A stretch of DNA of 39,008 nucleotides from the sequence record SRR33789315_70. One strand, 5' to 3'. Below, piece by piece: positions 1 through 39,008 of the stretch (positions are counted from its first letter, which is position 1; every line of letters begins with the position of its first letter). A program made the translations under genes and the position numbers. A model generated the notes under the pieces. The model worked only from the letters and a program-made list of their open reading frames with translations, made no database searches and was not told where the DNA came from.

Positions 1-198
1 CATTTTAATCCTTTTTAGACAGCCTCTTTTATAGCCGGTGTATTTTAAACTACAATTTTACAGAACGGACAAGAACACTAATCTGCTTCTTGATTTGTAA
101 ATTGCTTGTTAGAAAGTAAAGAAATTTATTATTGAATTTTATCTTCAATAAATTAGTACACCTAATATTTCGGAAACATTTCGAAGACATAAATTACA

Positions 199-1602
199 AT
201 GACTAAAAAACCATTTATTACAGATACTTTTCTACTTCAAAATAGTTATGCTGAGAAGCTATATTTTGAGTTTGCAGAAAAGCTTCCCATTATAGATTAC
301 CATAATCACCTATTGCCTGCAGAAATAGCAAACGACCGGATTTATGAAAACATTTCTCAAGTCTGGATAGCAGGAGATCACTATAAATGGCGCGCTATGC
401 GAACCTTGGGTATTGATGAGCGCTTTATTACGGGTGATGCCACAGATGAAGAAAAGTTTATGGCGTGGGCAAAAACGGTTCCACATACGTTACGTAATCC
501 CCTTTATCATTGGACACATCTTGAGCTTAAAAGGTATTTTGGTATTGATTCTTTTTTAAACGAAAACACTGCCAGCGCAATCTATACTGAAGTTAATAAG
601 CAGTTACAATTACCTGAAAATAGTTGCCGCGGACTTTTAAGACAAATGCATGTAGAAACACTGTGTACGACAGAAGATCCCACAGATTTGTTGGTAGAAC
701 ATCAAAAATTGGCAAAAAGTGATTTTGAGGTTAAAGTAAGTACGGCTTTTCGCCCGGATAAGGTCATTCTTATAGAAGTGGATGCTTACAATAGTTTTGT
801 CGATAATTTGGCAGAAGTGACGGGAATGAACATAACCAATTTCAACGATTTGAAAGATGCATTACGTGATCGTATTGCCTATTTCGATAAAAATGGATGT
901 AAACTTTGTGATCACGGCCTTAATAACCTCTCTTTTATGCCTTTTACAGAAGCCGAAATAAAGAATATTTTCAACAAAAAAAGAGCTGGTGATAAGGTTT
1001 CAAAATTTGAAGCAGATCAATATAAAAGCGCACTTCTTTTGTTTTTGGGTGAAACCTATCACGAGTTCGGTTGGGTGCAACAGTTTCATTTAGGCGCTTT
1101 ACGCAATAACAACAAGCGGATGCTTGCTCAATTAGGTCCAGATACCGGCTGGGATTCTATTGGTGATTATAGTCAAGCCGAAGCCATTTCAGGATTACTG
1201 AATACGCTGGACGGAAAAAATAAATTGACGAAAACTATACTCTATAATCTCAATCCCGCAGATAATGAAATTTTTGCCAGTATGATTGGTAATTTCAATG
1301 ACGGAAGCATAAAAGGAAAAGTACAATATGGTTCTGCATGGTGGTTTTTAGATCAAAAAGATGGTATTATGAAGCAACTCAATGCCCTTTCAAATATGGG
1401 GTTAATTAGCTGTTTTGTAGGTATGTTGACAGATTCAAGGAGTTTTCTTTCGTATCCGCGTCATGAATATTTTAGAAGGGTACTTTGTAATTTATTTGGT
1501 CAGGAAATGCAATCTGGCGAACTGCCTGATGATATAGAACTAGTGGGTCAAACCATTAGTAATATTTGTTATTACAATGCCAAGGAATACTTCGATTTTT
1601 AA
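199..1602 (+). CDS. uxaC: Uronate (glucuronate/galacturonate) isomerase
   Basis: 467 aa; PIIDYHNHL metal-binding motif, GDHYKWRAMR, NPLYHWTHLEL, WWFLD and MLTDSRSFLSYPRHEYFRR, all typical of UxaC. Confidence 0.97.
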   Translation: MTKKPFITDTFLLQNSYAEKLYFEFAEKLPIIDYHNHLLPAEIANDRIYENISQVWIAGDHYKWRAMRTLGIDERFITGDATDEEKFMAWAKTVPHTLRNPLYHWTHLELKRYFGIDSFLNENTASAIYTEVNKQLQLPENSCRGLLRQMHVETLCTTEDPTDLLVEHQKLAKSDFEVKVSTAFRPDKVILIEVDAYNSFVDNLAEVTGMNITNFNDLKDALRDRIAYFDKNGCKLCDHGLNNLSFMPFTEAEIKNIFNKKRAGDKVSKFEADQYKSALLLFLGETYHEFGWVQQFHLGALRNNNKRMLAQLGPDTGWDSIGDYSQAEAISGLLNTLDGKNKLTKTILYNLNPADNEIFASMIGNFNDGSIKGKVQYGSAWWFLDQKDGIMKQLNALSNMGLISCFVGMLTDSRSFLSYPRHEYFRRVLCNLFGQEMQSGELPDDIELVGQTISNICYYNAKEYFDF

Positions 1603-1611
1603 AACCTAAAA

Positions 1612-3057
1612 ATGCCTAAAGCTTTAACAAGAAAAAATACAGGTTTGGTAGCGAACATGCCTATCAAGATCATCCAATTTGGGGAAGGCGTTTTTCTGCG
1701 AGCCTTTGCAGATTTTATAATTGATAAACTCAATAAGCAAGAAAATTACCAAGCAGGTATGGTTGTGGTCAAGCCTCGCGCAGGAAATCTGGATGCGCTC
1801 AATGCACAGGACGGACTTTATAACTTGTTTTTAAGAGGTTTTAAAGATGGCGCACTTATCGATGAGCATCACCTGGTTTCGTGTATTCAAAAAGGAATTA
1901 GTCCGCATAGCAATTATCAGGAGTTTTTAGATTTGGCGCATTTAGAAACCTTAGAAATACTTATTTCCAACACCACTGAAGCTGGTATTGCCTTTAATGA
2001 AAAAGATACTTTTAAAGGTTATCCGCATCAGAGTTTTCCTGCAAAAGTCACTGCTTTTCTCTTTGAACGATTTACCTATTTTAAAGAAAATCCAGAAAGG
2101 GGATTGGTGATTATTCCTTGCGAACTTATTGAAGACAATGCAGATGCACTTAAAGAACTGATCTTAAAATATGCAGATTTATGGGAGCTTCCTGATGCAT
2201 TTAAAAACTGGATAATTAACCATAATCACTTTCACAATACTTTGGTTGATCGTATTGTTCCGGGTTATCCCAAAGATGATATCGATAGCTATCAAGAACA
2301 ATTAGAATTTGAAGATCGCTTGATTGTTTCTGCAGAAGCCTATTTGCTTTGGGCGATACAAGGTGATAAAAAACTGCTTGAGATTATTCCTTTTGATAAG
2401 CTTGATGAAAATATTCTCGTTGTTGATGATCTTAAACCGTACCGACTTCAAAAAGTGCGTATTTTAAATGGAGCGCATACGGTAATGGTTCCTATTTCAC
2501 TTTTATATGGTAATGAAACGGTTACCCAAAGTATGGATAACGTTTTTACGGGAGCATTTGTTCGTGAGGCTGTTTTTACAGAAATTACGCAAGCACTTCC
2601 TATTCCCGAAGAACAAACCCGAGCATTCGCTGAAGCCGTATTCGATCGGTTTAGAAACCCGTTTATCAAACACCAATTAGCCAGTATTGCACTTAATTCG
2701 ATATCAAAATTTAAGGTACGGGTATTGCCCAGTCTTTTAGAATATCAGCAAAAAAAGGGAAAACTTCCCGTACATCTCACTTTTGCATTTGCTTGCTTGA
2801 TCCTTTTTTATAAAGGAATAGTTAAGGGAAAACCATTACCGTTAAATGATAGTCCTGAGGTGATTGATTTCTTTAAAAATGCTTGGCAACAGATTAATAG
2901 TAGCCAAACCAGTAACATGGTATTGAGTAATACGCATTTATGGGATCAGGATTTAACCCAGATACCCGAGTTGCAAAAGAGAATTGCAGAAGCCTTATCT
3001 TTAATAGACGAAAAAGGGGTTGAAGCAGCTTTTATAACTTTCTTAGCTAAATTTTAA
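1612..3057 (+). CDS. uxaB: Tagaturonate reductase / altronate oxidoreductase (mannitol dehydrogenase family)
   Basis: 481 aa; IIQFGEGVFLRAF, SNTTEAGI, PCELI, TLVDRIVPGYP, KVRILNGAHT, RFRNPFIKH; 9 bp downstream of uxaC. Confidence 0.95.
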   Translation: MPKALTRKNTGLVANMPIKIIQFGEGVFLRAFADFIIDKLNKQENYQAGMVVVKPRAGNLDALNAQDGLYNLFLRGFKDGALIDEHHLVSCIQKGISPHSNYQEFLDLAHLETLEILISNTTEAGIAFNEKDTFKGYPHQSFPAKVTAFLFERFTYFKENPERGLVIIPCELIEDNADALKELILKYADLWELPDAFKNWIINHNHFHNTLVDRIVPGYPKDDIDSYQEQLEFEDRLIVSAEAYLLWAIQGDKKLLEIIPFDKLDENILVVDDLKPYRLQKVRILNGAHTVMVPISLLYGNETVTQSMDNVFTGAFVREAVFTEITQALPIPEEQTRAFAEAVFDRFRNPFIKHQLASIALNSISKFKVRVLPSLLEYQQKKGKLPVHLTFAFACLILFYKGIVKGKPLPLNDSPEVIDFFKNAWQQINSSQTSNMVLSNTHLWDQDLTQIPELQKRIAEALSLIDEKGVEAAFITFLAKF

Positions 3058-3062
3058 AAGAA

Positions 3063-4673
3063 ATGAAAAGTCCATTGATCAAAGTACATCCAGATGATAA
3101 TGTGGCCATTGCCTTGAAAGATTTTTATGCGGGCGATGAAGTTTTTTTTGAAGGGGAAACCATTCATATTCTTTCAAATACCCAGGCAAAACATAAGATC
3201 ACCTTGGTCAATTTAGAACCTGATGATGCTCTTAAAATGTACGGTGTTTTGGTAGGTAGAGCAGTTGAAAGAATATCAAAAGGGGGAGTTTTAACAGTGC
3301 ACAATGTGAAGCACGAAAGTGATTCTGTCTATAAAAAAACCGAAATAACAAGATGGGATGCTCCAGATATTTCAAAATGGAAAGAACGTACGTTTATGGG
3401 ATATCATCGACCAGATGGTCAAGTAGGAACTAAAAATAGTTGGCTGTTTTTTCCCTTGGTTTTTTGCGAAAACCGTAATCTGGAATTGCTTAAAGATGTT
3501 TTTGAGAAAGAATTTTCCTTTCATAAACATACCAAGCAAAGGCAATTGTTGCGCAATTTAATTTCTGGAAATCAAACCTTTATCGAGGAAGAAGTAATAG
3601 AAACTTCGGTTTTTGATAATGTTGAGGTTAAGTTTATTACCCATCAAGGTGGTTGCGGAGGCATACGAGAAGATGCTGTTGCACTTTCTAAATTGCTTGC
3701 AGGATATGTAAATAATCCTAATGTTGTGGGGGCGACCGTGCTTAGCTTGGGTTGTCAAAATCTGCAAGTAGATATCTTTAAAAATGCCTTAAAGGCAATA
3801 AACCCTGATTTTCAAAAACCGCTTTTAATATACGAACAGCAAGAGATAGGAACCATTGATACGATGCTTAACCAGATCATTACAGAATCTTTTGTAGCAA
3901 TAAAAAAAGCCAATGCAATTCCACGCGAGCCTGCACCTTTATCAAAGCTAAAATTGGGATTAGAATGTGGTGGATCTGATGGATTTTCAGGAATTTCGGC
4001 AAACCCTGCTTTGGGCTATGCCTCTGATTTGTTGAGTGCATTGGGTGGTTCGCCAATTTTGGCAGAATTCCCTGAATTATGTGGCGTAGAGCAGGAACTC
4101 GTTAATCGCTGTGTTGATGAGGCGACTGCTGCACGCTTTATGCAGTTGATGCAATCCTATGAGAAGGCAGCCGTGGCTTCGGGGTCTGGTTTTGATATGA
4201 ACCCGTCGCCTGGCAATATTAAAGACGGACTCATTACCGATGCGATGAAATCTGCTGGAGCGGCCAAAAAAGGCGGCACTTCGCCTATAACTGCAGTTTT
4301 AGATTATGGGGAATATGTCATAAAACCTGGATTGAATTTACTCTGTACGCCAGGAAATGATGTAGAAAGTACTACGGCAATGGTAGGAGCCGGAGCTAAT
4401 GTGGTGGTATTTACAACGGGTTTGGGCACGCCCACAGGAAACCCGATAGCTCCGGTGATCAAAGTAGCATCCAATTCAACCTTAGCGCGAAGAATGCCCG
4501 ATATTATTGATGTAGATGCAGGCCCTGTAATACGCAGTGAGAAAACTATTCCCGAAATGGGGGAAGATTTATTGGAATATATTATTGGGGTAGCCAGTGG
4601 TAAAATCATTACCAAAGCAGACCAATTAGGTCAAGAAGATTTTATTCCTTGGAAAAGGGGAGTTTCCCTTTAA
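3063..4673 (+). CDS. uxaA: Altronate dehydratase (UxaA/GarD family, N-terminal SAF domain)
   Basis: 536 aa; HPDDNVAIAL SAF start, GYHRPDGQVG, HQGGCG, GLECGGSDGFSGISANP, NPSPGNIKDGL, FTTGLGTPTG; operonic with uxaCB. Confidence 0.93.
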   Translation: MKSPLIKVHPDDNVAIALKDFYAGDEVFFEGETIHILSNTQAKHKITLVNLEPDDALKMYGVLVGRAVERISKGGVLTVHNVKHESDSVYKKTEITRWDAPDISKWKERTFMGYHRPDGQVGTKNSWLFFPLVFCENRNLELLKDVFEKEFSFHKHTKQRQLLRNLISGNQTFIEEEVIETSVFDNVEVKFITHQGGCGGIREDAVALSKLLAGYVNNPNVVGATVLSLGCQNLQVDIFKNALKAINPDFQKPLLIYEQQEIGTIDTMLNQIITESFVAIKKANAIPREPAPLSKLKLGLECGGSDGFSGISANPALGYASDLLSALGGSPILAEFPELCGVEQELVNRCVDEATAARFMQLMQSYEKAAVASGSGFDMNPSPGNIKDGLITDAMKSAGAAKKGGTSPITAVLDYGEYVIKPGLNLLCTPGNDVESTTAMVGAGANVVVFTTGLGTPTGNPIAPVIKVASNSTLARRMPDIIDVDAGPVIRSEKTIPEMGEDLLEYIIGVASGKIITKADQLGQEDFIPWKRGVSL

Positions 4674-4685
4674 TTTTCAGTTTCA

Positions 4686-7600
4686 TTAAACAATTTTAAG
4701 TGTACTATATCCCTGCCCATTTCGCGTAAGCTGAATTTGTGTCGCGATGCGTTCTTTTAAAGAATCTACGTGACTGATGATGCCTATAGTTTTAGAAGAT
4801 TCGGCCTGTAGTTTTTCTAAGGTGTCTAAGGTTTGATCTAAAGTTTCGGGATCTAAAGTGCCAAAACCCTCATCGATGAACAGGCTGTTGATCTCTACAT
4901 TTTTGGAAGCCAAATCTGATAAAGCCAGTGCCATAGAGAGGCTTAAAATAAAAGTTTCTCCACCAGAAAGTGTTTTTACAGAACGACGTTGACCGCCCAT
5001 ATGATCGTCTATGGCGACCAGACTATCATCTTCTTCATCGATGGATTTGTCTATTCTATAGCGATCACTTAGACTTTCCAGACGCTTATTTGCCAGCCGA
5101 ATAAGTTGACTTAAGGTAAGGTCTTGGGCAAATTCATTGAACTTTTTACCTTGACTATCACCAATAAGCTCGTTGAGCAATCGCCATCGGCGGATGGCTT
5201 TTTCCCTTTCGGCAATTGCGGCCTGAATCGTTTTTAACTCTGCTTGATCTTCGGCATCATTGCGTAATAACCTGCGATGGTTTTCGCTTTGATCATTCAA
5301 GGTTTTGTATTGATTTGTTACTTCTTTTAGCGACAATTGGATGGCTTCTGTTGTTTCTTCAGCATCGTTTTTCTGAAGGTCAATAAGCTGTTCCTGTAAT
5401 AGGTTTAAAGCCGTATTTTGGTTGGTAATTTTGCTAGTAAAGTTTTCCTGGGCTTTGCGTAAGTGCTCATAATCCACATGAGGCAATAAGAATTGAAGAG
5501 CAGCTTCGATAGTAGCTATTTCTTTGGTCGAAATAAAAGCAGTTAGTTCTTTGCTTAACGTCTCAAATTCTTGAGTGGTAATCGCGATTTCTTTTGCTAA
5601 TTCTTCAGACCGATTAGCCAAGCCTTTTTGCTCTTGTTGATACCGTGTCCATTTGGTTTGAAAATCCTGAACCTCTTTGTTGACATCATTTCCTTGATAC
5701 AGGTCGCGATACGCATCTTTTAACTTTAAGCCTTCTTCTTCAATGGATTCTAATTGATTAATTATTGGCATACTTCGGTTAATTGCGCTTTGCTTTTGCA
5801 CCATTTTTTCATAAATCGCCAAGGTTTCGATTTGGGTATCTATATTTTTTAAATAAACGGACCAGTTTTCGTTAAGGGCAAAAGAAGCGGCATATTTTTT
5901 ATTAAATTCTTCCAAAAAGGATGCCTCCTCAGCTTGCAATTTTTTGAGTTTTTCCTCAGCCTTTGCTAGTTGTTTTTGATTAAAAGAAACCTGCACTTCT
6001 TTTTGAGTTACTTCTTTTTGAGTACCGGTTAGTTTTTCTGCTGCGCGTTTGATATTCTGTTTTAATACGTTGTCCAGAACAGGATGTGCTATTGCAAACG
6101 GGTGATGTAGAGCACCACAAAGGGGACAAGGTTCTCCCTCTATTAAATCGGCACGGGTACTTTCAAGACTGGCGATGCGCGCCTCGTATTTTTCTTGTTC
6201 TCTTAATTGATCGAGTTGTACCTGATTTAATTTTTCGGTAGTCTGGAGATTTTTTAATTCTAAAGGTAACTTTTTCAATTCTGCAGAAAATTGCTCAAAC
6301 TCTGCTGTCGTTGAGGTTATTTCGGTTTGAGTATTGGTGATTTTTTCGCTGAGCGACTTGGCTTCTTGGGCCTGTCTTTCCAGACCACGCAGTCTGGTTT
6401 CTTCTGCATTTATATTAATTTCTTCGGTGATTTGAGCTTGTTTTTTTAAGCCAGTTATCTCACTGTCGATTTCTCTTTTCAGTTTAATAATTTCCTTTTT
6501 AAGATCAGCAGTACTTTGATCGAGGTCAAGTTCAAGATCACGCATTTCTGCAGTGAGTTTGCCTTGTTCCCTTTTCTTTTGTTCTCCTTTTTCAAAAAGC
6601 TGATCACGCATCGTGCTGACTTCAATCCTGAATTTATCCAGTTGATCTTCGAAGGTTTTTTCAGTTACTTCTGTTTGAATAAAAAGGGCAACCTCTGCTA
6701 GGGTTTTGCTACTATTTTCGCGGTTAAGAGTTTGTTTTTTAGCAAGAGTAGCCTGCTCTTCTGAAAGCTTATGCAGATCTTCTTGCGTGTCTTTCCACTT
6801 GCCTAAGTTTTCAGCTTGCGCATTTACTTTTTGATGATTATGCAGTTTAGTTCCATTAGAATCCTGAAAAACCTTCAGCTGACTTTCGGTTTCGGTCTTT
6901 TCATTTTCAATTTTCTGTATGTCTTCTTGCTGTTTGAGCAGTTTTGCTTTAAGGTCTATTTTTTGTTCAAATAGTTTAATTGCCTTTTGGTGACTATCTA
7001 ATGTTTTTTGCCAGTTTTCAAGCTCGTTTTCTAACTGGGTTTTGGTTCTGGGGTCCAATAATTTTTCGGTAATTGAAGCAATGTCAAGTTGTTGGTTTTC
7101 TATTTCTTTAGAAACCAATTTGTGCTTTTCAAACGCTTGACGCCCTATTTCGCGATAGATCCAAGTACCTGTGATCTTTTCTAACAATTCACCGCGCTCG
7201 TCTTTTTTAACCTTCAGAAACTGCGCAAATTCACCTTGTGCGAGTAAAACCGACTTGATAAATTGGTTGTAATTCAACCCAATTAAACTCTCATTTTTTG
7301 CCGGAACATCCGATTTTTTTAAATCAAAAAGTTCGTTGGTATCTATATTGCATAACTGCATTTCATAATCACGCAGATTATCGTTTCGGTTAGTAGAAAT
7401 GCTCCAAGTAGATTCAAAATTTCCCTTTTTACAACTGTAGGTGATCTTTGCATAAGCCTCCTTTTGGTTACGGGTTAGGATAGCTCCCTTGTTTATGATT
7501 TCGGTACGGCTAATTTTTCCAATACGCGGCACCTGATTAAAAAGCCCCAAGGCGATTACATCCAGAATGGTGCTTTTCCCACTTCCCGTGGGACCAGTAA

Positions 7601-7703
7601 TGGCAAAAAGTGAACTTTCGGTAAATGGCGCTTGTGTAAAATCAATTAGATGTTCTCCTTTTAAGGAGTTTATGTTCTGAAATTCGATCTTTAAAATCTT
7701 CAT
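4686..7703 (-). CDS. sbcC: SbcC SMC-like ATPase (Rad50 homologue)
   Basis: 1005 aa; Walker A GPTGSGKS, Q-loop LAQGEF, long coiled coil with central zinc hook CPLCG, signature LSGGE, Walker B FIDEGFGTLD, ISH. Confidence 0.96.
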   Translation of the reverse strand: MKILKIEFQNINSLKGEHLIDFTQAPFTESSLFAITGPTGSGKSTILDVIALGLFNQVPRIGKISRTEIINKGAILTRNQKEAYAKITYSCKKGNFESTWSISTNRNDNLRDYEMQLCNIDTNELFDLKKSDVPAKNESLIGLNYNQFIKSVLLAQGEFAQFLKVKKDERGELLEKITGTWIYREIGRQAFEKHKLVSKEIENQQLDIASITEKLLDPRTKTQLENELENWQKTLDSHQKAIKLFEQKIDLKAKLLKQQEDIQKIENEKTETESQLKVFQDSNGTKLHNHQKVNAQAENLGKWKDTQEDLHKLSEEQATLAKKQTLNRENSSKTLAEVALFIQTEVTEKTFEDQLDKFRIEVSTMRDQLFEKGEQKKREQGKLTAEMRDLELDLDQSTADLKKEIIKLKREIDSEITGLKKQAQITEEININAEETRLRGLERQAQEAKSLSEKITNTQTEITSTTAEFEQFSAELKKLPLELKNLQTTEKLNQVQLDQLREQEKYEARIASLESTRADLIEGEPCPLCGALHHPFAIAHPVLDNVLKQNIKRAAEKLTGTQKEVTQKEVQVSFNQKQLAKAEEKLKKLQAEEASFLEEFNKKYAASFALNENWSVYLKNIDTQIETLAIYEKMVQKQSAINRSMPIINQLESIEEEGLKLKDAYRDLYQGNDVNKEVQDFQTKWTRYQQEQKGLANRSEELAKEIAITTQEFETLSKELTAFISTKEIATIEAALQFLLPHVDYEHLRKAQENFTSKITNQNTALNLLQEQLIDLQKNDAEETTEAIQLSLKEVTNQYKTLNDQSENHRRLLRNDAEDQAELKTIQAAIAEREKAIRRWRLLNELIGDSQGKKFNEFAQDLTLSQLIRLANKRLESLSDRYRIDKSIDEEDDSLVAIDDHMGGQRRSVKTLSGGETFILSLSMALALSDLASKNVEINSLFIDEGFGTLDPETLDQTLDTLEKLQAESSKTIGIISHVDSLKERIATQIQLTRNGQGYSTLKIV

Positions 7704-7704
7704 G

Positions 7705-8922
7705 CTAGTTTAGCGTAGGATTTAGTACTTCTTCCAATATTTCGTCAAAAGCACTTAAAATTTCGGTTCGGTTTTCGGGGGATATTTCCTGTTGATCCAG
7801 CATTTTTAAAAAGACATCTTTGGGTTTAAGATCTTCCAATTGCTGTGTCGTTTCATAAAGCGCAGCAGAGCCTTGCAGTTGCTGTTTAAAATGAATACGA
7901 TGTTTTACAATCTCATAACCCGGTTTGGAAAAGGTGGTGATTAGTTGATCTAAAGCATATATTTTGATAGCATCATAAGCGTCTTCCTTTAATTCGACTT
8001 CAATCAAATGATCCAGAGCGGTATGTTCTGGAAGTGCTACCAGTTTTTCTTGAATATGGTTTAAATCTCCGCTAATGCGAATCAATTTTCTAAAAGAAGG
8101 CACCGGAAGACTTGTGGGCTCCCAATCTTTTTCAGTATCTATAATCAAAACCCTTTTCTCATCCTTGCGCTCACTAAACGAAAGTGGTAGGGGAGAACCA
8201 CTGTAAAAAGCGGGCACAGGGGCATTGACCCGTTGTGGTTTGTGAATGTGGCCCAACGCGATATACTTGAAATATTCGCCAAACTGACTCGCTTGAAAAG
8301 CAGCCAAATTTCCGATTTGTATTTCCCGCTCGCTTTCTGAAGTTTCTATACCGGCGGTGAATAAATGGCCCATCGCAATCGCGGGGATATCGGGATGTTT
8401 TTCAAGGCACAAACTGGCAGCGGTAGCAAAAGTGTTTTCAATACCTTGCCGTAAGGTTTCTATTCTATCTTCATATGAATGCCCTTCGGTACCCTTGCGC
8501 AAATCTGCACCCCGTAAATACGGAATAGCAGCAATAACAACAGCTGTTTTTCCATCTGCATTTTTTACAGGAATCAGTGTTTCTGATAACTCTTGTGGTA
8601 AACCGCCTATGATCGAGATGTCCAAGCTTCTCAAAATTTCTCTGGGTGCATCCAGCATCGCCGGTGAATCGTGGTTGCCACCTGTCATAATAATCTTGCA
8701 ATCCAGATTTCGTAATTTTAATAGCGTTTTATAGTACTGCGTTCGTGCTTCAGAAGATGGGTTGGCCAGATCAAAGATGTCTCCTGAGACCAGCAAAAGT
8801 TCGATTTTCTCGTCAACCACAATTTGGCAAAGCCACGCGATAAACAAGTCAAAATCTACTTTGAGCTCGTGTTTCTGTAGCTTTTTACCAATATGCCAAT
8901 CGGCAGTGTGGAGTATTTTCAT
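7705..8922 (-). CDS. sbcD: SbcD nuclease (Mre11 homologue)
   Basis: 405 aa; HTADWHIG, SGDIFD, GNHD, GHLF, ALGHIH and YSGSP metallophosphoesterase motifs; stop codon 1 bp before the sbcC ATG. Confidence 0.96.
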   Translation of the reverse strand: MKILHTADWHIGKKLQKHELKVDFDLFIAWLCQIVVDEKIELLLVSGDIFDLANPSSEARTQYYKTLLKLRNLDCKIIMTGGNHDSPAMLDAPREILRSLDISIIGGLPQELSETLIPVKNADGKTAVVIAAIPYLRGADLRKGTEGHSYEDRIETLRQGIENTFATAASLCLEKHPDIPAIAMGHLFTAGIETSESEREIQIGNLAAFQASQFGEYFKYIALGHIHKPQRVNAPVPAFYSGSPLPLSFSERKDEKRVLIIDTEKDWEPTSLPVPSFRKLIRISGDLNHIQEKLVALPEHTALDHLIEVELKEDAYDAIKIYALDQLITTFSKPGYEIVKHRIHFKQQLQGSAALYETTQQLEDLKPKDVFLKMLDQQEISPENRTEILSAFDEILEEVLNPTLN

Positions 8923-9034
8923 TTTTGCAGTCGTATTTTGGGAAGTAATACAACCTAAGATTATTTTGCTAGAGTTGCAATATCTAGTGCATAAAAATTG
9001 AAAAAAGGAAAGTGAATTAAAAAAAAATTATCCG

Positions 9035-10453
9035 TTATAGAACTTCCCTTTTTTGATAATATTTACTAAAAATTAAAAATAATATTCCGCAAGATAGCCA
9101 TGCTGGTAGGGTGAGGAAGGAAAGAAAAATGTCAAATTTCAGTGAAATTCCGTAGAAGACAATTAAACTTATAGCCCAAGCACCTAGAACAGCCCAATTG
9201 AAAACAATACCAGATTTTTCAGCATAAAATGTTTGAATTCCTGCTTTCTTTCCGAAGAAATATTCAAAAACAATAATAGCTCCTACGGGCGCCAAAATAA
9301 AGCCATAGAGTGCGACAAATCCCAATAATTTCATTGCAAAGGCAGGAAAAATACCTGCAATCGTTGCGATCGTTCCGGCCATTATAGTCACCCAGAACGT
9401 AGATGTTTTAGGCATAATCGCCTGAAAAGCCAAGCCTGCTCTATAAATAGTTGGGTTAGCAGTGGTCCATCCTGCAAGAATTACTGCAATTATTCCAAAA
9501 ATACCAATGGCGTTATATGCCAAGGGGCCTGGAGCAACCGGCGGAGCTTCACCGTTGGCTAAAAATACCTGAGCTTCGGGAGATTTAATATAAACAGCAT
9601 ACAATAACGCAGCAGCAATCCACGCCATAAAATGACCAATATACATTCCGGCAGCCGTTGTCCATCCAGAGGTAGCTTTTTTCGCAAAGCGAAAAACAGA
9701 CAAGTCTGACATGCCTATGTGCATCGCGGCATTGGCGAACCAAGACCATAACATTACATGCCAAAAAGTATATTTAATTTGCCCTGGAAAAGGATCACTA
9801 CCTTCTCCCCAAATGTTCCAGAAATCTGAAAAACTATGAACTTCAAGTTGTTTTAATGCTACTATTCCGCAAATAAGAAATGCCAAAACAATAATGGGAG
9901 ACATCCAGTTTGCCACTTTTGCAACTGTACTATATCCTTTTGCAGCAATAATAGAAATTACAGCACCTATGGCAATCACAATAATGACCCAAGTAATACT
10001 ATTAGGCATGGTGTCGGTTAATCTTGGCATTTCCATATTGAAAGGAATGCCTACAGCCGTAGCCGAAACAGTAATCATCGATCCTGCCAGGAAACAAAAT
10101 AATATCCCATTAGCCAGATTATAAAAGGTAACCAGGCGTTTTCCGCATATTTTTTCTAAATGAAAATACAGCGTATAACGAAATTTTGCAGCTATTTCTG
10201 CGGTGAGAAAACGCCAGCTCATTACTGCGAGCAAATTTCCAATTAACAAGCCCATAATGAGATCAAAGGCACTAACACCAGTGGTTAAAAATAGCGGGCC
10301 AATTACAAATTCGGTTCCTGCTGCGTGCTCACCAGCATACATGCCCAAGAAACTTTTCCAGTTTTTTAATTTTGAAACAGGAACTGGTTGACGTTCAAAT
10401 TCTCCAGATGTATTAATCTCTAGAGTTTGTGCTTCTTGATCGTATATGGCCAT
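9035..10453 (-). CDS. NCS1 (purine-cytosine permease-like) family transporter; context suggests a sugar or sugar-acid substrate
   Basis: 472 aa with about 12 hydrophobic segments; N-terminal ERQPVP, GEHAAGTEF and GWTTANPTIY resemble the CodB/CytX-type WTT-N motif. Last gene of the rha operon, 11 bp gap. Confidence 0.8.
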   Translation of the reverse strand: MAIYDQEAQTLEINTSGEFERQPVPVSKLKNWKSFLGMYAGEHAAGTEFVIGPLFLTTGVSAFDLIMGLLIGNLLAVMSWRFLTAEIAAKFRYTLYFHLEKICGKRLVTFYNLANGILFCFLAGSMITVSATAVGIPFNMEMPRLTDTMPNSITWVIIVIAIGAVISIIAAKGYSTVAKVANWMSPIIVLAFLICGIVALKQLEVHSFSDFWNIWGEGSDPFPGQIKYTFWHVMLWSWFANAAMHIGMSDLSVFRFAKKATSGWTTAAGMYIGHFMAWIAAALLYAVYIKSPEAQVFLANGEAPPVAPGPLAYNAIGIFGIIAVILAGWTTANPTIYRAGLAFQAIMPKTSTFWVTIMAGTIATIAGIFPAFAMKLLGFVALYGFILAPVGAIIVFEYFFGKKAGIQTFYAEKSGIVFNWAVLGAWAISLIVFYGISLKFDIFLSFLTLPAWLSCGILFLIFSKYYQKREVL

Positions 10454-10464
10454 AAAAAGAGTTC

Positions 10465-11619
10465 TTATTTAATAGAAACTAAGTGCTTGGGAAGATCTTC
10501 CACACGGTTACAACACAGTTGATCGAGTACTTGTTTGAATTGTATTTTTAAAATTTCAATAGTATGATCACCTCCTTTATCACCCAGTGCAGCAGCACCA
10601 TACATAAAAGAGCGGCCCATAAAAGTGAATTTTGCTCCACAGGCAATGGCGCGAGCAATATCGGGACCGGAGCGCATCCCGCTGTCCATCATTATTTCAA
10701 TAGAGTCACTGTACTTTTCAACAATATCAACTAAAGATCTAATGGTAGACTGTGCGGCATCTAGTTGACGGCCACCGTGATTGGAAACTATAATTCCATC
10801 AAAACCCATGGCAATTGCATCTTGCGTATCCTGTTCTGAAGCGACACCTTTTAGAACTAATTTACCTTTCCATTTATCTCTAATGGGTTTGATTTTTTCG
10901 GCATTTAACCTTCCTGAAAAGGTCTTATCCATAAACTGCCCCAGTTGTTTTAGGTTTAGTCCTTCGGGAGTATAGGGTTTTAGAGATTCAAAAGTGGGTT
11001 GACCATACTTTAAGGTATTGTATGCCCAAGCTGGTTTTCCTAAAATTTGAAGTATGTTTTTTGCTGACATTTTTGGCGGAAGTGCGAGCCCGTTTCTTAT
11101 ATCTCGTGGACGATAGCCAAAGGTGGGAACGTCGCAAAGTAGAACGAGAACAGGGCATTCTGCCGCAGCTGCTCTCTTCAATAAGTCATCGCGAATCTCA
11201 TCTTCAACGGGATTGTACAATTGAAACCAAGCTTTGCCTTCTGTAACCTCACTGGCACGCTCAATGCTCATTGTAGTTACCGTACTTAAAATAAATGGGA
11301 TGTTATGTTTGAAAGCTGCTTTGGCAAGGATTTCTGGGGAATTGGGCCACATCAAACCTTGCAAACCTACGGGAGCTATACCAAATGGGGCATCATATTC
11401 TATTCCCAGCACCTTTGTTTTTATAGAACTATTCCCATAATTTTGAAGGTACCTTGGCTGAAGTTGAACTTCACGAATATCTGATGTATTTCTGGCGATA
11501 CCTATATCTTCATTGCAACCACCATCCAGATAATCAAAGGCGAATGGAGGTACGCGTTTTTTTGCTTTTTCGCGCAAATCTGCTACTGAAGGATATTGAG
11601 TATCAAAAGTTGATGCCAT
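10465..11619 (-). CDS. lldD: FMN-dependent alpha-hydroxy-acid dehydrogenase, probable L-lactate dehydrogenase
   Basis: 384 aa; FDYLDGG, APVG, WFQLY, LKGV, SNHGGRQLD, DSGMRSGPD, MGR; 1 bp from the kinase stop codon. Confidence 0.85.
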   Translation of the reverse strand: MASTFDTQYPSVADLREKAKKRVPPFAFDYLDGGCNEDIGIARNTSDIREVQLQPRYLQNYGNSSIKTKVLGIEYDAPFGIAPVGLQGLMWPNSPEILAKAAFKHNIPFILSTVTTMSIERASEVTEGKAWFQLYNPVEDEIRDDLLKRAAAAECPVLVLLCDVPTFGYRPRDIRNGLALPPKMSAKNILQILGKPAWAYNTLKYGQPTFESLKPYTPEGLNLKQLGQFMDKTFSGRLNAEKIKPIRDKWKGKLVLKGVASEQDTQDAIAMGFDGIIVSNHGGRQLDAAQSTIRSLVDIVEKYSDSIEIMMDSGMRSGPDIARAIACGAKFTFMGRSFMYGAAALGDKGGDHTIEILKIQFKQVLDQLCCNRVEDLPKHLVSIK

Positions 11620-11620
11620 A

Positions 11621-13003
11621 TTAGTATAACTGTAGAGGTATGAGTTTTTTCATTTTATAATTGTCCTTAATAAATTTTGAAGTTATCTGCTTACTGGAAA
11701 TAACCATCACTGCGCCCAATGCCGTACCTAATGGGGATTGAGTGGACAGCACTTTAAATTGATTAAAGTGATGCGCCATTAATTTCATAAAGACATCATT
11801 ATCTGTAAAACCACCGTCTATATAAATCGTATTAATTTGACTATTTCCAATGGCTTTTTCAATGGTGCTAACTTGTAGTTCCATCAATTCAATCATCAAT
11901 TGGTGGTAAGCTTCTTCAAAAGTGGAGAACGACTTTAAGTCTGTTGCGTGTAATTTTTTTCGCTGTAGCGAAATACCTTCAAACTTGAAATAAATGGCTG
12001 AATTTTTAATAAGCTTCAGGTACAAGTCTTTGTCAAAGATTACCGTACGATGGTAACCGTATTCTTTTTGGTAATATTCTCCTAATTTTTCAACTTGAAT
12101 TCTATATTCCCTACCCATAAAAAAACGGGAAGCCTTTACGCGTTTACCATCTATTCGTAGATAATTTAGACAATTGTCGCAAAGATCTTGAGGAGTAAGT
12201 TGTTCTGAATTGAATGGATTTAAAGTGATGCTCCACGTGCCGGTAGAAACCAAAACAAAAGGTTTTTTCTTACTGAAAATATAAGGGAGCAAGGCCGAAG
12301 AACTGTCGTGAATACCTACGCCTATTTTTATTTTTTTGTCTTTAAATTTGGTGTTAATACTCGTCGAAGTAGGAACAATGGGAGCTAAAATTCTGTCAAT
12401 ATGCTCTTTATATACCCATTTGTGATAATCTGCTTTCTCATAATCCCATAAATTGGTGTGACATCCTATACTCGTGTATTCACTTACAGCAATTCCTGTA
12501 AAAAGATAGGAAAGGTATTGGGGAAGATGAAGGCTATATTTAATTTGACTGAATATTTCGGGTTTTGTTTTCTTTAACCAATAGAGTTGCATCCCGCTAT
12601 TCAAAAAACCAGATTGCGGTGAAGCGGTTTCTGTTGCAATTTTGCAAGAACCACCATAGGTTTCATAAAATTCTTTACTTAGAGCTTCTTCAATCGATTT
12701 CGTATAATTATAAAGAGGAGTTAAGGGTTTTCCTCGATGATCAATATGTACAAAACTTGCTCCATAGGTAGAAAAATTGACGGCTTTCACTTCATATTTT
12801 TCGTCCTCAAATACTTTTTTGAACGTCTCCTTGATCCAATTTTCTAACATGGATAAATCTTCACAAGGAAAACCTTCTTCATCTTTGGTTTCAGGTAAAC
12901 GAACATATTCTCTGTACACTTCTTGATAGTTCTTATCAAAAAGGAAGAATTTCTTATTGGTTTTACCAATATCAAATATGGCTGTTACTTTAGTATTAGA
13001 CAT
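11621..13003 (-). CDS. rhaB: FGGY-family carbohydrate kinase, probable L-rhamnulokinase
   Basis: 460 aa; FDIGKTNKK phosphate loop, STYGAS, GIHDSS, VSTGTWS, IDGG; directly follows the rhamnose isomerase. Confidence 0.82.
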   Translation of the reverse strand: MSNTKVTAIFDIGKTNKKFFLFDKNYQEVYREYVRLPETKDEEGFPCEDLSMLENWIKETFKKVFEDEKYEVKAVNFSTYGASFVHIDHRGKPLTPLYNYTKSIEEALSKEFYETYGGSCKIATETASPQSGFLNSGMQLYWLKKTKPEIFSQIKYSLHLPQYLSYLFTGIAVSEYTSIGCHTNLWDYEKADYHKWVYKEHIDRILAPIVPTSTSINTKFKDKKIKIGVGIHDSSSALLPYIFSKKKPFVLVSTGTWSITLNPFNSEQLTPQDLCDNCLNYLRIDGKRVKASRFFMGREYRIQVEKLGEYYQKEYGYHRTVIFDKDLYLKLIKNSAIYFKFEGISLQRKKLHATDLKSFSTFEEAYHQLMIELMELQVSTIEKAIGNSQINTIYIDGGFTDNDVFMKLMAHHFNQFKVLSTQSPLGTALGAVMVISSKQITSKFIKDNYKMKKLIPLQLY

Positions 13004-13007
13004 TGGT

Positions 13008-14282
13008 TTAGAGTCCTGTTGCTATGGTTTTGGTTCCGCGTTCTTGTATTAAATTCTTTCGCACGCCTAATTTTCTATACGTCGACAATGGATTAATTGC
13101 TCCACCTAAGTCTTCCCGCATTTTTTTAAGCAAGGGTCTAACATCGGTTCGGTAAGCATCTTGCAAAATTTCCTGACATTGGGCTACATCGTTTTCATTT
13201 TGAGCCATTAAAAGAGCTTTTCTATCAATGATCAATGCCTGTGCATACGCAATCATAATAGCTTCTAAGGATTGGAGTAAATCCTCCAGCGGATCTTTAG
13301 TATTGTGACTTGCATCTATCATCCAAGCCAAATCTGGATTTTGCGGATTGTTTTCCATACCATAAACCAGTTCATTGAAAATCAAGAATAGGGCATAGGG
13401 TTTTATGGAACCTACCGTAAGATCGTCATCACCGTATTTGCTGTCGTTAAAATGGAAACCACCTAATTTCCCTTTAAGCATAAGGGTTGCCACAATCTGT
13501 TCTATATTAGTATTGGGTAAATGATGACCCAGATCTACCAAGGTGAAAGCTCTATCTCCACAAGCTTGTGCCAGCATAAATGAAGTGCCCCAATCTTGAA
13601 TCACAGTGCTATAAAAATTGGGTTCGTAGGGTTTATATTCAATAAAGAGTTTCCAGTCTTCTGGCAAAGCAGAATAAATGGATTTTAAGCTTGCTTCGGT
13701 GTTTTTTAGCACCGATTGAAAATTAGATTGCCCTGGAAAATTAGCCCCATCTGCCAACCAAACCGTAAGACTTTTTGAGCCTAATTCTTTTCCGATTTTA
13801 ATTACCTCTAAATTATGCTGAATGGCTTGTTCTCGAGCAGATTCGTTTATACTGCTCAGTGAACCGTATTTATAGGTCTCTGTGGCATTAGTCTGATCCT
13901 GAAAAGTATTTGAATTCATAGCATCAAATGCAATTTGATGCTTTGCTGCAATTTCTTTTATGGCATGAACATCTGAGGGGATATCCCACGGAATATGTAA
14001 TGAAACAGCACCCGCACATTTTGTCAGGGCATTTAATATCCCAATATCATCCAGTTTTTGTTCTAAAGAAGCTGGCTCGCCACCGTATGAAAATCTTCCG
14101 AAGCGGGTGCCTCCAGCCCCTAATGCCCAACTGGGTATGGCGACTTGAAACTGCGAGAGTTTCTCCAAAACATGATCGAAGTCAATATTTTGATTATGAA
14201 GTTTCTTTTGTAGCAGTTCAAGTTCACTCACATAACATGAATCTGAATTTAAATCTGCTATTTGGTTAGGGGTTATTATCAT
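13008..14282 (-). CDS. rhaI: L-rhamnose isomerase, RhaI type (xylose-isomerase-like TIM barrel)
   Basis: 424 aa; PSWALGAGGTRF, LHIPWD, NSNTF, WLADG, EYKPYEP, VDLGHH, HFNDSKYGDDDL. Confidence 0.88.
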   Translation of the reverse strand: MIITPNQIADLNSDSCYVSELELLQKKLHNQNIDFDHVLEKLSQFQVAIPSWALGAGGTRFGRFSYGGEPASLEQKLDDIGILNALTKCAGAVSLHIPWDIPSDVHAIKEIAAKHQIAFDAMNSNTFQDQTNATETYKYGSLSSINESAREQAIQHNLEVIKIGKELGSKSLTVWLADGANFPGQSNFQSVLKNTEASLKSIYSALPEDWKLFIEYKPYEPNFYSTVIQDWGTSFMLAQACGDRAFTLVDLGHHLPNTNIEQIVATLMLKGKLGGFHFNDSKYGDDDLTVGSIKPYALFLIFNELVYGMENNPQNPDLAWMIDASHNTKDPLEDLLQSLEAIMIAYAQALIIDRKALLMAQNENDVAQCQEILQDAYRTDVRPLLKKMREDLGGAINPLSTYRKLGVRKNLIQERGTKTIATGL

Positions 14283-14293
14283 TTAAAATGGAG

Positions 14294-16393
14294 TTATCTT
14301 ACAAATGCATTAGCCATACCACCGTCTACATTTATAGTGTTTCCTGTACTTTTATCTAAAATTCCTACACAAACAAAAACGCCATTGGCGATATCTTGCG
14401 GAAGAATTATCTCGTTCAATAAATTTCTTTTAGCATAATGTTTGGGGAGCTCATCTACAGAAATCCCGTAAGCTTTTGCTCTTCCTTCAGCCCATTCTCC
14501 TTCCCATATTTTACTCCCTACTATGACACCATCTGGATTTACGGTGTTTACGCGTATTTTGTCTTTACCCAATTCTGCAGCCAAAAGACGCGTCATATGA
14601 AGTTGTCCTGCTTTTGCCGTTCCATAACCCACATTATTGGGGCCAGCAACGAGACCATTTTTACTAGCAATAGAAACCAGATCGCCTCCTAAATTTTGTT
14701 TTCTAAAAATATCAACTGCTTTTTGCGCCAATTCAAACTGGCCTTTAACCAAAACATCTTGTAACAGATACCAGTCTTTCTCGGTAGTATCTTCTAGAGA
14801 TTTTGAGATGGCAAGACCTGCACTATGTACAACAATATCTACTCCTCCAAATTCTAAACAGGCTTTTTTGAATGCTTTTTGAATAGATTCTGGTTTAGTG
14901 ACATCACACATCACATACGTAGCAATATCATTTTTAAAAGATTTTTCAACCTCGATCAATCGATCTTCAGCAATATCTGTAAGAACAATATTAGCTCCCT
15001 CTTCTGCAAGTTTTTCTGCAATAGCTTTTCCTATTCCGCCACCGGCGCCAGTAATTAAAGCTATCTTTCTAGAGAGGGTTTTCTCTTTGGGCATACGTTG
15101 TAATTTGGCTTCTTCCAGTAACCAATATTCAATATCAAACGCTTCCTGTCTAGGTAATGATGTGTAGGATGAAATGGCTTCTGCACCGCGCATTACATTG
15201 ATGGCGTTGACATAAAATTCGCTTGCTACCCGTGCTGTTTGCTTGTTCTTTGCAAAACTGAACATTCCTACTCCTGGATAGATTATAATCACGGGATTAG
15301 GATCTCGCATAGCAGGACTATTTGAGTGCTTACAATTTTCGTAATATGACTTATATTCTTCCCTATAAGCGACAAAGGCAGGCTCAAGTTCTTTTAAAAC
15401 AATAGCAGCATCTGTTTCTTCAAAGTCAGCACCCAGTTCGAGAACAAGAGGCTGTATTTTTGTACGTAAAAAGTGATCGGGACAGGAAGTGCCCATGGGA
15501 GCTAGGCGGTCAAGATCATTACTGTTTATATATTCTAGAACAGTTACACTATCTGTAAAATGACCAATCATTCTATTTTCAGAAGAGGTAAGTCCTCTTA
15601 GGATTGGCATTAATCCGGTAGCTTTTTCTTTTCTTTTTTCTGAGGTTAGACTTTCAACTTTTTGACCTCCGAAAACGTTACCTTTTTCAGTTAATTTTTT
15701 TTGAATATAATCTGAAGCTTGTTCAATTACTTCCAGACTGTTCATATAGCATTCATAAGAAGTATCGCCCCACGTAAATAGGCCATGGCTTCCTAAGATT
15801 ATCCCGCGAATACCAGGGTTTTCAGTAAGGCATTTTTCAAGTTGAAGTCCCAGATCAAATCCAGGACGCTGCCAAGGCACCCAACCCATACTACCTCCCC
15901 AAATTTCTTTAGTGATTGCTTCACCATCTTTAGCAGCAGCAATAGCAATCAATGCATCGGGATGTAAATGATCTATATGTTTAAACGGGAGTAACCCGTG
16001 AAGCGGAGTATCTATTGATGGAGCTTTACTGTTTAGATCATAAATACAATGATTGAACAAACCCACCATACGGTCTTCATCAGCCAACCCTTGATAGATA
16101 TTTTTTAAATTTCTTAGACGCTTTGTGTAGAGTCCAGCGATACCTTCTCTTGTTAAGGTACCTATATCACCTCCAGATCCCTTTACCCACATAACCTCTA
16201 CATCTTCATTGGTCAAAGGATCTTTTTCTATTGTTTTACAACTGGTATTGCCACCACCATAATTGGTGATTCTAAGGTCAGCCCCTAAGATATTAGAACG
16301 ATATAAAAATAAAGAAACCTGATCGTCTCCCAATTTTTCTTCTATATCTTTATCCCAAAGGTAATTTACATATTCAAAGTTTTTAACTTCCAT
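14294..16393 (-). CDS. rhaD: Bifunctional rhamnulose-1-phosphate aldolase / short-chain (lactaldehyde) dehydrogenase, RhaEW type
   Basis: 699 aa; class II aldolase N-domain (NYGGGNTS, KGSGGD, PSIDTPLH, HLHPD, CPDHFLRTK, EYWLLEEAKL) fused to an SDR domain (TGAGGGIG, YGTAK, VNPD, VDGG). Confidence 0.93.
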   Translation of the reverse strand: MEVKNFEYVNYLWDKDIEEKLGDDQVSLFLYRSNILGADLRITNYGGGNTSCKTIEKDPLTNEDVEVMWVKGSGGDIGTLTREGIAGLYTKRLRNLKNIYQGLADEDRMVGLFNHCIYDLNSKAPSIDTPLHGLLPFKHIDHLHPDALIAIAAAKDGEAITKEIWGGSMGWVPWQRPGFDLGLQLEKCLTENPGIRGIILGSHGLFTWGDTSYECYMNSLEVIEQASDYIQKKLTEKGNVFGGQKVESLTSEKRKEKATGLMPILRGLTSSENRMIGHFTDSVTVLEYINSNDLDRLAPMGTSCPDHFLRTKIQPLVLELGADFEETDAAIVLKELEPAFVAYREEYKSYYENCKHSNSPAMRDPNPVIIIYPGVGMFSFAKNKQTARVASEFYVNAINVMRGAEAISSYTSLPRQEAFDIEYWLLEEAKLQRMPKEKTLSRKIALITGAGGGIGKAIAEKLAEEGANIVLTDIAEDRLIEVEKSFKNDIATYVMCDVTKPESIQKAFKKACLEFGGVDIVVHSAGLAISKSLEDTTEKDWYLLQDVLVKGQFELAQKAVDIFRKQNLGGDLVSIASKNGLVAGPNNVGYGTAKAGQLHMTRLLAAELGKDKIRVNTVNPDGVIVGSKIWEGEWAEGRAKAYGISVDELPKHYAKRNLLNEIILPQDIANGVFVCVGILDKSTGNTINVDGGMANAFVR

Positions 16394-16422
16394 TTTACTG
16401 TATTGTAAAGGATTTGAAAAAT

Positions 16423-16430
16423 CAAAAATA
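16423..16430 (-). promoter_or_regulatory. Bacteroidota -7 promoter element (TATTTTTG) for the rha operon
   Basis: CAAAAATA on + reads TATTTTTG on -, matching TAnnTTTG, 30 bp upstream of the aldolase/SDR ATG. No clean -33 TTTG seen. Confidence 0.55.
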
Positions 16431-16440
16431 TTTATACTTA

Positions 16441-16466
16441 TTGTTAGAAGCGTTCTGAACTGTTAG
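16441..16466 (-). promoter_or_regulatory. Putative operator of the adjacent GntR regulator (site 1)
   Basis: Minus strand reads CTAACAGTTCAGAACGCTTCTAACAA; contains the GTTC-N-GAAC dyad and matches the site at 17582-17594 at 12 of 13 positions. Confidence 0.55.
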
Positions 16467-16493
16467 GGTAAAGGATAAAAATTAATGAATTAG

Positions 16494-17516
16494 ATGATAG
16501 AATTTATAAAAATAAATGAATACTCCAAAGTTCCGAAGTATAAACAGATAATTAATTCAATCTTTTCAGCTATTGAAAATAACGATGTTAGACTCAATGA
16601 TAAGCTTCCCTCTGTAAATGAACTTTTAATAGAATTTGATATCTCCCGAGATACAATTGTGCGTGCATATGACTACCTGAAAAAGATAAATATTATAGAA
16701 TCTGTTCCGGGTAAAGGTTATTATATAAAAAATGATAAGCTTGAATTAAAAGCTCAGGTATTTCTCCTTTTTAATAAATTAAGTCCTCACAAAAAGATAA
16801 TTTATGATGCTTTTTCAACTACTCTCGGAGATAGTGGAACCATAGACTTCTTCATATATAACAATAATTATAGGCATTTTAAAGAGCTTATATTATCTAG
16901 TAAAGCAAGACAGTATACACATTATGTAATTATCACTCATTTTGAAGAAGGAGGAGAGGATGTTGTAGAATTTATCCAAAATGAAATACCTAAAGACAAA
17001 TTGGTGATTTTAGATAAAAAGATTGATAATCTAGGATCAGATGTGGCTTGTGTATATCAGGATTTTAAAAATGATATTTATTCTGCATTGGGTAATCTCA
17101 ATCCGTTGTTGAAAAAATATAAAGAGCTAAAATTAATTTTTAGAAAGAAAAGCTATCAGCCTTTAGAAATAAAAAAAGGTTTTAAACAGTTTTGTGGAGA
17201 GTATGCCTATGATTTTGAAATTGTTGAAAATCCAGAGGATATGGTCATTACTAATCATACAGTTTATATTAATTTGAAAGAGGATGACTTAGTTACTTTA
17301 ATTAAAAAAATAAAACGTACCGAATTTGTCTTAGGCAAAGATGTAGGTATCATTTCTTATAATGATAACCCACTTAAAGAAATTCTTTTAAATGGGATTA
17401 CCGTTATATCTACAGATTTCAACAAGCTAGGGGAGCAAGCAGCTCATTTAGTACTTAACAATCAAAAACTTCAATTTGACAACCCTTTCTATGTTATACC
17501 TAGAAAATCTCTCTAA
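16494..17516 (+). CDS. GntR-family regulator with C-terminal sugar-binding (periplasmic-binding-protein-like) domain, Bacteroides FucR-like
   Basis: 340 aa; PKYKQI...KLPSVNEL...ISRDTIVRAY...PGKGYY winged HTH; C-terminal DVGIISYND...ITVISTDF..LG resembles LacI-type effector domains. Divergent from the rha operon. Confidence 0.9.
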   Translation: MIEFIKINEYSKVPKYKQIINSIFSAIENNDVRLNDKLPSVNELLIEFDISRDTIVRAYDYLKKINIIESVPGKGYYIKNDKLELKAQVFLLFNKLSPHKKIIYDAFSTTLGDSGTIDFFIYNNNYRHFKELILSSKARQYTHYVIITHFEEGGEDVVEFIQNEIPKDKLVILDKKIDNLGSDVACVYQDFKNDIYSALGNLNPLLKKYKELKLIFRKKSYQPLEIKKGFKQFCGEYAYDFEIVENPEDMVITNHTVYINLKEDDLVTLIKKIKRTEFVLGKDVGIISYNDNPLKEILLNGITVISTDFNKLGEQAAHLVLNNQKLQFDNPFYVIPRKSL

Positions 17517-17581
17517 ACAGTCATAATACATACATTTTTGTTAAAAAAACATAGAATTCCTTTACTTTTTTAGCAATTTCA

Positions 17582-17610
17582 TAACAGTTCGGAATAGTAT
17601 TAAACGCAGT
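17582..17610 (+). promoter_or_regulatory. Putative operator of the GntR regulator (site 2), upstream of susC
   Basis: TAACAGTTCGGAATAGTATTAAACGCAGT; 12/13 match to the minus-strand site at 16453-16465; AAC/AAT half-sites recur every 10 bp. Confidence 0.5.
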
Positions 17611-17737
17611 GATGGTTAACATTGTGTGATGATATTTATAAGCTAACTTTTTTTCACCTATTATATTCTATCTACTATATCGATTGAGAAGGCACTCTTT
17701 TTATATTGGTTTTAGAGTAAAGTCAAATAAAAGACAT

Positions 17738-20700
17738 ATGATGAGCACAAAAAAAATTTTACAAGTATTCCCTTTTTTATGGGCAATTCTATTGAGCATT
17801 ACCTCTTATGGTCAAGAAAATCTTACCGTAACAGGAACGGTGAGAGAAGAAGCAACCGGCTCACCTATTCCGGGAGTTACCATTTTGGTAAAGAGTACAA
17901 CAGTAGGTACGACTACGGATTTTGATGGTAATTTTAGCATAGAAGTGAATCCAGAGGCCACATTAGTGGTTTCCTATTTGGGTTTTGCTACGCAGGTGAT
18001 ATCAATTAATGGCAGGACAGTTATCAATATTGCACTTACTACTGATTCACAAGAATTATCAGAGGTAGTAGTTGTTGGTTATGGTACAGTCCGAAAAAGC
18101 GATCTTACCGGGGCGGTTTCTTCCATTACCTCTGAGCAAATTCAGGAGCGCTCAAATGTGAATGTTATGTCATCTCTATCTGGACAAGTAGCCGGGGTAC
18201 AGATACAACAAACACAAGGCGCACCTGGTTATGCACCTGTTATAAAAATAAGGGGAACATCTACCATCACCGCGGGTATTAATCCTTTATATGTAATAGA
18301 TGGTTTTCCTATAGAAGGATTTGATATGGGAAATATCAATCCTCAAAATATTGAATCTATAGAGATTCTAAAAGATGCATCTTCTGCTGCTATTTATGGA
18401 TCACGTGGTGGTAATGGAGTAGTACTCATCACCACCAAAAAAGGAGCAGTGGGTAAAACTCAGGTCAGTGTAAGCTATGAGCACGGCGTGCAACAGGTGG
18501 TTCGAACTGTAGATATGATGAATTCACAAGAATTTATCCAGTATTATGTTGACGCACATAACAATTCTTGGATACGAGAAGGAGGAAGTGCCAGTGATCC
18601 CAATAGTATAAGACCTTCAAATTATCAAATTCCGCCCGAATTTTTGACAGCTCCCGATAGTTTTGAAACAACAGATTGGCAAGACGTGCTTTTTAGCGAT
18701 GCACCAAGTGACAATATAAATTTGTCAGTAAGTGGAGGTAATGAGAATACAAGATTCTTTATTTCTGGCGGATACATTTCGCAGGAAGGGATTGTTGACA
18801 ATGCAGAATATAACCGTCTTTCATTACGCTCTAATATCTCTCATAATATTGTAGATAATTTAAAGGTTGGGATGAATTTATCCTTGGCTAATATAAAAAG
18901 TAAGGAGTATGGTACCACCGGTAAAGCGGGCTCGGTAAGCTTATCTTTACAAAATGATCCTATTTTTCCCGTGTATAATGAAAACGGAAACTTAGGTTTT
19001 AAAGATCCCAATTCGGTATGGAGTAGGTTCATTCCTTATAACCTTCAGCTTTGGCATCCATATGCGCTCACCCGAGAGATTGATAATCTAAACAAAGAAT
19101 TAAATGTTATAGCAAATACTTTCGCAGAATATAATTTTCTTCAGGATTTCACTTTTAGAACAAGTTATAACTTCACAGTTAATAACAGTCGTTATAGTGA
19201 CTATCGCAATGAAGGCCAGTTATGGGGATATTCAAACTATCAACCTGCTTTAGCCAATAACAATACCTATTACAATTACAACTGGCTTTTTGAGAACACC
19301 TTGAACTACAATAAGATACTGGGTGAGCATACTTTCAATGTACTTCTGGGTTATTCTACACAAGAGAACCATTATGAAGAAAGCCTTATTACTTCAGATA
19401 ATTTCCCTAATGATCTTGTGCACACACTTAATGCTGGAAAACCTGCATCTGCATCGTCTTCTGAGTCAGACTGGAGTATGATTTCCTATTTGGCAAGGCT
19501 TAATTATTCCTTTCAAGATGAATATTTATTAACGGCAACCATACGTCGAGATGGTAGTTCACGGTTTGGTCTTAATAATCAATGGGGATATTTCCCTTCA
19601 GGATCAGTAGCATGGAAACTGTCAGAAAGAGATTTTATTAAAGAATTAGATTGGCTTTCTACATTGAAATTAAGAGCAAGTTATGGTATTACAGGAAACA
19701 ATTTAATACCCAATTATGGTGCTATAGGGCTTTTGGGCCAAACCCAATATGCTTGGGGTAATAATGTGGAGCAAGGAATTTATAAATCTACCATATCAAA
19801 TGCTGATCTTAAATGGGAAAAAACAGGACAATTTGATATAGGTCTAAATGCTTCTCTTTTTGGTAACAGGATTTATGTAGAGGCAGATTATTACAGTTCT
19901 ACAACTCGAGATTTGCTATTGAACCAACCCGTACCTCTTATTACCGGTTTTGCAGAGCAGTTAACCAATATTGGTAAAGTGAGAAACAGAGGTTTTGAGT
20001 TTTTGGTAACCAGTAAGAATTTTGTGGGAGAATTTGGATGGCAAACAAATTTCAACATATCTATCAATCGTAATGAAGTATTGGAATTGGGACAGAACAA
20101 TGCGCCTATTTTTGTTAATGAATGGGGTACTACCAAAACCGAAATTGGCGAACCTATTGCCAATTACTTTGGCTACATCTTTGACGGCGTTTTCATGAAT
20201 CAAAGTGAGGTAGACAACTATCCACATGTTTCTTCGACAACGCCTGGAGATCCAAGAGTTAAAGATGTAAATGGAGATGGTACCATTGATGAAAACGACC
20301 GGACTATTATAGGAAACGCACAACCTGATTTTACTTTTGGTTTTACCAATACCTTTACCTTCAAAAATTTTGATCTCAGCGCAACCCTTCAAGGATCTGT
20401 AGGTAACGAAATTCTTAACAGCCAAGCCAGATATAATAAATATTATAATGGAAACAGGAATGGTTATAAGCAAATTGTAGACTACTGGAAGTCTGAATCT
20501 AATCCTGGTGACGGTGAGCATTTTAAACCTTATGTAAGTTATCCTGGTCTCCAAACTCAGTTTTCCGATTATTGGGTTGAAGATGGCTCCTATCTGCGTA
20601 TTGCCAATCTTAGGTTGGGATATTCCTTCTCTGAAGATAATCTAACCAGAATGCCTTTTAAAGATGCTCGTATTTATATAAATGTTGACAACCTTTATGT

Positions 20701-20827
20701 ATTTACTGATTATTCCGGTTATGACCCAGAGAATAGTACATACTCAGACGCATTAAATACAGGAAATGATTACGGCGCCTATCCATTGCCGAGAACCATA
20801 ACAGTAGGCGTAAAACTCGGTTTGTAA
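17738..20827 (+). CDS. susC: SusC/RagA TonB-dependent transporter (PUL-1)
   Basis: Signal peptide, CarboxypepD_reg-like domain (GTTTDFDGNF), EVVVVGYG, plug ILKDASSAAIYGSRGGNGVVLITTKKG, LKWEKT, C-terminal YPLPRTITVGVKLGL. ATG at 17738 or 17741 preferred to the TTG at 17684. No N-terminal STN domain apparent. Confidence 0.96.
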   Translation: MMSTKKILQVFPFLWAILLSITSYGQENLTVTGTVREEATGSPIPGVTILVKSTTVGTTTDFDGNFSIEVNPEATLVVSYLGFATQVISINGRTVINIALTTDSQELSEVVVVGYGTVRKSDLTGAVSSITSEQIQERSNVNVMSSLSGQVAGVQIQQTQGAPGYAPVIKIRGTSTITAGINPLYVIDGFPIEGFDMGNINPQNIESIEILKDASSAAIYGSRGGNGVVLITTKKGAVGKTQVSVSYEHGVQQVVRTVDMMNSQEFIQYYVDAHNNSWIREGGSASDPNSIRPSNYQIPPEFLTAPDSFETTDWQDVLFSDAPSDNINLSVSGGNENTRFFISGGYISQEGIVDNAEYNRLSLRSNISHNIVDNLKVGMNLSLANIKSKEYGTTGKAGSVSLSLQNDPIFPVYNENGNLGFKDPNSVWSRFIPYNLQLWHPYALTREIDNLNKELNVIANTFAEYNFLQDFTFRTSYNFTVNNSRYSDYRNEGQLWGYSNYQPALANNNTYYNYNWLFENTLNYNKILGEHTFNVLLGYSTQENHYEESLITSDNFPNDLVHTLNAGKPASASSSESDWSMISYLARLNYSFQDEYLLTATIRRDGSSRFGLNNQWGYFPSGSVAWKLSERDFIKELDWLSTLKLRASYGITGNNLIPNYGAIGLLGQTQYAWGNNVEQGIYKSTISNADLKWEKTGQFDIGLNASLFGNRIYVEADYYSSTTRDLLLNQPVPLITGFAEQLTNIGKVRNRGFEFLVTSKNFVGEFGWQTNFNISINRNEVLELGQNNAPIFVNEWGTTKTEIGEPIANYFGYIFDGVFMNQSEVDNYPHVSSTTPGDPRVKDVNGDGTIDENDRTIIGNAQPDFTFGFTNTFTFKNFDLSATLQGSVGNEILNSQARYNKYYNGNRNGYKQIVDYWKSESNPGDGEHFKPYVSYPGLQTQFSDYWVEDGSYLRIANLRLGYSFSEDNLTRMPFKDARIYINVDNLYVFTDYSGYDPENSTYSDALNTGNDYGAYPLPRTITVGVKLGL

Positions 20828-20847
20828 AATAAAAAAAAAGCAGCAAA

Positions 20848-22275
20848 ATGAAAACAAGTAATATTAAAATAACCCTACTCGCACTTCTAGGTATATACCT
20901 AACGTCCTGTTCGGATGATTTTTTGGAGTTGGCTCCTATTTCACAAATGAATGAGAATGACTTCTATCAATCAGAAGCAGATTTCAGGCTGGCTGTAAAT
21001 GCAGCTTATCAAACACTTCACAGTCAATATGGTCCTAATAGCGGGGTAAGTTACGTTGGCGAACAAATGTCTGATGAAGCTACCGTTTATATGGTCATAG
21101 GAAATGTAGCAGATAGATCTGCTTTTAAAAACTATACCTTACGTGCAGATAATAGTGTGGTACAAACTATTTGGAATGATGCTTTTATTTCCTTAAATAG
21201 AATCAATACGGTTCTAACCAGAATGGAAGGAGCCGATTTTGATGCAAGTACGATGACTGAAATTGAAGGGGAGATGCGTTTTTTACGCGGCTTGTACTAT
21301 TTCAATTTAGTAAGAATGTTCGGTCCAGTACCACTCTTGGAAAGGACGGTTTCAGTTGAAGAAAGTTATGGTGTATTACGCTCACCGGTAACTGAAGTTT
21401 ATGATTTCATAATCTCAGATCTACAATTTGCAGCAGCTAATTTACCTCTTGTCTCAGAGGCCGAAAGAACTGGCCAAGCAACTGAAGGAGCAGCAAAAGG
21501 AATTTTAGGTAAAGTCTATCTCACCTTGGGAGACAACAGTTCTGCAGCTTCTGTTTTAGAAGACGTTATTGATTCTGGAGAATATCATCTACTAGACAAT
21601 TACTGGTGGTTGTGGGATTTAGAACATGAAAATTCATCTGAGGCTGTTTTTGAAGTCCAGTACGTAGGCGGTCCTGGTAATCCAGCAAGTGCCTATTGGC
21701 CAGAGTTTTCTCCCTTTGAAAATTTTATTATCACGAATCAAGGTGGTGGAATGAATCAAGTAACAGAAGACCTCTGGAATTCTTATGAAGATGATGATCC
21801 TAGAAGAGAATACTCTGTTAATGAAGGATATTACGACAGCAACGGAACATTTATTCCAATTAAATTTCCTAGAAAATGGGAAGATAGAAATGTTATTGAA
21901 AAGTATGGTAACGAGTATTGTGATAATAATTTTATAGTCCTTAGGTATGCAGATATTTTACTAATGTATGCTGAAGCAACCCAAGATCCCACTTACCTTA
22001 ACGAAGTAAGAGAAAGAGCCGGTGTCCCACTTTATGGCACGGCAGGTTACCCTTCTGCAATGTACCCGTCGTTTGATCTAGCAATAGAACATGAGAGAAA
22101 AGTTGAACTGGCATTAGAATTTCATCGCTGGTTTGACCTTAAGAGAAAAGATAGGGTTATACCTGTAATGACAGAATTTTTAGGAGAAAATATAAAAGAG
22201 GACGAACTTTTATTGCCTATTCCACAAACGGTGATTGATAAAAATCCTGAAATTAGCCAAAATCCCGGATACTAA
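20848..22275 (+). CDS. susD: SusD/RagB glycan-binding lipoprotein (PUL-1)
   Basis: 475 aa; lipobox LTSC, GEMRFLRGLYYFNLVRMFGPVP, RYADILLMYAEA, ERKVELALEFHRWFDLKR, QNPGY. Confidence 0.95.
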   Translation: MKTSNIKITLLALLGIYLTSCSDDFLELAPISQMNENDFYQSEADFRLAVNAAYQTLHSQYGPNSGVSYVGEQMSDEATVYMVIGNVADRSAFKNYTLRADNSVVQTIWNDAFISLNRINTVLTRMEGADFDASTMTEIEGEMRFLRGLYYFNLVRMFGPVPLLERTVSVEESYGVLRSPVTEVYDFIISDLQFAAANLPLVSEAERTGQATEGAAKGILGKVYLTLGDNSSAASVLEDVIDSGEYHLLDNYWWLWDLEHENSSEAVFEVQYVGGPGNPASAYWPEFSPFENFIITNQGGGMNQVTEDLWNSYEDDDPRREYSVNEGYYDSNGTFIPIKFPRKWEDRNVIEKYGNEYCDNNFIVLRYADILLMYAEATQDPTYLNEVRERAGVPLYGTAGYPSAMYPSFDLAIEHERKVELALEFHRWFDLKRKDRVIPVMTEFLGENIKEDELLLPIPQTVIDKNPEISQNPGY

Positions 22276-22287
22276 TTTTGGGATAGT

Positions 22288-22324
22288 AAGGGAATCTTTT
22301 TTAAAAGATTCCCTTTATTTTTTT
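22288..22324 (+). terminator. Intrinsic terminator / attenuator between susD and the enzyme genes
   Basis: Perfect 13-bp inverted repeat AAGGGAATCTTTT-tt-AAAAGATTCCCTT (22288-22315) followed by a T-rich tract. Confidence 0.8.
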
Positions 22325-22350
22325 AAATCCTACCTTAATAAAGAGTTAGA

Positions 22351-24642
22351 ATGAATAAAATATGGTCAAAATACGTCGCTCTAGTGATTTTCCTGAGTTT
22401 ATCAAATACCTATGGATGGAGCCAAATAACCTATCCAGATTATAAAGAGGAAAGTGAGAAAGCTAAAATCTCGACGAAGATTTCAAATGAATACATGCCG
22501 GTAATAGGTGTTTGGGTTTGGGGTCAACGTGATATGGAACCTGATGGATTCAAAAAGAGTATAGACGATCTTGCTTCAAATTCTCCCTTTAATCTTATCG
22601 TTCCTTTTTTGCGATTTCCTGACAAAGAAGTGACTGATGATGTGGTTTATCAGCAGGTGAAAGAAGCTTCAGAATATGCAGCGGCAAAAGGCGTATTGCT
22701 AGTGCCAGATCTTGATGTGCGTTCTGCGAGGAGGGCCTTTAAGGCTAAATATCCAGACGAGCTTCAACAAATGTTGAGGTTAAAGGAAGTTGAACTAGAG
22801 GATAAAACAGTTACGATTCCCAGTATGGATCTTAATGATCATTATTCTGGCGGAAACATTACCCATCATATTCCTTTAGAAGGTGAATTGCTCAAGGTGT
22901 ATGCTTACAAAACCACTACCGAAGGAATTGAACCGAAGTCTATTGTTGATATTACTGAAGAAACTAAAATCCTATATGCTACTAAAGATTCAGTAAGTGT
23001 ACAATTACCAGCGCTTAAAAAAGGTCTGACGCATGCTTCGGTTTTAGTTGCTTTTACACACTTATACCCTGATATCTTCGGTCCTCATCTTATGAAATTC
23101 CAAGAGGGTATCATTAAAAAGTATAAAGGACTTCCAGTAGCAGGTGTTTGCAAGGATGAGTTTGGTTTTCCTCCTTATTATCCGAGATTTTTTAGACAAG
23201 GATTTTATGATTATTGGTATTCTGTTAATCGCGCAGAAGCTTATCAAGAAAAAACAGGAAGAGAACTTCTGCCAGACATATTGCTAATGGCCAGAAAGGT
23301 AAAGGGGAAAGAAAGTGAGCGGCAAACGGCGATCAATAATTTTATGGAGATGTCCAGATACCGTCATCGCGATCTTGAAGCTAGTTTTTATGATACGACT
23401 AAAGAAGTATTTGGTCCAGATGCTGCAGTAACGGTACACTCCACGTGGTGGCCTTTTCCTGACAAGCAGGAATTTAAGAAAAACGGACTCGATTGGTGGG
23501 TTACAAAGCGGGATTGGGCACAGACTGATGAGGTGGTTCCTTATGCTGTTCGGACTGCTTTGAGTAAAAAATGGCCCAGTCCCATTTGGTACAATATGTA
23601 TTATAAAGAGGATTATTCAACCCAGATGTGGAGCTCGGTTCTTGCGGGTGGAAGATTGAATTATTTAAGGTATTACGCTTTATATGATAAGGAGCGCATG
23701 CAAGGTGAAAACCGAATTAGACTCCTGAATTATATCACAAAAACACCCGTTTATTCACCTGTCGCAGTGATTTTTGGTCACGCTAATGCAATGAATTGGG
23801 CAGGTACTGAGCACGATGACGTAGGGATGGCATTAGTGGATAGCTTGTGGCATAAAGGTTTTCTTGTAGATTTGATTCCCACCAGTGAAATTGATAATGG
23901 AAGTTTAGAAATTTCACCTAGCGGAAAAATCAAATATGGTTCTCAGGAATATGAAGAAGTTATTCTTTATCATCCTGAATTTGAAAAGGAATCTACAGCT
24001 GATTTCTTTAGCAAAGCCAAAAAAGGAACTGCACTATACCGCATAGGAGATTGGACTAAAACTTTCGATGGAAAAGCTATTGAAGGGAATGATTTACTTC
24101 CAGAAATGATGCAGGTCGCTGGAGGAATTTCAGAAACCGCTGAAGCGGTCATTAACTCTTTAAAGTCCAAAAACATAGATCCTCAAAGCCCATCTACCGA
24201 AGTAATTGACAATACTTTTTTTGGTTTACGGGATTTTGAACACGCTTCGTATGCCCCGCCTACCACTGGTTTTGCTAAGTTGATAGATGGAACAATAATT
24301 AAAACTGCTGGAACTAATTCTGCTGCGGGCGATCCCATAAATGAAGAGTTTAAGATACGTGATAAAACTGTCTCTGTTGATGCAATAGGTGTTGTTGCAG
24401 TGCGTCTAGATGAGGCGGGAAAATTGGATGCTATGGTTGCTGGAGGCTTTAAGTCTTTTGAAGTAGATGATTTCAAAATTGAGCTAAATGAAAGAAATGA
24501 TATAGCTTTATGGAAAGACGAAAATGACCAATGGAAAGGCGTTTTTCAAAGTATTAACTCTGAAATCCCTCAAGAATTATTAAAAATCACTCATAATTGG
24601 ACACAATTAGAGGCACCCACACCGCCCTTAAAAGAGCAATAA
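22351..24642 (+). CDS. Secreted protein of unknown function; candidate glycoside hydrolase (TIM-barrel-like plus GH42/GH106-style Rossmann-like domain)
   Basis: 763 aa; signal peptide; Trp/Tyr-rich; VCKDEFG acidic pair after a beta-strand; PVAVIF...SLWHKGFLVDLI segment resembling the domain after the barrel in GH42/GH106. Located in a PUL. The ORF is secure, the function is inferred. Confidence 0.55.
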   Translation: MNKIWSKYVALVIFLSLSNTYGWSQITYPDYKEESEKAKISTKISNEYMPVIGVWVWGQRDMEPDGFKKSIDDLASNSPFNLIVPFLRFPDKEVTDDVVYQQVKEASEYAAAKGVLLVPDLDVRSARRAFKAKYPDELQQMLRLKEVELEDKTVTIPSMDLNDHYSGGNITHHIPLEGELLKVYAYKTTTEGIEPKSIVDITEETKILYATKDSVSVQLPALKKGLTHASVLVAFTHLYPDIFGPHLMKFQEGIIKKYKGLPVAGVCKDEFGFPPYYPRFFRQGFYDYWYSVNRAEAYQEKTGRELLPDILLMARKVKGKESERQTAINNFMEMSRYRHRDLEASFYDTTKEVFGPDAAVTVHSTWWPFPDKQEFKKNGLDWWVTKRDWAQTDEVVPYAVRTALSKKWPSPIWYNMYYKEDYSTQMWSSVLAGGRLNYLRYYALYDKERMQGENRIRLLNYITKTPVYSPVAVIFGHANAMNWAGTEHDDVGMALVDSLWHKGFLVDLIPTSEIDNGSLEISPSGKIKYGSQEYEEVILYHPEFEKESTADFFSKAKKGTALYRIGDWTKTFDGKAIEGNDLLPEMMQVAGGISETAEAVINSLKSKNIDPQSPSTEVIDNTFFGLRDFEHASYAPPTTGFAKLIDGTIIKTAGTNSAAGDPINEEFKIRDKTVSVDAIGVVAVRLDEAGKLDAMVAGGFKSFEVDDFKIELNERNDIALWKDENDQWKGVFQSINSEIPQELLKITHNWTQLEAPTPPLKEQ

Positions 24643-26769
24643 ATGCAGAGAATGTTTAGACATACCCTTATACTTTTAGTTCTGATAATAGGACAAGGTT
24701 CCTTTTCTCAAATAGACCGTAAGGCTTTGGTGACAAGACATAATGTAAAAGTTTCAGCGATGGATACGCTTTCCTCATTGACTGTGGGAAATGGCTCTTT
24801 TGCTTTTACCGTAGATGCGACCGGCTTACAAACCTTTCCTGAACGCTACCAAAACGGAGTGCCTTTAGGAACCGAATCTGAATGGGGATGGAACAGTTTC
24901 CCAAATAATGAGGAATATACCTTTGATGAAACCTTACAAGAATTTGATCAATTTGGACGCAAGGTAAAGTACAGTGTGCAAGGTCAAAAATCAGAAAGAG
25001 CTAAGGGAGCAATTAATTATTTTAGAGCGAATCCGCACCGGGTACAATTGGGAAACATAGGGTTTGAACTATTTAAAAAAAATGGAGAACCCGCAACTCC
25101 AGAGGACATCCAGCAAATAGATCAAAAGCTGAATTTATGGACGGGAATTATAGAAAGTCATTTTACGGTTGAGGGGAAATCTGTTCACGTTTGGACGGCT
25201 TCAGATCAAGAAAGTGATGCTATTGGAGTGAAAATTGAATCTGAATTAATAAAAACGGGTCAGTTAAAAATCAGGATTCGGTTTCCGTTTCCCACAGCAG
25301 GATGGACAGACATAGGAACTTTATGGCAATCTGATAGAAATTATACGAGTACACTTTCCATGCAAAAAAATGGAGGAATCATCAACCATAAAATGGATTC
25401 CTTATCCTATCAAATTGGGTTAAAATGGAATGGTAAAGCAGAATTAAAGAAAAAAGAGAATCAATATTTCATATTAGAACCTTCTGGTAAAAGTGAATTT
25501 GCTTTTACAGCATCATTTTCAAATGAGAAGACGGAGAAATTATTGGATTTTTCAACGCTTAAAAGAAATAGCGAAAAAGGGTGGGAAGATTTTTGGGAAA
25601 GTGGAGCTGCGGTTGACTTTTCAGAAAGTACAGACCCGCGTGCCCACGAACTGGAACGACGCGTAGTTCTTTCACAATACCTAACTAAAGTTCAATGCAC
25701 GGGAGAGATGCCTCCACAAGAAACAGGGTTGACGTATAACAGTTGGTATGGTCGCCCGCATCTGGAGATGCACTGGTGGCATAGCTTGCATTTTGCACTT
25801 TGGGATAGGGCAGAATATCTTGAAAAAACGCTGCCCTGGTATAAAAAAACGGCTAATAAAGCTCAAAAATTGGCCGAAAGACAAGGTTTTGAAGGTGTTC
25901 GTTGGCAAAAAATGACAGGACCTTATGGCAACGACACACCCTCTTCTGTAGGTGCATTTCTCATTTGGCAACAGCCGCATTATATCACTTTTGCTGAATT
26001 GCTTTACACCCAAAAACCAACTGCAGAAACTCTGGAAACTTATAAAAATTTAGTCTTTGAAACAGCCGATTTTATGGCTTCGTTTGCGCATTACAATTCT
26101 GAAGAAGATAGATATGAGCTTGGGCCGGGAATCATACCCGCACAAGAGCGTTTTAAACCTTTTCAAACCATTAATCCAACGTATGAATTGGCATACTGGG
26201 ATTGGGCTTTACGCAGAGCCATTAAATGGAAGAAAAGACTAGGGGAGACCCCCAATACTGAATGGCAAAATGTGGTTGATAAGCTTTCACCCTTGCCCAT
26301 TCAAGAGAATATCTATCTTGCGGTAGAAAGTGCCCCTGATTCCTATACCAATCCAGAGTATAAAACCGATCATCCCGCAGTTTTGGGAACATTGGGAATG
26401 TTACCGGAATCTGAGATTCTGGATAAAGAAATAATGAAAAATACCTTCAATCTCATTTGGGATACGTGGTCTTGGGATGAAACCTGGGGTTGGGATTTCC
26501 CCATGACGGCAATGACGGCAACTCGATTGGGAATGCCAGAAAAAGCAATTGAATCCCTCTTTATGGATGTGGAAACCAACACTTTTTTGCCTAACGGACA
26601 TAATTATCAAAACGAGACACTTACCCTATATCTCCCTGGAAACGGCGGACTTTTAACCGCTGTGGCATTGATGTGCGCAGGATGGGAAGGAAACGAAATT
26701 GAAAATCCCGGCTTTCCCAAAAACGGAAAATGGAACGTAAAATGGGAAGGCCTAAAACCAATGTTTTAA
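24643..26769 (+). CDS. Secreted six-hairpin (alpha/alpha)6 glycosidase-like protein, distantly GH95/GH65-like
   Basis: 708 aa; signal peptide; LTVGNG, PPQETGL, WYGRPHLEMHWWH, IPAQE, DHP, PGNGGLL parallel in order the GH95 motifs LPxGNG, PANLQG, NxEMNYW, SPE, HRH, DGNxG. Confidence 0.65.
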   Translation: MQRMFRHTLILLVLIIGQGSFSQIDRKALVTRHNVKVSAMDTLSSLTVGNGSFAFTVDATGLQTFPERYQNGVPLGTESEWGWNSFPNNEEYTFDETLQEFDQFGRKVKYSVQGQKSERAKGAINYFRANPHRVQLGNIGFELFKKNGEPATPEDIQQIDQKLNLWTGIIESHFTVEGKSVHVWTASDQESDAIGVKIESELIKTGQLKIRIRFPFPTAGWTDIGTLWQSDRNYTSTLSMQKNGGIINHKMDSLSYQIGLKWNGKAELKKKENQYFILEPSGKSEFAFTASFSNEKTEKLLDFSTLKRNSEKGWEDFWESGAAVDFSESTDPRAHELERRVVLSQYLTKVQCTGEMPPQETGLTYNSWYGRPHLEMHWWHSLHFALWDRAEYLEKTLPWYKKTANKAQKLAERQGFEGVRWQKMTGPYGNDTPSSVGAFLIWQQPHYITFAELLYTQKPTAETLETYKNLVFETADFMASFAHYNSEEDRYELGPGIIPAQERFKPFQTINPTYELAYWDWALRRAIKWKKRLGETPNTEWQNVVDKLSPLPIQENIYLAVESAPDSYTNPEYKTDHPAVLGTLGMLPESEILDKEIMKNTFNLIWDTWSWDETWGWDFPMTAMTATRLGMPEKAIESLFMDVETNTFLPNGHNYQNETLTLYLPGNGGLLTAVALMCAGWEGNEIENPGFPKNGKWNVKWEGLKPMF

Positions 26770-28127
26770 TGAATAGAATACCTACAATGAAACCTTTTTT
26801 GATACTGCTTTGGTGTTTTTTAAGCGTAAACTCCTTTGCTCAGGTTTTTAATGTTTTTGATTATGGGGCCAAAGGTGATGGGAAAACGAATGATCAGGAG
26901 GCGATTCAACGAGCCGTGAACGCTTGTAAAAATGGAGGAACCGTTCTTTTAAAGAATGGAACTTTTCTTACTGGTCAAATTGAACTGGTGAGTAATATGA
27001 CGTTGCAAATCGATTCAACCGCCACAGTATTGGGAATGAAATCTGACGAGGAAAGCGTTTATCCGCATCAACTTATAGAGACCCAATATCCCAACCGTAT
27101 GGAGCAGGATTGCCAGCGGCGCTTGATTTATGGTAATCATATTGAAAATGTCACCATTACTGGAGGAGGAACCCTAAACGGACAAGGGGATTATGAACCT
27201 TGGATGAATGTAAAAGAGCTGGGTACCGAGAAAGATAGACCGTCAATTTTAGCTTTTGTGGGTTCAAAAAACATAACGGTTTCTAATGTGACGATGCTTT
27301 ATCCAGCTTGCTGGACACAGGTATACATTGAGTGTGACGACGTACATATTAAGGGGATTAAAGTCAATACAGGTCAATTGACACCTAACCGCGATGGGAT
27401 TGATATTGTGGATTGTCATAATGTGTTGATTGAAGATAGTTTTATCCAGTCTGAAGATGACGGGATTTGCTTTAAAAGCGGAAGCGAATACGGGTGCAAG
27501 GATGTGGTGGTGCGCAACTGTATTATTGATAAATTGAACGTTCCAGCAGGGAATGGTTTTAAATTAGGAACAGACGGACTGGGGAGTTTTATGAACTTTG
27601 AAGTTTATGATTTGACCATCAAAAATGCCTTTCAAAATTCGGCATTAGTTATAGAATCTATGGATGGTGCGGTAATCGATAATATCAACATCAAGGATTG
27701 TACAATAGAGAATAGTGGCCAAGCGATTTTTGTGCTGCTGGCTGACAGAAAACGTACGGTTCCCGATCGAAAAGAAAGGATCGGGACAATTTCTAATATT
27801 CATTTTGAAAATATAAAAGGTAAGGATTTTACACAACAATATCCTTCTATAATTACGGGTATAGAAGGGCATAATATTCAGAATATTTCCTTTAAAAACA
27901 TTGATTTTGAATTAAAAGGAGGGATTTCAAATAAAGATCAAACCGTAATGGAATATGACGGTAAATATCCCGAGGGAAGCAAATTTGGCAATACCAATGC
28001 CTATGCTTTTTTTGTGCGTCATACCGATGAAATTTCCTTTGTAAACTGCACTATTTCTTCGGAAGAAGACGATGCTCGGGAATGGTTAATTACTGAAAAT
28101 GTAAACGAAGTTGTTGTTGAAGAATAA
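26769..28127 (+). CDS. GH28-family beta-helix glycoside hydrolase with atypical motifs
   Basis: FDYGAKGDG, NRDGIDI, EDDGICFKSG, FKLGT. Start at 26769 (TAATG overlap with the upstream stop) or 26787; signal peptide follows MKPF. Confidence 0.85.
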   Translation: MNRIPTMKPFLILLWCFLSVNSFAQVFNVFDYGAKGDGKTNDQEAIQRAVNACKNGGTVLLKNGTFLTGQIELVSNMTLQIDSTATVLGMKSDEESVYPHQLIETQYPNRMEQDCQRRLIYGNHIENVTITGGGTLNGQGDYEPWMNVKELGTEKDRPSILAFVGSKNITVSNVTMLYPACWTQVYIECDDVHIKGIKVNTGQLTPNRDGIDIVDCHNVLIEDSFIQSEDDGICFKSGSEYGCKDVVVRNCIIDKLNVPAGNGFKLGTDGLGSFMNFEVYDLTIKNAFQNSALVIESMDGAVIDNINIKDCTIENSGQAIFVLLADRKRTVPDRKERIGTISNIHFENIKGKDFTQQYPSIITGIEGHNIQNISFKNIDFELKGGISNKDQTVMEYDGKYPEGSKFGNTNAYAFFVRHTDEISFVNCTISSEEDDAREWLITENVNEVVVEE

Positions 28128-28137
28128 AGAGACATTT

Positions 28138-29718
28138 ATGAAAAATGTAATACTGTTTTTTCTATTGATTTCAAGTTTTGGCGGAAGCCTAATGGCTCAA
28201 GTATGGCAAGCCGATCTTGAAAATGGAAACTATAAAAACCCGGTTCTTTTTGCTGATTATTCAGATCCTGATATCATTCGGGTAGAAGATGATTTTTATA
28301 TGGTGTCTTCTAGTTTTAATGTGATGCCGGGGATTCCCGTATTACATTCTAAGGATTTAGTGAATTGGGAAATCATCAATCATGTGTATGATAAACTTCC
28401 GCTAGAAAAATATGACAAACCCGTACACGGTCATGGGTCTTGGGCACCTTCTATCCGCTATCACGAGGGTAGGTTTTATGTGTATTTCTGTACGCCTAGA
28501 GATGGATTGTTTATGGCAACCACCACAGATCCTGCTGGAGATTGGGAATTAAATTTGGTGGAAAACGTAGAACTCTGGGAAGATCCTTGTCCGTTGTGGG
28601 ATGATGACGGCAATGCGTATTTGGTGCGCAGTAAATTAAGAGCAGATGAATTGTATTTGCATAAAATGAGCCCAGATGGTAAAAAATTGCTCGATAATGG
28701 CAAATTGATCTATAAAGATCTGGATAAAAATCCGGTTATTGAAGGGCCTAAATTTCTAAAGAAAGACGGGTATTATTATATTTTAGCTCCTGCTGGAGGT
28801 GTTTCGGTGGGATGGCAATCAGCCTTGCGCTCTAAAAATATTTACGGTCCTTATGAAGAAAAAGTAGTGCTTCAAAAGGGAAATACGGAGATTAATGGTC
28901 CGCATCAAGGAGGTTTGGTCGAATTGAAATCGGGAGAATGGTGGTTTATGCATTTTCAAGATCGGGGTGCGTATGGCAGGATTGTGCATTTGCAACCGGT
29001 GCATTGGGAAAACGGATGGCCTGAGATGGGTGTAGATCAAAATAGTGATGGAATAGGCGAGCCTGTTGCTGAATATAAAAAACCAGATGTAGGTAAAGAG
29101 TATCCAGTAATGGTGCCACAAACTACAGATGAATTTGATGGTGAGCAACTGGGACTGCAATGGCAATGGCACGCCAATCCGAAAGACGAATGGTATTCGC
29201 TTTCAGAAAAAGAAGGTTCTTTGAGATTGTTTTCGGTTAAAAACCATACCCAAAATGGGAACTTTTGGTTTGTACCCAACTTGCTGCTTCAAAAATTTAT
29301 GGCGCCTAAGTTTTCGGCAACCACAAAAGTAGAGACGCATTTAGAAGAATTGGGAGAACGAAGCGGACTTGTAATGATGGGGGAACAATGGGCCTATTTA
29401 GCGATAACAAAAACAGATTCTGGAAATGAATTGGGAATGTATGTTGGTTCGTATTACGAAGGTTTTGACAAGACTGAAAAGAAAGCTTCGGTTGATTTCT
29501 CAAACGCTATGTGTTATATGCGTGTAAGAGTGGATGAGCAGTTAGATTGTCAATTTCAATATAGTCTGGATGGTGAAAAATTCACGGATATAGGTGAAAA
29601 ATTTAAAGCAAAGAAAGGAAGATGGATAGGTGCGAAGGTAGGTTTGTTTAGCATTAATCCCAATATTCAGGAGAGCAAAGGATATTCAGATTTTGAGTGG
29701 TTTCGAGTTGGGTTATAA
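28138..29718 (+). CDS. GH43 beta-xylosidase / alpha-L-arabinofuranosidase with C-terminal beta-sandwich
   Basis: NPVLFADYSDPD (base), HSKDLVNW, WAPSIRY, EDP, IEGP (acid), PHQGGLV, DEF..QWQW C-domain. ATG at 28138 is followed by a signal peptide. Confidence 0.92.
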   Translation: MKNVILFFLLISSFGGSLMAQVWQADLENGNYKNPVLFADYSDPDIIRVEDDFYMVSSSFNVMPGIPVLHSKDLVNWEIINHVYDKLPLEKYDKPVHGHGSWAPSIRYHEGRFYVYFCTPRDGLFMATTTDPAGDWELNLVENVELWEDPCPLWDDDGNAYLVRSKLRADELYLHKMSPDGKKLLDNGKLIYKDLDKNPVIEGPKFLKKDGYYYILAPAGGVSVGWQSALRSKNIYGPYEEKVVLQKGNTEINGPHQGGLVELKSGEWWFMHFQDRGAYGRIVHLQPVHWENGWPEMGVDQNSDGIGEPVAEYKKPDVGKEYPVMVPQTTDEFDGEQLGLQWQWHANPKDEWYSLSEKEGSLRLFSVKNHTQNGNFWFVPNLLLQKFMAPKFSATTKVETHLEELGERSGLVMMGEQWAYLAITKTDSGNELGMYVGSYYEGFDKTEKKASVDFSNAMCYMRVRVDEQLDCQFQYSLDGEKFTDIGEKFKAKKGRWIGAKVGLFSINPNIQESKGYSDFEWFRVGL

Positions 29719-30036
29719 TAAAAGTTCTGAAAATAATATGCAAAACCACTTCTAAGTAATTTTTAATGTTAGTTTAGAGTATAAAAAATCTACAAAATAA
29801 GATCTATAGTATTATAATACTTGGATAGGGCTTCAGTATTTCCCATCTATATCTCCTATTGTTTATTCCATTAAAAAGCTGGATTAGATAATAAACTATA
29901 TTATTCAAAATATTTATATCTGTCAATTACCATTTGTAAGCGTTAAAAATGCTTGATAGCGCTATGTTTTACGGGCTATGCTTCAAAATTAGCAAGCGTT
30001 GCAACAAATGTTGCATCCGCTTAATTTTTGGTCAAA

Positions 30037-30044
30037 TATATTTG
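30037..30044 (+). promoter_or_regulatory. Bacteroidota -7 promoter element (TATATTTG) upstream of PUL-2 susC
   Basis: Exact TAnnTTTG match about 170 bp upstream of the ATG; part of the palindrome CAAATATATTTG. Confidence 0.55.
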
Positions 30045-30084
30045 TTCTCCAAATGAATTTTAAGATTCAAAATATTTTATATTG

Positions 30085-30098
30085 CGCAATCGATTTCG
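30085..30098. promoter_or_regulatory. Putative LacI-family operator
   Basis: CGCAATCGATTTCG; 12 of 14 positions dyad-symmetric, fits GnAAnCGnTTnC; directly follows a TATATTG promoter-like element. Confidence 0.6.
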
Positions 30099-30213
30099 TC
30101 TTTAACCCTAAACTAAAATGATATTTTTAGCATTAACTTATGTTTAAAGCTACTTCAAGCTGATGTAGTAAAATTTCACTTTCCTATTTTAAAAACCCGT
30201 TATTATAATAAAT

Positions 30214-33200
30214 ATGACAATGACAAATAATTTACTCAATGAATTGAGCTCAAAGATTCGTGGTGTGCGCCTCGCAATCATTATAGGGCTTATTTCTTTT
30301 ACCGCGTTCGCTCAAACAACGGTTACAGGAATCGTTTCTGATGATACTGGGCCACTCCCTGGAGCATCTATACTTTTAAAGGGAACTACTAATGGAGTTG
30401 TAACAGATTTTGATGGTAATTATTCTATAAATAATATTCCTGCTGACGGAGTTCTTCAATTTAGTTTTGTAGGATTTAAGACTAAAGAAATAGCAGTTAA
30501 TAATCAAACTCAAATTAACATTGTTTTAGAATTAGACGTTTCCTCTTTAGATGAGGTAGTAGTAGTTGGTTATGGAACGATGAAAAGAAGTGATTTGACT
30601 GGAGCTGTAGTTTCTGTTTCAAGTGAGTCTATTGAGGAATCTGTTCCGACAACGATTGATCAAGTATTACAAGGACGTAGTGCTGGGGTTCAAATTCAGC
30701 AAAACAGTGGTGCTCCTGGAGCTAGCTCATCTATCCGTATACGTGGTATTAGTTCGATTACGGGTTCTAATGAACCTATCTTCGTAATAGACGGTGTTAT
30801 TATAGATAGTAATACAGGGTCTGGAGGTCAAAATGCTTTTGCATCTATTAATCCTTCTGATATTGTGTCTATAGATATATTAAAAGATGCTTCTGCTACT
30901 GCAATTTATGGTACAAGGGCTGCAAATGGTGTTATTCAAATTACGACAAAACGTGGTAAAAATGGGCAATCTTCAATTGCATATAATTCGTATATAGGTT
31001 TTCAAGAGATACCCAATAAGCTGGATTTGCTTAATCTTCAAGAGTATGCAATTCATAGAAATACGCGTGCAGACTTAGGTATTGTACAACGTGATCCCAA
31101 CTTTATTCGTACAGACTTATTGGGAGAAGGTACTGATTGGCAAGATGAGATGTTTTCGCAAGCGATGATGCAAAGCCATAATTTATCTGTTTCTGGCGGG
31201 AATGAGAAAAGCACTTATGCAATGAGTGTAGGATATTTAGATCAAGAGGGTATTGCTTTAGGATCTGGATTTGATAGACTTAACTTAAGAGGGGTTTTTG
31301 ATTCTCAGGTAAAAGAGTATTTAAAGACTGGTATTAATTTTGCTTTTAATACCATACACACAGAAACTACTTTTTCTGATGCTGCCCTGATATTAACAGC
31401 TTTGAGACAAACTCCAAATGTATCTGTACGGAATGCTGATGGTAACTTTGATGGGCCAGATACAGATGAATTTGTTCAGAATAATCCCGTAGGACTAGCT
31501 AGTATACGTGATAACCGAGGAGAAAGTGCTGGAATTAGAGCAAATACATTTGCAGAGATTGATTTTTTTAAAGGACTTAAGCTTAGGTCAGAATACTCTG
31601 TTGATTATAATTTTTCAAATGCATACACTTTTAATCCTTCTTATTCTTTTGGGGCTATTGTAAGTGATATTAGAGAAGGGACTCGATCAAAAAATTATAG
31701 TAAATATTATAATTTTAGAAATGTTTTAAATTATGATAACACTTTTGGTAATCATACTGTTAATGCAATGCTGGGACAGGAATTTCAAAAATCTACCTAT
31801 GAAAGCCTGTACGGTTACCGTTCGGGATACTTAACAAATGGTGCCACAGATTTAAATGCAGGAGATGCAACTACCGCTAGGAATTCTAATTCGACTTACA
31901 TAAGTGCTTTAAGTTCTTATTTTGCCAGAGCTTTTTACTCATATGATGACAAGTACTTATTAACGGCTACCTTACGATATGACGGATCTTCAAAATTCAC
32001 TAAAGATAATCGTTGGGGTTGGTTTCCTTCTGCTGCTTTTGCTTGGAAAGTTTCAAATGAAGATTTTTTAAAAGACAGCGAATATATTAATAACTTGAAG
32101 TTACGCGTTGGATATGGTGGTGTAGGTAATCAAAGTATTCCTAATTATGCTTATACTTCCATTTATGCAGCATCACCAACACCTTTTGGATCAGGATTGC
32201 TAGCATCTAATACTGCAAATACAGATTTGAAATGGGAGACCACCACTTCAACCAATGTAGGTCTTGATCTTAATATGTTTAATAATCGTGTGGAGTTTAT
32301 TGCAGATGTTTATTATAAAAAGACAGATGATTTATTACTTCTAGCTCCCTTTCCAGACTATGCTGGAACTACTGGAATAGGGGCTACAACAGCACCTTAT
32401 ATTAACATAGGTTCTCTTGAAAATAAAGGTATTGAGCTTACCTTAAATACAGTTAATGTAAATACAGACAATTTTTCTTGGCGATCTAATTTTGTTTTTA
32501 CCTTAAATAGAAATAAAGTTTTAGGACTAGCTACAGAGACAGGTATATTGGATGAAACACTACAGCAGGGTTCAGATATTACCATTGTTACACGAACTGT
32601 AGTGGGAAAACCAATAGGTCAATTTTATGGATATAAAGTAATTGGTCGATTTGAAGAGGCTACAGATTTTTATTATAAAAACAGTGCGGGAGAAATAGTT
32701 CCAACTGCTTTGCCAGAAGGTATGACCATTAGTGAAAATGGGGTTTGGATTGGTGATTACATGTTTGAGGATATAAATAATGATGGTGTTATTAATGAAC
32801 AAGACCGTGATTTTATAGGCAATCCTTTACCAGATTTCAGTTTTGGTATTGGGAACTCTTTTTCCTATAAAGGATTTGATTTAAATATTCAACTTTCAGG
32901 ATTATATGGTAATGAGGTGGTTAATTATCAAAGAAGATTTTTAGAAAACCCTAGAGAAAGCACTAATTTATTAAGGACAGCTTTGGGTTATGCGCAATTA
33001 GGATTAATCAATCCTGATGGCCCTAACGATTATCGAAATATTCAAATTGTAGGTGGTGATGAACATATGCCTAGAATTGCCGCTTCTTCAGCAGCCTCCA
33101 CTTCTAATTTTAGATATAGTGATCGGTTTTTAGAAGATGGTTCTTACTTGAGAATTCAAAATATTTCTTTTGCCTATAACTTACCGAGAGACTTTATAGA

Positions 33201-33384
33201 GCGATTTGGTCTTCTTAATATGAAGATTTATACAAACTTGCAAAACGTATATACTTTTACCAAATACTCAGGATATGATCCAGAAGTAGGATCAATTAAT
33301 CAAAATGCCCTTTTAAGTGGTATAGATAATGGTCGTTATCCTTCACCTCGTATTTATACATTAGGTTTAAATGTCACTTTTTAA
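30214..33384 (+). CDS. susC: SusC/RagA TonB-dependent transporter (PUL-2, xylan type)
   Basis: 1056 aa; GVVTDFDGNY, DEVVVVGYG, ILKDASATAIYGTRAANGVIQITTKRG, LKWET, YPSPRIYTLGLNVTF. Confidence 0.96.
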   Translation: MTMTNNLLNELSSKIRGVRLAIIIGLISFTAFAQTTVTGIVSDDTGPLPGASILLKGTTNGVVTDFDGNYSINNIPADGVLQFSFVGFKTKEIAVNNQTQINIVLELDVSSLDEVVVVGYGTMKRSDLTGAVVSVSSESIEESVPTTIDQVLQGRSAGVQIQQNSGAPGASSSIRIRGISSITGSNEPIFVIDGVIIDSNTGSGGQNAFASINPSDIVSIDILKDASATAIYGTRAANGVIQITTKRGKNGQSSIAYNSYIGFQEIPNKLDLLNLQEYAIHRNTRADLGIVQRDPNFIRTDLLGEGTDWQDEMFSQAMMQSHNLSVSGGNEKSTYAMSVGYLDQEGIALGSGFDRLNLRGVFDSQVKEYLKTGINFAFNTIHTETTFSDAALILTALRQTPNVSVRNADGNFDGPDTDEFVQNNPVGLASIRDNRGESAGIRANTFAEIDFFKGLKLRSEYSVDYNFSNAYTFNPSYSFGAIVSDIREGTRSKNYSKYYNFRNVLNYDNTFGNHTVNAMLGQEFQKSTYESLYGYRSGYLTNGATDLNAGDATTARNSNSTYISALSSYFARAFYSYDDKYLLTATLRYDGSSKFTKDNRWGWFPSAAFAWKVSNEDFLKDSEYINNLKLRVGYGGVGNQSIPNYAYTSIYAASPTPFGSGLLASNTANTDLKWETTTSTNVGLDLNMFNNRVEFIADVYYKKTDDLLLLAPFPDYAGTTGIGATTAPYINIGSLENKGIELTLNTVNVNTDNFSWRSNFVFTLNRNKVLGLATETGILDETLQQGSDITIVTRTVVGKPIGQFYGYKVIGRFEEATDFYYKNSAGEIVPTALPEGMTISENGVWIGDYMFEDINNDGVINEQDRDFIGNPLPDFSFGIGNSFSYKGFDLNIQLSGLYGNEVVNYQRRFLENPRESTNLLRTALGYAQLGLINPDGPNDYRNIQIVGGDEHMPRIAASSAASTSNFRYSDRFLEDGSYLRIQNISFAYNLPRDFIERFGLLNMKIYTNLQNVYTFTKYSGYDPEVGSINQNALLSGIDNGRYPSPRIYTLGLNVTF

Positions 33385-33396
33385 AAAAAAAATAAT

Positions 33397-35028
33397 ATGA
33401 AGACAAATAAAATAATATTAATGCTTCTTTTAATATCCTTATCATTTGGCTATTATAGTTGTAGTGATGAGTTAGATGTTGAAGCTAGTGATCAGATTGC
33501 CAAAGAGAATTTCTTTCAATCTGAAGCAGATTTTCAAGCAGCCACAGCGCCACTATATAATAAGGTATGGTTTTCTTTTAATGATAAATTCTATTTTGGA
33601 TTAGGAGATGGCCGTTCGTACAATTTATATGCTCCTTTTTCTGATTATGTTTATCCTTTTAGCGATTTAGCTGAAACTGGACTTACAGGACCTTTAGTAG
33701 AAGCTTGGAGATCACTGTACATTGTAATTCAACAATCAAATAATACCATTGAAGCCATAGGCGAAAGTGCTGTAGATGAAGAACTAAAAAGTTCTTACAT
33801 CGCAGAAGCTCGTTTTATGAGAGGAACCGCTTATTGGTATTTAGCTTCTCTATGGGGAGATGCTATTATCATTACAAGTCAAGCTGACATAATAAGTAAT
33901 CCTATTGTAAACAAAAATCCAAGGAACGATGTTTATGAATTTGCTATGCGTGATCTAGAATATGCAGCAAAATACCTTCCTGAACAAGCTGGACAAGCTG
34001 GTCGTGTAACTAAATATAGTGCCTATGGTATGTTGTCTCGTTTTTACTTGTCTTATGCGGGTTTAAGTGACAATCCTAATAGTGGTACAAAAAATCAAGC
34101 AATGCTTGATTTGGCCAAAAAAGCTGCAGCTAAAGTTATAGAGGAAGGACCTTATATGTTATTGGAGGATTATGCAGATTTGTTTAAAGTAGAAAATAAC
34201 AATAATTCAGAATCCATGTTTGCTTTGCAGTGGGTGCCTAATGGTGATTATGGGGTTAACAATCCGCATCAAGCCTTTTTTGCTTTAGGTTCAGATATTA
34301 CGGGAGATGATGCTGCATGGGGTTATTATACCAGAGCCTCTTATGATATTCTACAAGAATATGAGGCTAATGATGAACGTCGTAAAGCAACATGGATGTC
34401 AGATGGAGATTTTTATCCTGAAATTAACAAAGCTAATGGTGGCTATACTGTTGATCATGAAAACACCTATGTAAATGTAAAAAAAGGGGTAGTAGGTTCT
34501 ACAAAAGACAACCCAGACATATCTAGACAAAATTCTGCTTTAAATACCTATATGTTACGATTAGGTGAAGTGTATTTAAATTACGCCGAAGCTACTCTAG
34601 GTAATAATGCCAGCACTACAGATGCGACTGCCTTAATGTATATTAATACACTTCGTGCAAGAGCAGGGCTTAGTGAAAAAACAAGTCTTACCTATGAGGA
34701 TATTTTTCATGAAAGAAGAGTTGAACTATGTATGGAAGGACAATTTTGGTATGATTTAGTAAGAAGAGCATATTACAAGCAACAAGAAGTTATTAATTAT
34801 ATAACTGCTCAAAATAGAGATAATATAGTTCCTTTCACCTATGATGGAGAAACAAATAGCGTATCCATTGATGATACTCGTGATGCAGAAAGTAGAGCTA
34901 TAGGAGCTGTTGATACAAGTATATTTCTTTTGCCTTATCCAGAGTCTGAATTAGTACAAAATCCGTTACTAAGAGAAGCAGCCGTACCTTATGAATTTAC
35001 CGAAGAAAGAATAACTGACTTATTTTAA
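33397..35028 (+). CDS. susD: SusD/RagB glycan-binding lipoprotein (PUL-2)
   Basis: 543 aa; lipoprotein Cys (YYSC), AEARFMRG, RLGEVYLNYAEA, ERRVELCMEGQFWYDLVR, LPYP..QNP. Confidence 0.94.
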   Translation: MKTNKIILMLLLISLSFGYYSCSDELDVEASDQIAKENFFQSEADFQAATAPLYNKVWFSFNDKFYFGLGDGRSYNLYAPFSDYVYPFSDLAETGLTGPLVEAWRSLYIVIQQSNNTIEAIGESAVDEELKSSYIAEARFMRGTAYWYLASLWGDAIIITSQADIISNPIVNKNPRNDVYEFAMRDLEYAAKYLPEQAGQAGRVTKYSAYGMLSRFYLSYAGLSDNPNSGTKNQAMLDLAKKAAAKVIEEGPYMLLEDYADLFKVENNNNSESMFALQWVPNGDYGVNNPHQAFFALGSDITGDDAAWGYYTRASYDILQEYEANDERRKATWMSDGDFYPEINKANGGYTVDHENTYVNVKKGVVGSTKDNPDISRQNSALNTYMLRLGEVYLNYAEATLGNNASTTDATALMYINTLRARAGLSEKTSLTYEDIFHERRVELCMEGQFWYDLVRRAYYKQQEVINYITAQNRDNIVPFTYDGETNSVSIDDTRDAESRAIGAVDTSIFLLPYPESELVQNPLLREAAVPYEFTEERITDLF

Positions 35029-35070
35029 TGAGAAGTCATCTATCAAATGATAATTAAAAAATTAATTAAT

Positions 35071-36456
35071 ATGAAGAAAAGTAAATTAAATAAAAATTAT
35101 TGGGCGTATGTCGTTTTCCTAGGAATGATGATGGTCTCCCTGCTGTCTGTTTCTTGTGATGAAGATGATGATAGTGTTAGTGGCGGTCCCATAACAATAA
35201 GCAAAGTGTTTCTGGAAGATGTAAATTCATCAGTTCCAGATAGAGAGATTGAATTTGCACGCTTAGGACAACTGTTACGCATCGAAGGATCTGGATTTAG
35301 TGGACTAAAAAGAATCTACATCAATGGTTATTCTACCTATTTTAATCCAGTATATGTGACAGATACATCGCTTCTCGTTCGTATTTCAGCAGAAACACCT
35401 ACAGTTGAAGCAGAAGAAGATGTTCGTAATACAATTCGATTGGCAAATGATAGTAATGAAATTATCCTTTCATTTGAAATTCGGTCATCAGCTCCTACTA
35501 TAACTAATATTTCAAATACATTACCCTTACCGGGAGAAACCATTACTATTTATGGTACGGGGTTAATTGAAGTTAGTAAAGTCGTTTTTCCAGGGAATAT
35601 AGAAGTGACAGAAGGAATCGTTTCAGAAGAAGAAGGAGAGTTTTTTACGGTAACAGTTCCAGAAGGAGTTTCTGATGAAGGAGGTTCTTTATTTATTGAG
35701 TGTTCAAATGGGGGAGCTTATTCTCCTGCATACTTTAATTTCACTAAAGGAGTTATTCTCGATTTTGATGAAAATGGCTCACAAGGGTATTGGGGAGCTG
35801 AGGATGCGAGTATGATTTATCCCAATGATTTAGAATCTGCCCCAATTGGAGAAGAGAACGTTTCACAAGCAACATATGTGCCTCACCGTCCTGCACGTAT
35901 AGTATCATTTGCGGCAGCTAAAAATCGTCTTACAGAAGTTTGGACTGCTGGTAATGATGTAGATGACTGGAGAGGTCAACTTACTCCTTATATACCCGCA
36001 ACTACTCCTTTGAGTGAAGTAGCTTTTCAGTTTGATATATATGTTCCAGAGGCTTGGGAAGGAACTGGTTTTCTTAAATTATGCTTGGTTAATGGGTTTA
36101 ACGGTGGTGAATGGAGTGGTGCTTCATATAACTATGTTCCTTGGGTAGTTGATGGTGAAACAGAGGCTTTTCAAACCACTGGCTGGACGACGGTAACTGT
36201 TCCATTTAATGAGTTCTATAGCTATTCTGATGGAGATTATACTTTTGAAGATGTTTTAACTTACCGTGAGGAGGCTGACTATAAAAACTTCGGAATCTAT
36301 TTTGAAAATTCAGATTTTACTTTAGCTAATATTACAGGAAATGATAGCGATAGCGGGATAGAATTTCTTTCTTCTCAAACTTCAATAAATGTTTATACAG
36401 ATAATTGGAGAATAGTGTCATTAGAAACACCTACATACAGCGATTTTCCTGAATAA
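35071..36456 (+). CDS. Surface glycan-binding lipoprotein (SGBP-B / SusE-positioned, IPT/TIG domains plus C-terminal binding domain)
   Basis: Lipobox LSVSC followed by an acidic stretch; two IPT-like repeats (GQLLRIEGSGF; PGETITIYGTGL); C-terminal FDIYVP..W, YVPW, GWTTVTVP. Second ATG (35071) preferred to 35047. Confidence 0.85.
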   Translation: MKKSKLNKNYWAYVVFLGMMMVSLLSVSCDEDDDSVSGGPITISKVFLEDVNSSVPDREIEFARLGQLLRIEGSGFSGLKRIYINGYSTYFNPVYVTDTSLLVRISAETPTVEAEEDVRNTIRLANDSNEIILSFEIRSSAPTITNISNTLPLPGETITIYGTGLIEVSKVVFPGNIEVTEGIVSEEEGEFFTVTVPEGVSDEGGSLFIECSNGGAYSPAYFNFTKGVILDFDENGSQGYWGAEDASMIYPNDLESAPIGEENVSQATYVPHRPARIVSFAAAKNRLTEVWTAGNDVDDWRGQLTPYIPATTPLSEVAFQFDIYVPEAWEGTGFLKLCLVNGFNGGEWSGASYNYVPWVVDGETEAFQTTGWTTVTVPFNEFYSYSDGDYTFEDVLTYREEADYKNFGIYFENSDFTLANITGNDSDSGIEFLSSQTSINVYTDNWRIVSLETPTYSDFPE

Positions 36457-36506
36457 GTAATGAATTTTCATTAGTATTTATTGAAAAAAATATCAAAAAA
36501 ACAGAA

Positions 36507-38696
36507 ATGAGATACACGAAATTAATACCTATAATAGCTCTTTTAGCTGTTGTTTTTTCATCTTGTGAAGATGATATCATGGAATGGCAGGAGCGTGATG
36601 ATCAGAGTAAAATAACTCCAGCGGAGTTACCTTTAGAATTAGCAGAAAAAATCACTAGATACGAACCTCTAAACACCTATACAGACTTTATATTAGGAAA
36701 TGGGGTGGGTGTAGATCTTTATCTAAACGATGAGACCTACCGTAATATAGTTAATGAAAATTTTGACGATGTTACCGCTGGATATGCTATGAAACATGGG
36801 GCTATGGTTAATTCTAAAGGAGAAATAAACTTTAGCACTGCTGATGAATTTATTGCAAAGACAAAAGAAGCTGGATTATCAGTATATGGACATACCCTAG
36901 CATGGCACTCAAATAATAATGCGAGTTATTTAAATGGTTTAATAGCTCCAACAGTGATTCCTGGAGCTAGTGGCGCAAATTCTCTTGATTTATCTGCTTT
37001 AAAAGATGGTTCTCTTGAAGGTTGGGGAGGTAATTGGAACAGTGCTATTTCTGTTGTTGAAGGACAAGGTTTAACAGAAACATCTCAAGCTGTACAATTC
37101 ATTGCAGACGGCACATCAAATCCTTGGGATTTACAACTTGGTACTCCAGATATACCTATTGTAAGTGGACATAGTTATGAGGTTTCTTTCTATATAAAAT
37201 CAGATCAGCCAGGAAAAGGTCGTATCTCTTTAGATGCAAACTTAACTAATCAATATCCTTGGATGGATTGGTATGGTACTGGTGGAGATTATACAGAAGC
37301 ATTTGAAACAAGTTCAGAGTGGCAACAAGTTAAATTCACATTAGCTGCTGCAGATTTTGTAGAAGGTGCTACAACTTTTAAATTCAATTTTGACTTGGGA
37401 TATTTATCAGGTGTAACTTATTTAATTGATGCTGATAATATTTCTGTAGTAGACTTAGATGGTAAGCCAGATAACATGATTACCAACGGTGATTTTGAAG
37501 ATGGAACGATTGATGGATGGAATGGCTGGGGAAATGGTTCTACAAGAAGTGTTTCTGCAGAAGGTGAAGGATATGGTGATACAGGATATGCTATGGTTTT
37601 GACCAATCCTACTGCTGCTAATAATTATGAAGCTCAACAAGTCTTTGAGTTTTCTGAGGCTTTAGTTAAAGATAAAGAGTATACCTGTAGTTTTTGGGTG
37701 AAGGCTACATCAAATGCTATATTGCAAGTACAACTCCAAAATGCGGATTATAGTGGTGATTATTATGGAGGTATGGAAGTAGGGACAACTTGGATACAGG
37801 TTGTAGAAACTGTTGTTCCTTCAACAGATGATAAAACCAAATTTATCTTTGATTTTGGAGAATCTGCAACCACTTTTTATATAGATAATATAGAATTTAC
37901 TACAGGAGAAGCTGGTGGAGGTACAGGACCAATTATTGTTGAAAAAACCGAAGAAGAAAAGACAAATATCATTGGTGAAGCTCTAGAAAGCTGGATTTCT
38001 CAAATGGTAGGACATTATAAAAATGATATTTTTGCTTGGGATGTAGTTAATGAGCCTATGAAAGAAGGCGGTTCTTTACGAGATGGTAATGTAACAGATC
38101 CCGCAGATGATGAGTTTTATTGGGTAAAATATCTAGGACAAGACTATGCCGTTACAGCTTTTAAATTAGCTAGACAATATGGTAATCCTACAGATAAACT
38201 ATTTATTAATGATTATAATCTAGAGTCAAGCTTAGCAAAATGTGATGGTTTGATAGAATATGTTCAGTATATAGAAAGTCAAGGAGCCCAAGTAGATGGT
38301 ATTGGTACTCAAATGCACGTTTCTGCAAGTAGTGATAAAGAGATGATTGCTCAAATGTTTCAGAAATTGGCAGCTAGCGGAAAGTTGATTAAAATATCAG
38401 AGTTAGATGTACGATTAGGTACAGCTTCTCCAACAACAGAACAGTTGGCCGAGCAAGCAGAGATGTATCAGTACATATTTGATGCATATCAGCAGTATAT
38501 ACCCGCTTCTCAACAATTTGGAGTTACCTTATGGGGAGTTTCAGATAATCCACAAGAACACGAGTATTGGCTTACAGATGAGTCTCCTAACGTATGGGAT
38601 GTAAATTATGAACGTAAACATGCCTATAAAGGAGTCGCAGATGGACTTGCAGGACGTGATGTAAGTGAAGATTTCACAGGAGAATTACAAGACTAA
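36507..38696 (+). CDS. Surface GH10 endo-xylanase with two CBM4-like modules inserted in the catalytic domain
   Basis: 729 aa; lipobox FSSC; N-half AMKH and GHTLAWHS; insertion (about 36960-37930) with PWDLQL..YEVSFYIKS and NGDFE..YEAQ..YTCSFWVKA repeats; C-half WDVVNE (acid/base), INDYN, DGIGTQMH, ISELD (nucleophile). Confidence 0.93.
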   Translation: MRYTKLIPIIALLAVVFSSCEDDIMEWQERDDQSKITPAELPLELAEKITRYEPLNTYTDFILGNGVGVDLYLNDETYRNIVNENFDDVTAGYAMKHGAMVNSKGEINFSTADEFIAKTKEAGLSVYGHTLAWHSNNNASYLNGLIAPTVIPGASGANSLDLSALKDGSLEGWGGNWNSAISVVEGQGLTETSQAVQFIADGTSNPWDLQLGTPDIPIVSGHSYEVSFYIKSDQPGKGRISLDANLTNQYPWMDWYGTGGDYTEAFETSSEWQQVKFTLAAADFVEGATTFKFNFDLGYLSGVTYLIDADNISVVDLDGKPDNMITNGDFEDGTIDGWNGWGNGSTRSVSAEGEGYGDTGYAMVLTNPTAANNYEAQQVFEFSEALVKDKEYTCSFWVKATSNAILQVQLQNADYSGDYYGGMEVGTTWIQVVETVVPSTDDKTKFIFDFGESATTFYIDNIEFTTGEAGGGTGPIIVEKTEEEKTNIIGEALESWISQMVGHYKNDIFAWDVVNEPMKEGGSLRDGNVTDPADDEFYWVKYLGQDYAVTAFKLARQYGNPTDKLFINDYNLESSLAKCDGLIEYVQYIESQGAQVDGIGTQMHVSASSDKEMIAQMFQKLAASGKLIKISELDVRLGTASPTTEQLAEQAEMYQYIFDAYQQYIPASQQFGVTLWGVSDNPQEHEYWLTDESPNVWDVNYERKHAYKGVADGLAGRDVSEDFTGELQD

Positions 38697-38946
38697 GAAA
38701 TTAACAAACTTTAGTCTTGATTTGCTTGTTAGTGTTTTCGTCTGGGGAGTTAGTAATGACCTTTTTATCATTTTTTGATATCCCAATGCGAATTAAGTCC
38801 TCTTTGTAAGATGGATTCTAAGACAGAGCTATGAAGTTGTTTTAATAAACTGCTATTTCGCTTTAGTTTTATGAACCTACCTTAAGCCACTTTTCAAAAA
38901 TTGTTGCTTTAGATCTTCCGTAAGAAAACTGTATTATTAAAATTAA

Positions 38947-38976
38947 ACAAAAAATAGGCGGGTTTTAAAACTCCTA
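38947..38976 (-). terminator. Possible minus-strand intrinsic terminator (imperfect hairpin)
   Basis: TAGG-cg-GGTTTT/AAAACT-CCTA bulged stem preceded by an A-tract on +, which reads as a U-tract after the stem on -. Confidence 0.35.
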
Positions 38977-39008
38977 GAGACTATCTCACAAAGTGTGTAA
39001 GTTGGAAA
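38977..39008. mobile_element. Probable terminal inverted repeat of an IS256-family insertion sequence, truncated by the window end
   Basis: GAGACTATCTCACAAAGTGTGTAAGTT has the GAGA-N13-TGTGTAA layout I recall for IS256-family ends. No transposase or second end is visible. Confidence 0.55.

Follow-up and report, generated by a model that had tools for sequence, protein, structure and literature searches.

We identified a probable two-armed rhamnose regulon (probability roughly 0.6) in a 39,008-nt stretch of DNA, referred to here as the window. An AraR-like regulator would control a catabolic arm through operator O1 and a SusCD arm through operator O2, and in the latter two proteins, orfX and orfY, would replace GH78 and GH106. 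The source organism is a marine-type flavobacterium; it grouped with marine Flavobacteriaceae, and the nearest relatives of the regulator were found in Maribacter, Flagellimonas, Robiginitalea and similar genera. As shown in Table 1, the gene map made with Pfam and NCBIfam placed the GntR-type regulator gene between a divergent rhaEW–rhaI–kinase–lldD–transporter operon and a susC–susD–orfX–orfY–GH28–GH43 operon. The only perfect copies of the 13-bp motif TAACAGTTCNGAA in the window were at 16453-16465 (-) and 17582-17594 (+), and each faced its own operon. With at most one mismatch there were three matches against 0.22 expected, and none of 100 shuffles reached three. The gene map and motif scan thus confirmed the sequence-only reading, in which one GntR gene lay between a rhamnose operon and a SusCD PUL with this motif ahead of both.

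Table 1. Features of the window discussed in the text.
Feature	Position	Strand	Basis or remark
uxaC, uxaB, uxaA	199-4673		sbcCD (4686-8922) intervenes before the rha operon
Transporter, 472 aa, inner membrane, last rha operon gene; candidate L-rhamnose permease	9035..10453	-	Weak NCS1 match
FMN-dependent L-lactate dehydrogenase (LldD-like), L-lactate to pyruvate	10465..11619	-	PF01070, E 4e-116
FGGY sugar kinase, presumed L-rhamnulose kinase	11621..13003	-	FGGY_N and FGGY_C
L-rhamnose isomerase, RhaI type	13008..14282	-	TIGR02629, E 3e-150, 500.8 bits, under cutoff 646.75
RhaEW, bifunctional rhamnulose-1-P aldolase and lactaldehyde dehydrogenase	14294..16393	-	NF006191, NF006189
-7-type promoter box TATTTTTG	16423..16430	-	18 nt from O1, facing rhaEW
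Operator O1	16449..16466	+	rhaEW/regulator intergenic region; 23.0 bits, relatives-only matrix
Regulator, GntR winged-helix DNA-binding and LacI/periplasmic-binding-type sugar-binding domains (AraR-like layout)	16494..17516	+	Pfam, profile search
Operator O2	17581..17598	-	86 nt ahead of susC ORF start; 17.8 bits
-7-type box TAACATTG, one mismatch	17617..17624	+	18 nt from O2
SusC-like TonB-dependent transporter, without STN signalling domain	17684..20827	+	TIGR04056, 945 bits
SusD-like lipoprotein	20848..22275	+	PF07980 and PF14322
orfX, secreted, 763 aa, TIM-barrel glycosidase-like, unnamed family	22351..24642	+	AF2 model, fold matches
orfY, secreted, 708 aa, distant GH65/GH95-like, beta-sandwich and alpha/alpha-6 barrel	24643..26769	+	Fold and profile matches
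GH28, exo-acting or rhamnogalacturonan-type	26730..28127	+	PF00295, 91.7 bits (cutoff 22.9)
GH43 with C-terminal GH43_C2, arabinofuranosidase/xylosidase type	28111..29718	+	PF04616, PF17851

RhaEW scored as an equivalog of NF006191 (1333.2 bits, cutoff 1240) and reached 980 bits against NF006189 (cutoff 634). The FGGY kinase could not be assigned as a RhaB orthologue by score, reaching 68.9 bits against the rhamnulokinase model TIGR02627 (cutoff 528). The transporter matched no Pfam family, its NCS1 match (TIGR00800, E 5e-12) was far under the cutoff, and it was 76-82% identical to its counterparts in Flavobacteriaceae rha operons. Among 79 loci carrying the regulator, rhaEW was present in 52, many of the others being short contigs, so the regulator was linked to rha genes as in a local rhamnose regulon. 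The RhaI-type isomerase, the FGGY kinase, the transporter and the lldD-like gene were present in 47, 44, 32 and 25 of these loci, respectively. The O1 arm is predicted to convert L-rhamnose to DHAP and pyruvate.

The regulator, for which 5553 homologues were found, matched PF00392 at its N-terminus (E 1e-10, 41.5 bits, cutoff 27) and PF13377 at its C-terminus (E 4e-5, 24.1 bits, just under the cutoff of 26.5), a domain on record for many homologues. It therefore has a chimeric layout of an N-terminal GntR winged helix and a C-terminal LacI/periplasmic-binding-type domain. Against PDB, the family profile matched the AraR DNA-binding domain 4egy (E 6e-10) and, weakly, LacI-type sugar-binding domains. 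AraR is the arabinose repressor of Bacillus subtilis, with a GntR DNA-binding domain and a LacI/GalR-type effector domain; it shares the layout of the window regulator but belongs to another phylum and differs in sugar and operator. AraR ranked below other small GntR proteins in this search, so the likeness is one of layout and not of shown orthology.

We trained a weight matrix on 26 unique sites that lie ahead of the regulator in relatives, leaving the window out. O1 and O2 were its top two matches in the window, the next best reaching 12.1 bits, and 0.085 sites of at least 17 bits were expected in the shuffled window. Orthologous sites to O1 were found in relatives. On the downstream side of the regulator gene, which had not been used for training, 73 loci could be tested; 29 had a site of at least 14 bits, in identical orientation in every case. 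Among 45 relatives with regulators at least 55% identical, 28 had such a site within 500 nt after the gene, in one orientation, and 17 had none there; the background in the rest of the loci was 0.013 per 510 nt. In a control of 893 kb of orfX metagenome loci without the regulator, three sites of at least 15 bits and no operator enrichment were found. The second operator preceded SusC (L011, L018, L020, L039, L024, L026-L028, L049, L050, L067), GH78 (L002, L006, L007, L013, L038), GH106 (L001, L005, L012, L035), GH28 (L037) or rhaEW (L004, L016, L043). Several genomes thus carried a conserved operator before their rha genes and further targets. Since the same two operators flank the regulator in relatives, the second one preceding these targets, this appears to be a conserved rhamnose regulon, with a type of regulator outside the coverage of the 2013 comparative study discussed below. 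A link between the rha operon and the PUL through a single regulator was supported, as both window sites were the top matches of a matrix made from other genomes.

We take TATTTTTG to be a Bacteroidota -7 promoter box. Beside 78 strong sites there were 14 exact TAnnTTTG boxes, each of them on the target side with a spacing of 18 nt. In the window, a -7-type box follows each operator at a distance of exactly 18 nt, which suggests that the regulator works on the promoter itself, in the region of about -31 to -48. The 18-bp operator to which it would bind consists of two direct CTGTTCT-like heptads that are one helical turn apart. Most likely it would be a repressor that is relieved by binding rhamnose or one of its catabolites, and activation may be possible too.

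The flanking operators could instead serve autoregulation, for example by looping over ~1.1 kb, with O2 not controlling the PUL. The PUL would then be a neighbour under other control, directed at a pectic or hemicellulosic glycan that has nothing to do with rhamnose. In most relatives the sites flanked the regulator gene irrespective of what came next. In the window, O2 and susC are separated by a weak terminator-like hairpin (17604-17627), so O2 could belong to the regulator's own 3' end. However, the gene after the second operator was rhamnose-related where checked (GH78, GH106, rhaEW, or SusCD followed by GH78/GH106), and the single operator orientation and the 18-nt spacing to the target-side -7 box also argue against autoregulation alone. 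These enzyme families recur in a single operon-like run in loci of uncultured Bacteroidota (L085; also L157, L089 and L151), with orfX 44-58% and orfY 50-56% identical to the window proteins. The order after SusCD was GH43–orfX–orfY–GH28 in L085 and orfX–GH43–GH28 in L157. Three of them (L085, L089, L151) differ from the window in having an ECF sigma factor together with the anti-sigma factor FecR, the SusC of L085 has an STN domain, and no rha genes or regulator were found within the fetched stretches of the four loci, which favours autoregulation. In contrast, the window SusC contained only Plug and CarboxypepD_reg domains by Pfam, and no sigma/anti-sigma pair or hybrid two-component gene adjoins the PUL in the window. 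Taken together, we consider the autoregulation explanation very improbable.

The genes had been expected to be conserved together. Each module was conserved, but the full combination was met only in this window. The sequence-only reading had also included uxaCBA in the system, and this part did not hold: the best operator match there with the relatives-only matrix was 8.7 bits, at background level, sbcCD stands between, and uxaC, uxaB and uxaA were present in 0/79 regulator loci. uxaCBA is a neighbour and not a demonstrated regulon member.

In the O2 arm, adjacent susC-like and susD-like genes are followed by GH28 and GH43 on one strand, as in a PUL. The operon is tight, orfX and orfY abutting and the remaining gaps being at most 75 nt or overlaps. 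By eye, a lipoprotein box (LTSC) was recognised in SusD and cleavable signal-peptide-like N-termini in orfX, orfY, GH28 and GH43. Pfam gave no matches to GH78, GH106, GH105 or polysaccharide lyases among the window's 21 ORFs of at least 100 aa, and no esterase or sulfatase in the window. The first of these absences and the presence of two unassigned secreted proteins had been proposed earlier, and both were borne out; neither protein matched a Pfam or NCBIfam family. No surface endo-enzyme is encoded in this arm.

GH28 was placed in its family by both the profile and the catalytic aspartates, and its true start is likely a later Met near 26787. Its best NCBIfam match was the BT4146 rhamnogalacturonidase (233 bits, under cutoff) and its nearest PDB entry the exo-polygalacturonosidase 3jur. 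The classic GH28 motifs are NTD, DD, GHG and RIK. Here we found NRD at 220, EDD at 242-244 and GNG replacing GHG, while RIK was absent, so its earlier description as atypical was fair. GH43 was likewise assigned to its family, with matches to PF04616 (E 2e-62, 211.9 bits) and PF17851 (E 2e-43, 149.3 bits); 6mly and BoGH43B 5joz were the nearest PDB entries.

orfX (P0001) had no Pfam, NCBIfam or PDB sequence match, and its family comprised 525 representative clusters. The top Foldseek match of its AF2 model (pLDDT 86.8) was the GH106 rhamnosidase 6q2f (E 7e-13), and by Z score GH106 tied with GH42, GH112 and GH153. Compared with the GH106 alpha-L-rhamnosidases BT_0986 and Novosphingobium RHA-P, orfX is ~300 residues shorter. 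Assignment to GH106 by sequence was rejected: there was no match to PF17132 even at E 10, and hhalign of the orfX profile (A1) with seven GH106 sequences from relatives gave a probability of 5.6%. GH106 was found on 26% of the members of its language-model neighbour cluster. One family member (P0013) carries a GH28-related beta-helix domain (PF12708), and others bear GDSL or other esterase, deacetylase, GH2 or BNR domains. orfX was absent from the 301 Flavobacteriaceae genomes searched.

orfY (P0002) had no Pfam GH65 or GH95 domain at threshold, the only match being PF14498 (E 0.12). Remote homology to GH65, which shares a clan with GH15, was found, as its profile (A2) matched 3wiq (E 1e-5) with the invariant E502 aligned to the E of GPDE, presumably the catalytic general acid. 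Its model had a pLDDT of 73.2, with barrel segments <50. The nearest families were the glucoside- and fucoside-acting GH65 and GH95, and orfY was ~13% identical to GH65, GH95 and GH139 inverting alpha-glycosidases and phosphorylases. orfY stands in a rhamnose/rhamnogalacturonan context and not in one of glucans or fucosylated glycans. Among 14 Flavobacteriaceae loci with orfY, rha genes were found in four and GH28 in four, and PL11, GH105/GH88-type, GH106, pectinesterase and pectate lyase genes were found nearby.

These results bear on the proposal that an orphan protein releases rhamnose. orfX and/or orfY would free rhamnose in the slot held by GH78/GH106 in relatives. It is somewhat doubtful that neither is a rhamnosidase. 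In that case GH28 itself, or GH78/GH106 elsewhere in the genome, would free the rhamnose; orfX would be a galactosidase or arabinopyranosidase resembling GH42, and orfY a trimming enzyme similar to an alpha-fucosidase/galactosidase or a glucosidase. The fold ties of orfX with GH42 and others, its negative hhalign result, the GH65 and GH95 neighbours of orfY, and the fact that GH28 includes rhamnogalacturonan rhamnohydrolases are consistent with that explanation. However, canonical rhamnosidases hold the slot in relatives, the regulated arm of L037 consists of GH28 and an orfY homologue only, and orfY lies directly inside rha operons in L176-L178. The proposal has therefore gained weight, and orfX and orfY remain putative rhamnose-releasing enzymes.

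The substrate of the two-armed regulon is probably rhamnogalacturonan-I-type oligosaccharides, namely backbone fragments with arabinose or xylose stubs. SusCD would import rhamnose-containing acidic oligosaccharides, and four exo-acting enzymes would dismantle them in the periplasm, GH28 taking off galacturonate and GH43 pentose decorations. Another rhamnose glycan is unlikely to be the target of the regulon; it could be a rhamnose-capped arabinogalactan-protein or gum-type glycan, rhamnogalacturonan-II fragments, or an algal or bacterial exopolysaccharide of rhamnose and uronic acid. The marine affiliation, GH139 (an RG-II fucosidase) among the orfY fold relatives, sulfatase, GH127, GH92 and GH123 near some orfX, and the lack of a lyase, GH105 or esterase in the window are compatible with such a glycan. 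Against it, the best named relative of GH28 is the RG-I enzyme BT4146, orfY occurs with PL11, GH105/GH88-type, GH106, pectinesterase and GH28 in Flavobacteriaceae, and the window has no sulfatase.

The Bacteroides thetaiotaomicron locus BT4145-BT4183 is reportedly devoted to rhamnogalacturonan-I utilisation (work of Luis and colleagues, 2018). Like the window, it combines SusCD with periplasmic exo-enzymes, a BT4146-like GH28, GH43 and a rhamnosidase function, which is putative in the window. The window differs in having four enzymes only, with no lyase, GH105, GH106, GH2/GH35 or esterase. BT4145-BT4183 is controlled by a hybrid two-component sensor, whereas a monosaccharide-type cytoplasmic regulator is predicted for the window PUL.

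RhaR/RhaS-type local rhamnose regulons are treated in parts of the comparative reconstruction of Rodionova et al. (2013, PMC3870299). There, as in the window, a local factor beside the rha genes controls catabolism, rhamnosidases and the uptake of rhamnose oligosaccharides, RhaEW serves as aldolase/dehydrogenase, and, in Actinomycetales and Rhodobacterales, lldD extends the pathway to pyruvate. The regulators described in these parts belong to the AraC, DeoR and LacI families, and neither GntR nor Flavobacter appears as a word anywhere in the main text. The window differs from these regulons in its GntR winged helix with a LacI-type sugar-binding domain, its direct heptad repeat operator and its SusCD uptake arm. 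In this flavobacterium, one regulator and a shared operator would thus join the genes for burning rhamnose to a locus for sugar uptake across the outer membrane, in which two uncharacterised enzyme families would stand in for the usual rhamnose-releasing enzymes.

The 21 large ORFs of the window were named from Pfam and NCBIfam matches and are listed in the table below. The polysaccharide utilization locus (PUL) is a tight six-gene operon of periplasmic enzymes, in which orfX (P0001), orfY (P0002), GH28 and GH43 carry signal-peptide-like N-termini and lack a lipoprotein cysteine, as judged by eye; no obvious surface endo-enzyme is therefore encoded in the locus. The best model for GH28 was the B. 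thetaiotaomicron rhamnogalacturonidase BT4146 (NCBIfam, 233 bits, below the cutoff of 500), and its nearest PDB entries were exo-polygalacturonosidases, while GH43 was nearest to arabinofuranosidase/xylosidase types. The sequence-only reading had seen no recognisable GH78, canonical GH106, GH105 or polysaccharide lyase gene, and the Pfam scan of window ORFs of at least 100 aa agreed. OrfX (763 aa, secreted, TIM-barrel glycosidase-like) and orfY (708 aa, secreted, distantly GH65/GH95-like) could not be placed in any Pfam or NCBIfam family, even when thresholds were relaxed. The transporter, also without a Pfam family, is conserved at 76-82% in the rha operons of flavobacteria and at 51-55% in loci of the Saprospiraceae type, and may be a rhamnose permease of a type not yet described.

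Positions of genes and control elements in the window
Feature	Coordinates	Strand	Remarks
uxaC, uxaB, uxaA	199-4673		Pfam/NCBIfam
sbcC, sbcD	4686-8922		nuclease genes between uxaCBA and rha operon
Transporter	9035-10453	minus	472 aa; weak NCS1 match
LldD	10465-11619	minus	FMN L-lactate dehydrogenase
Kinase	11621-13003	minus	FGGY family
RhaI	13008-14282	minus	rhamnose isomerase
RhaEW	14294-16393	minus	NF006191, 1333 bits, above cutoff
-7 box, rhaEW side	16423-16430		TATTTTTG; 18 nt from operator
Operator O1	16449-16466		rhaEW/regulator gap
Regulator	16494-17516		340 aa; GntR winged helix plus periplasmic-binding/LacI-type domain; divergent from rha operon
Operator O2	17581-17598		before susC
-7-like box, susC side	17617-17624		TAACATTG, one mismatch; 18 nt from operator
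SusC	17684-20827	plus	no STN domain
SusD	20848-22275	plus	lipoprotein box
orfX (P0001)	22351-24642	plus
orfY (P0002)	24643-26769	plus
GH28	26730-28127	plus
GH43	28111-29718	plus	with GH43_C2
Second, xylan-type PUL	30214-38696		SusC, SusD, surface glycan-binding protein with SGBP_B_XBD, GH10 xylanase with two CBM4_9

A near-identical 13-bp motif had been proposed to precede both the divergent rha operon and the PUL, and this was confirmed: mismatch-free sites occurred only at 16453-16465 (minus) and 17582-17594 (plus). With up to one mismatch, three matches were found in the window against 0.22 expected. Seventy-nine loci with relatives of the regulator were taken from genome contigs, and a conserved box was present at the same place in their rhaEW/regulator intergenic regions. 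A weight matrix was trained on 26 unique sites from the regulator-upstream side of these relatives only, with the window left out, and its motif consisted of two CTGTTCT-like heptads in direct repeat, at a distance of 10 bp. O1 and O2 scored 23.0 and 17.8 bits, respectively, against 12.1 bits for the next best match in the window, and 0.085 sites of at least 17 bits were expected in each shuffled window. The 12.1-bit match lay inside rhaEW (14338-14355) and was taken as chance; 1.5 matches of at least 11 bits were expected per shuffled window. The third 13-mer match (29719-29731, one mismatch) scored below 7 bits by the matrix and was likewise attributed to chance.

The regulator-downstream side of the relatives served as an untrained test side, with a threshold of 14 bits within 500 nt. 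A site was found there in 29 of 73 testable loci, always in the minus orientation (29/29), and the rate followed regulator identity: 28 of 45 loci at 55% identity or above, and 1 of 28 with more distant regulators. The background was 31 sites of at least 14 bits in the other 1.26 Mb of these loci, or 0.013 per 510 nt, and 80 control metagenome loci with orfX and without the regulator gave 3 sites of at least 15 bits in 893 kb. Beside 78 sites of at least 17 bits we looked for exact TAnnTTTG, which we take to be the Bacteroidota -7 promoter box. It occurred 14 times on the target side, with a spacing of exactly 18 nt in 14/14, and five times, scattered, on the opposite side. In the window both boxes also lie 18 nt from their operators. 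This places the operators at the promoter, in the region of about -31 to -48. A sigma-70 promoter scan was uninformative for this phylum. Judged by this conservation, the 13-bp motif is real and very probably an operator. A weak terminator-like hairpin (17604-17627) between O2 and susC overlaps the -7-like box; it may end the regulator transcript or be due to chance (two such hairpins in the region, where 0.4 were expected).

Of the 79 regulator loci, 52 contained rhaEW, and the counts for rhaI, the kinase, the transporter and lldD were 47, 44, 32 and 25, respectively; the remaining loci included many short contigs. SusC directly followed the regulator in 13. For 22 of these loci, 49 neighbouring ORFs were scanned with Pfam. 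Next to an operator, either behind the second or divergent ahead of the first, the scan identified GH78 (L002, L004, L006, L007, L013, L014, L038), GH106 (L001, L002, L005, L012, L035, L043) and GH28 (L037). Genes after SusCD pairs encoded GH78 (L011), GH106 (L018, L067), or GH31 with an esterase or PL22 (L024, L026, L049). Gene content and operators therefore describe a rhamnose regulon that is conserved and has a variable rhamnoside-harvesting arm. The L035 GH106 gene is in three ORF pieces (L035:11085-13958) and has likely decayed, and in some Maribacter-type loci a DUF3500 protein is inserted within the rha operon (L001:16714-17925, L007:6556-7800).

GntR proteins matched by the regulator profile included the B. 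subtilis arabinose repressor, through its DNA-binding domain (4egy, E 6e-10); LacI-type sugar-binding domains were matched weakly, and the predicted layout is AraR-like. A paralogue (40-45% identical) was observed in other genera beside rha operons or GH28-DUF4450-orfY clusters (L052-L055, L180, L182, L185, L186). The paralogue has a variant box, enriched in TCCTGTACTAT-like heptads, and these loci may represent a sister regulon.

The uxaCBA genes had been noted nearby, and their membership of the regulon was not supported: their best operator score was 8.7 bits, at background level, and they were absent from 79/79 regulator loci. They lie 4.4 kb off, behind sbcCD, which was absent from all 79 loci as well, so the uxaCBA-sbcCD-rha junction is specific to this genome. 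Galacturonate may well be catabolised by UxaCBA. No operator was found ahead of the second, xylan-type PUL by the matrix scan (best 9.3 bits).

To place orfX, structure and profile comparisons were combined. Its AF2 model (pLDDT 86.8) had as best Foldseek match the GH106 rhamnosidase 6q2f (E 7e-13), followed by GH112, the GH106 BT_0986 and GH42. Profile-profile comparison with seven GH106 sequences of the relatives was negative for homology (probability 5.6%), and searches of PDB sequences, started either from the single orfX sequence or from a profile of it, found nothing meaningful. Among language-model look-alikes, the cluster at rank 12 (score 0.90) had GH106 in 26% of its members and is taken as a lead only. 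Invariant acids included D269-E270 and D393-E394, just past predicted strands 265-268 and 390-393, respectively; in the model these would correspond to barrel strands 4 and 7, and their roles are putative. The orfX family comprised 525 representative clusters at E ≤0.001. Pfam found extra domains in 12 of 16 long members: GDSL esterase in three, Fib_succ_major in two, and BD-FAE esterase, CE4-type deacetylase, GH2, BNR, HAD, HpiC1-like and M16 peptidase in one each. The thirteenth, P0013, carried the GH28-related beta-helix domain PF12708, and the remaining three had no Pfam domain.

The orfY model was poorer (pLDDT 73.2, with weak segments), and the family profile reached a GH65 kojibiose phosphorylase at E 1e-5. 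Its invariant E502 aligned to the glutamate of the GPDE stretch, which we take to be the GH65 general acid. At least 7,999 relatives of orfY occur in public data, and homologues were present in 15 of 301 Flavobacteriaceae genomes. In 12 of 14 fetched Flavobacteriaceae neighbourhoods orfY adjoined a DUF4450 protein of ~1,130-1,230 aa with faint six-hairpin GH78/GH116-like matches, a candidate further enzyme family. This pair was observed in rhamnose and rhamnogalacturonan loci L176-L186 and L188 (e.g. L176:11093-14707, minus). OrfY lay within or beside rha operons in 4/14 (L176-L178, L180), near GH28 in 4/14 and near a 40-42% identical regulator paralogue in 4/14; PL11, GH88/GH105-type, GH106, GH2, GH43, pectinesterase and pectate lyase genes were also neighbours. 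These neighbourhoods link both orfY and GH28 to genes for rhamnose and rhamnogalacturonan. No NCBIfam model of characterised Bacteroides pectin enzymes matched orfX, orfY or the DUF4450 proteins.

The gene set had been expected to be conserved together, and the full set was not found as one block in any other loci searched. OrfX was in 0/79 regulator loci, and orfY was found only in L037, the closest relative (regulator 76% identical), where GH28 (72%) and orfY (~50%) lie directly behind a second operator of 21.4 bits without SusCD. The L037 orfY homologue carries one in-frame stop, TAA (L037:12766-14409; G001:C6:98658-100727), and has likely decayed. OrfX was found in none of the 301 genomes searched from the family of L037, Flavobacteriaceae, and 401 Bacteroidia genomes gave one marginal match, interrupted by stops; its nearest relatives (≤62%) were in Bacteroidales-type and Prolixibacteraceae-type bins. 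Scanning of metagenome contigs yielded 80 loci with orfX, of which many were short. OrfY was adjacent or near in five (L085, L088, L089, L091, L131), a homologous GH43 (41-47%) adjoined orfX in five (L081, L085, L094, L151, L157), GH28 was present in two (L085, L157), and SusC and SusD were 55-69% and 51-61% identical, respectively, in L084 and L157. Neither rha genes nor the regulator were found in any of the 80. The order in L085 was sigma, anti-sigma, SusC (with STN), SusD, GH43, orfX, orfY and GH28, and L089 and L151 also begin with an ECF sigma and FecR pair; the four-enzyme module therefore also exists under trans-envelope signalling. In the window, by contrast, it is wired to a rhamnose operator and SusC lacks the STN domain.

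By comparison of sequences, we were able to show a conserved regulator-operator pair, predicted to give the rha operon and the PUL a common control point at their promoters, and we put the probability that the regulator controls both arms at roughly 80%. The regulator would sense rhamnose or a catabolite and, by family habit, would repress at the -33 region. We lean slightly towards a repressor; a spacing kept strictly at 18 nt would fit an activator as well. SusCD would take up small oligosaccharides of rhamnose and galacturonate that others produce. On a backbone of the rhamnogalacturonan-I (RG-I) type, GH28 would act in alternation with a rhamnosidase activity, and GH43 would clear pentose stubs. 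An RG-I-type substrate is an even call. That at least one of orfX and orfY is a rhamnosidase we place just short of even: orfX has the GH106-like lead and a positional argument, and orfY the stronger association with rhamnose loci. The DUF4450 partner, with its faint GH78-like matches, appears to have been replaced by orfX. RhaI, the kinase, RhaEW and LldD would then act in turn on the released rhamnose to give DHAP and pyruvate, a pathway logic as in PMC3870299.

Rhamnose regulons and pectin PULs are already known kinds of system. The main text of PMC3870299 describes rhamnose regulons with AraC-, DeoR- and LacI-family regulators, and neither GntR nor Flavobacter appears there as a word; the word 'regulator' is absent from the text of PMC11036162. 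Full-text literature searches found no GntR-type rhamnose regulator in Bacteroidota and no mention of DUF4450, and a search for a new glycoside hydrolase family with rhamnosidase and rhamnogalacturonan gave only unrelated fungal work. What is new is the transcription-factor family with its operator, the two unnamed GH-like families in place of canonical rhamnosidases, and the rewiring of the module from sigma/anti-sigma to monosaccharide-type control. A broader proposal is tentative and, in our view, rather doubtful as a whole: orfX, orfY and the DUF4450 partners of orfY would be new GH families for rhamnogalacturonan-type glycans, including at least one new alpha-L-rhamnosidase family able to replace GH78/GH106, and rhamnose control would have recruited a fourth family of transcription factors, hitherto overlooked, namely the GntR/LacI-chimeric regulator whose direct-repeat operator keeps a fixed place in the promoter; this family would be widespread in Flavobacteriia, Saprospiria and Cytophagia.

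Plant pectin, algal walls and bacterial slimes commonly contain rhamnose, and to our knowledge only few families of rhamnose-releasing enzymes have been described. The locus, which offers good experimental handles, gives a testable route to new ones, with two secreted, well-conserved and unnamed enzyme families that a clear operator connects with the rhamnose pathway, in the slot filled by GH78/GH106 in relatives. The regulator-operator pair can be used to predict rhamnose regulons in three Bacteroidota classes. One four-enzyme module would serve two control logics, cytoplasmic sugar sensing here and trans-envelope sigma/anti-sigma signalling elsewhere.

Follow-up and report, generated by a model that had tools for sequence, protein, structure and literature searches.

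Genomic context of the permease gene

The window analyzed here, a 39,008-nucleotide stretch of sequence record SRR33789315_70, contains a rha operon of five genes in the order rhaEW-rhaI-rhaK-lldD-permease, with the permease gene in fifth position and all five genes on the minus strand (Table 1). The coordinates of the open reading frames (ORFs) give intergenic gaps of 11, 4, 1, and 11 nt along the operon, bearing out the spacing reported in the original prediction; the permease gene itself has the last of these 11 nt gaps upstream and a gap of 112 nt downstream. RhaEW combines a rhamnulose-1-phosphate aldolase part with a short-chain dehydrogenase part, an enzyme family whose characterization is described in the available part of PMC3870299. 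The isomerase scores below the respective equivalog cut-offs of both TIGR02629 and TIGR02635. For the FGGY kinase, the top NCBIfam match is the rhamnulokinase model, far under its cut-off, and the position of the gene within the operon is kept among related loci. The LldD-like enzyme matches NF008398 and the LldD models, under their cut-offs, and would oxidize L-lactate to pyruvate.

A regulator gene is transcribed divergently from the operon, and its homologue adjoins rhaEW in most related loci; this regulator probably controls the rha operon. Adjoining the operon is a polysaccharide utilization locus (PUL), a likely source of free rhamnose, in which the top match of the GH28 protein is a rhamnogalacturonidase model, with a score under the cut-off. 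A scan for sigma-70 promoters and terminators between positions 8700 and 17,700 returned sites no more frequently than in shuffled sequence, and an inverted-repeat scan of the intergenic regions returned weak A/T-rich palindromes only.

Table 1. Genes and features of the rhamnose locus in the window.
Feature	Coordinates	Strand	Evidence
Permease, 472 aa, 12-helix LeuT-fold, distant NCS1 relative	9035..10453	-	TIGR00800 45 bits; AF2 model; hhalign to CodB
FMN-dependent alpha-hydroxy-acid dehydrogenase, LldD-like	10465..11619	-	PF01070 388 bits
FGGY sugar kinase, putative RhaK-type rhamnulokinase	11621..13003	-	FGGY_N + FGGY_C; TIGR02627 68.9 bits
RhaI-type L-rhamnose isomerase	13008..14282	-	TIGR02629 500.8 bits (equivalog cut-off 646.75); TIGR02635 406.5 bits
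RhaEW, bifunctional L-rhamnulose-1-phosphate aldolase / L-lactaldehyde dehydrogenase	14294..16393	-	NF006191 1333 bits (cut-off 1240); TIGR02632 943 bits (cut-off 568)
Regulator, GntR-type HTH + periplasmic-binding-protein-like sensor domain	16494..17516	+	PF00392, PF13377
PUL: SusC, SusD, two unknown proteins, GH28, GH43	17684..29718	+	Profile searches

We scanned all 21 window ORFs of at least 100 to 120 aa with profiles. The permease is the sole polytopic membrane protein among them, containing 10 hydrophobic 19-mers compared with 0 to 1 in each of the other ORFs. The earlier claim that no RhaT, MFS, or ABC sugar transporter occurs in the window thus holds across the 21 ORFs scanned, as a statement about the window. 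The permease gives nothing with the RhaT model PF06379 at E ≤ 10, and the same model does match in the Escherichia coli and Bacteroides thetaiotaomicron control genomes. RhaT, at about 340 aa and 10 helices, is smaller than the 472-aa, 12-helix permease and belongs to an unrelated fold and family.

Relationship of the permease to the NCS1 family

The permease matches TIGR00800, the model for NCS1 (TC 2.A.39), over residues 22 to 430 with an E value of 5.1e-12; its 45.2 bits fall far short of the 353.1-bit cut-off. A Pfam search returned no family even at E ≤ 10, PF02133 included, and searches of PDB chains with the single sequence (phmmer) and with a 30-sequence profile (hmmsearch) gave no relevant match. 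Profile-profile comparison of the 30-sequence alignment with E. coli CodB using hhalign nevertheless aligned 395 columns at 96.8% probability (E 3e-10). The label "NCS1-like" given in the original prediction is therefore apt for remote homology to CodB and for the fold, but not at the level of the curated family, under whose cut-offs the protein falls. We consider the permease a very distant NCS1 relative, and by "NCS1 family" we mean here the superfamily or fold.

The gene is real, with at least 7592 homologues at E ≤ 0.001 among 8000 scored candidates; the best 119 non-self matches listed are 79 to 85% identical to it. Of 1.84 billion cluster representatives, only 761 fall in its branch at E ≤ 0.001, and 499 of 552 pattern-matched stretches in a species-level collection encode a relative. 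Putative Verrucomicrobiota members of the rhamnose clade are known by source and cluster names only. Homologues carry the public name "purine-cytosine permease family protein," and the ESM Atlas returned only "purine-cytosine permease family" clusters, one of which has PF02133 on 25% of its members.

Such names, like the distant homology to CodB and Mhp1 and the similar fold, would fit an ordinary nucleobase, hydantoin, or vitamin carrier of the NCS1 family that lies in the operon by chance. The low TIGR00800 score and the lack of a PF02133 match argue against such a carrier, as does the neighborhood of the gene: profile searches of the window ORFs revealed no nucleobase catabolic gene next to the permease, which stands in a sugar-catabolism context rather than beside codA or hydantoinase genes, as CodB and Mhp1 do.

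Fold and predicted binding site

The AF2 model of the permease (pLDDT 87.8, pTM 0.87) contains 12 long helices, of which TM1 and TM6 are broken. Foldseek searches with this model placed CodB or Mhp1 in all of ranks 1 to 5, with TM scores of 0.69 to 0.83. The best structural matches, sharing the 12-helix LeuT fold, are the cytosine:Na+ symporter CodB (7QOA; paired TM scores 0.71/0.83) and the hydantoin:Na+ symporter Mhp1 (2JLN/4D1A; 0.72/0.75), at 14 to 18% identity to the permease in the structural alignments. Next come SGLT and SiaT. These SSS symporters (vSGLT, SGLT1/2, SiaT) have the same superfold and a Na2 site and carry sugars or sugar acids, but they match the permease structure more weakly (rmsd 7–10 Å), give no sequence-level signal to it, and have 13 to 14 helices.

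The hhalign alignment pairs the CodB residues Trp277-Thr278-Thr279 on TM8 with W329-T330-T331 of the permease, Tyr285 with Y337, and Arg216 with R255. Thr278 and Thr279 of CodB are the Na2-site hydroxyl residues according to the sections of PMC9379551 available. We examined residue conservation in a set of 124 sequences made up of 86 orthologs, 28 mid-identity homologues, and 10 paralogues of ≈35% identity. T330 is kept in 123 and T331 in all 124, and the W329-T330-T331 motif, Y337, and R255 are conserved across all three groups.

The predicted substrate pocket differs from that of CodB. In the same sections of PMC9379551, an aromatic sandwich around the base is described in which a TM6 Phe or Trp (F204 in CodB) is stated to be conserved throughout NCS1. 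In our alignment, F204 pairs without a gap with A243 of the permease, anchored by the pairs G208/G247 and R216/R255, so the TM6 aromatic is absent. At position 243, 85 of the 86 orthologs and 26 of the 28 mid-identity homologues carry Ala; the 10 ≈35% paralogues all carry Ile. This substitution at the nucleobase-sandwich position is a further argument against a nucleobase carrier. The TM3 Trp108 of CodB falls in a three-residue hhalign gap; the permease helix has no Trp there, and an invariant F119 lies within three residues. F119 could be the equivalent of W108, the TM1 and TM3 alignment being gapped and its residue equivalences uncertain. Also unlike CodB and Mhp1, the permease has family-invariant polar residues at the breaks of TM1 (E42, H43, T47, and E48) and TM6 (N241, H245, and D250); N112 and N115 are family-invariant as well. 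Overall, the comparison of binding sites, an approach put forward in the original prediction, indicates that the permease retains the CodB cation site and scaffold and that the TM6 nucleobase-sandwich aromatic has been replaced.

Linkage of homologues to rha genes

To place the operon among its relatives, we scanned the neighborhoods of loci encoding close homologues (75–85% identical proteins) and of a distant set of 24 loci, drawn from a 401-genome Bacteroidota sample, whose homologues are 41 to 59% identical. Neighbor scans covered the loci other than L093 and L094, and the Pfam scan those other than L064, L075, and L078, which were assumed to resemble L060. At 73 of 80 close loci, a RhaEW, RhaI, or RhaK gene lies at most 2727 bp from the permease gene (median 1190), in every case on the same strand. 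The linkage is kept at 21 of the 24 distant loci despite shuffled gene orders. In 20 of these the permease adjoins RhaI (8 loci) or RhaEW (12 loci), in a search for RhaI, RhaEW, or RhaK as neighbor, at a median distance of 285 bp and on the same strand in 17; none of the 20 has an LldD match. At one further distant locus, the permease homologue lies directly beside RhaA (PF06134), the E. coli-type isomerase that is nonhomologous to RhaI. Co-localization of homologues with rha genes, raised in the original prediction as a way of probing its reading, is thus widespread. When the tree is rooted on the ≈35% clade, loci linked to rha genes occur throughout it, the deepest branch (L119) included. 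That the linkage persists over 41 to 85% identity and through shuffled gene orders speaks against chance placement of a nucleobase carrier.

The permease might instead move a product of the pathway (L-lactate, L-lactaldehyde, or 1,2-propanediol) into or out of the cell, a reading that fits the LldD-like gene being its direct neighbor both here and at 60 of the 73 linked close loci. The other 13 have no LldD match, so it is the rha genes, rather than lactate oxidation, to which the permease is tied; at these 13 and at the 20 linked mid-identity loci, the permease keeps its place by RhaK, RhaI, or RhaEW. Moreover, RhaEW and LldD would consume lactaldehyde and lactate inside the cell, leaving an exporter unneeded, and the genes at 26,730 to 28,127 and 17,684 to 22,275 would provide rhamnose outside, with no other importer in the window. 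We rejected lactate as the substrate because linkage to the rha genes persists without LldD, and we regard transport of any of these pathway products as very unlikely.

Some loci depart from this pattern. Four Imperialibacter loci encode a 75 to 76% identical homologue but lack any rha gene within 10 kb, a GntP permease and a ThuA/GSDH protein being the neighbors; RhaI lies 26 kb away on the one complete Imperialibacter chromosome, and the coordinates are consistent with 22 to 30 kb in the other three. No rha gene was found within 10 kb at the mid-identity loci L096, L100, and L115 or at the high-identity locus L123. Two nested paralogues (L083 and L084) adjoin an IU_nuc_hydro-like gene and sulfatases, and specificity has therefore shifted at least once. 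Paralogues occur in a PUL with sulfatases, GH43, and GH38, and L098 has a GH29 fucosidase next door. In a sister clade of ≈573-aa proteins (33–38% identity), a Mannitol_dh-family gene directly follows the permease gene at six of the eight loci scanned, which points to a permease branch that as a whole may handle sugars or polyols, not bases.

Co-occurrence with RhaI and distribution of RhaT

We surveyed 301 Flavobacteriaceae genomes, counting as orthologs proteins with at least 74% identity. The ortholog is present in 68 genomes, RhaI in 74, and both in 67 (Fisher p = 1e-57, uncorrected for phylogeny, the genomes not being phylogenetically independent). RhaI is thus found in 67 of 68 ortholog carriers versus 7 of 233 noncarriers, a distribution that argues against a nucleobase carrier. 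Taking this together with the operon linkage, the neighboring genes, and the altered pocket, we think it extremely unlikely that the permease is an ordinary nucleobase, hydantoin, or vitamin carrier.

The role of RhaT (DMT superfamily, PF06379) as an L-rhamnose:H+ symporter in E. coli and Bacteroides is described in the accessible portion of PMC3870299. The permease has the same proposed role and a similar place by the rha genes, and the two proteins are distributed in a largely complementary manner among RhaI-positive Flavobacteriaceae. Six of the seven RhaI genomes without the ortholog have a RhaT match of at least 219 bits, compared with 9 of the 67 with it (p = 1.7e-4, uncorrected for phylogeny). 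Two of those six carry a ≈50% paralogue within the rha cluster. The anticorrelation with RhaT anticipated in the original prediction therefore exists but is not strict. In the nine genomes with both proteins, the permease and RhaT could differ in substrate or affinity. Fifty of the 67 genomes with ortholog and RhaI have no RhaT match of at least 176 bits, and their rhamnose uptake step therefore lacks an assigned transporter.

Those nine genomes would also accord with a permease that imports a relative of rhamnose, such as a disaccharide or oligosaccharide containing rhamnose, a different 6-deoxy or L-sugar (L-fucose, L-mannose, or L-lyxose), or, if its specificity is broad, several neutral monosaccharides, with rhamnose entering otherwise. 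The paralogues near other sugar genes lend themselves to the same reading, namely those in the Mannitol_dh-linked clade and in the PUL, as does the fucosidase adjoining at L098. Weighing against a related sugar, the conserved five-gene operon lacks the cytoplasmic rhamnosidase that oligosaccharide import would need, and the linkage tracks the isomerase, kinase, and aldolase, whose first substrate is free L-rhamnose. The 50 genomes without a RhaT match at this threshold argue in the same direction, and the pocket of a ≈470-aa protein of NCS1 size would suit a monosaccharide. We therefore consider import of a related sugar in place of rhamnose unlikely.

Discussion

The linkage and co-occurrence strongly support, and the binding-site comparison also supports, the reading of the original prediction, a non-orthologous replacement in which an NCS1-fold protein would import L-rhamnose. 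We conclude that this permease probably serves a Flavobacteriaceae rhamnose module by taking up free L-rhamnose across the inner membrane, as judged from sequence and genomic context. Its substrate, direction of transport, coupling ion, and individual residue roles are what we infer in the following model.

In this model, outer-membrane SusC/D systems and glycosidases, encoded here by the adjoining pectin-type PUL and in relatives by ulvan-type PULs, would free rhamnose into the periplasm. The 12-helix LeuT-fold symporter would then move rhamnose over the inner membrane, where RhaI, RhaK, RhaEW, and the LldD-like enzyme would turn it into DHAP and pyruvate. Transport would proceed by a mechanism like that of CodB and Mhp1, in which the hash motif rocks against the four-helix bundle, with a cation bound between TM1 and the W329-T330-T331 motif of TM8, in the conserved Na2 site. 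The coupling ion would probably be Na+, rather than H+ as in RhaT. The substrate pocket at the breaks of TM1, TM3, TM6, and TM8 would have been rebuilt, with Ala243 in place of the nucleobase-sandwich aromatic, and E42, H43, T47, E48, N112, N115, N241, H245, and D250 could be placed to hydrogen bond the sugar hydroxyls.

More broadly, we lean toward placing the permease in a branch of the NCS1 superfamily that lacks a Pfam family and whose substrates are neutral sugars and polyols, not nitrogen heterocycles. The branch would comprise the Bacteroidota rhamnose clade, the Mannitol_dh-linked sister clade, and the sulfated-glycan-PUL offshoot, keeping the CodB Na2 site but with a pocket rebuilt around invariant Glu, His, Asn, and Asp residues.

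Other replacements of rhamnose uptake, likewise non-orthologous and predicted from operon or regulon evidence, are the ABC systems RhaSTPQ/RhaFGHJ and the MFS sugar porter RhaY, as given in the available part of Rodionova et al. 2013 (PMC3870299); these belong to superfamilies other than that of the permease. A literature search of main texts returned no described NCS1 rhamnose permease and no experimental report of L-rhamnose transport by this kind of protein or of a growth defect upon its deletion, nor any other transport, binding, or genetic data on a family member. The portions available of PMC5306329, PMC11767280, and the preprint 10.64898/2025.12.01.691665 do not name the rhamnose transporter.

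Pectin (rhamnogalacturonan) and the green-seaweed polysaccharide ulvan both contain L-rhamnose as a major sugar, and Flavobacteriia rank as leading degraders of the two polymers. If the proposed function is correct, a systematic misannotation as "purine-cytosine permease" would be corrected in hundreds of genomes, a gap would be closed in metabolic reconstructions of algal and plant glycan turnover, and strains engineered for seaweed hydrolysates would gain a compact, probably Na+-driven rhamnose importer. Sugars would also join the substrates handled by the NCS1 fold. Should the broader reading of a sugar and polyol branch hold as well, rhamnose would enter marine polysaccharide-degrading Flavobacteriia mainly through these permeases, and the NCS1 fold would have its first class of sugar substrates.

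The permease closes a five-gene rha operon

On the minus strand, five consecutive ORFs run in one direction, the last of them encoding the permease, and the spacers between them (11, 4, 1, and 11 nt) agree exactly with the gaps listed in the original prediction. Directly downstream lies sbcCD. One flank of the operon carries hexuronate genes (uxaC, tagaturonate reductase, and an altronate/galactarate dehydratase-family gene), and the other carries a SusC/SusD locus with GH28 and GH43, in which the GH28 has a rhamnogalacturonidase model as its best NCBIfam match, below cut-off. Beyond it comes another SusC/SusD locus, this one with GH10. Inside the GH28/GH43 locus, two adjacent ORFs of 763 and 708 aa gave no Pfam, NCBIfam, or PDB-sequence match and contain no hydrophobic segments; both could be glycan-active enzymes, as yet uncharacterised, belonging to a rhamnogalacturonan-type PUL. 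Most related loci likewise have a homologue of the regulator next to the operon. The accessible portion of PMC3870299 names no GntR-type rhamnose regulator for Bacteroidetes, and an inverted-repeat scan of the intergenic regions found no operator near the regulator or the operon.

Family scans of the ORFs of the window found no RhaT, MFS, or ABC component, bearing out the earlier claim that it holds no such sugar transporter. Among 21 large ORFs, only the permease has multiple hydrophobic segments, with 10 hydrophobic 19-mers versus 0–1 in every other.

Coordinates of the operon, its surroundings, and selected related loci
Feature	Location	Strand	Match or remark
RhaEW, bifunctional L-rhamnulose-1-phosphate aldolase/short-chain dehydrogenase	14294-16393	-	NF006191, 1333 bits, above cut-off
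RhaI-type L-rhamnose isomerase	13008-14282	-	TIGR02629, 501 bits, below equivalog cut-off
FGGY kinase	11621-13003	-	top match rhamnulokinase, far below cut-off
FMN-dependent LldD-like dehydrogenase	10465-11619	-	PF01070
Hydrophobic 472-aa permease	9035-10453	-	ORF; TIGR00800
Regulator, GntR-type HTH and sugar-binding-protein-like (PBP-like) domain	16494-17516	+	divergent from rhaEW
763-aa PUL ORF	22351-24642	+	
708-aa PUL ORF	24643-26769	+	
rha clusters with paralogue	L081:1779-5709; L082:11465-15389		
RhaA (PF06134) beside permease homologue	L098:10729-11989		split into ORFs of 166 and 269 aa
~45% paralogues	L083:9236-10657; L084:9752-11155		
Paralogue and Mannitol_dh loci	L085, L088, L089, L090, L091, L092; permease homologue ~9.0-11.2 kb in each		Mannitol_dh-family gene 494-508 aa

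The permease is a remote relative of CodB and Mhp1

No Pfam family was reported for the permease, even at E ≤ 10, and PDB chains searched by sequence and by profile gave no match. Its only curated-model match is TIGR00800 (NCS1), full-length over residues 22–430 (E 5e-12); the score of 45 bits falls below the cut-off of 353. Comparison of a 30-sequence alignment with E. coli CodB in hhalign gave 96.8% probability over 395 columns, and the AlphaFold2 model (pLDDT 87.8, pTM 0.87) has 12 long helices, of which TM1 and TM6 are broken, as is typical of the LeuT fold. The top Foldseek matches were CodB (TM 0.71/0.83) and Mhp1 (0.72/0.75); SGLT, SiaT, and NIS came next. Judged by profile and predicted model, the remote homology to CodB is real. 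The NCS1-like label originally given to the protein holds in the sense of fold and distant ancestry; by score, the protein falls below the TIGR00800 cut-off and has no Pfam match.

Close relatives are named "purine-cytosine permease family protein" or "hypothetical protein" in public records. The branch is small: 761 of 1.84 billion cluster representatives match at E ≤ 0.001, the best non-self representative being 53% identical. Few distant members are named, and these originate in a Verrucomicrobiota MAG, a Henriciella MAG, and the alga-related protist Chromera.

Homologues remain linked to rhamnose genes

A one-genome-per-species scan returned 552 pattern-matched stretches, 499 of which encode a permease relative. 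The best 80 loci (75–85% identity; Flavobacteriaceae, Saprospiraceae, and some Cytophagales) were retrieved together with 10 kb on either side and searched by tblastn with the window's own proteins. RhaEW, RhaI, or RhaK was present in 73 of the 80, always on the strand of the permease and never farther than 2727 bp from it (median 1190). Next to the permease in these 73 loci stands LldD (60), RhaK (10), RhaEW (2), or RhaI (1). Three of the seven unlinked loci are contigs of merely 2.2–3.6 kb, and the other four (L060, L064, L075, and L078) belong to Imperialibacter, where a permease of 75–76% identity lies apart from the rha genes. On the one complete Imperialibacter chromosome RhaI lies 26 kb from the permease, and coordinates in the other three are consistent with 22–30 kb. 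At L060, the one Imperialibacter locus scanned, the permease adjoins a GntP-family permease, a ThuA/GSDH/PKD protein, and a DUF7133-cytochrome c protein.

A 401-genome phylum sample extended the search, with matches in 39 genomes and 28 loci fetched. Rha genes are adjacent in three of the four loci at 74–80% identity, and 20 of the 24 at 41–59% adjoin RhaI, RhaEW, or RhaK at a median distance of 285 bp, in varied gene orders, 17 on the same strand and none with an LldD match. At a further locus, L098, a 53% identical homologue has as its direct neighbour an E. coli-type RhaA isomerase, which is not homologous to RhaI. A frameshift, a pseudogene, or an assembly error could explain the split in this RhaA, which is followed by a GH29 fucosidase, a sulfatase, and a GH3. 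No rhamnose gene was found within 10 kb at L096, L100, and L115. The co-localisation anticipated for homologues is thus seen in 73 of 80 close loci and 21 of 24 mid-identity loci, and in a FastTree phylogeny rooted on the ~35%-identity clade it occurs throughout, the deepest branch included.

Because the linkage outlasts 40–60% divergence, shuffling of gene order, and replacement of the isomerase family, it is strong evidence from gene context that the permease would share a role in the rhamnose pathway. One could suppose that it moves a pathway product such as lactate, yet LldD is missing from 13 of the 73 linked close loci and such loci keep the linkage, so we regard this as quite improbable. 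The linkage pattern associates the permease with the sugar end instead of with lactate.

Orthologs co-occur with RhaI and partly complement RhaT

Three queries, the permease, RhaI, and the RhaT model of Pfam (PF06379), were run against 301 Flavobacteriaceae genomes. Orthologs (at least 74% identity) occur in 68 genomes and RhaI in 74, with both in 67; in the sole ortholog genome without RhaI, the permease gene is on a tiny contig. Seven RhaI-positive genomes have no ortholog: four carry a strong RhaT (at least 219 bits) alone, two combine a strong RhaT with a ~50% paralogue inside the rha cluster (L081 and L082), and one neither. The anticorrelation with rhaT envisaged at the outset is therefore present but not absolute, with strong RhaT in 6 of 7 such genomes versus 9 of the 67 with ortholog and RhaI (Fisher p = 1.7e-4 within RhaI-positive genomes, uncorrected for relatedness). 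No RhaT match of at least 176 bits occurs in 50 of the 67. Among five genomes behind fetched loci, those of the closest relatives, Leeuwenhoekiella marinoflava (L006) and Galbibacter (L001), have no RhaT, and one Formosa and one Saprospiraceae genome carry both transporters.

The 176–197-bit class of PF06379 matches is probably not rhamnose-specific, since it also occurs in 5 genomes without RhaI. A class of 52–99 bits was found in 10 genomes without RhaI in the same sample. From these score classes, many Flavobacteriaceae "RhaT" homologues are probably not rhamnose carriers.

The rha clusters of L081 and L082 also contain, beside RhaEW, a 429-aa protein with two Aldolase_II stretches, FMN_dh, and an aldehyde dehydrogenase, and L081 has LutA- and LutB-like lactate-utilisation genes; the extra genes may form a second aldolase/lactaldehyde route.

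The cation-site threonines of CodB are kept and the TM6 aromatic is replaced

Accessible sections of PMC9379551 place Na+ of CodB at the Na2 site, formed by TM1 carbonyls and TM8 Thr278 and Thr279, and cytosine between Trp108 (TM3) and Phe204 (TM6), aromatics conserved throughout NCS1; Arg216 and Tyr285 are described as constant. The numbering is common to E. coli CodB and Proteus vulgaris CodB (7QOA), which align without gaps over residues 1–410. In hhalign, CodB N275-I-W-T-T-N-D-N-A-L-Y285 corresponds to permease A327-G-W-T-T-A-N-P-T-I-Y337, and R216, S206, and T211 pair with R255, H245, and D250. CodB W108 falls in a 3-residue gap beside the invariant F119, a possible equivalent; the alignment has gaps in both TM1 and TM3, so pairings there are tentative.

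Across 124 homologues (86 orthologs, 28 at 41–59% identity, and 10 at ~35%), T331, W329, Y337, and R255 are invariant, as are E42, T47, E48, N115, N241, D250, and W238; T330 is kept in 123, and H43, N112, F119, and H245 in at least 122. The central site of the LeuT fold is formed by TM1, TM3, TM6, and TM8. Residues that differ between the rhamnose and Mannitol_dh-linked clades lie in TM1 (G41, G46), TM3 (120–124), TM6 (239, 243, 244, 248), and TM8 (333–335).

The site comparison with CodB thus came out divided: the permease keeps the scaffold, with W-T-T and its TM8 Na2 threonines, Y337, and R255, whereas F204 of TM6 is replaced by A243, paired without intervening gaps (the rhamnose clade has Ala here and the Mannitol_dh-linked clade Ile). 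These residues suggest that the scaffold and cation site were inherited and that the substrate pocket was rebuilt with hydrogen-bonding side chains, which would suit a sugar. That the protein is a nucleobase or vitamin carrier placed in the operon by chance is very improbable, given the conserved rha linkage, the co-occurrence with RhaI, and the loss of the TM6 aromatic. It is somewhat less improbable, though still unlikely, that it carries a related sugar or an oligosaccharide or has broad specificity.

The wider branch adjoins sugar and polyol genes

A ~573-aa paralogue clade (33–38% identity, no Pfam match) occurs in 27 of the 301 genomes. In six of eight loci scanned (10 fetched), a Mannitol_dh-family gene follows directly, often overlapping, so that the two may form a permease-dehydrogenase pair for a polyol or hexuronate. 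The ~45% paralogues of L083 and L084, nested in the rhamnose clade, lie in PULs with sulfatases, GH43, GH38, SusC/D, and an IU_nuc_hydro-like gene, and may represent a specificity shift inside a sulfated-glycan PUL. With these Mannitol_dh and PUL neighbours, and no nucleobase-catabolic neighbours at the loci examined, the whole branch looks like a family of sugar and polyol carriers.

Proposed role

We consider it likely that the permease imports L-rhamnose. Products of the neighbouring PULs would release the free sugar in the periplasm, and the permease would take it up in symport with a cation by hash-versus-bundle alternating access, as in Mhp1 and CodB. The cation is most likely Na+, at the TM1/TM8 Na2 site, although we hold the choice of Na+ over H+ with less confidence than the substrate. 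RhaI, RhaK, and RhaEW, whose enzyme roles are characterised in the accessible part of PMC3870299, would convert rhamnose to DHAP and L-lactate, and the LldD-like enzyme would oxidise L-lactate to pyruvate.

Rodionova et al. 2013 (PMC3870299, as accessible) list as L-rhamnose transporter families RhaT (DMT), ABC RhaSTPQ/RhaFGHJ, and the MFS porter RhaY, and "NCS1" is absent from the main text. The main texts searched, few of them from subscription journals, contained no NCS1-type rhamnose permease, described or tested. We rate the protein as an experimentally uncharacterised NCS1-fold symporter with a predicted sugar substrate. Added here are the breadth of the rha linkage, the counts for co-occurrence and RhaT complementarity, the CodB site comparison, and the apparent sugar/polyol character of the wider branch.

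Follow-up and report, generated by a model that had tools for sequence, protein, structure and literature searches.

A Predicted Secreted Protein of GH106-like Fold, Probable Founder of a GH106-Related Family, in a Polysaccharide Utilisation Locus beside Rhamnose Catabolism Genes

Introduction

The closest described relatives of the protein considered here belong to glycoside hydrolase family GH106. GH106 is characterised by metal-dependent, inverting alpha-L-rhamnosidase activity. In classical members, among them BT_0986 (5mqm/5mwk), RHA-P (6q2f) and the RG-I rhamnohydrolase BT4145, a barrel that carries an insert precedes an alpha/beta domain. A subgroup, Ram106B, is described in PMC6828813 as divalent-metal-dependent alpha-L-rhamnosidases. 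Hydrolysis of pNP-alpha-L-rhamnopyranoside is reported there for these enzymes and, in PMC6442616, for the Niabella and Paenibacillus GH106_dist proteins. PMC6828813, through which the residue roles of BT_0986 are cited second-hand here, gives the base Glu on strand 7 (E593 of BT_0986) as conserved in all the GH106 proteins that it compares. The same text defines the Ram106B signature by the changes of D-S to D-E, E538 to His and E561 to Asp, and presents the acid E461 as likewise not conserved in the subgroup. In B. thetaiotaomicron, according to PMC8002723, oligosaccharides of rhamnogalacturonan-I (RG-I) are finished by the GH106 enzyme BT4145 together with the GH28 enzymes BT4146, BT4153 and BT4149.

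Families GH42 and GH112 also enter the comparison. GH42 belongs to clan GH-A, whose pattern is an N-E pair on strand 4 and a nucleophile Glu on strand 7. GH112 comprises phosphorylases that act in the cytoplasm, the typical location of phosphorylases.

The protein, P0001, is encoded in a 39,008-nucleotide stretch of DNA from sequence record SRR33789315_70, the whole of which is called the window here. A first-pass annotation had described it as an orphan secreted protein, as a remote relative of GH106 and GH42 without recognisable family signatures, and as the best candidate for rhamnose release. The analysis presented below suggests that P0001 is very probably a GH-type enzyme of GH106-like fold and probably the founding member of a GH106-related family. 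Its activity is assigned only tentatively as that of an alpha-L-rhamnosidase, the leading candidate but slightly less likely than not.

Gene Context

P0001 is a genuine ORF of 763 aa that begins just downstream of susD, which ends at 22275, and it is the first gene after susD, as had been proposed. The features of the window that surround it are the following.

199..4673, + strand: uxaC, an altronate oxidoreductase-like gene and an altronate dehydratase-like gene (galacturonate catabolism)
9035..16393, − strand: divergent rhamnose catabolism cluster, assigned from profile matches and from PMC3870299
16494..17516, + strand: GntR-family regulator, upstream of susC
17684..22275, + strand: SusC-like and SusD-like pair
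22288..22315, + strand: hairpin resembling a terminator (12-bp stem, T-run), between susD and P0001
22351..24642, + strand: P0001, the GH106-like protein, an ORF of 763 aa with an ATG start, from the ORF list and translation
24643..26769, + strand: P0121, a second unannotated gene, with a GH65/GH95-like beta-sandwich and (alpha/alpha)6 barrel
26730..28127, + strand: GH28, nearest to the NCBIfam model of BT4146-type rhamnogalacturonidase
28111..29718, + strand: GH43 with a GH43_C2 domain

The SusC/D pair, P0001, P0121, GH28 and GH43 form one run in which the ORFs overlap or abut, P0121 starting at the base directly after the stop codon of P0001. The divergent cluster holds a RhaEW-type aldolase/dehydrogenase, an L-rhamnose isomerase, an FGGY kinase, an FMN lactate dehydrogenase-like gene and a 472-aa transporter-like protein. 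The GH28 protein scores 232.7 bits against the BT4146-type model, under its 500-bit cut-off. Among the 22 ORFs of at least 150 aa in the window there is no GH78, no Pfam-recognisable GH106 and no other known rhamnosidase family.

The gene pairing at this locus is the same as that of BT4145 and the GH28 enzymes, which cooperate on the RG-I backbone (PMC8002723), and the gene context of P0001 fits RG-I backbone breakdown. Rhamnose release by P0001 is a reasonable guess in view of the link to GH106 described below, the BT4146-like GH28 with which it is paired and the rhamnose catabolism genes next to it.

P0001 probably enters the secretory pathway. The signal peptide predicted at first pass is supported by the sequence, in which a Lys-rich start precedes hydrophobic residues 9-18, by the AlphaFold model, in which helix 2-20 stands isolated and the linker after it has a pLDDT below 60, and by the N-termini of close homologues, which are alike. 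The peptide is probably of type I and, since the N-terminus contains no Cys, P0001 should not be a lipoprotein.

Predicted Fold

Four parts can be told apart in the AlphaFold model of P0001 (pLDDT 94.0, pTM 0.93): a (beta/alpha)8 barrel, the beta-rich insert within it, a Rossmann-like domain and, at the C-terminus, a beta-sandwich. DSSP places the barrel strands of the model at residues 52-56, 82-86, about 116-120, 265-269, 359-363, 390-393, 413-417 and 434-438. The parts and the main motifs map onto the DNA as follows.

22351..22422, + strand: probable type-I signal peptide, aa 1 to about 24, without a lipobox Cys, from sequence, model helix and homologue N-termini
22486..22761, + strand: barrel part 1, aa 46-137, strands 1-3, from DSSP and fold matches
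22762..23070, + strand: all-beta insert within the barrel, aa 138-240, from DSSP on the model
23071..23730, + strand: barrel part 2, aa 241-460, strands 4-8, from the alignment and DSSP
23152..23166, + strand: KDEFG motif, aa 268-272, end of strand 4
23437..23454, + strand: HSTWWP motif, aa 363-368, end of strand 5
23521..23532, + strand: QTDE motif, aa 391-394, end of strand 6
23587..23604, + strand: WYNMYY motif, aa 413-418, strand 7
23731..24180, + strand: Rossmann-like alpha/beta middle domain, aa about 461-610, holding PVAVIF (aa 470-475) and VDLI (aa 506-509), from DSSP
24181..24639, + strand: C-terminal beta-sandwich, aa about 611-763, from DSSP on the model

All the motifs singled out at first pass could be located, DWW lying at aa 381-383. 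The alternating beta/alpha N-terminal region interrupted by a beta-rich insert, which had been read from the sequence, agrees with DSSP on the model, and GH106 profiles have a bigger insert at the same place in the barrel. A TIM barrel had also been anticipated; the model contains a (beta/alpha)8 barrel in which D269-E270 of KDEFG stands at the C-terminal end of strand 4. Barrel part 2 carries the conserved residues D241, D269/E270, K351, H363/T365, E374, W382/W383, R387/D388, D393/E394, N415/Y418 and R435.

The model, Foldseek and VIA-align agree on the proposed fold class, in which a Rossmann-like domain comes after the barrel, the arrangement known from GH106 and GH42. The top Foldseek match is the GH106 rhamnosidase 6q2f (E 4.5e-12), and BT_0986 (5mqm) is matched with an E of 7.6e-10. 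VIA-align superposes P0001 on 6q2f with a Z of 15.2 over 554 aligned residues (model residues 42-712), the widest coverage among the matches listed. For GH42, the corresponding values are Z 15.4 over 462 residues with 1kwk and Z 15.2 over 478 residues with 5xb7. The middle domain aligns with its GH106 counterpart and, weakly, with the GH42 middle domain.

The kinship to GH42 that had been suggested does not carry over from fold to sequence. An hhalign comparison, which also serves as the control for the GH106 results below, gives 8.1% probability over 122 columns and no relation beyond the middle domain, Pfam gives no match, and an HMM made from the GH42 set finds 0 of 269 proteins of the P0001 family. 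GH42 kinship was rejected at the sequence level.

A Large Family without Annotation

The description of P0001 as an orphan holds for its annotation and fails for its family. The only Pfam match is DUF5988 at an E of 0.19, under its cut-off, with neither PF17132 nor the GH42 model PF02449 at E <= 1. NCBIfam returns zero matches, and a sequence search of the PDB gives nothing more useful than a kelch protein at an E of 0.16. The family profile fares no better against the PDB, where all matches are at chance level (best E 0.13) and GH42 chains appear at an E of 0.38, over residues 460-516 only. Across all 67 aligned members, Pfam finds no family in more than two (GHL6 in two, E 0.032), and literature searches, with CAZy outside their scope, turned up no paper on the P0001 family, whether on a member of known activity or on the family as a new one. 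The family itself is large. Sequence search finds at least 558 homologues, and 438 clusters at 50% identity match P0001, nearly all of them nameless. Their hosts are Bacteroidota and genome bins labelled Pirellulaceae, Omnitrophota and Anaerolineales.

Conservation was read from the alignment of these 67 members, which are 22-62% identical to P0001. H363, T365, W382 and R387 are invariant; E270, D393 and E394 are kept in 66 members, D269, D388 and Y418 in 65, N415 in 63 and E374 in 60. Six carboxylates and one His are thereby retained in at least 65 of the 67 members (60 for E374), down to 22% identity, as is typical for active-site residues. Conservation of D381 is partial, with D in 36 members and N in 11. 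Column 416, on strand 7, holds M in 48 members, E in 13, Q in 5 and A in 1, and a covariation search for a residue that compensates for Met416 gave mostly clade-specific differences, such as K362 and V437 alongside Glu416, which carry no weight here. Distant forms of about 680 aa also occur, many of them without a signal peptide, and in these the C-terminal beta-sandwich is absent or divergent.

Relation to GH106

The link to GH106 emerges from comparison of profiles. With hhalign, the P0001 family profile matches eight sequences, labelled Ram106B-type by their motif pattern and the PF17132 scores of two members rather than by direct comparison with published sequences, at 97.97% probability (E 2.6e-13, 508 columns) and at 99.44% in global mode. 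The 508 columns span the barrel and the Rossmann-like domain at about 11% identity. A mixed set of 10 GH106 sequences gives 97.15% (E 4.8e-11, 596 columns), and eight classical GH106 sequences alone give 22.4% in local mode and 96.8% in forced global mode. At the level of sequence profiles, remote homology between P0001 and GH106 is shown; it is carried by the Ram106B/GH106_dist subgroup and is weak against classical GH106 alone in local mode. The kinship proposed at first pass stands through this subgroup; towards classical GH106 alone it is weak, at 22% in local mode. The GH106 base Glu is Met416 in P0001. The accompanying phrase, a remote relative lacking family signatures, describes the protein well: PF17132 is found in 0 of the 67 members at E <= 0.1, yet the profiles match at 97-98%.

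HMMs built from the GH106 sets count against the link, each matching only 3 of the 269 family proteins, and weakly, the best E being 2.1e-5 in a database of 269. In favour of it, an ESM Atlas query with the homologue P0072 in place of P0001, which makes the result a lead only, returns at rank 13 a cluster (score 0.90) with PF17132 in 26% of its members.

The alignment also relates the conserved residues. D269-E270, H363 and G379-x-D381 of P0001 align with residues that are invariant in the Ram106B-type profile, D181-E182, H261 and G289-x-D291 respectively. They reproduce the changes that make up the Ram106B signature in PMC6828813, D381 with the partial conservation noted above. hhalign sets D269 at the end of strand 4 against the Ca ligand D458 of BT_0986. 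In BT_0986, S459, the acid E461, E538 and the base E593 correspond to E270, G272, H363 and M416, the match of M416 to the base-Glu column coming from hhalign at about 11% identity and not from structural superposition. D393 aligns with a conserved Asp of the Ram106B-type profile, while its neighbour E394 is specific to the P0001 family. R387, D388, W382 and E394 have no counterpart in the GH106 profiles.

Rhamnose Release and Its Alternatives

These comparisons suggest a model in which P0001 would be a periplasmic, exo-acting glycoside hydrolase, remotely related to GH106 and nearest to Ram106B/GH106_dist. It would remove alpha-L-rhamnose from the non-reducing end of RG-I backbone oligosaccharides imported via SusC/D, alternating with the BT4146-like GH28 galacturonohydrolase encoded downstream, and the freed rhamnose and galacturonate would feed the neighbouring catabolic genes. 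A divalent metal may be held by D269, H363 and D393, perhaps with D381 or D388, and would bind sugar hydroxyls. The acid/base pair is proposed to consist of E270 (strand 4) and E394 (strand 6), the latter specific to the family, since Met416 stands where GH106 usually has its strand-7 base. Fold, remote homology, residue conservation and gene context are shown by the analysis; the periplasmic location, the substrate, the need for a metal and the roles of single residues are inferred.

The same fold and ancestry could instead serve a different specificity, which is a serious possibility even if not the favoured one. P0001 would then act on acetylated glycans of plants or algae and free some other sugar, for example an arabinopyranoside, galactoside or uronic acid, or a residue that bears acetyl or methyl groups. 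Rhamnose release at this locus would fall to P0121 or to an enzyme whose gene lies elsewhere. The predominance of Met at the GH106 base position (48 of 67) and the family's own set of E394, D388, R387 and W382 are in keeping with such a change. P0121 is a credible rival, being equally unannotated and sharing its fold with the L-fucosidases of GH95 and GH139, whose substrates are 6-deoxy-L-sugars. Moreover, in PMC6442616, Helbert et al. describe new specificities as frequent among distant relatives of a family. Set against this, the nearest detectable relatives of P0001, Ram106B and GH106_dist, are rhamnosidases, and the locus adjoins a rhamnose catabolism cluster without another recognisable rhamnosidase.

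The loci of relatives bear on both readings. GH28 neighbours homologues in 4 of 16 loci, as does GH43 with its C2 domain (4 of 16), and in the natural fusion P0011 a GH28-like N-terminus is joined to a P0001-type domain; the GH28 pairing and this fusion mirror the BT4145/BT4146 pair and speak for rhamnose release. A run of GH43, homologue, P0121-like gene and GH28 is conserved among relatives. Esterases are fused to or adjoin homologues (GDSL in three fusions, CE4, BD-FAE, SASA and AXE1), as expected for acetylated pectin. Many other homologue loci carry no pectin signature and hold sulfatases (L005, L021), melibiase-type GH36 (L014, L015) or cytochromes instead, and GH2, BNR and esterase fusions also occur; this heterogeneity favours other specificities. 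So does the presence of a GH78 rhamnosidase beside the homologue in L018 and L092. In the five genomes checked that contain a P0001 homologue, PF17132 finds between 2 and 13 proteins per genome, never the homologue itself, so that with several canonical GH106 genes in all five the P0001 family is not needed there to supply a missing rhamnosidase. P0121, with its GH65/GH95-like fold, and the GH78 genes in two relatives' loci count against the claim that P0001 is the best candidate for rhamnose release, and P0001 may be no more than one of two candidates at this locus.

A non-hydrolytic enzyme on the same scaffold, whether phosphorylase, transglycosylase or lyase, that arose after loss of the water-activating base of GH106 is improbable. 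The replacement of the base Glu by Met416 would suit it, and so would the GH112 phosphorylase 2zuv, which is among the top Foldseek matches (E 3.6e-9), and the many distant members of about 680 aa that resemble cytoplasmic phosphorylases in having no signal peptide. The 2zuv match, however, is no better than those to GH42 or GH106 and has no sequence-level link behind it in the PDB profile search; signal peptides are predicted on P0001 and its close relatives, at odds with the typically cytoplasmic phosphorylases, and the two invariant carboxylate pairs fit an acid/base hydrolase. Least credible is descent from a glycosidase to a binding or scaffold protein without catalytic activity, for although the canonical GH106 acid and base positions hold no carboxylate (G272, M416), the six carboxylates and the His are conserved as in an active site across 67 members, P0001 has no lipoprotein signal for surface display, and P0001-type domains are fused to other catalytic domains.

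Returning to P0001 as a GH106-related glycoside hydrolase, a bolder proposal can be made, although it is on balance unlikely. P0001 would found a new GH family that shares an ancestor with GH106, in which the strand-7 base was lost (Met416) and its role moved to E394 at the end of strand 6, so that a catalytic residue would have changed place while the metal-binding scaffold was conserved. Members with Glu416, 13 of the 67, would be evolutionary intermediates. The specificity could even be new to any family, for example the release of rhamnose or another sugar only from O-acetylated rhamnogalacturonan oligosaccharides.

Significance

The P0001 family is large and lies within polysaccharide utilisation loci, yet it carries no annotation. 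Because Pfam and NCBIfam leave it blank, it forms a gap in the pectin-degradation pathways that are rebuilt from genomes. An activity for the family would name hundreds of genes in these loci, and a further CAZy family, or else a deep subfamily of GH106, would be the probable outcome. The family is also a natural case in which to follow the loss or move of a catalytic base on a metal-dependent barrel glycosidase. If P0001 is indeed an RG-I rhamnohydrolase, it would be of practical use in analysing the structure of pectin and in producing rhamnose.

Comparison with Known Systems

The comparison of P0001 with GH42 and GH112 is one of shared architecture. GH42 enzymes, which are beta-galactosidases and alpha-L-arabinopyranosidases, have the same layout of barrel, Rossmann-like domain (their trimerisation domain) and beta-sandwich and a similar length, but the clan GH-A arrangement of N-E on strand 4 and Glu on strand 7 does not fit P0001, where the corresponding strands carry D-E and N-M. 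The GH112 galacto-N-biose/lacto-N-biose phosphorylases likewise share with P0001 a barrel and a Rossmann-like domain. Classical GH106 proteins, represented by BT_0986, RHA-P and BT4145, have the barrel-with-insert and following alpha/beta domain seen in P0001 and are some 300-400 residues longer.

The best profile-profile match of P0001 is the Ram106B/GH106_dist group, with members in Thermotoga, Caldicellulosiruptor and Thermoclostridium and in Niabella aurantiaca (WP_018627535.1). Ram106B-type proteins and P0001 have in common the D-E pair on strand 4, the His on strand 5 and the G-x-D motif. Despite this common core, they differ in several respects. The invariant base Glu of Ram106B (E324 in the set, E335 in Tm_Ram106B) is Met416 in P0001, which in turn has extra invariant residues, E394, D388, R387 and W382/W383, that Ram106B does not. 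Two Ram106B-type members score above the PF17132 cut-off, whereas none of the 67 members of the P0001 family does. The published Ram106B enzymes have no signal peptide (PMC6828813), and one is predicted in P0001. Ram106B-type proteins measure 700-1100 aa, and their C-terminal domains are unlike that of P0001.

Fold and family

P0001, the 763-aa protein of the ORF at 22351–24642 (+ strand, ATG start), begins 76 bases after the end of the SusD-like gene. All the motifs quoted in the first-pass annotation are found in its translation. An AlphaFold2 model built on A1, an alignment of 67 near-full-length family members (22–62% identity, chosen from the matches listed in both homologue searches), has a pLDDT of 94.0 and a pTM of 0.93. 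DSSP on this model shows a barrel of eight beta-alpha units and three further regions.

Motifs and modelled elements of P0001 (amino acid positions)
52–56, 82–86, about 116–120, 265–269, 359–363, 390–393, 413–417, 434–438: barrel strands
138–240: all-beta insert
268–272: KDEFG
363–368: HSTWWP
381–383: DWW
391–394: QTDE
413–418: WYNMYY
about 461–610: alpha/beta domain
470–475: PVAVIF
506–509: VDLI
about 611–763: beta-sandwich

The active sites of barrel enzymes lie at the C-terminal ends of the strands, and in the model D269/E270 follow strand 4, H363 strand 5 and D393/E394 strand 6, all at such ends. Helix 2–20 stands isolated ahead of a low-confidence linker; the N-terminal stretch resembles a type-I signal peptide without a lipobox cysteine, and is comparable in close homologues.

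Foldseek against the PDB placed the GH106 rhamnosidase RHA-P first (6q2f, E 4.5e-12), followed by GH42 beta-galactosidases (4uzs, 4.8e-10), GH106 BT_0986 (5mqm, 7.6e-10) and GH112 phosphorylases (2zuv, 3.6e-9). VIA-align, which is independent of Foldseek, gave a flat top at Z about 15 with many barrel hydrolases (PgaB, Cwp19, GH5, GH42, GH106), the widest coverage being that of 6q2f (Z 15.2, rmsd 5.5, 554 residues, model range 42–712). The PDB copy searched holds no close solved structure and no representative of the family. The domains and both searches show that the barrel with a Rossmann-like domain had been predicted correctly.

The protein had been called an orphan, which holds for its annotation and not for its numbers. 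Pfam gave a sole, sub-threshold match (DUF5988, E 0.19), NCBIfam none and a PDB sequence search one at chance level. A word-indexed search that scored 8000 candidates found at least 558 P0001-like proteins at E ≤ 0.001; among the matches listed, all are named hypothetical or uncharacterized except P0011, a 1091-aa fusion annotated as GH28-related. With HMMER run exhaustively, 438 representatives of 50%-identity clusters matched; E was 1e-10 or lower for 337 and 1e-30 or lower for 170. Within A1, H363, T365, W382 and R387 are conserved in all 67 members, E270, D393, E394 and R435 in 66, D241, D269, D388 and Y418 in 65, and K351 and N415 in 63; position 374 is Glu in 60 and Asp in six more. These counts make the KDEFG and QTDE acidic pairs, singled out earlier as motifs, family-wide invariants.

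Kinship to GH106

GH106 comparison genes came from a PF17132 search of five genomes that also carry a P0001 homologue; the homologue itself was not among the matches, and none of the 67 A1 members matches PF17132 at E ≤ 0.1. With hhalign, A1 aligned to a mixed set of 10 GH106 proteins at 97.15% probability (E 4.8e-11, 596 columns). In L030 and L031, two members of this set, the classical 'DSWE...E...E' is replaced by 'GDEPDF', a strand 5 rich in His, and 'PGVD', a pattern that excerpts of Baudrexl et al. (PMC6828813) assign to the 'Ram106B' subgroup and to the GH106_dist enzyme of Niabella. Against a set of eight putatively Ram106B-type proteins, these two and six more, all so labelled from the published motif description plus PF17132 scores for two of the eight, the match rose to 97.97% (E 2.6e-13, 508 columns; 99.44% in global mode). 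Eight classical GH106 proteins alone gave 22.4% locally (E 9.4e-4) and 96.8% globally, and a control set of six GH42 proteins, drawn from these five genomes, gave 8.1%, confined to the middle domain.

Judged by these profile scores, the P0001 family is remotely related to GH106, by way of the Ram106B-type branch and at a distance that the Pfam model does not span. The first-pass annotation had named both GH106 and GH42 as kin of a protein without recognisable family signatures. The missing signatures and the remote GH106 kinship stand, together with the fold; GH42 is set aside on the control.

Two further sequences lie near this boundary. In a 1014-aa Ram106B-type GH106 (L030/L032, G004:C104), the last 400 or so residues (about 620–1014) form a C-terminal domain that matches many stand-alone 450–570-aa proteins across Bacteroidota genomes. 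A 687-aa open frame (G003:C246:4141-4344) that PF17132 matches below its threshold (23 bits, E 3.5e-5) may be another relative bridging GH106 and the P0001 family.

Active-site comparison

Residue equivalences were read from hhalign alignments at about 11% identity, not from structural superposition, and are predicted accordingly. The invariant D181-E182 of the Ram106B-type set aligns with D269-E270 of P0001 (D458-S459 in BT_0986, where D458 is a metal ligand), H261 with H363 (the E538 position), G289-x-D291 with G379-x-D381 (the E561 position), and a conserved Asp with D393. The metal site would be kept. The invariant general-base Glu of GH106 (E324 in the Ram106B-type set, E593 in BT_0986) falls on Met416; in Tm_Ram106B the base is E335, according to excerpts of PMC6828813. 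Column 416 of A1 holds Met in 48 members, Glu in 13, Gln in five and Ala in one, and the Glu416 members are a secreted subgroup at 25–37% identity to P0001. The classical acid, E461 of BT_0986, aligns with G272; the same excerpts describe the general acid as also not conserved in Ram106B enzymes.

Nothing in the GH106 profiles corresponds to the family invariants E394, D388, R387 and W382/W383. The missing base appears from the alignments to be a genuine difference, and its function would lie elsewhere than 416, most plausibly at E394, the weakest link of the argument. The 13 Glu416 members mostly have Lys362 (beside the invariant His), Tyr429 and Val437, and the Met/Gln416 members Val362 and His/Asn437, be it compensation or just clade signal.

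Gene context in the window

Genes around P0001
Further upstream of the rhamnose cluster: uxaC and two following galacturonate-pathway genes
Divergent upstream: L-rhamnose isomerase, FGGY kinase, FMN lactate dehydrogenase-like gene, transporter-like protein
16494–17516: GntR-type regulator, 5' of SusC/SusD
17684–22275: SusC/SusD, 5' of P0001
24643–26769, +: P0121, 708 aa, unannotated, directly 3' of P0001; with 26730–28127 and 28111–29718, one of three abutting or overlapping ORFs (ORF list)
After the GH28 that follows P0121: GH43 with a GH43_C2 domain

The divergent rhamnose catabolism genes also encode a RhaEW-type bifunctional aldolase/dehydrogenase (1333 bits, above cut-off); rha loci always contain RhaEW, in the excerpted text of PMC3870299. 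The best NCBIfam model for the GH28 is the BT4146-type rhamnogalacturonidase (232.7 bits, under the 500-bit cut-off). No known rhamnosidase family was found among the window's ORFs.

A terminator-like hairpin (22288–22315, +; 12-bp stem, then a T-run) lies between susD and P0001, where it resembles an attenuator or an intrinsic terminator. Because no obvious promoter was seen 3' of it, transcription probably reads through into P0001 at a reduced level, and the hairpin could set enzyme expression below that of SusC/D. At the end of the rhamnose cluster, a 472-aa protein (9035–10453, −) without a Pfam match scores 45 bits with an NCS1-transporter model, far below the cut-off of 353 bits; it is possibly a rhamnose or rhamno-oligosaccharide transporter of a new kind. 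SbcC-/SbcD-like nuclease genes (4686–8922, −) between the uxa genes and the rhamnose cluster interrupt an otherwise sugar-catabolism region. A second, separate PUL lies at 30214–38696 (+). Besides SusC/SusD it encodes a surface glycan-binding protein resembling SGBP-B and a GH10 xylanase with two CBM4_9 modules that interrupt its catalytic domain.

Context in relatives

The first sample comprised 21 loci from species-representative genomes, 16 with enough flank, in which 87 of 123 neighbour ORFs, leaving out the outermost and shortest, were scanned against Pfam. The homologue is adjoined by SusD in six of the 16, by GH28 in four (L002, L004, L005, L007), by GH43 with its C2 domain in four (L004, L005, L007, L010), by a P0121 homologue at 49–55% identity in three (L002, L007, L010), by SASA-type esterases in three and by sulfatases in two (L005, L021). 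GH78 (L018), GH88/105 (L005) and GH51 plus GH10 (L009) occur in single loci, and several loci have no carbohydrate theme (L013, L017). A second, phylum-level sample matched in 10 of 301 genomes (ten regions, 66 of 88 ORFs scanned). L089 has a GH28-like protein and a GDSL esterase; L090 a GntR regulator, BD-FAE, SASA and two paralogues; L091 a CE4 deacetylase; L084 AXE1; L092 GH78; and L083 a BNR fusion.

Among 17 long members the fusion partners are GDSL esterase (three), Fib_succ_major (two), CE4, BD-FAE, GH2, BNR, HpiC1-like, HAD and peptidase M16; P0011 joins a GH28-like protein to a P0001-type domain. The recurring pectin-type GH28 and acetyl esterases fit acetylated rhamnogalacturonan. 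The pattern varies between loci, and GH78 beside some homologues is an argument against assuming that this family supplies the rhamnosidase in every one of them. One contig (L019, CAYWMD010000012.1) encoding a secreted homologue sits in a 6.8-Mb bin labelled Bifidobacteriaceae, a label or binning that looks doubtful.

Candidates for rhamnose release

P0121 has no match in Pfam, NCBIfam or PDB sequence searches. Its family is large, with at least 7999 matches at E ≤ 1e-10, the nearest among those listed being Flavobacteriaceae such as Galbibacter (68% identity). A 19-member profile reached GH65 kojibiose phosphorylase (E 3.1e-5), and its model (pLDDT 75), a beta-sandwich with an (alpha/alpha)6 barrel, had its best match in GH65 (7fe3, E 1.1e-18), ahead of GH95 fucosidases and GH139. 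These matches make P0121 a probable second glycosidase in the operon, and its release of rhamnose in place of P0001 is a real rival.

Rhamnose release by P0001 itself is the best single guess, unproven and put at slightly under an even chance. Literature searches found no paper describing the family; CAZy/dbCAN lay outside their scope, and an existing CAZy assignment is possible. P0001 is not filed as a demonstrated GH106 member: PF17132 does not recognise it, and the base residue is missing. It would work like a Ram106B-type metal-dependent exo-glycosidase. In Bacteroides thetaiotaomicron, an excerpted review (PMC8002723) has the GH106 BT4145 and the GH28s BT4146, BT4153 and BT4149 finish RG-I oligosaccharides, an arrangement mirrored by the pairing of P0001 with GH28 in this locus.
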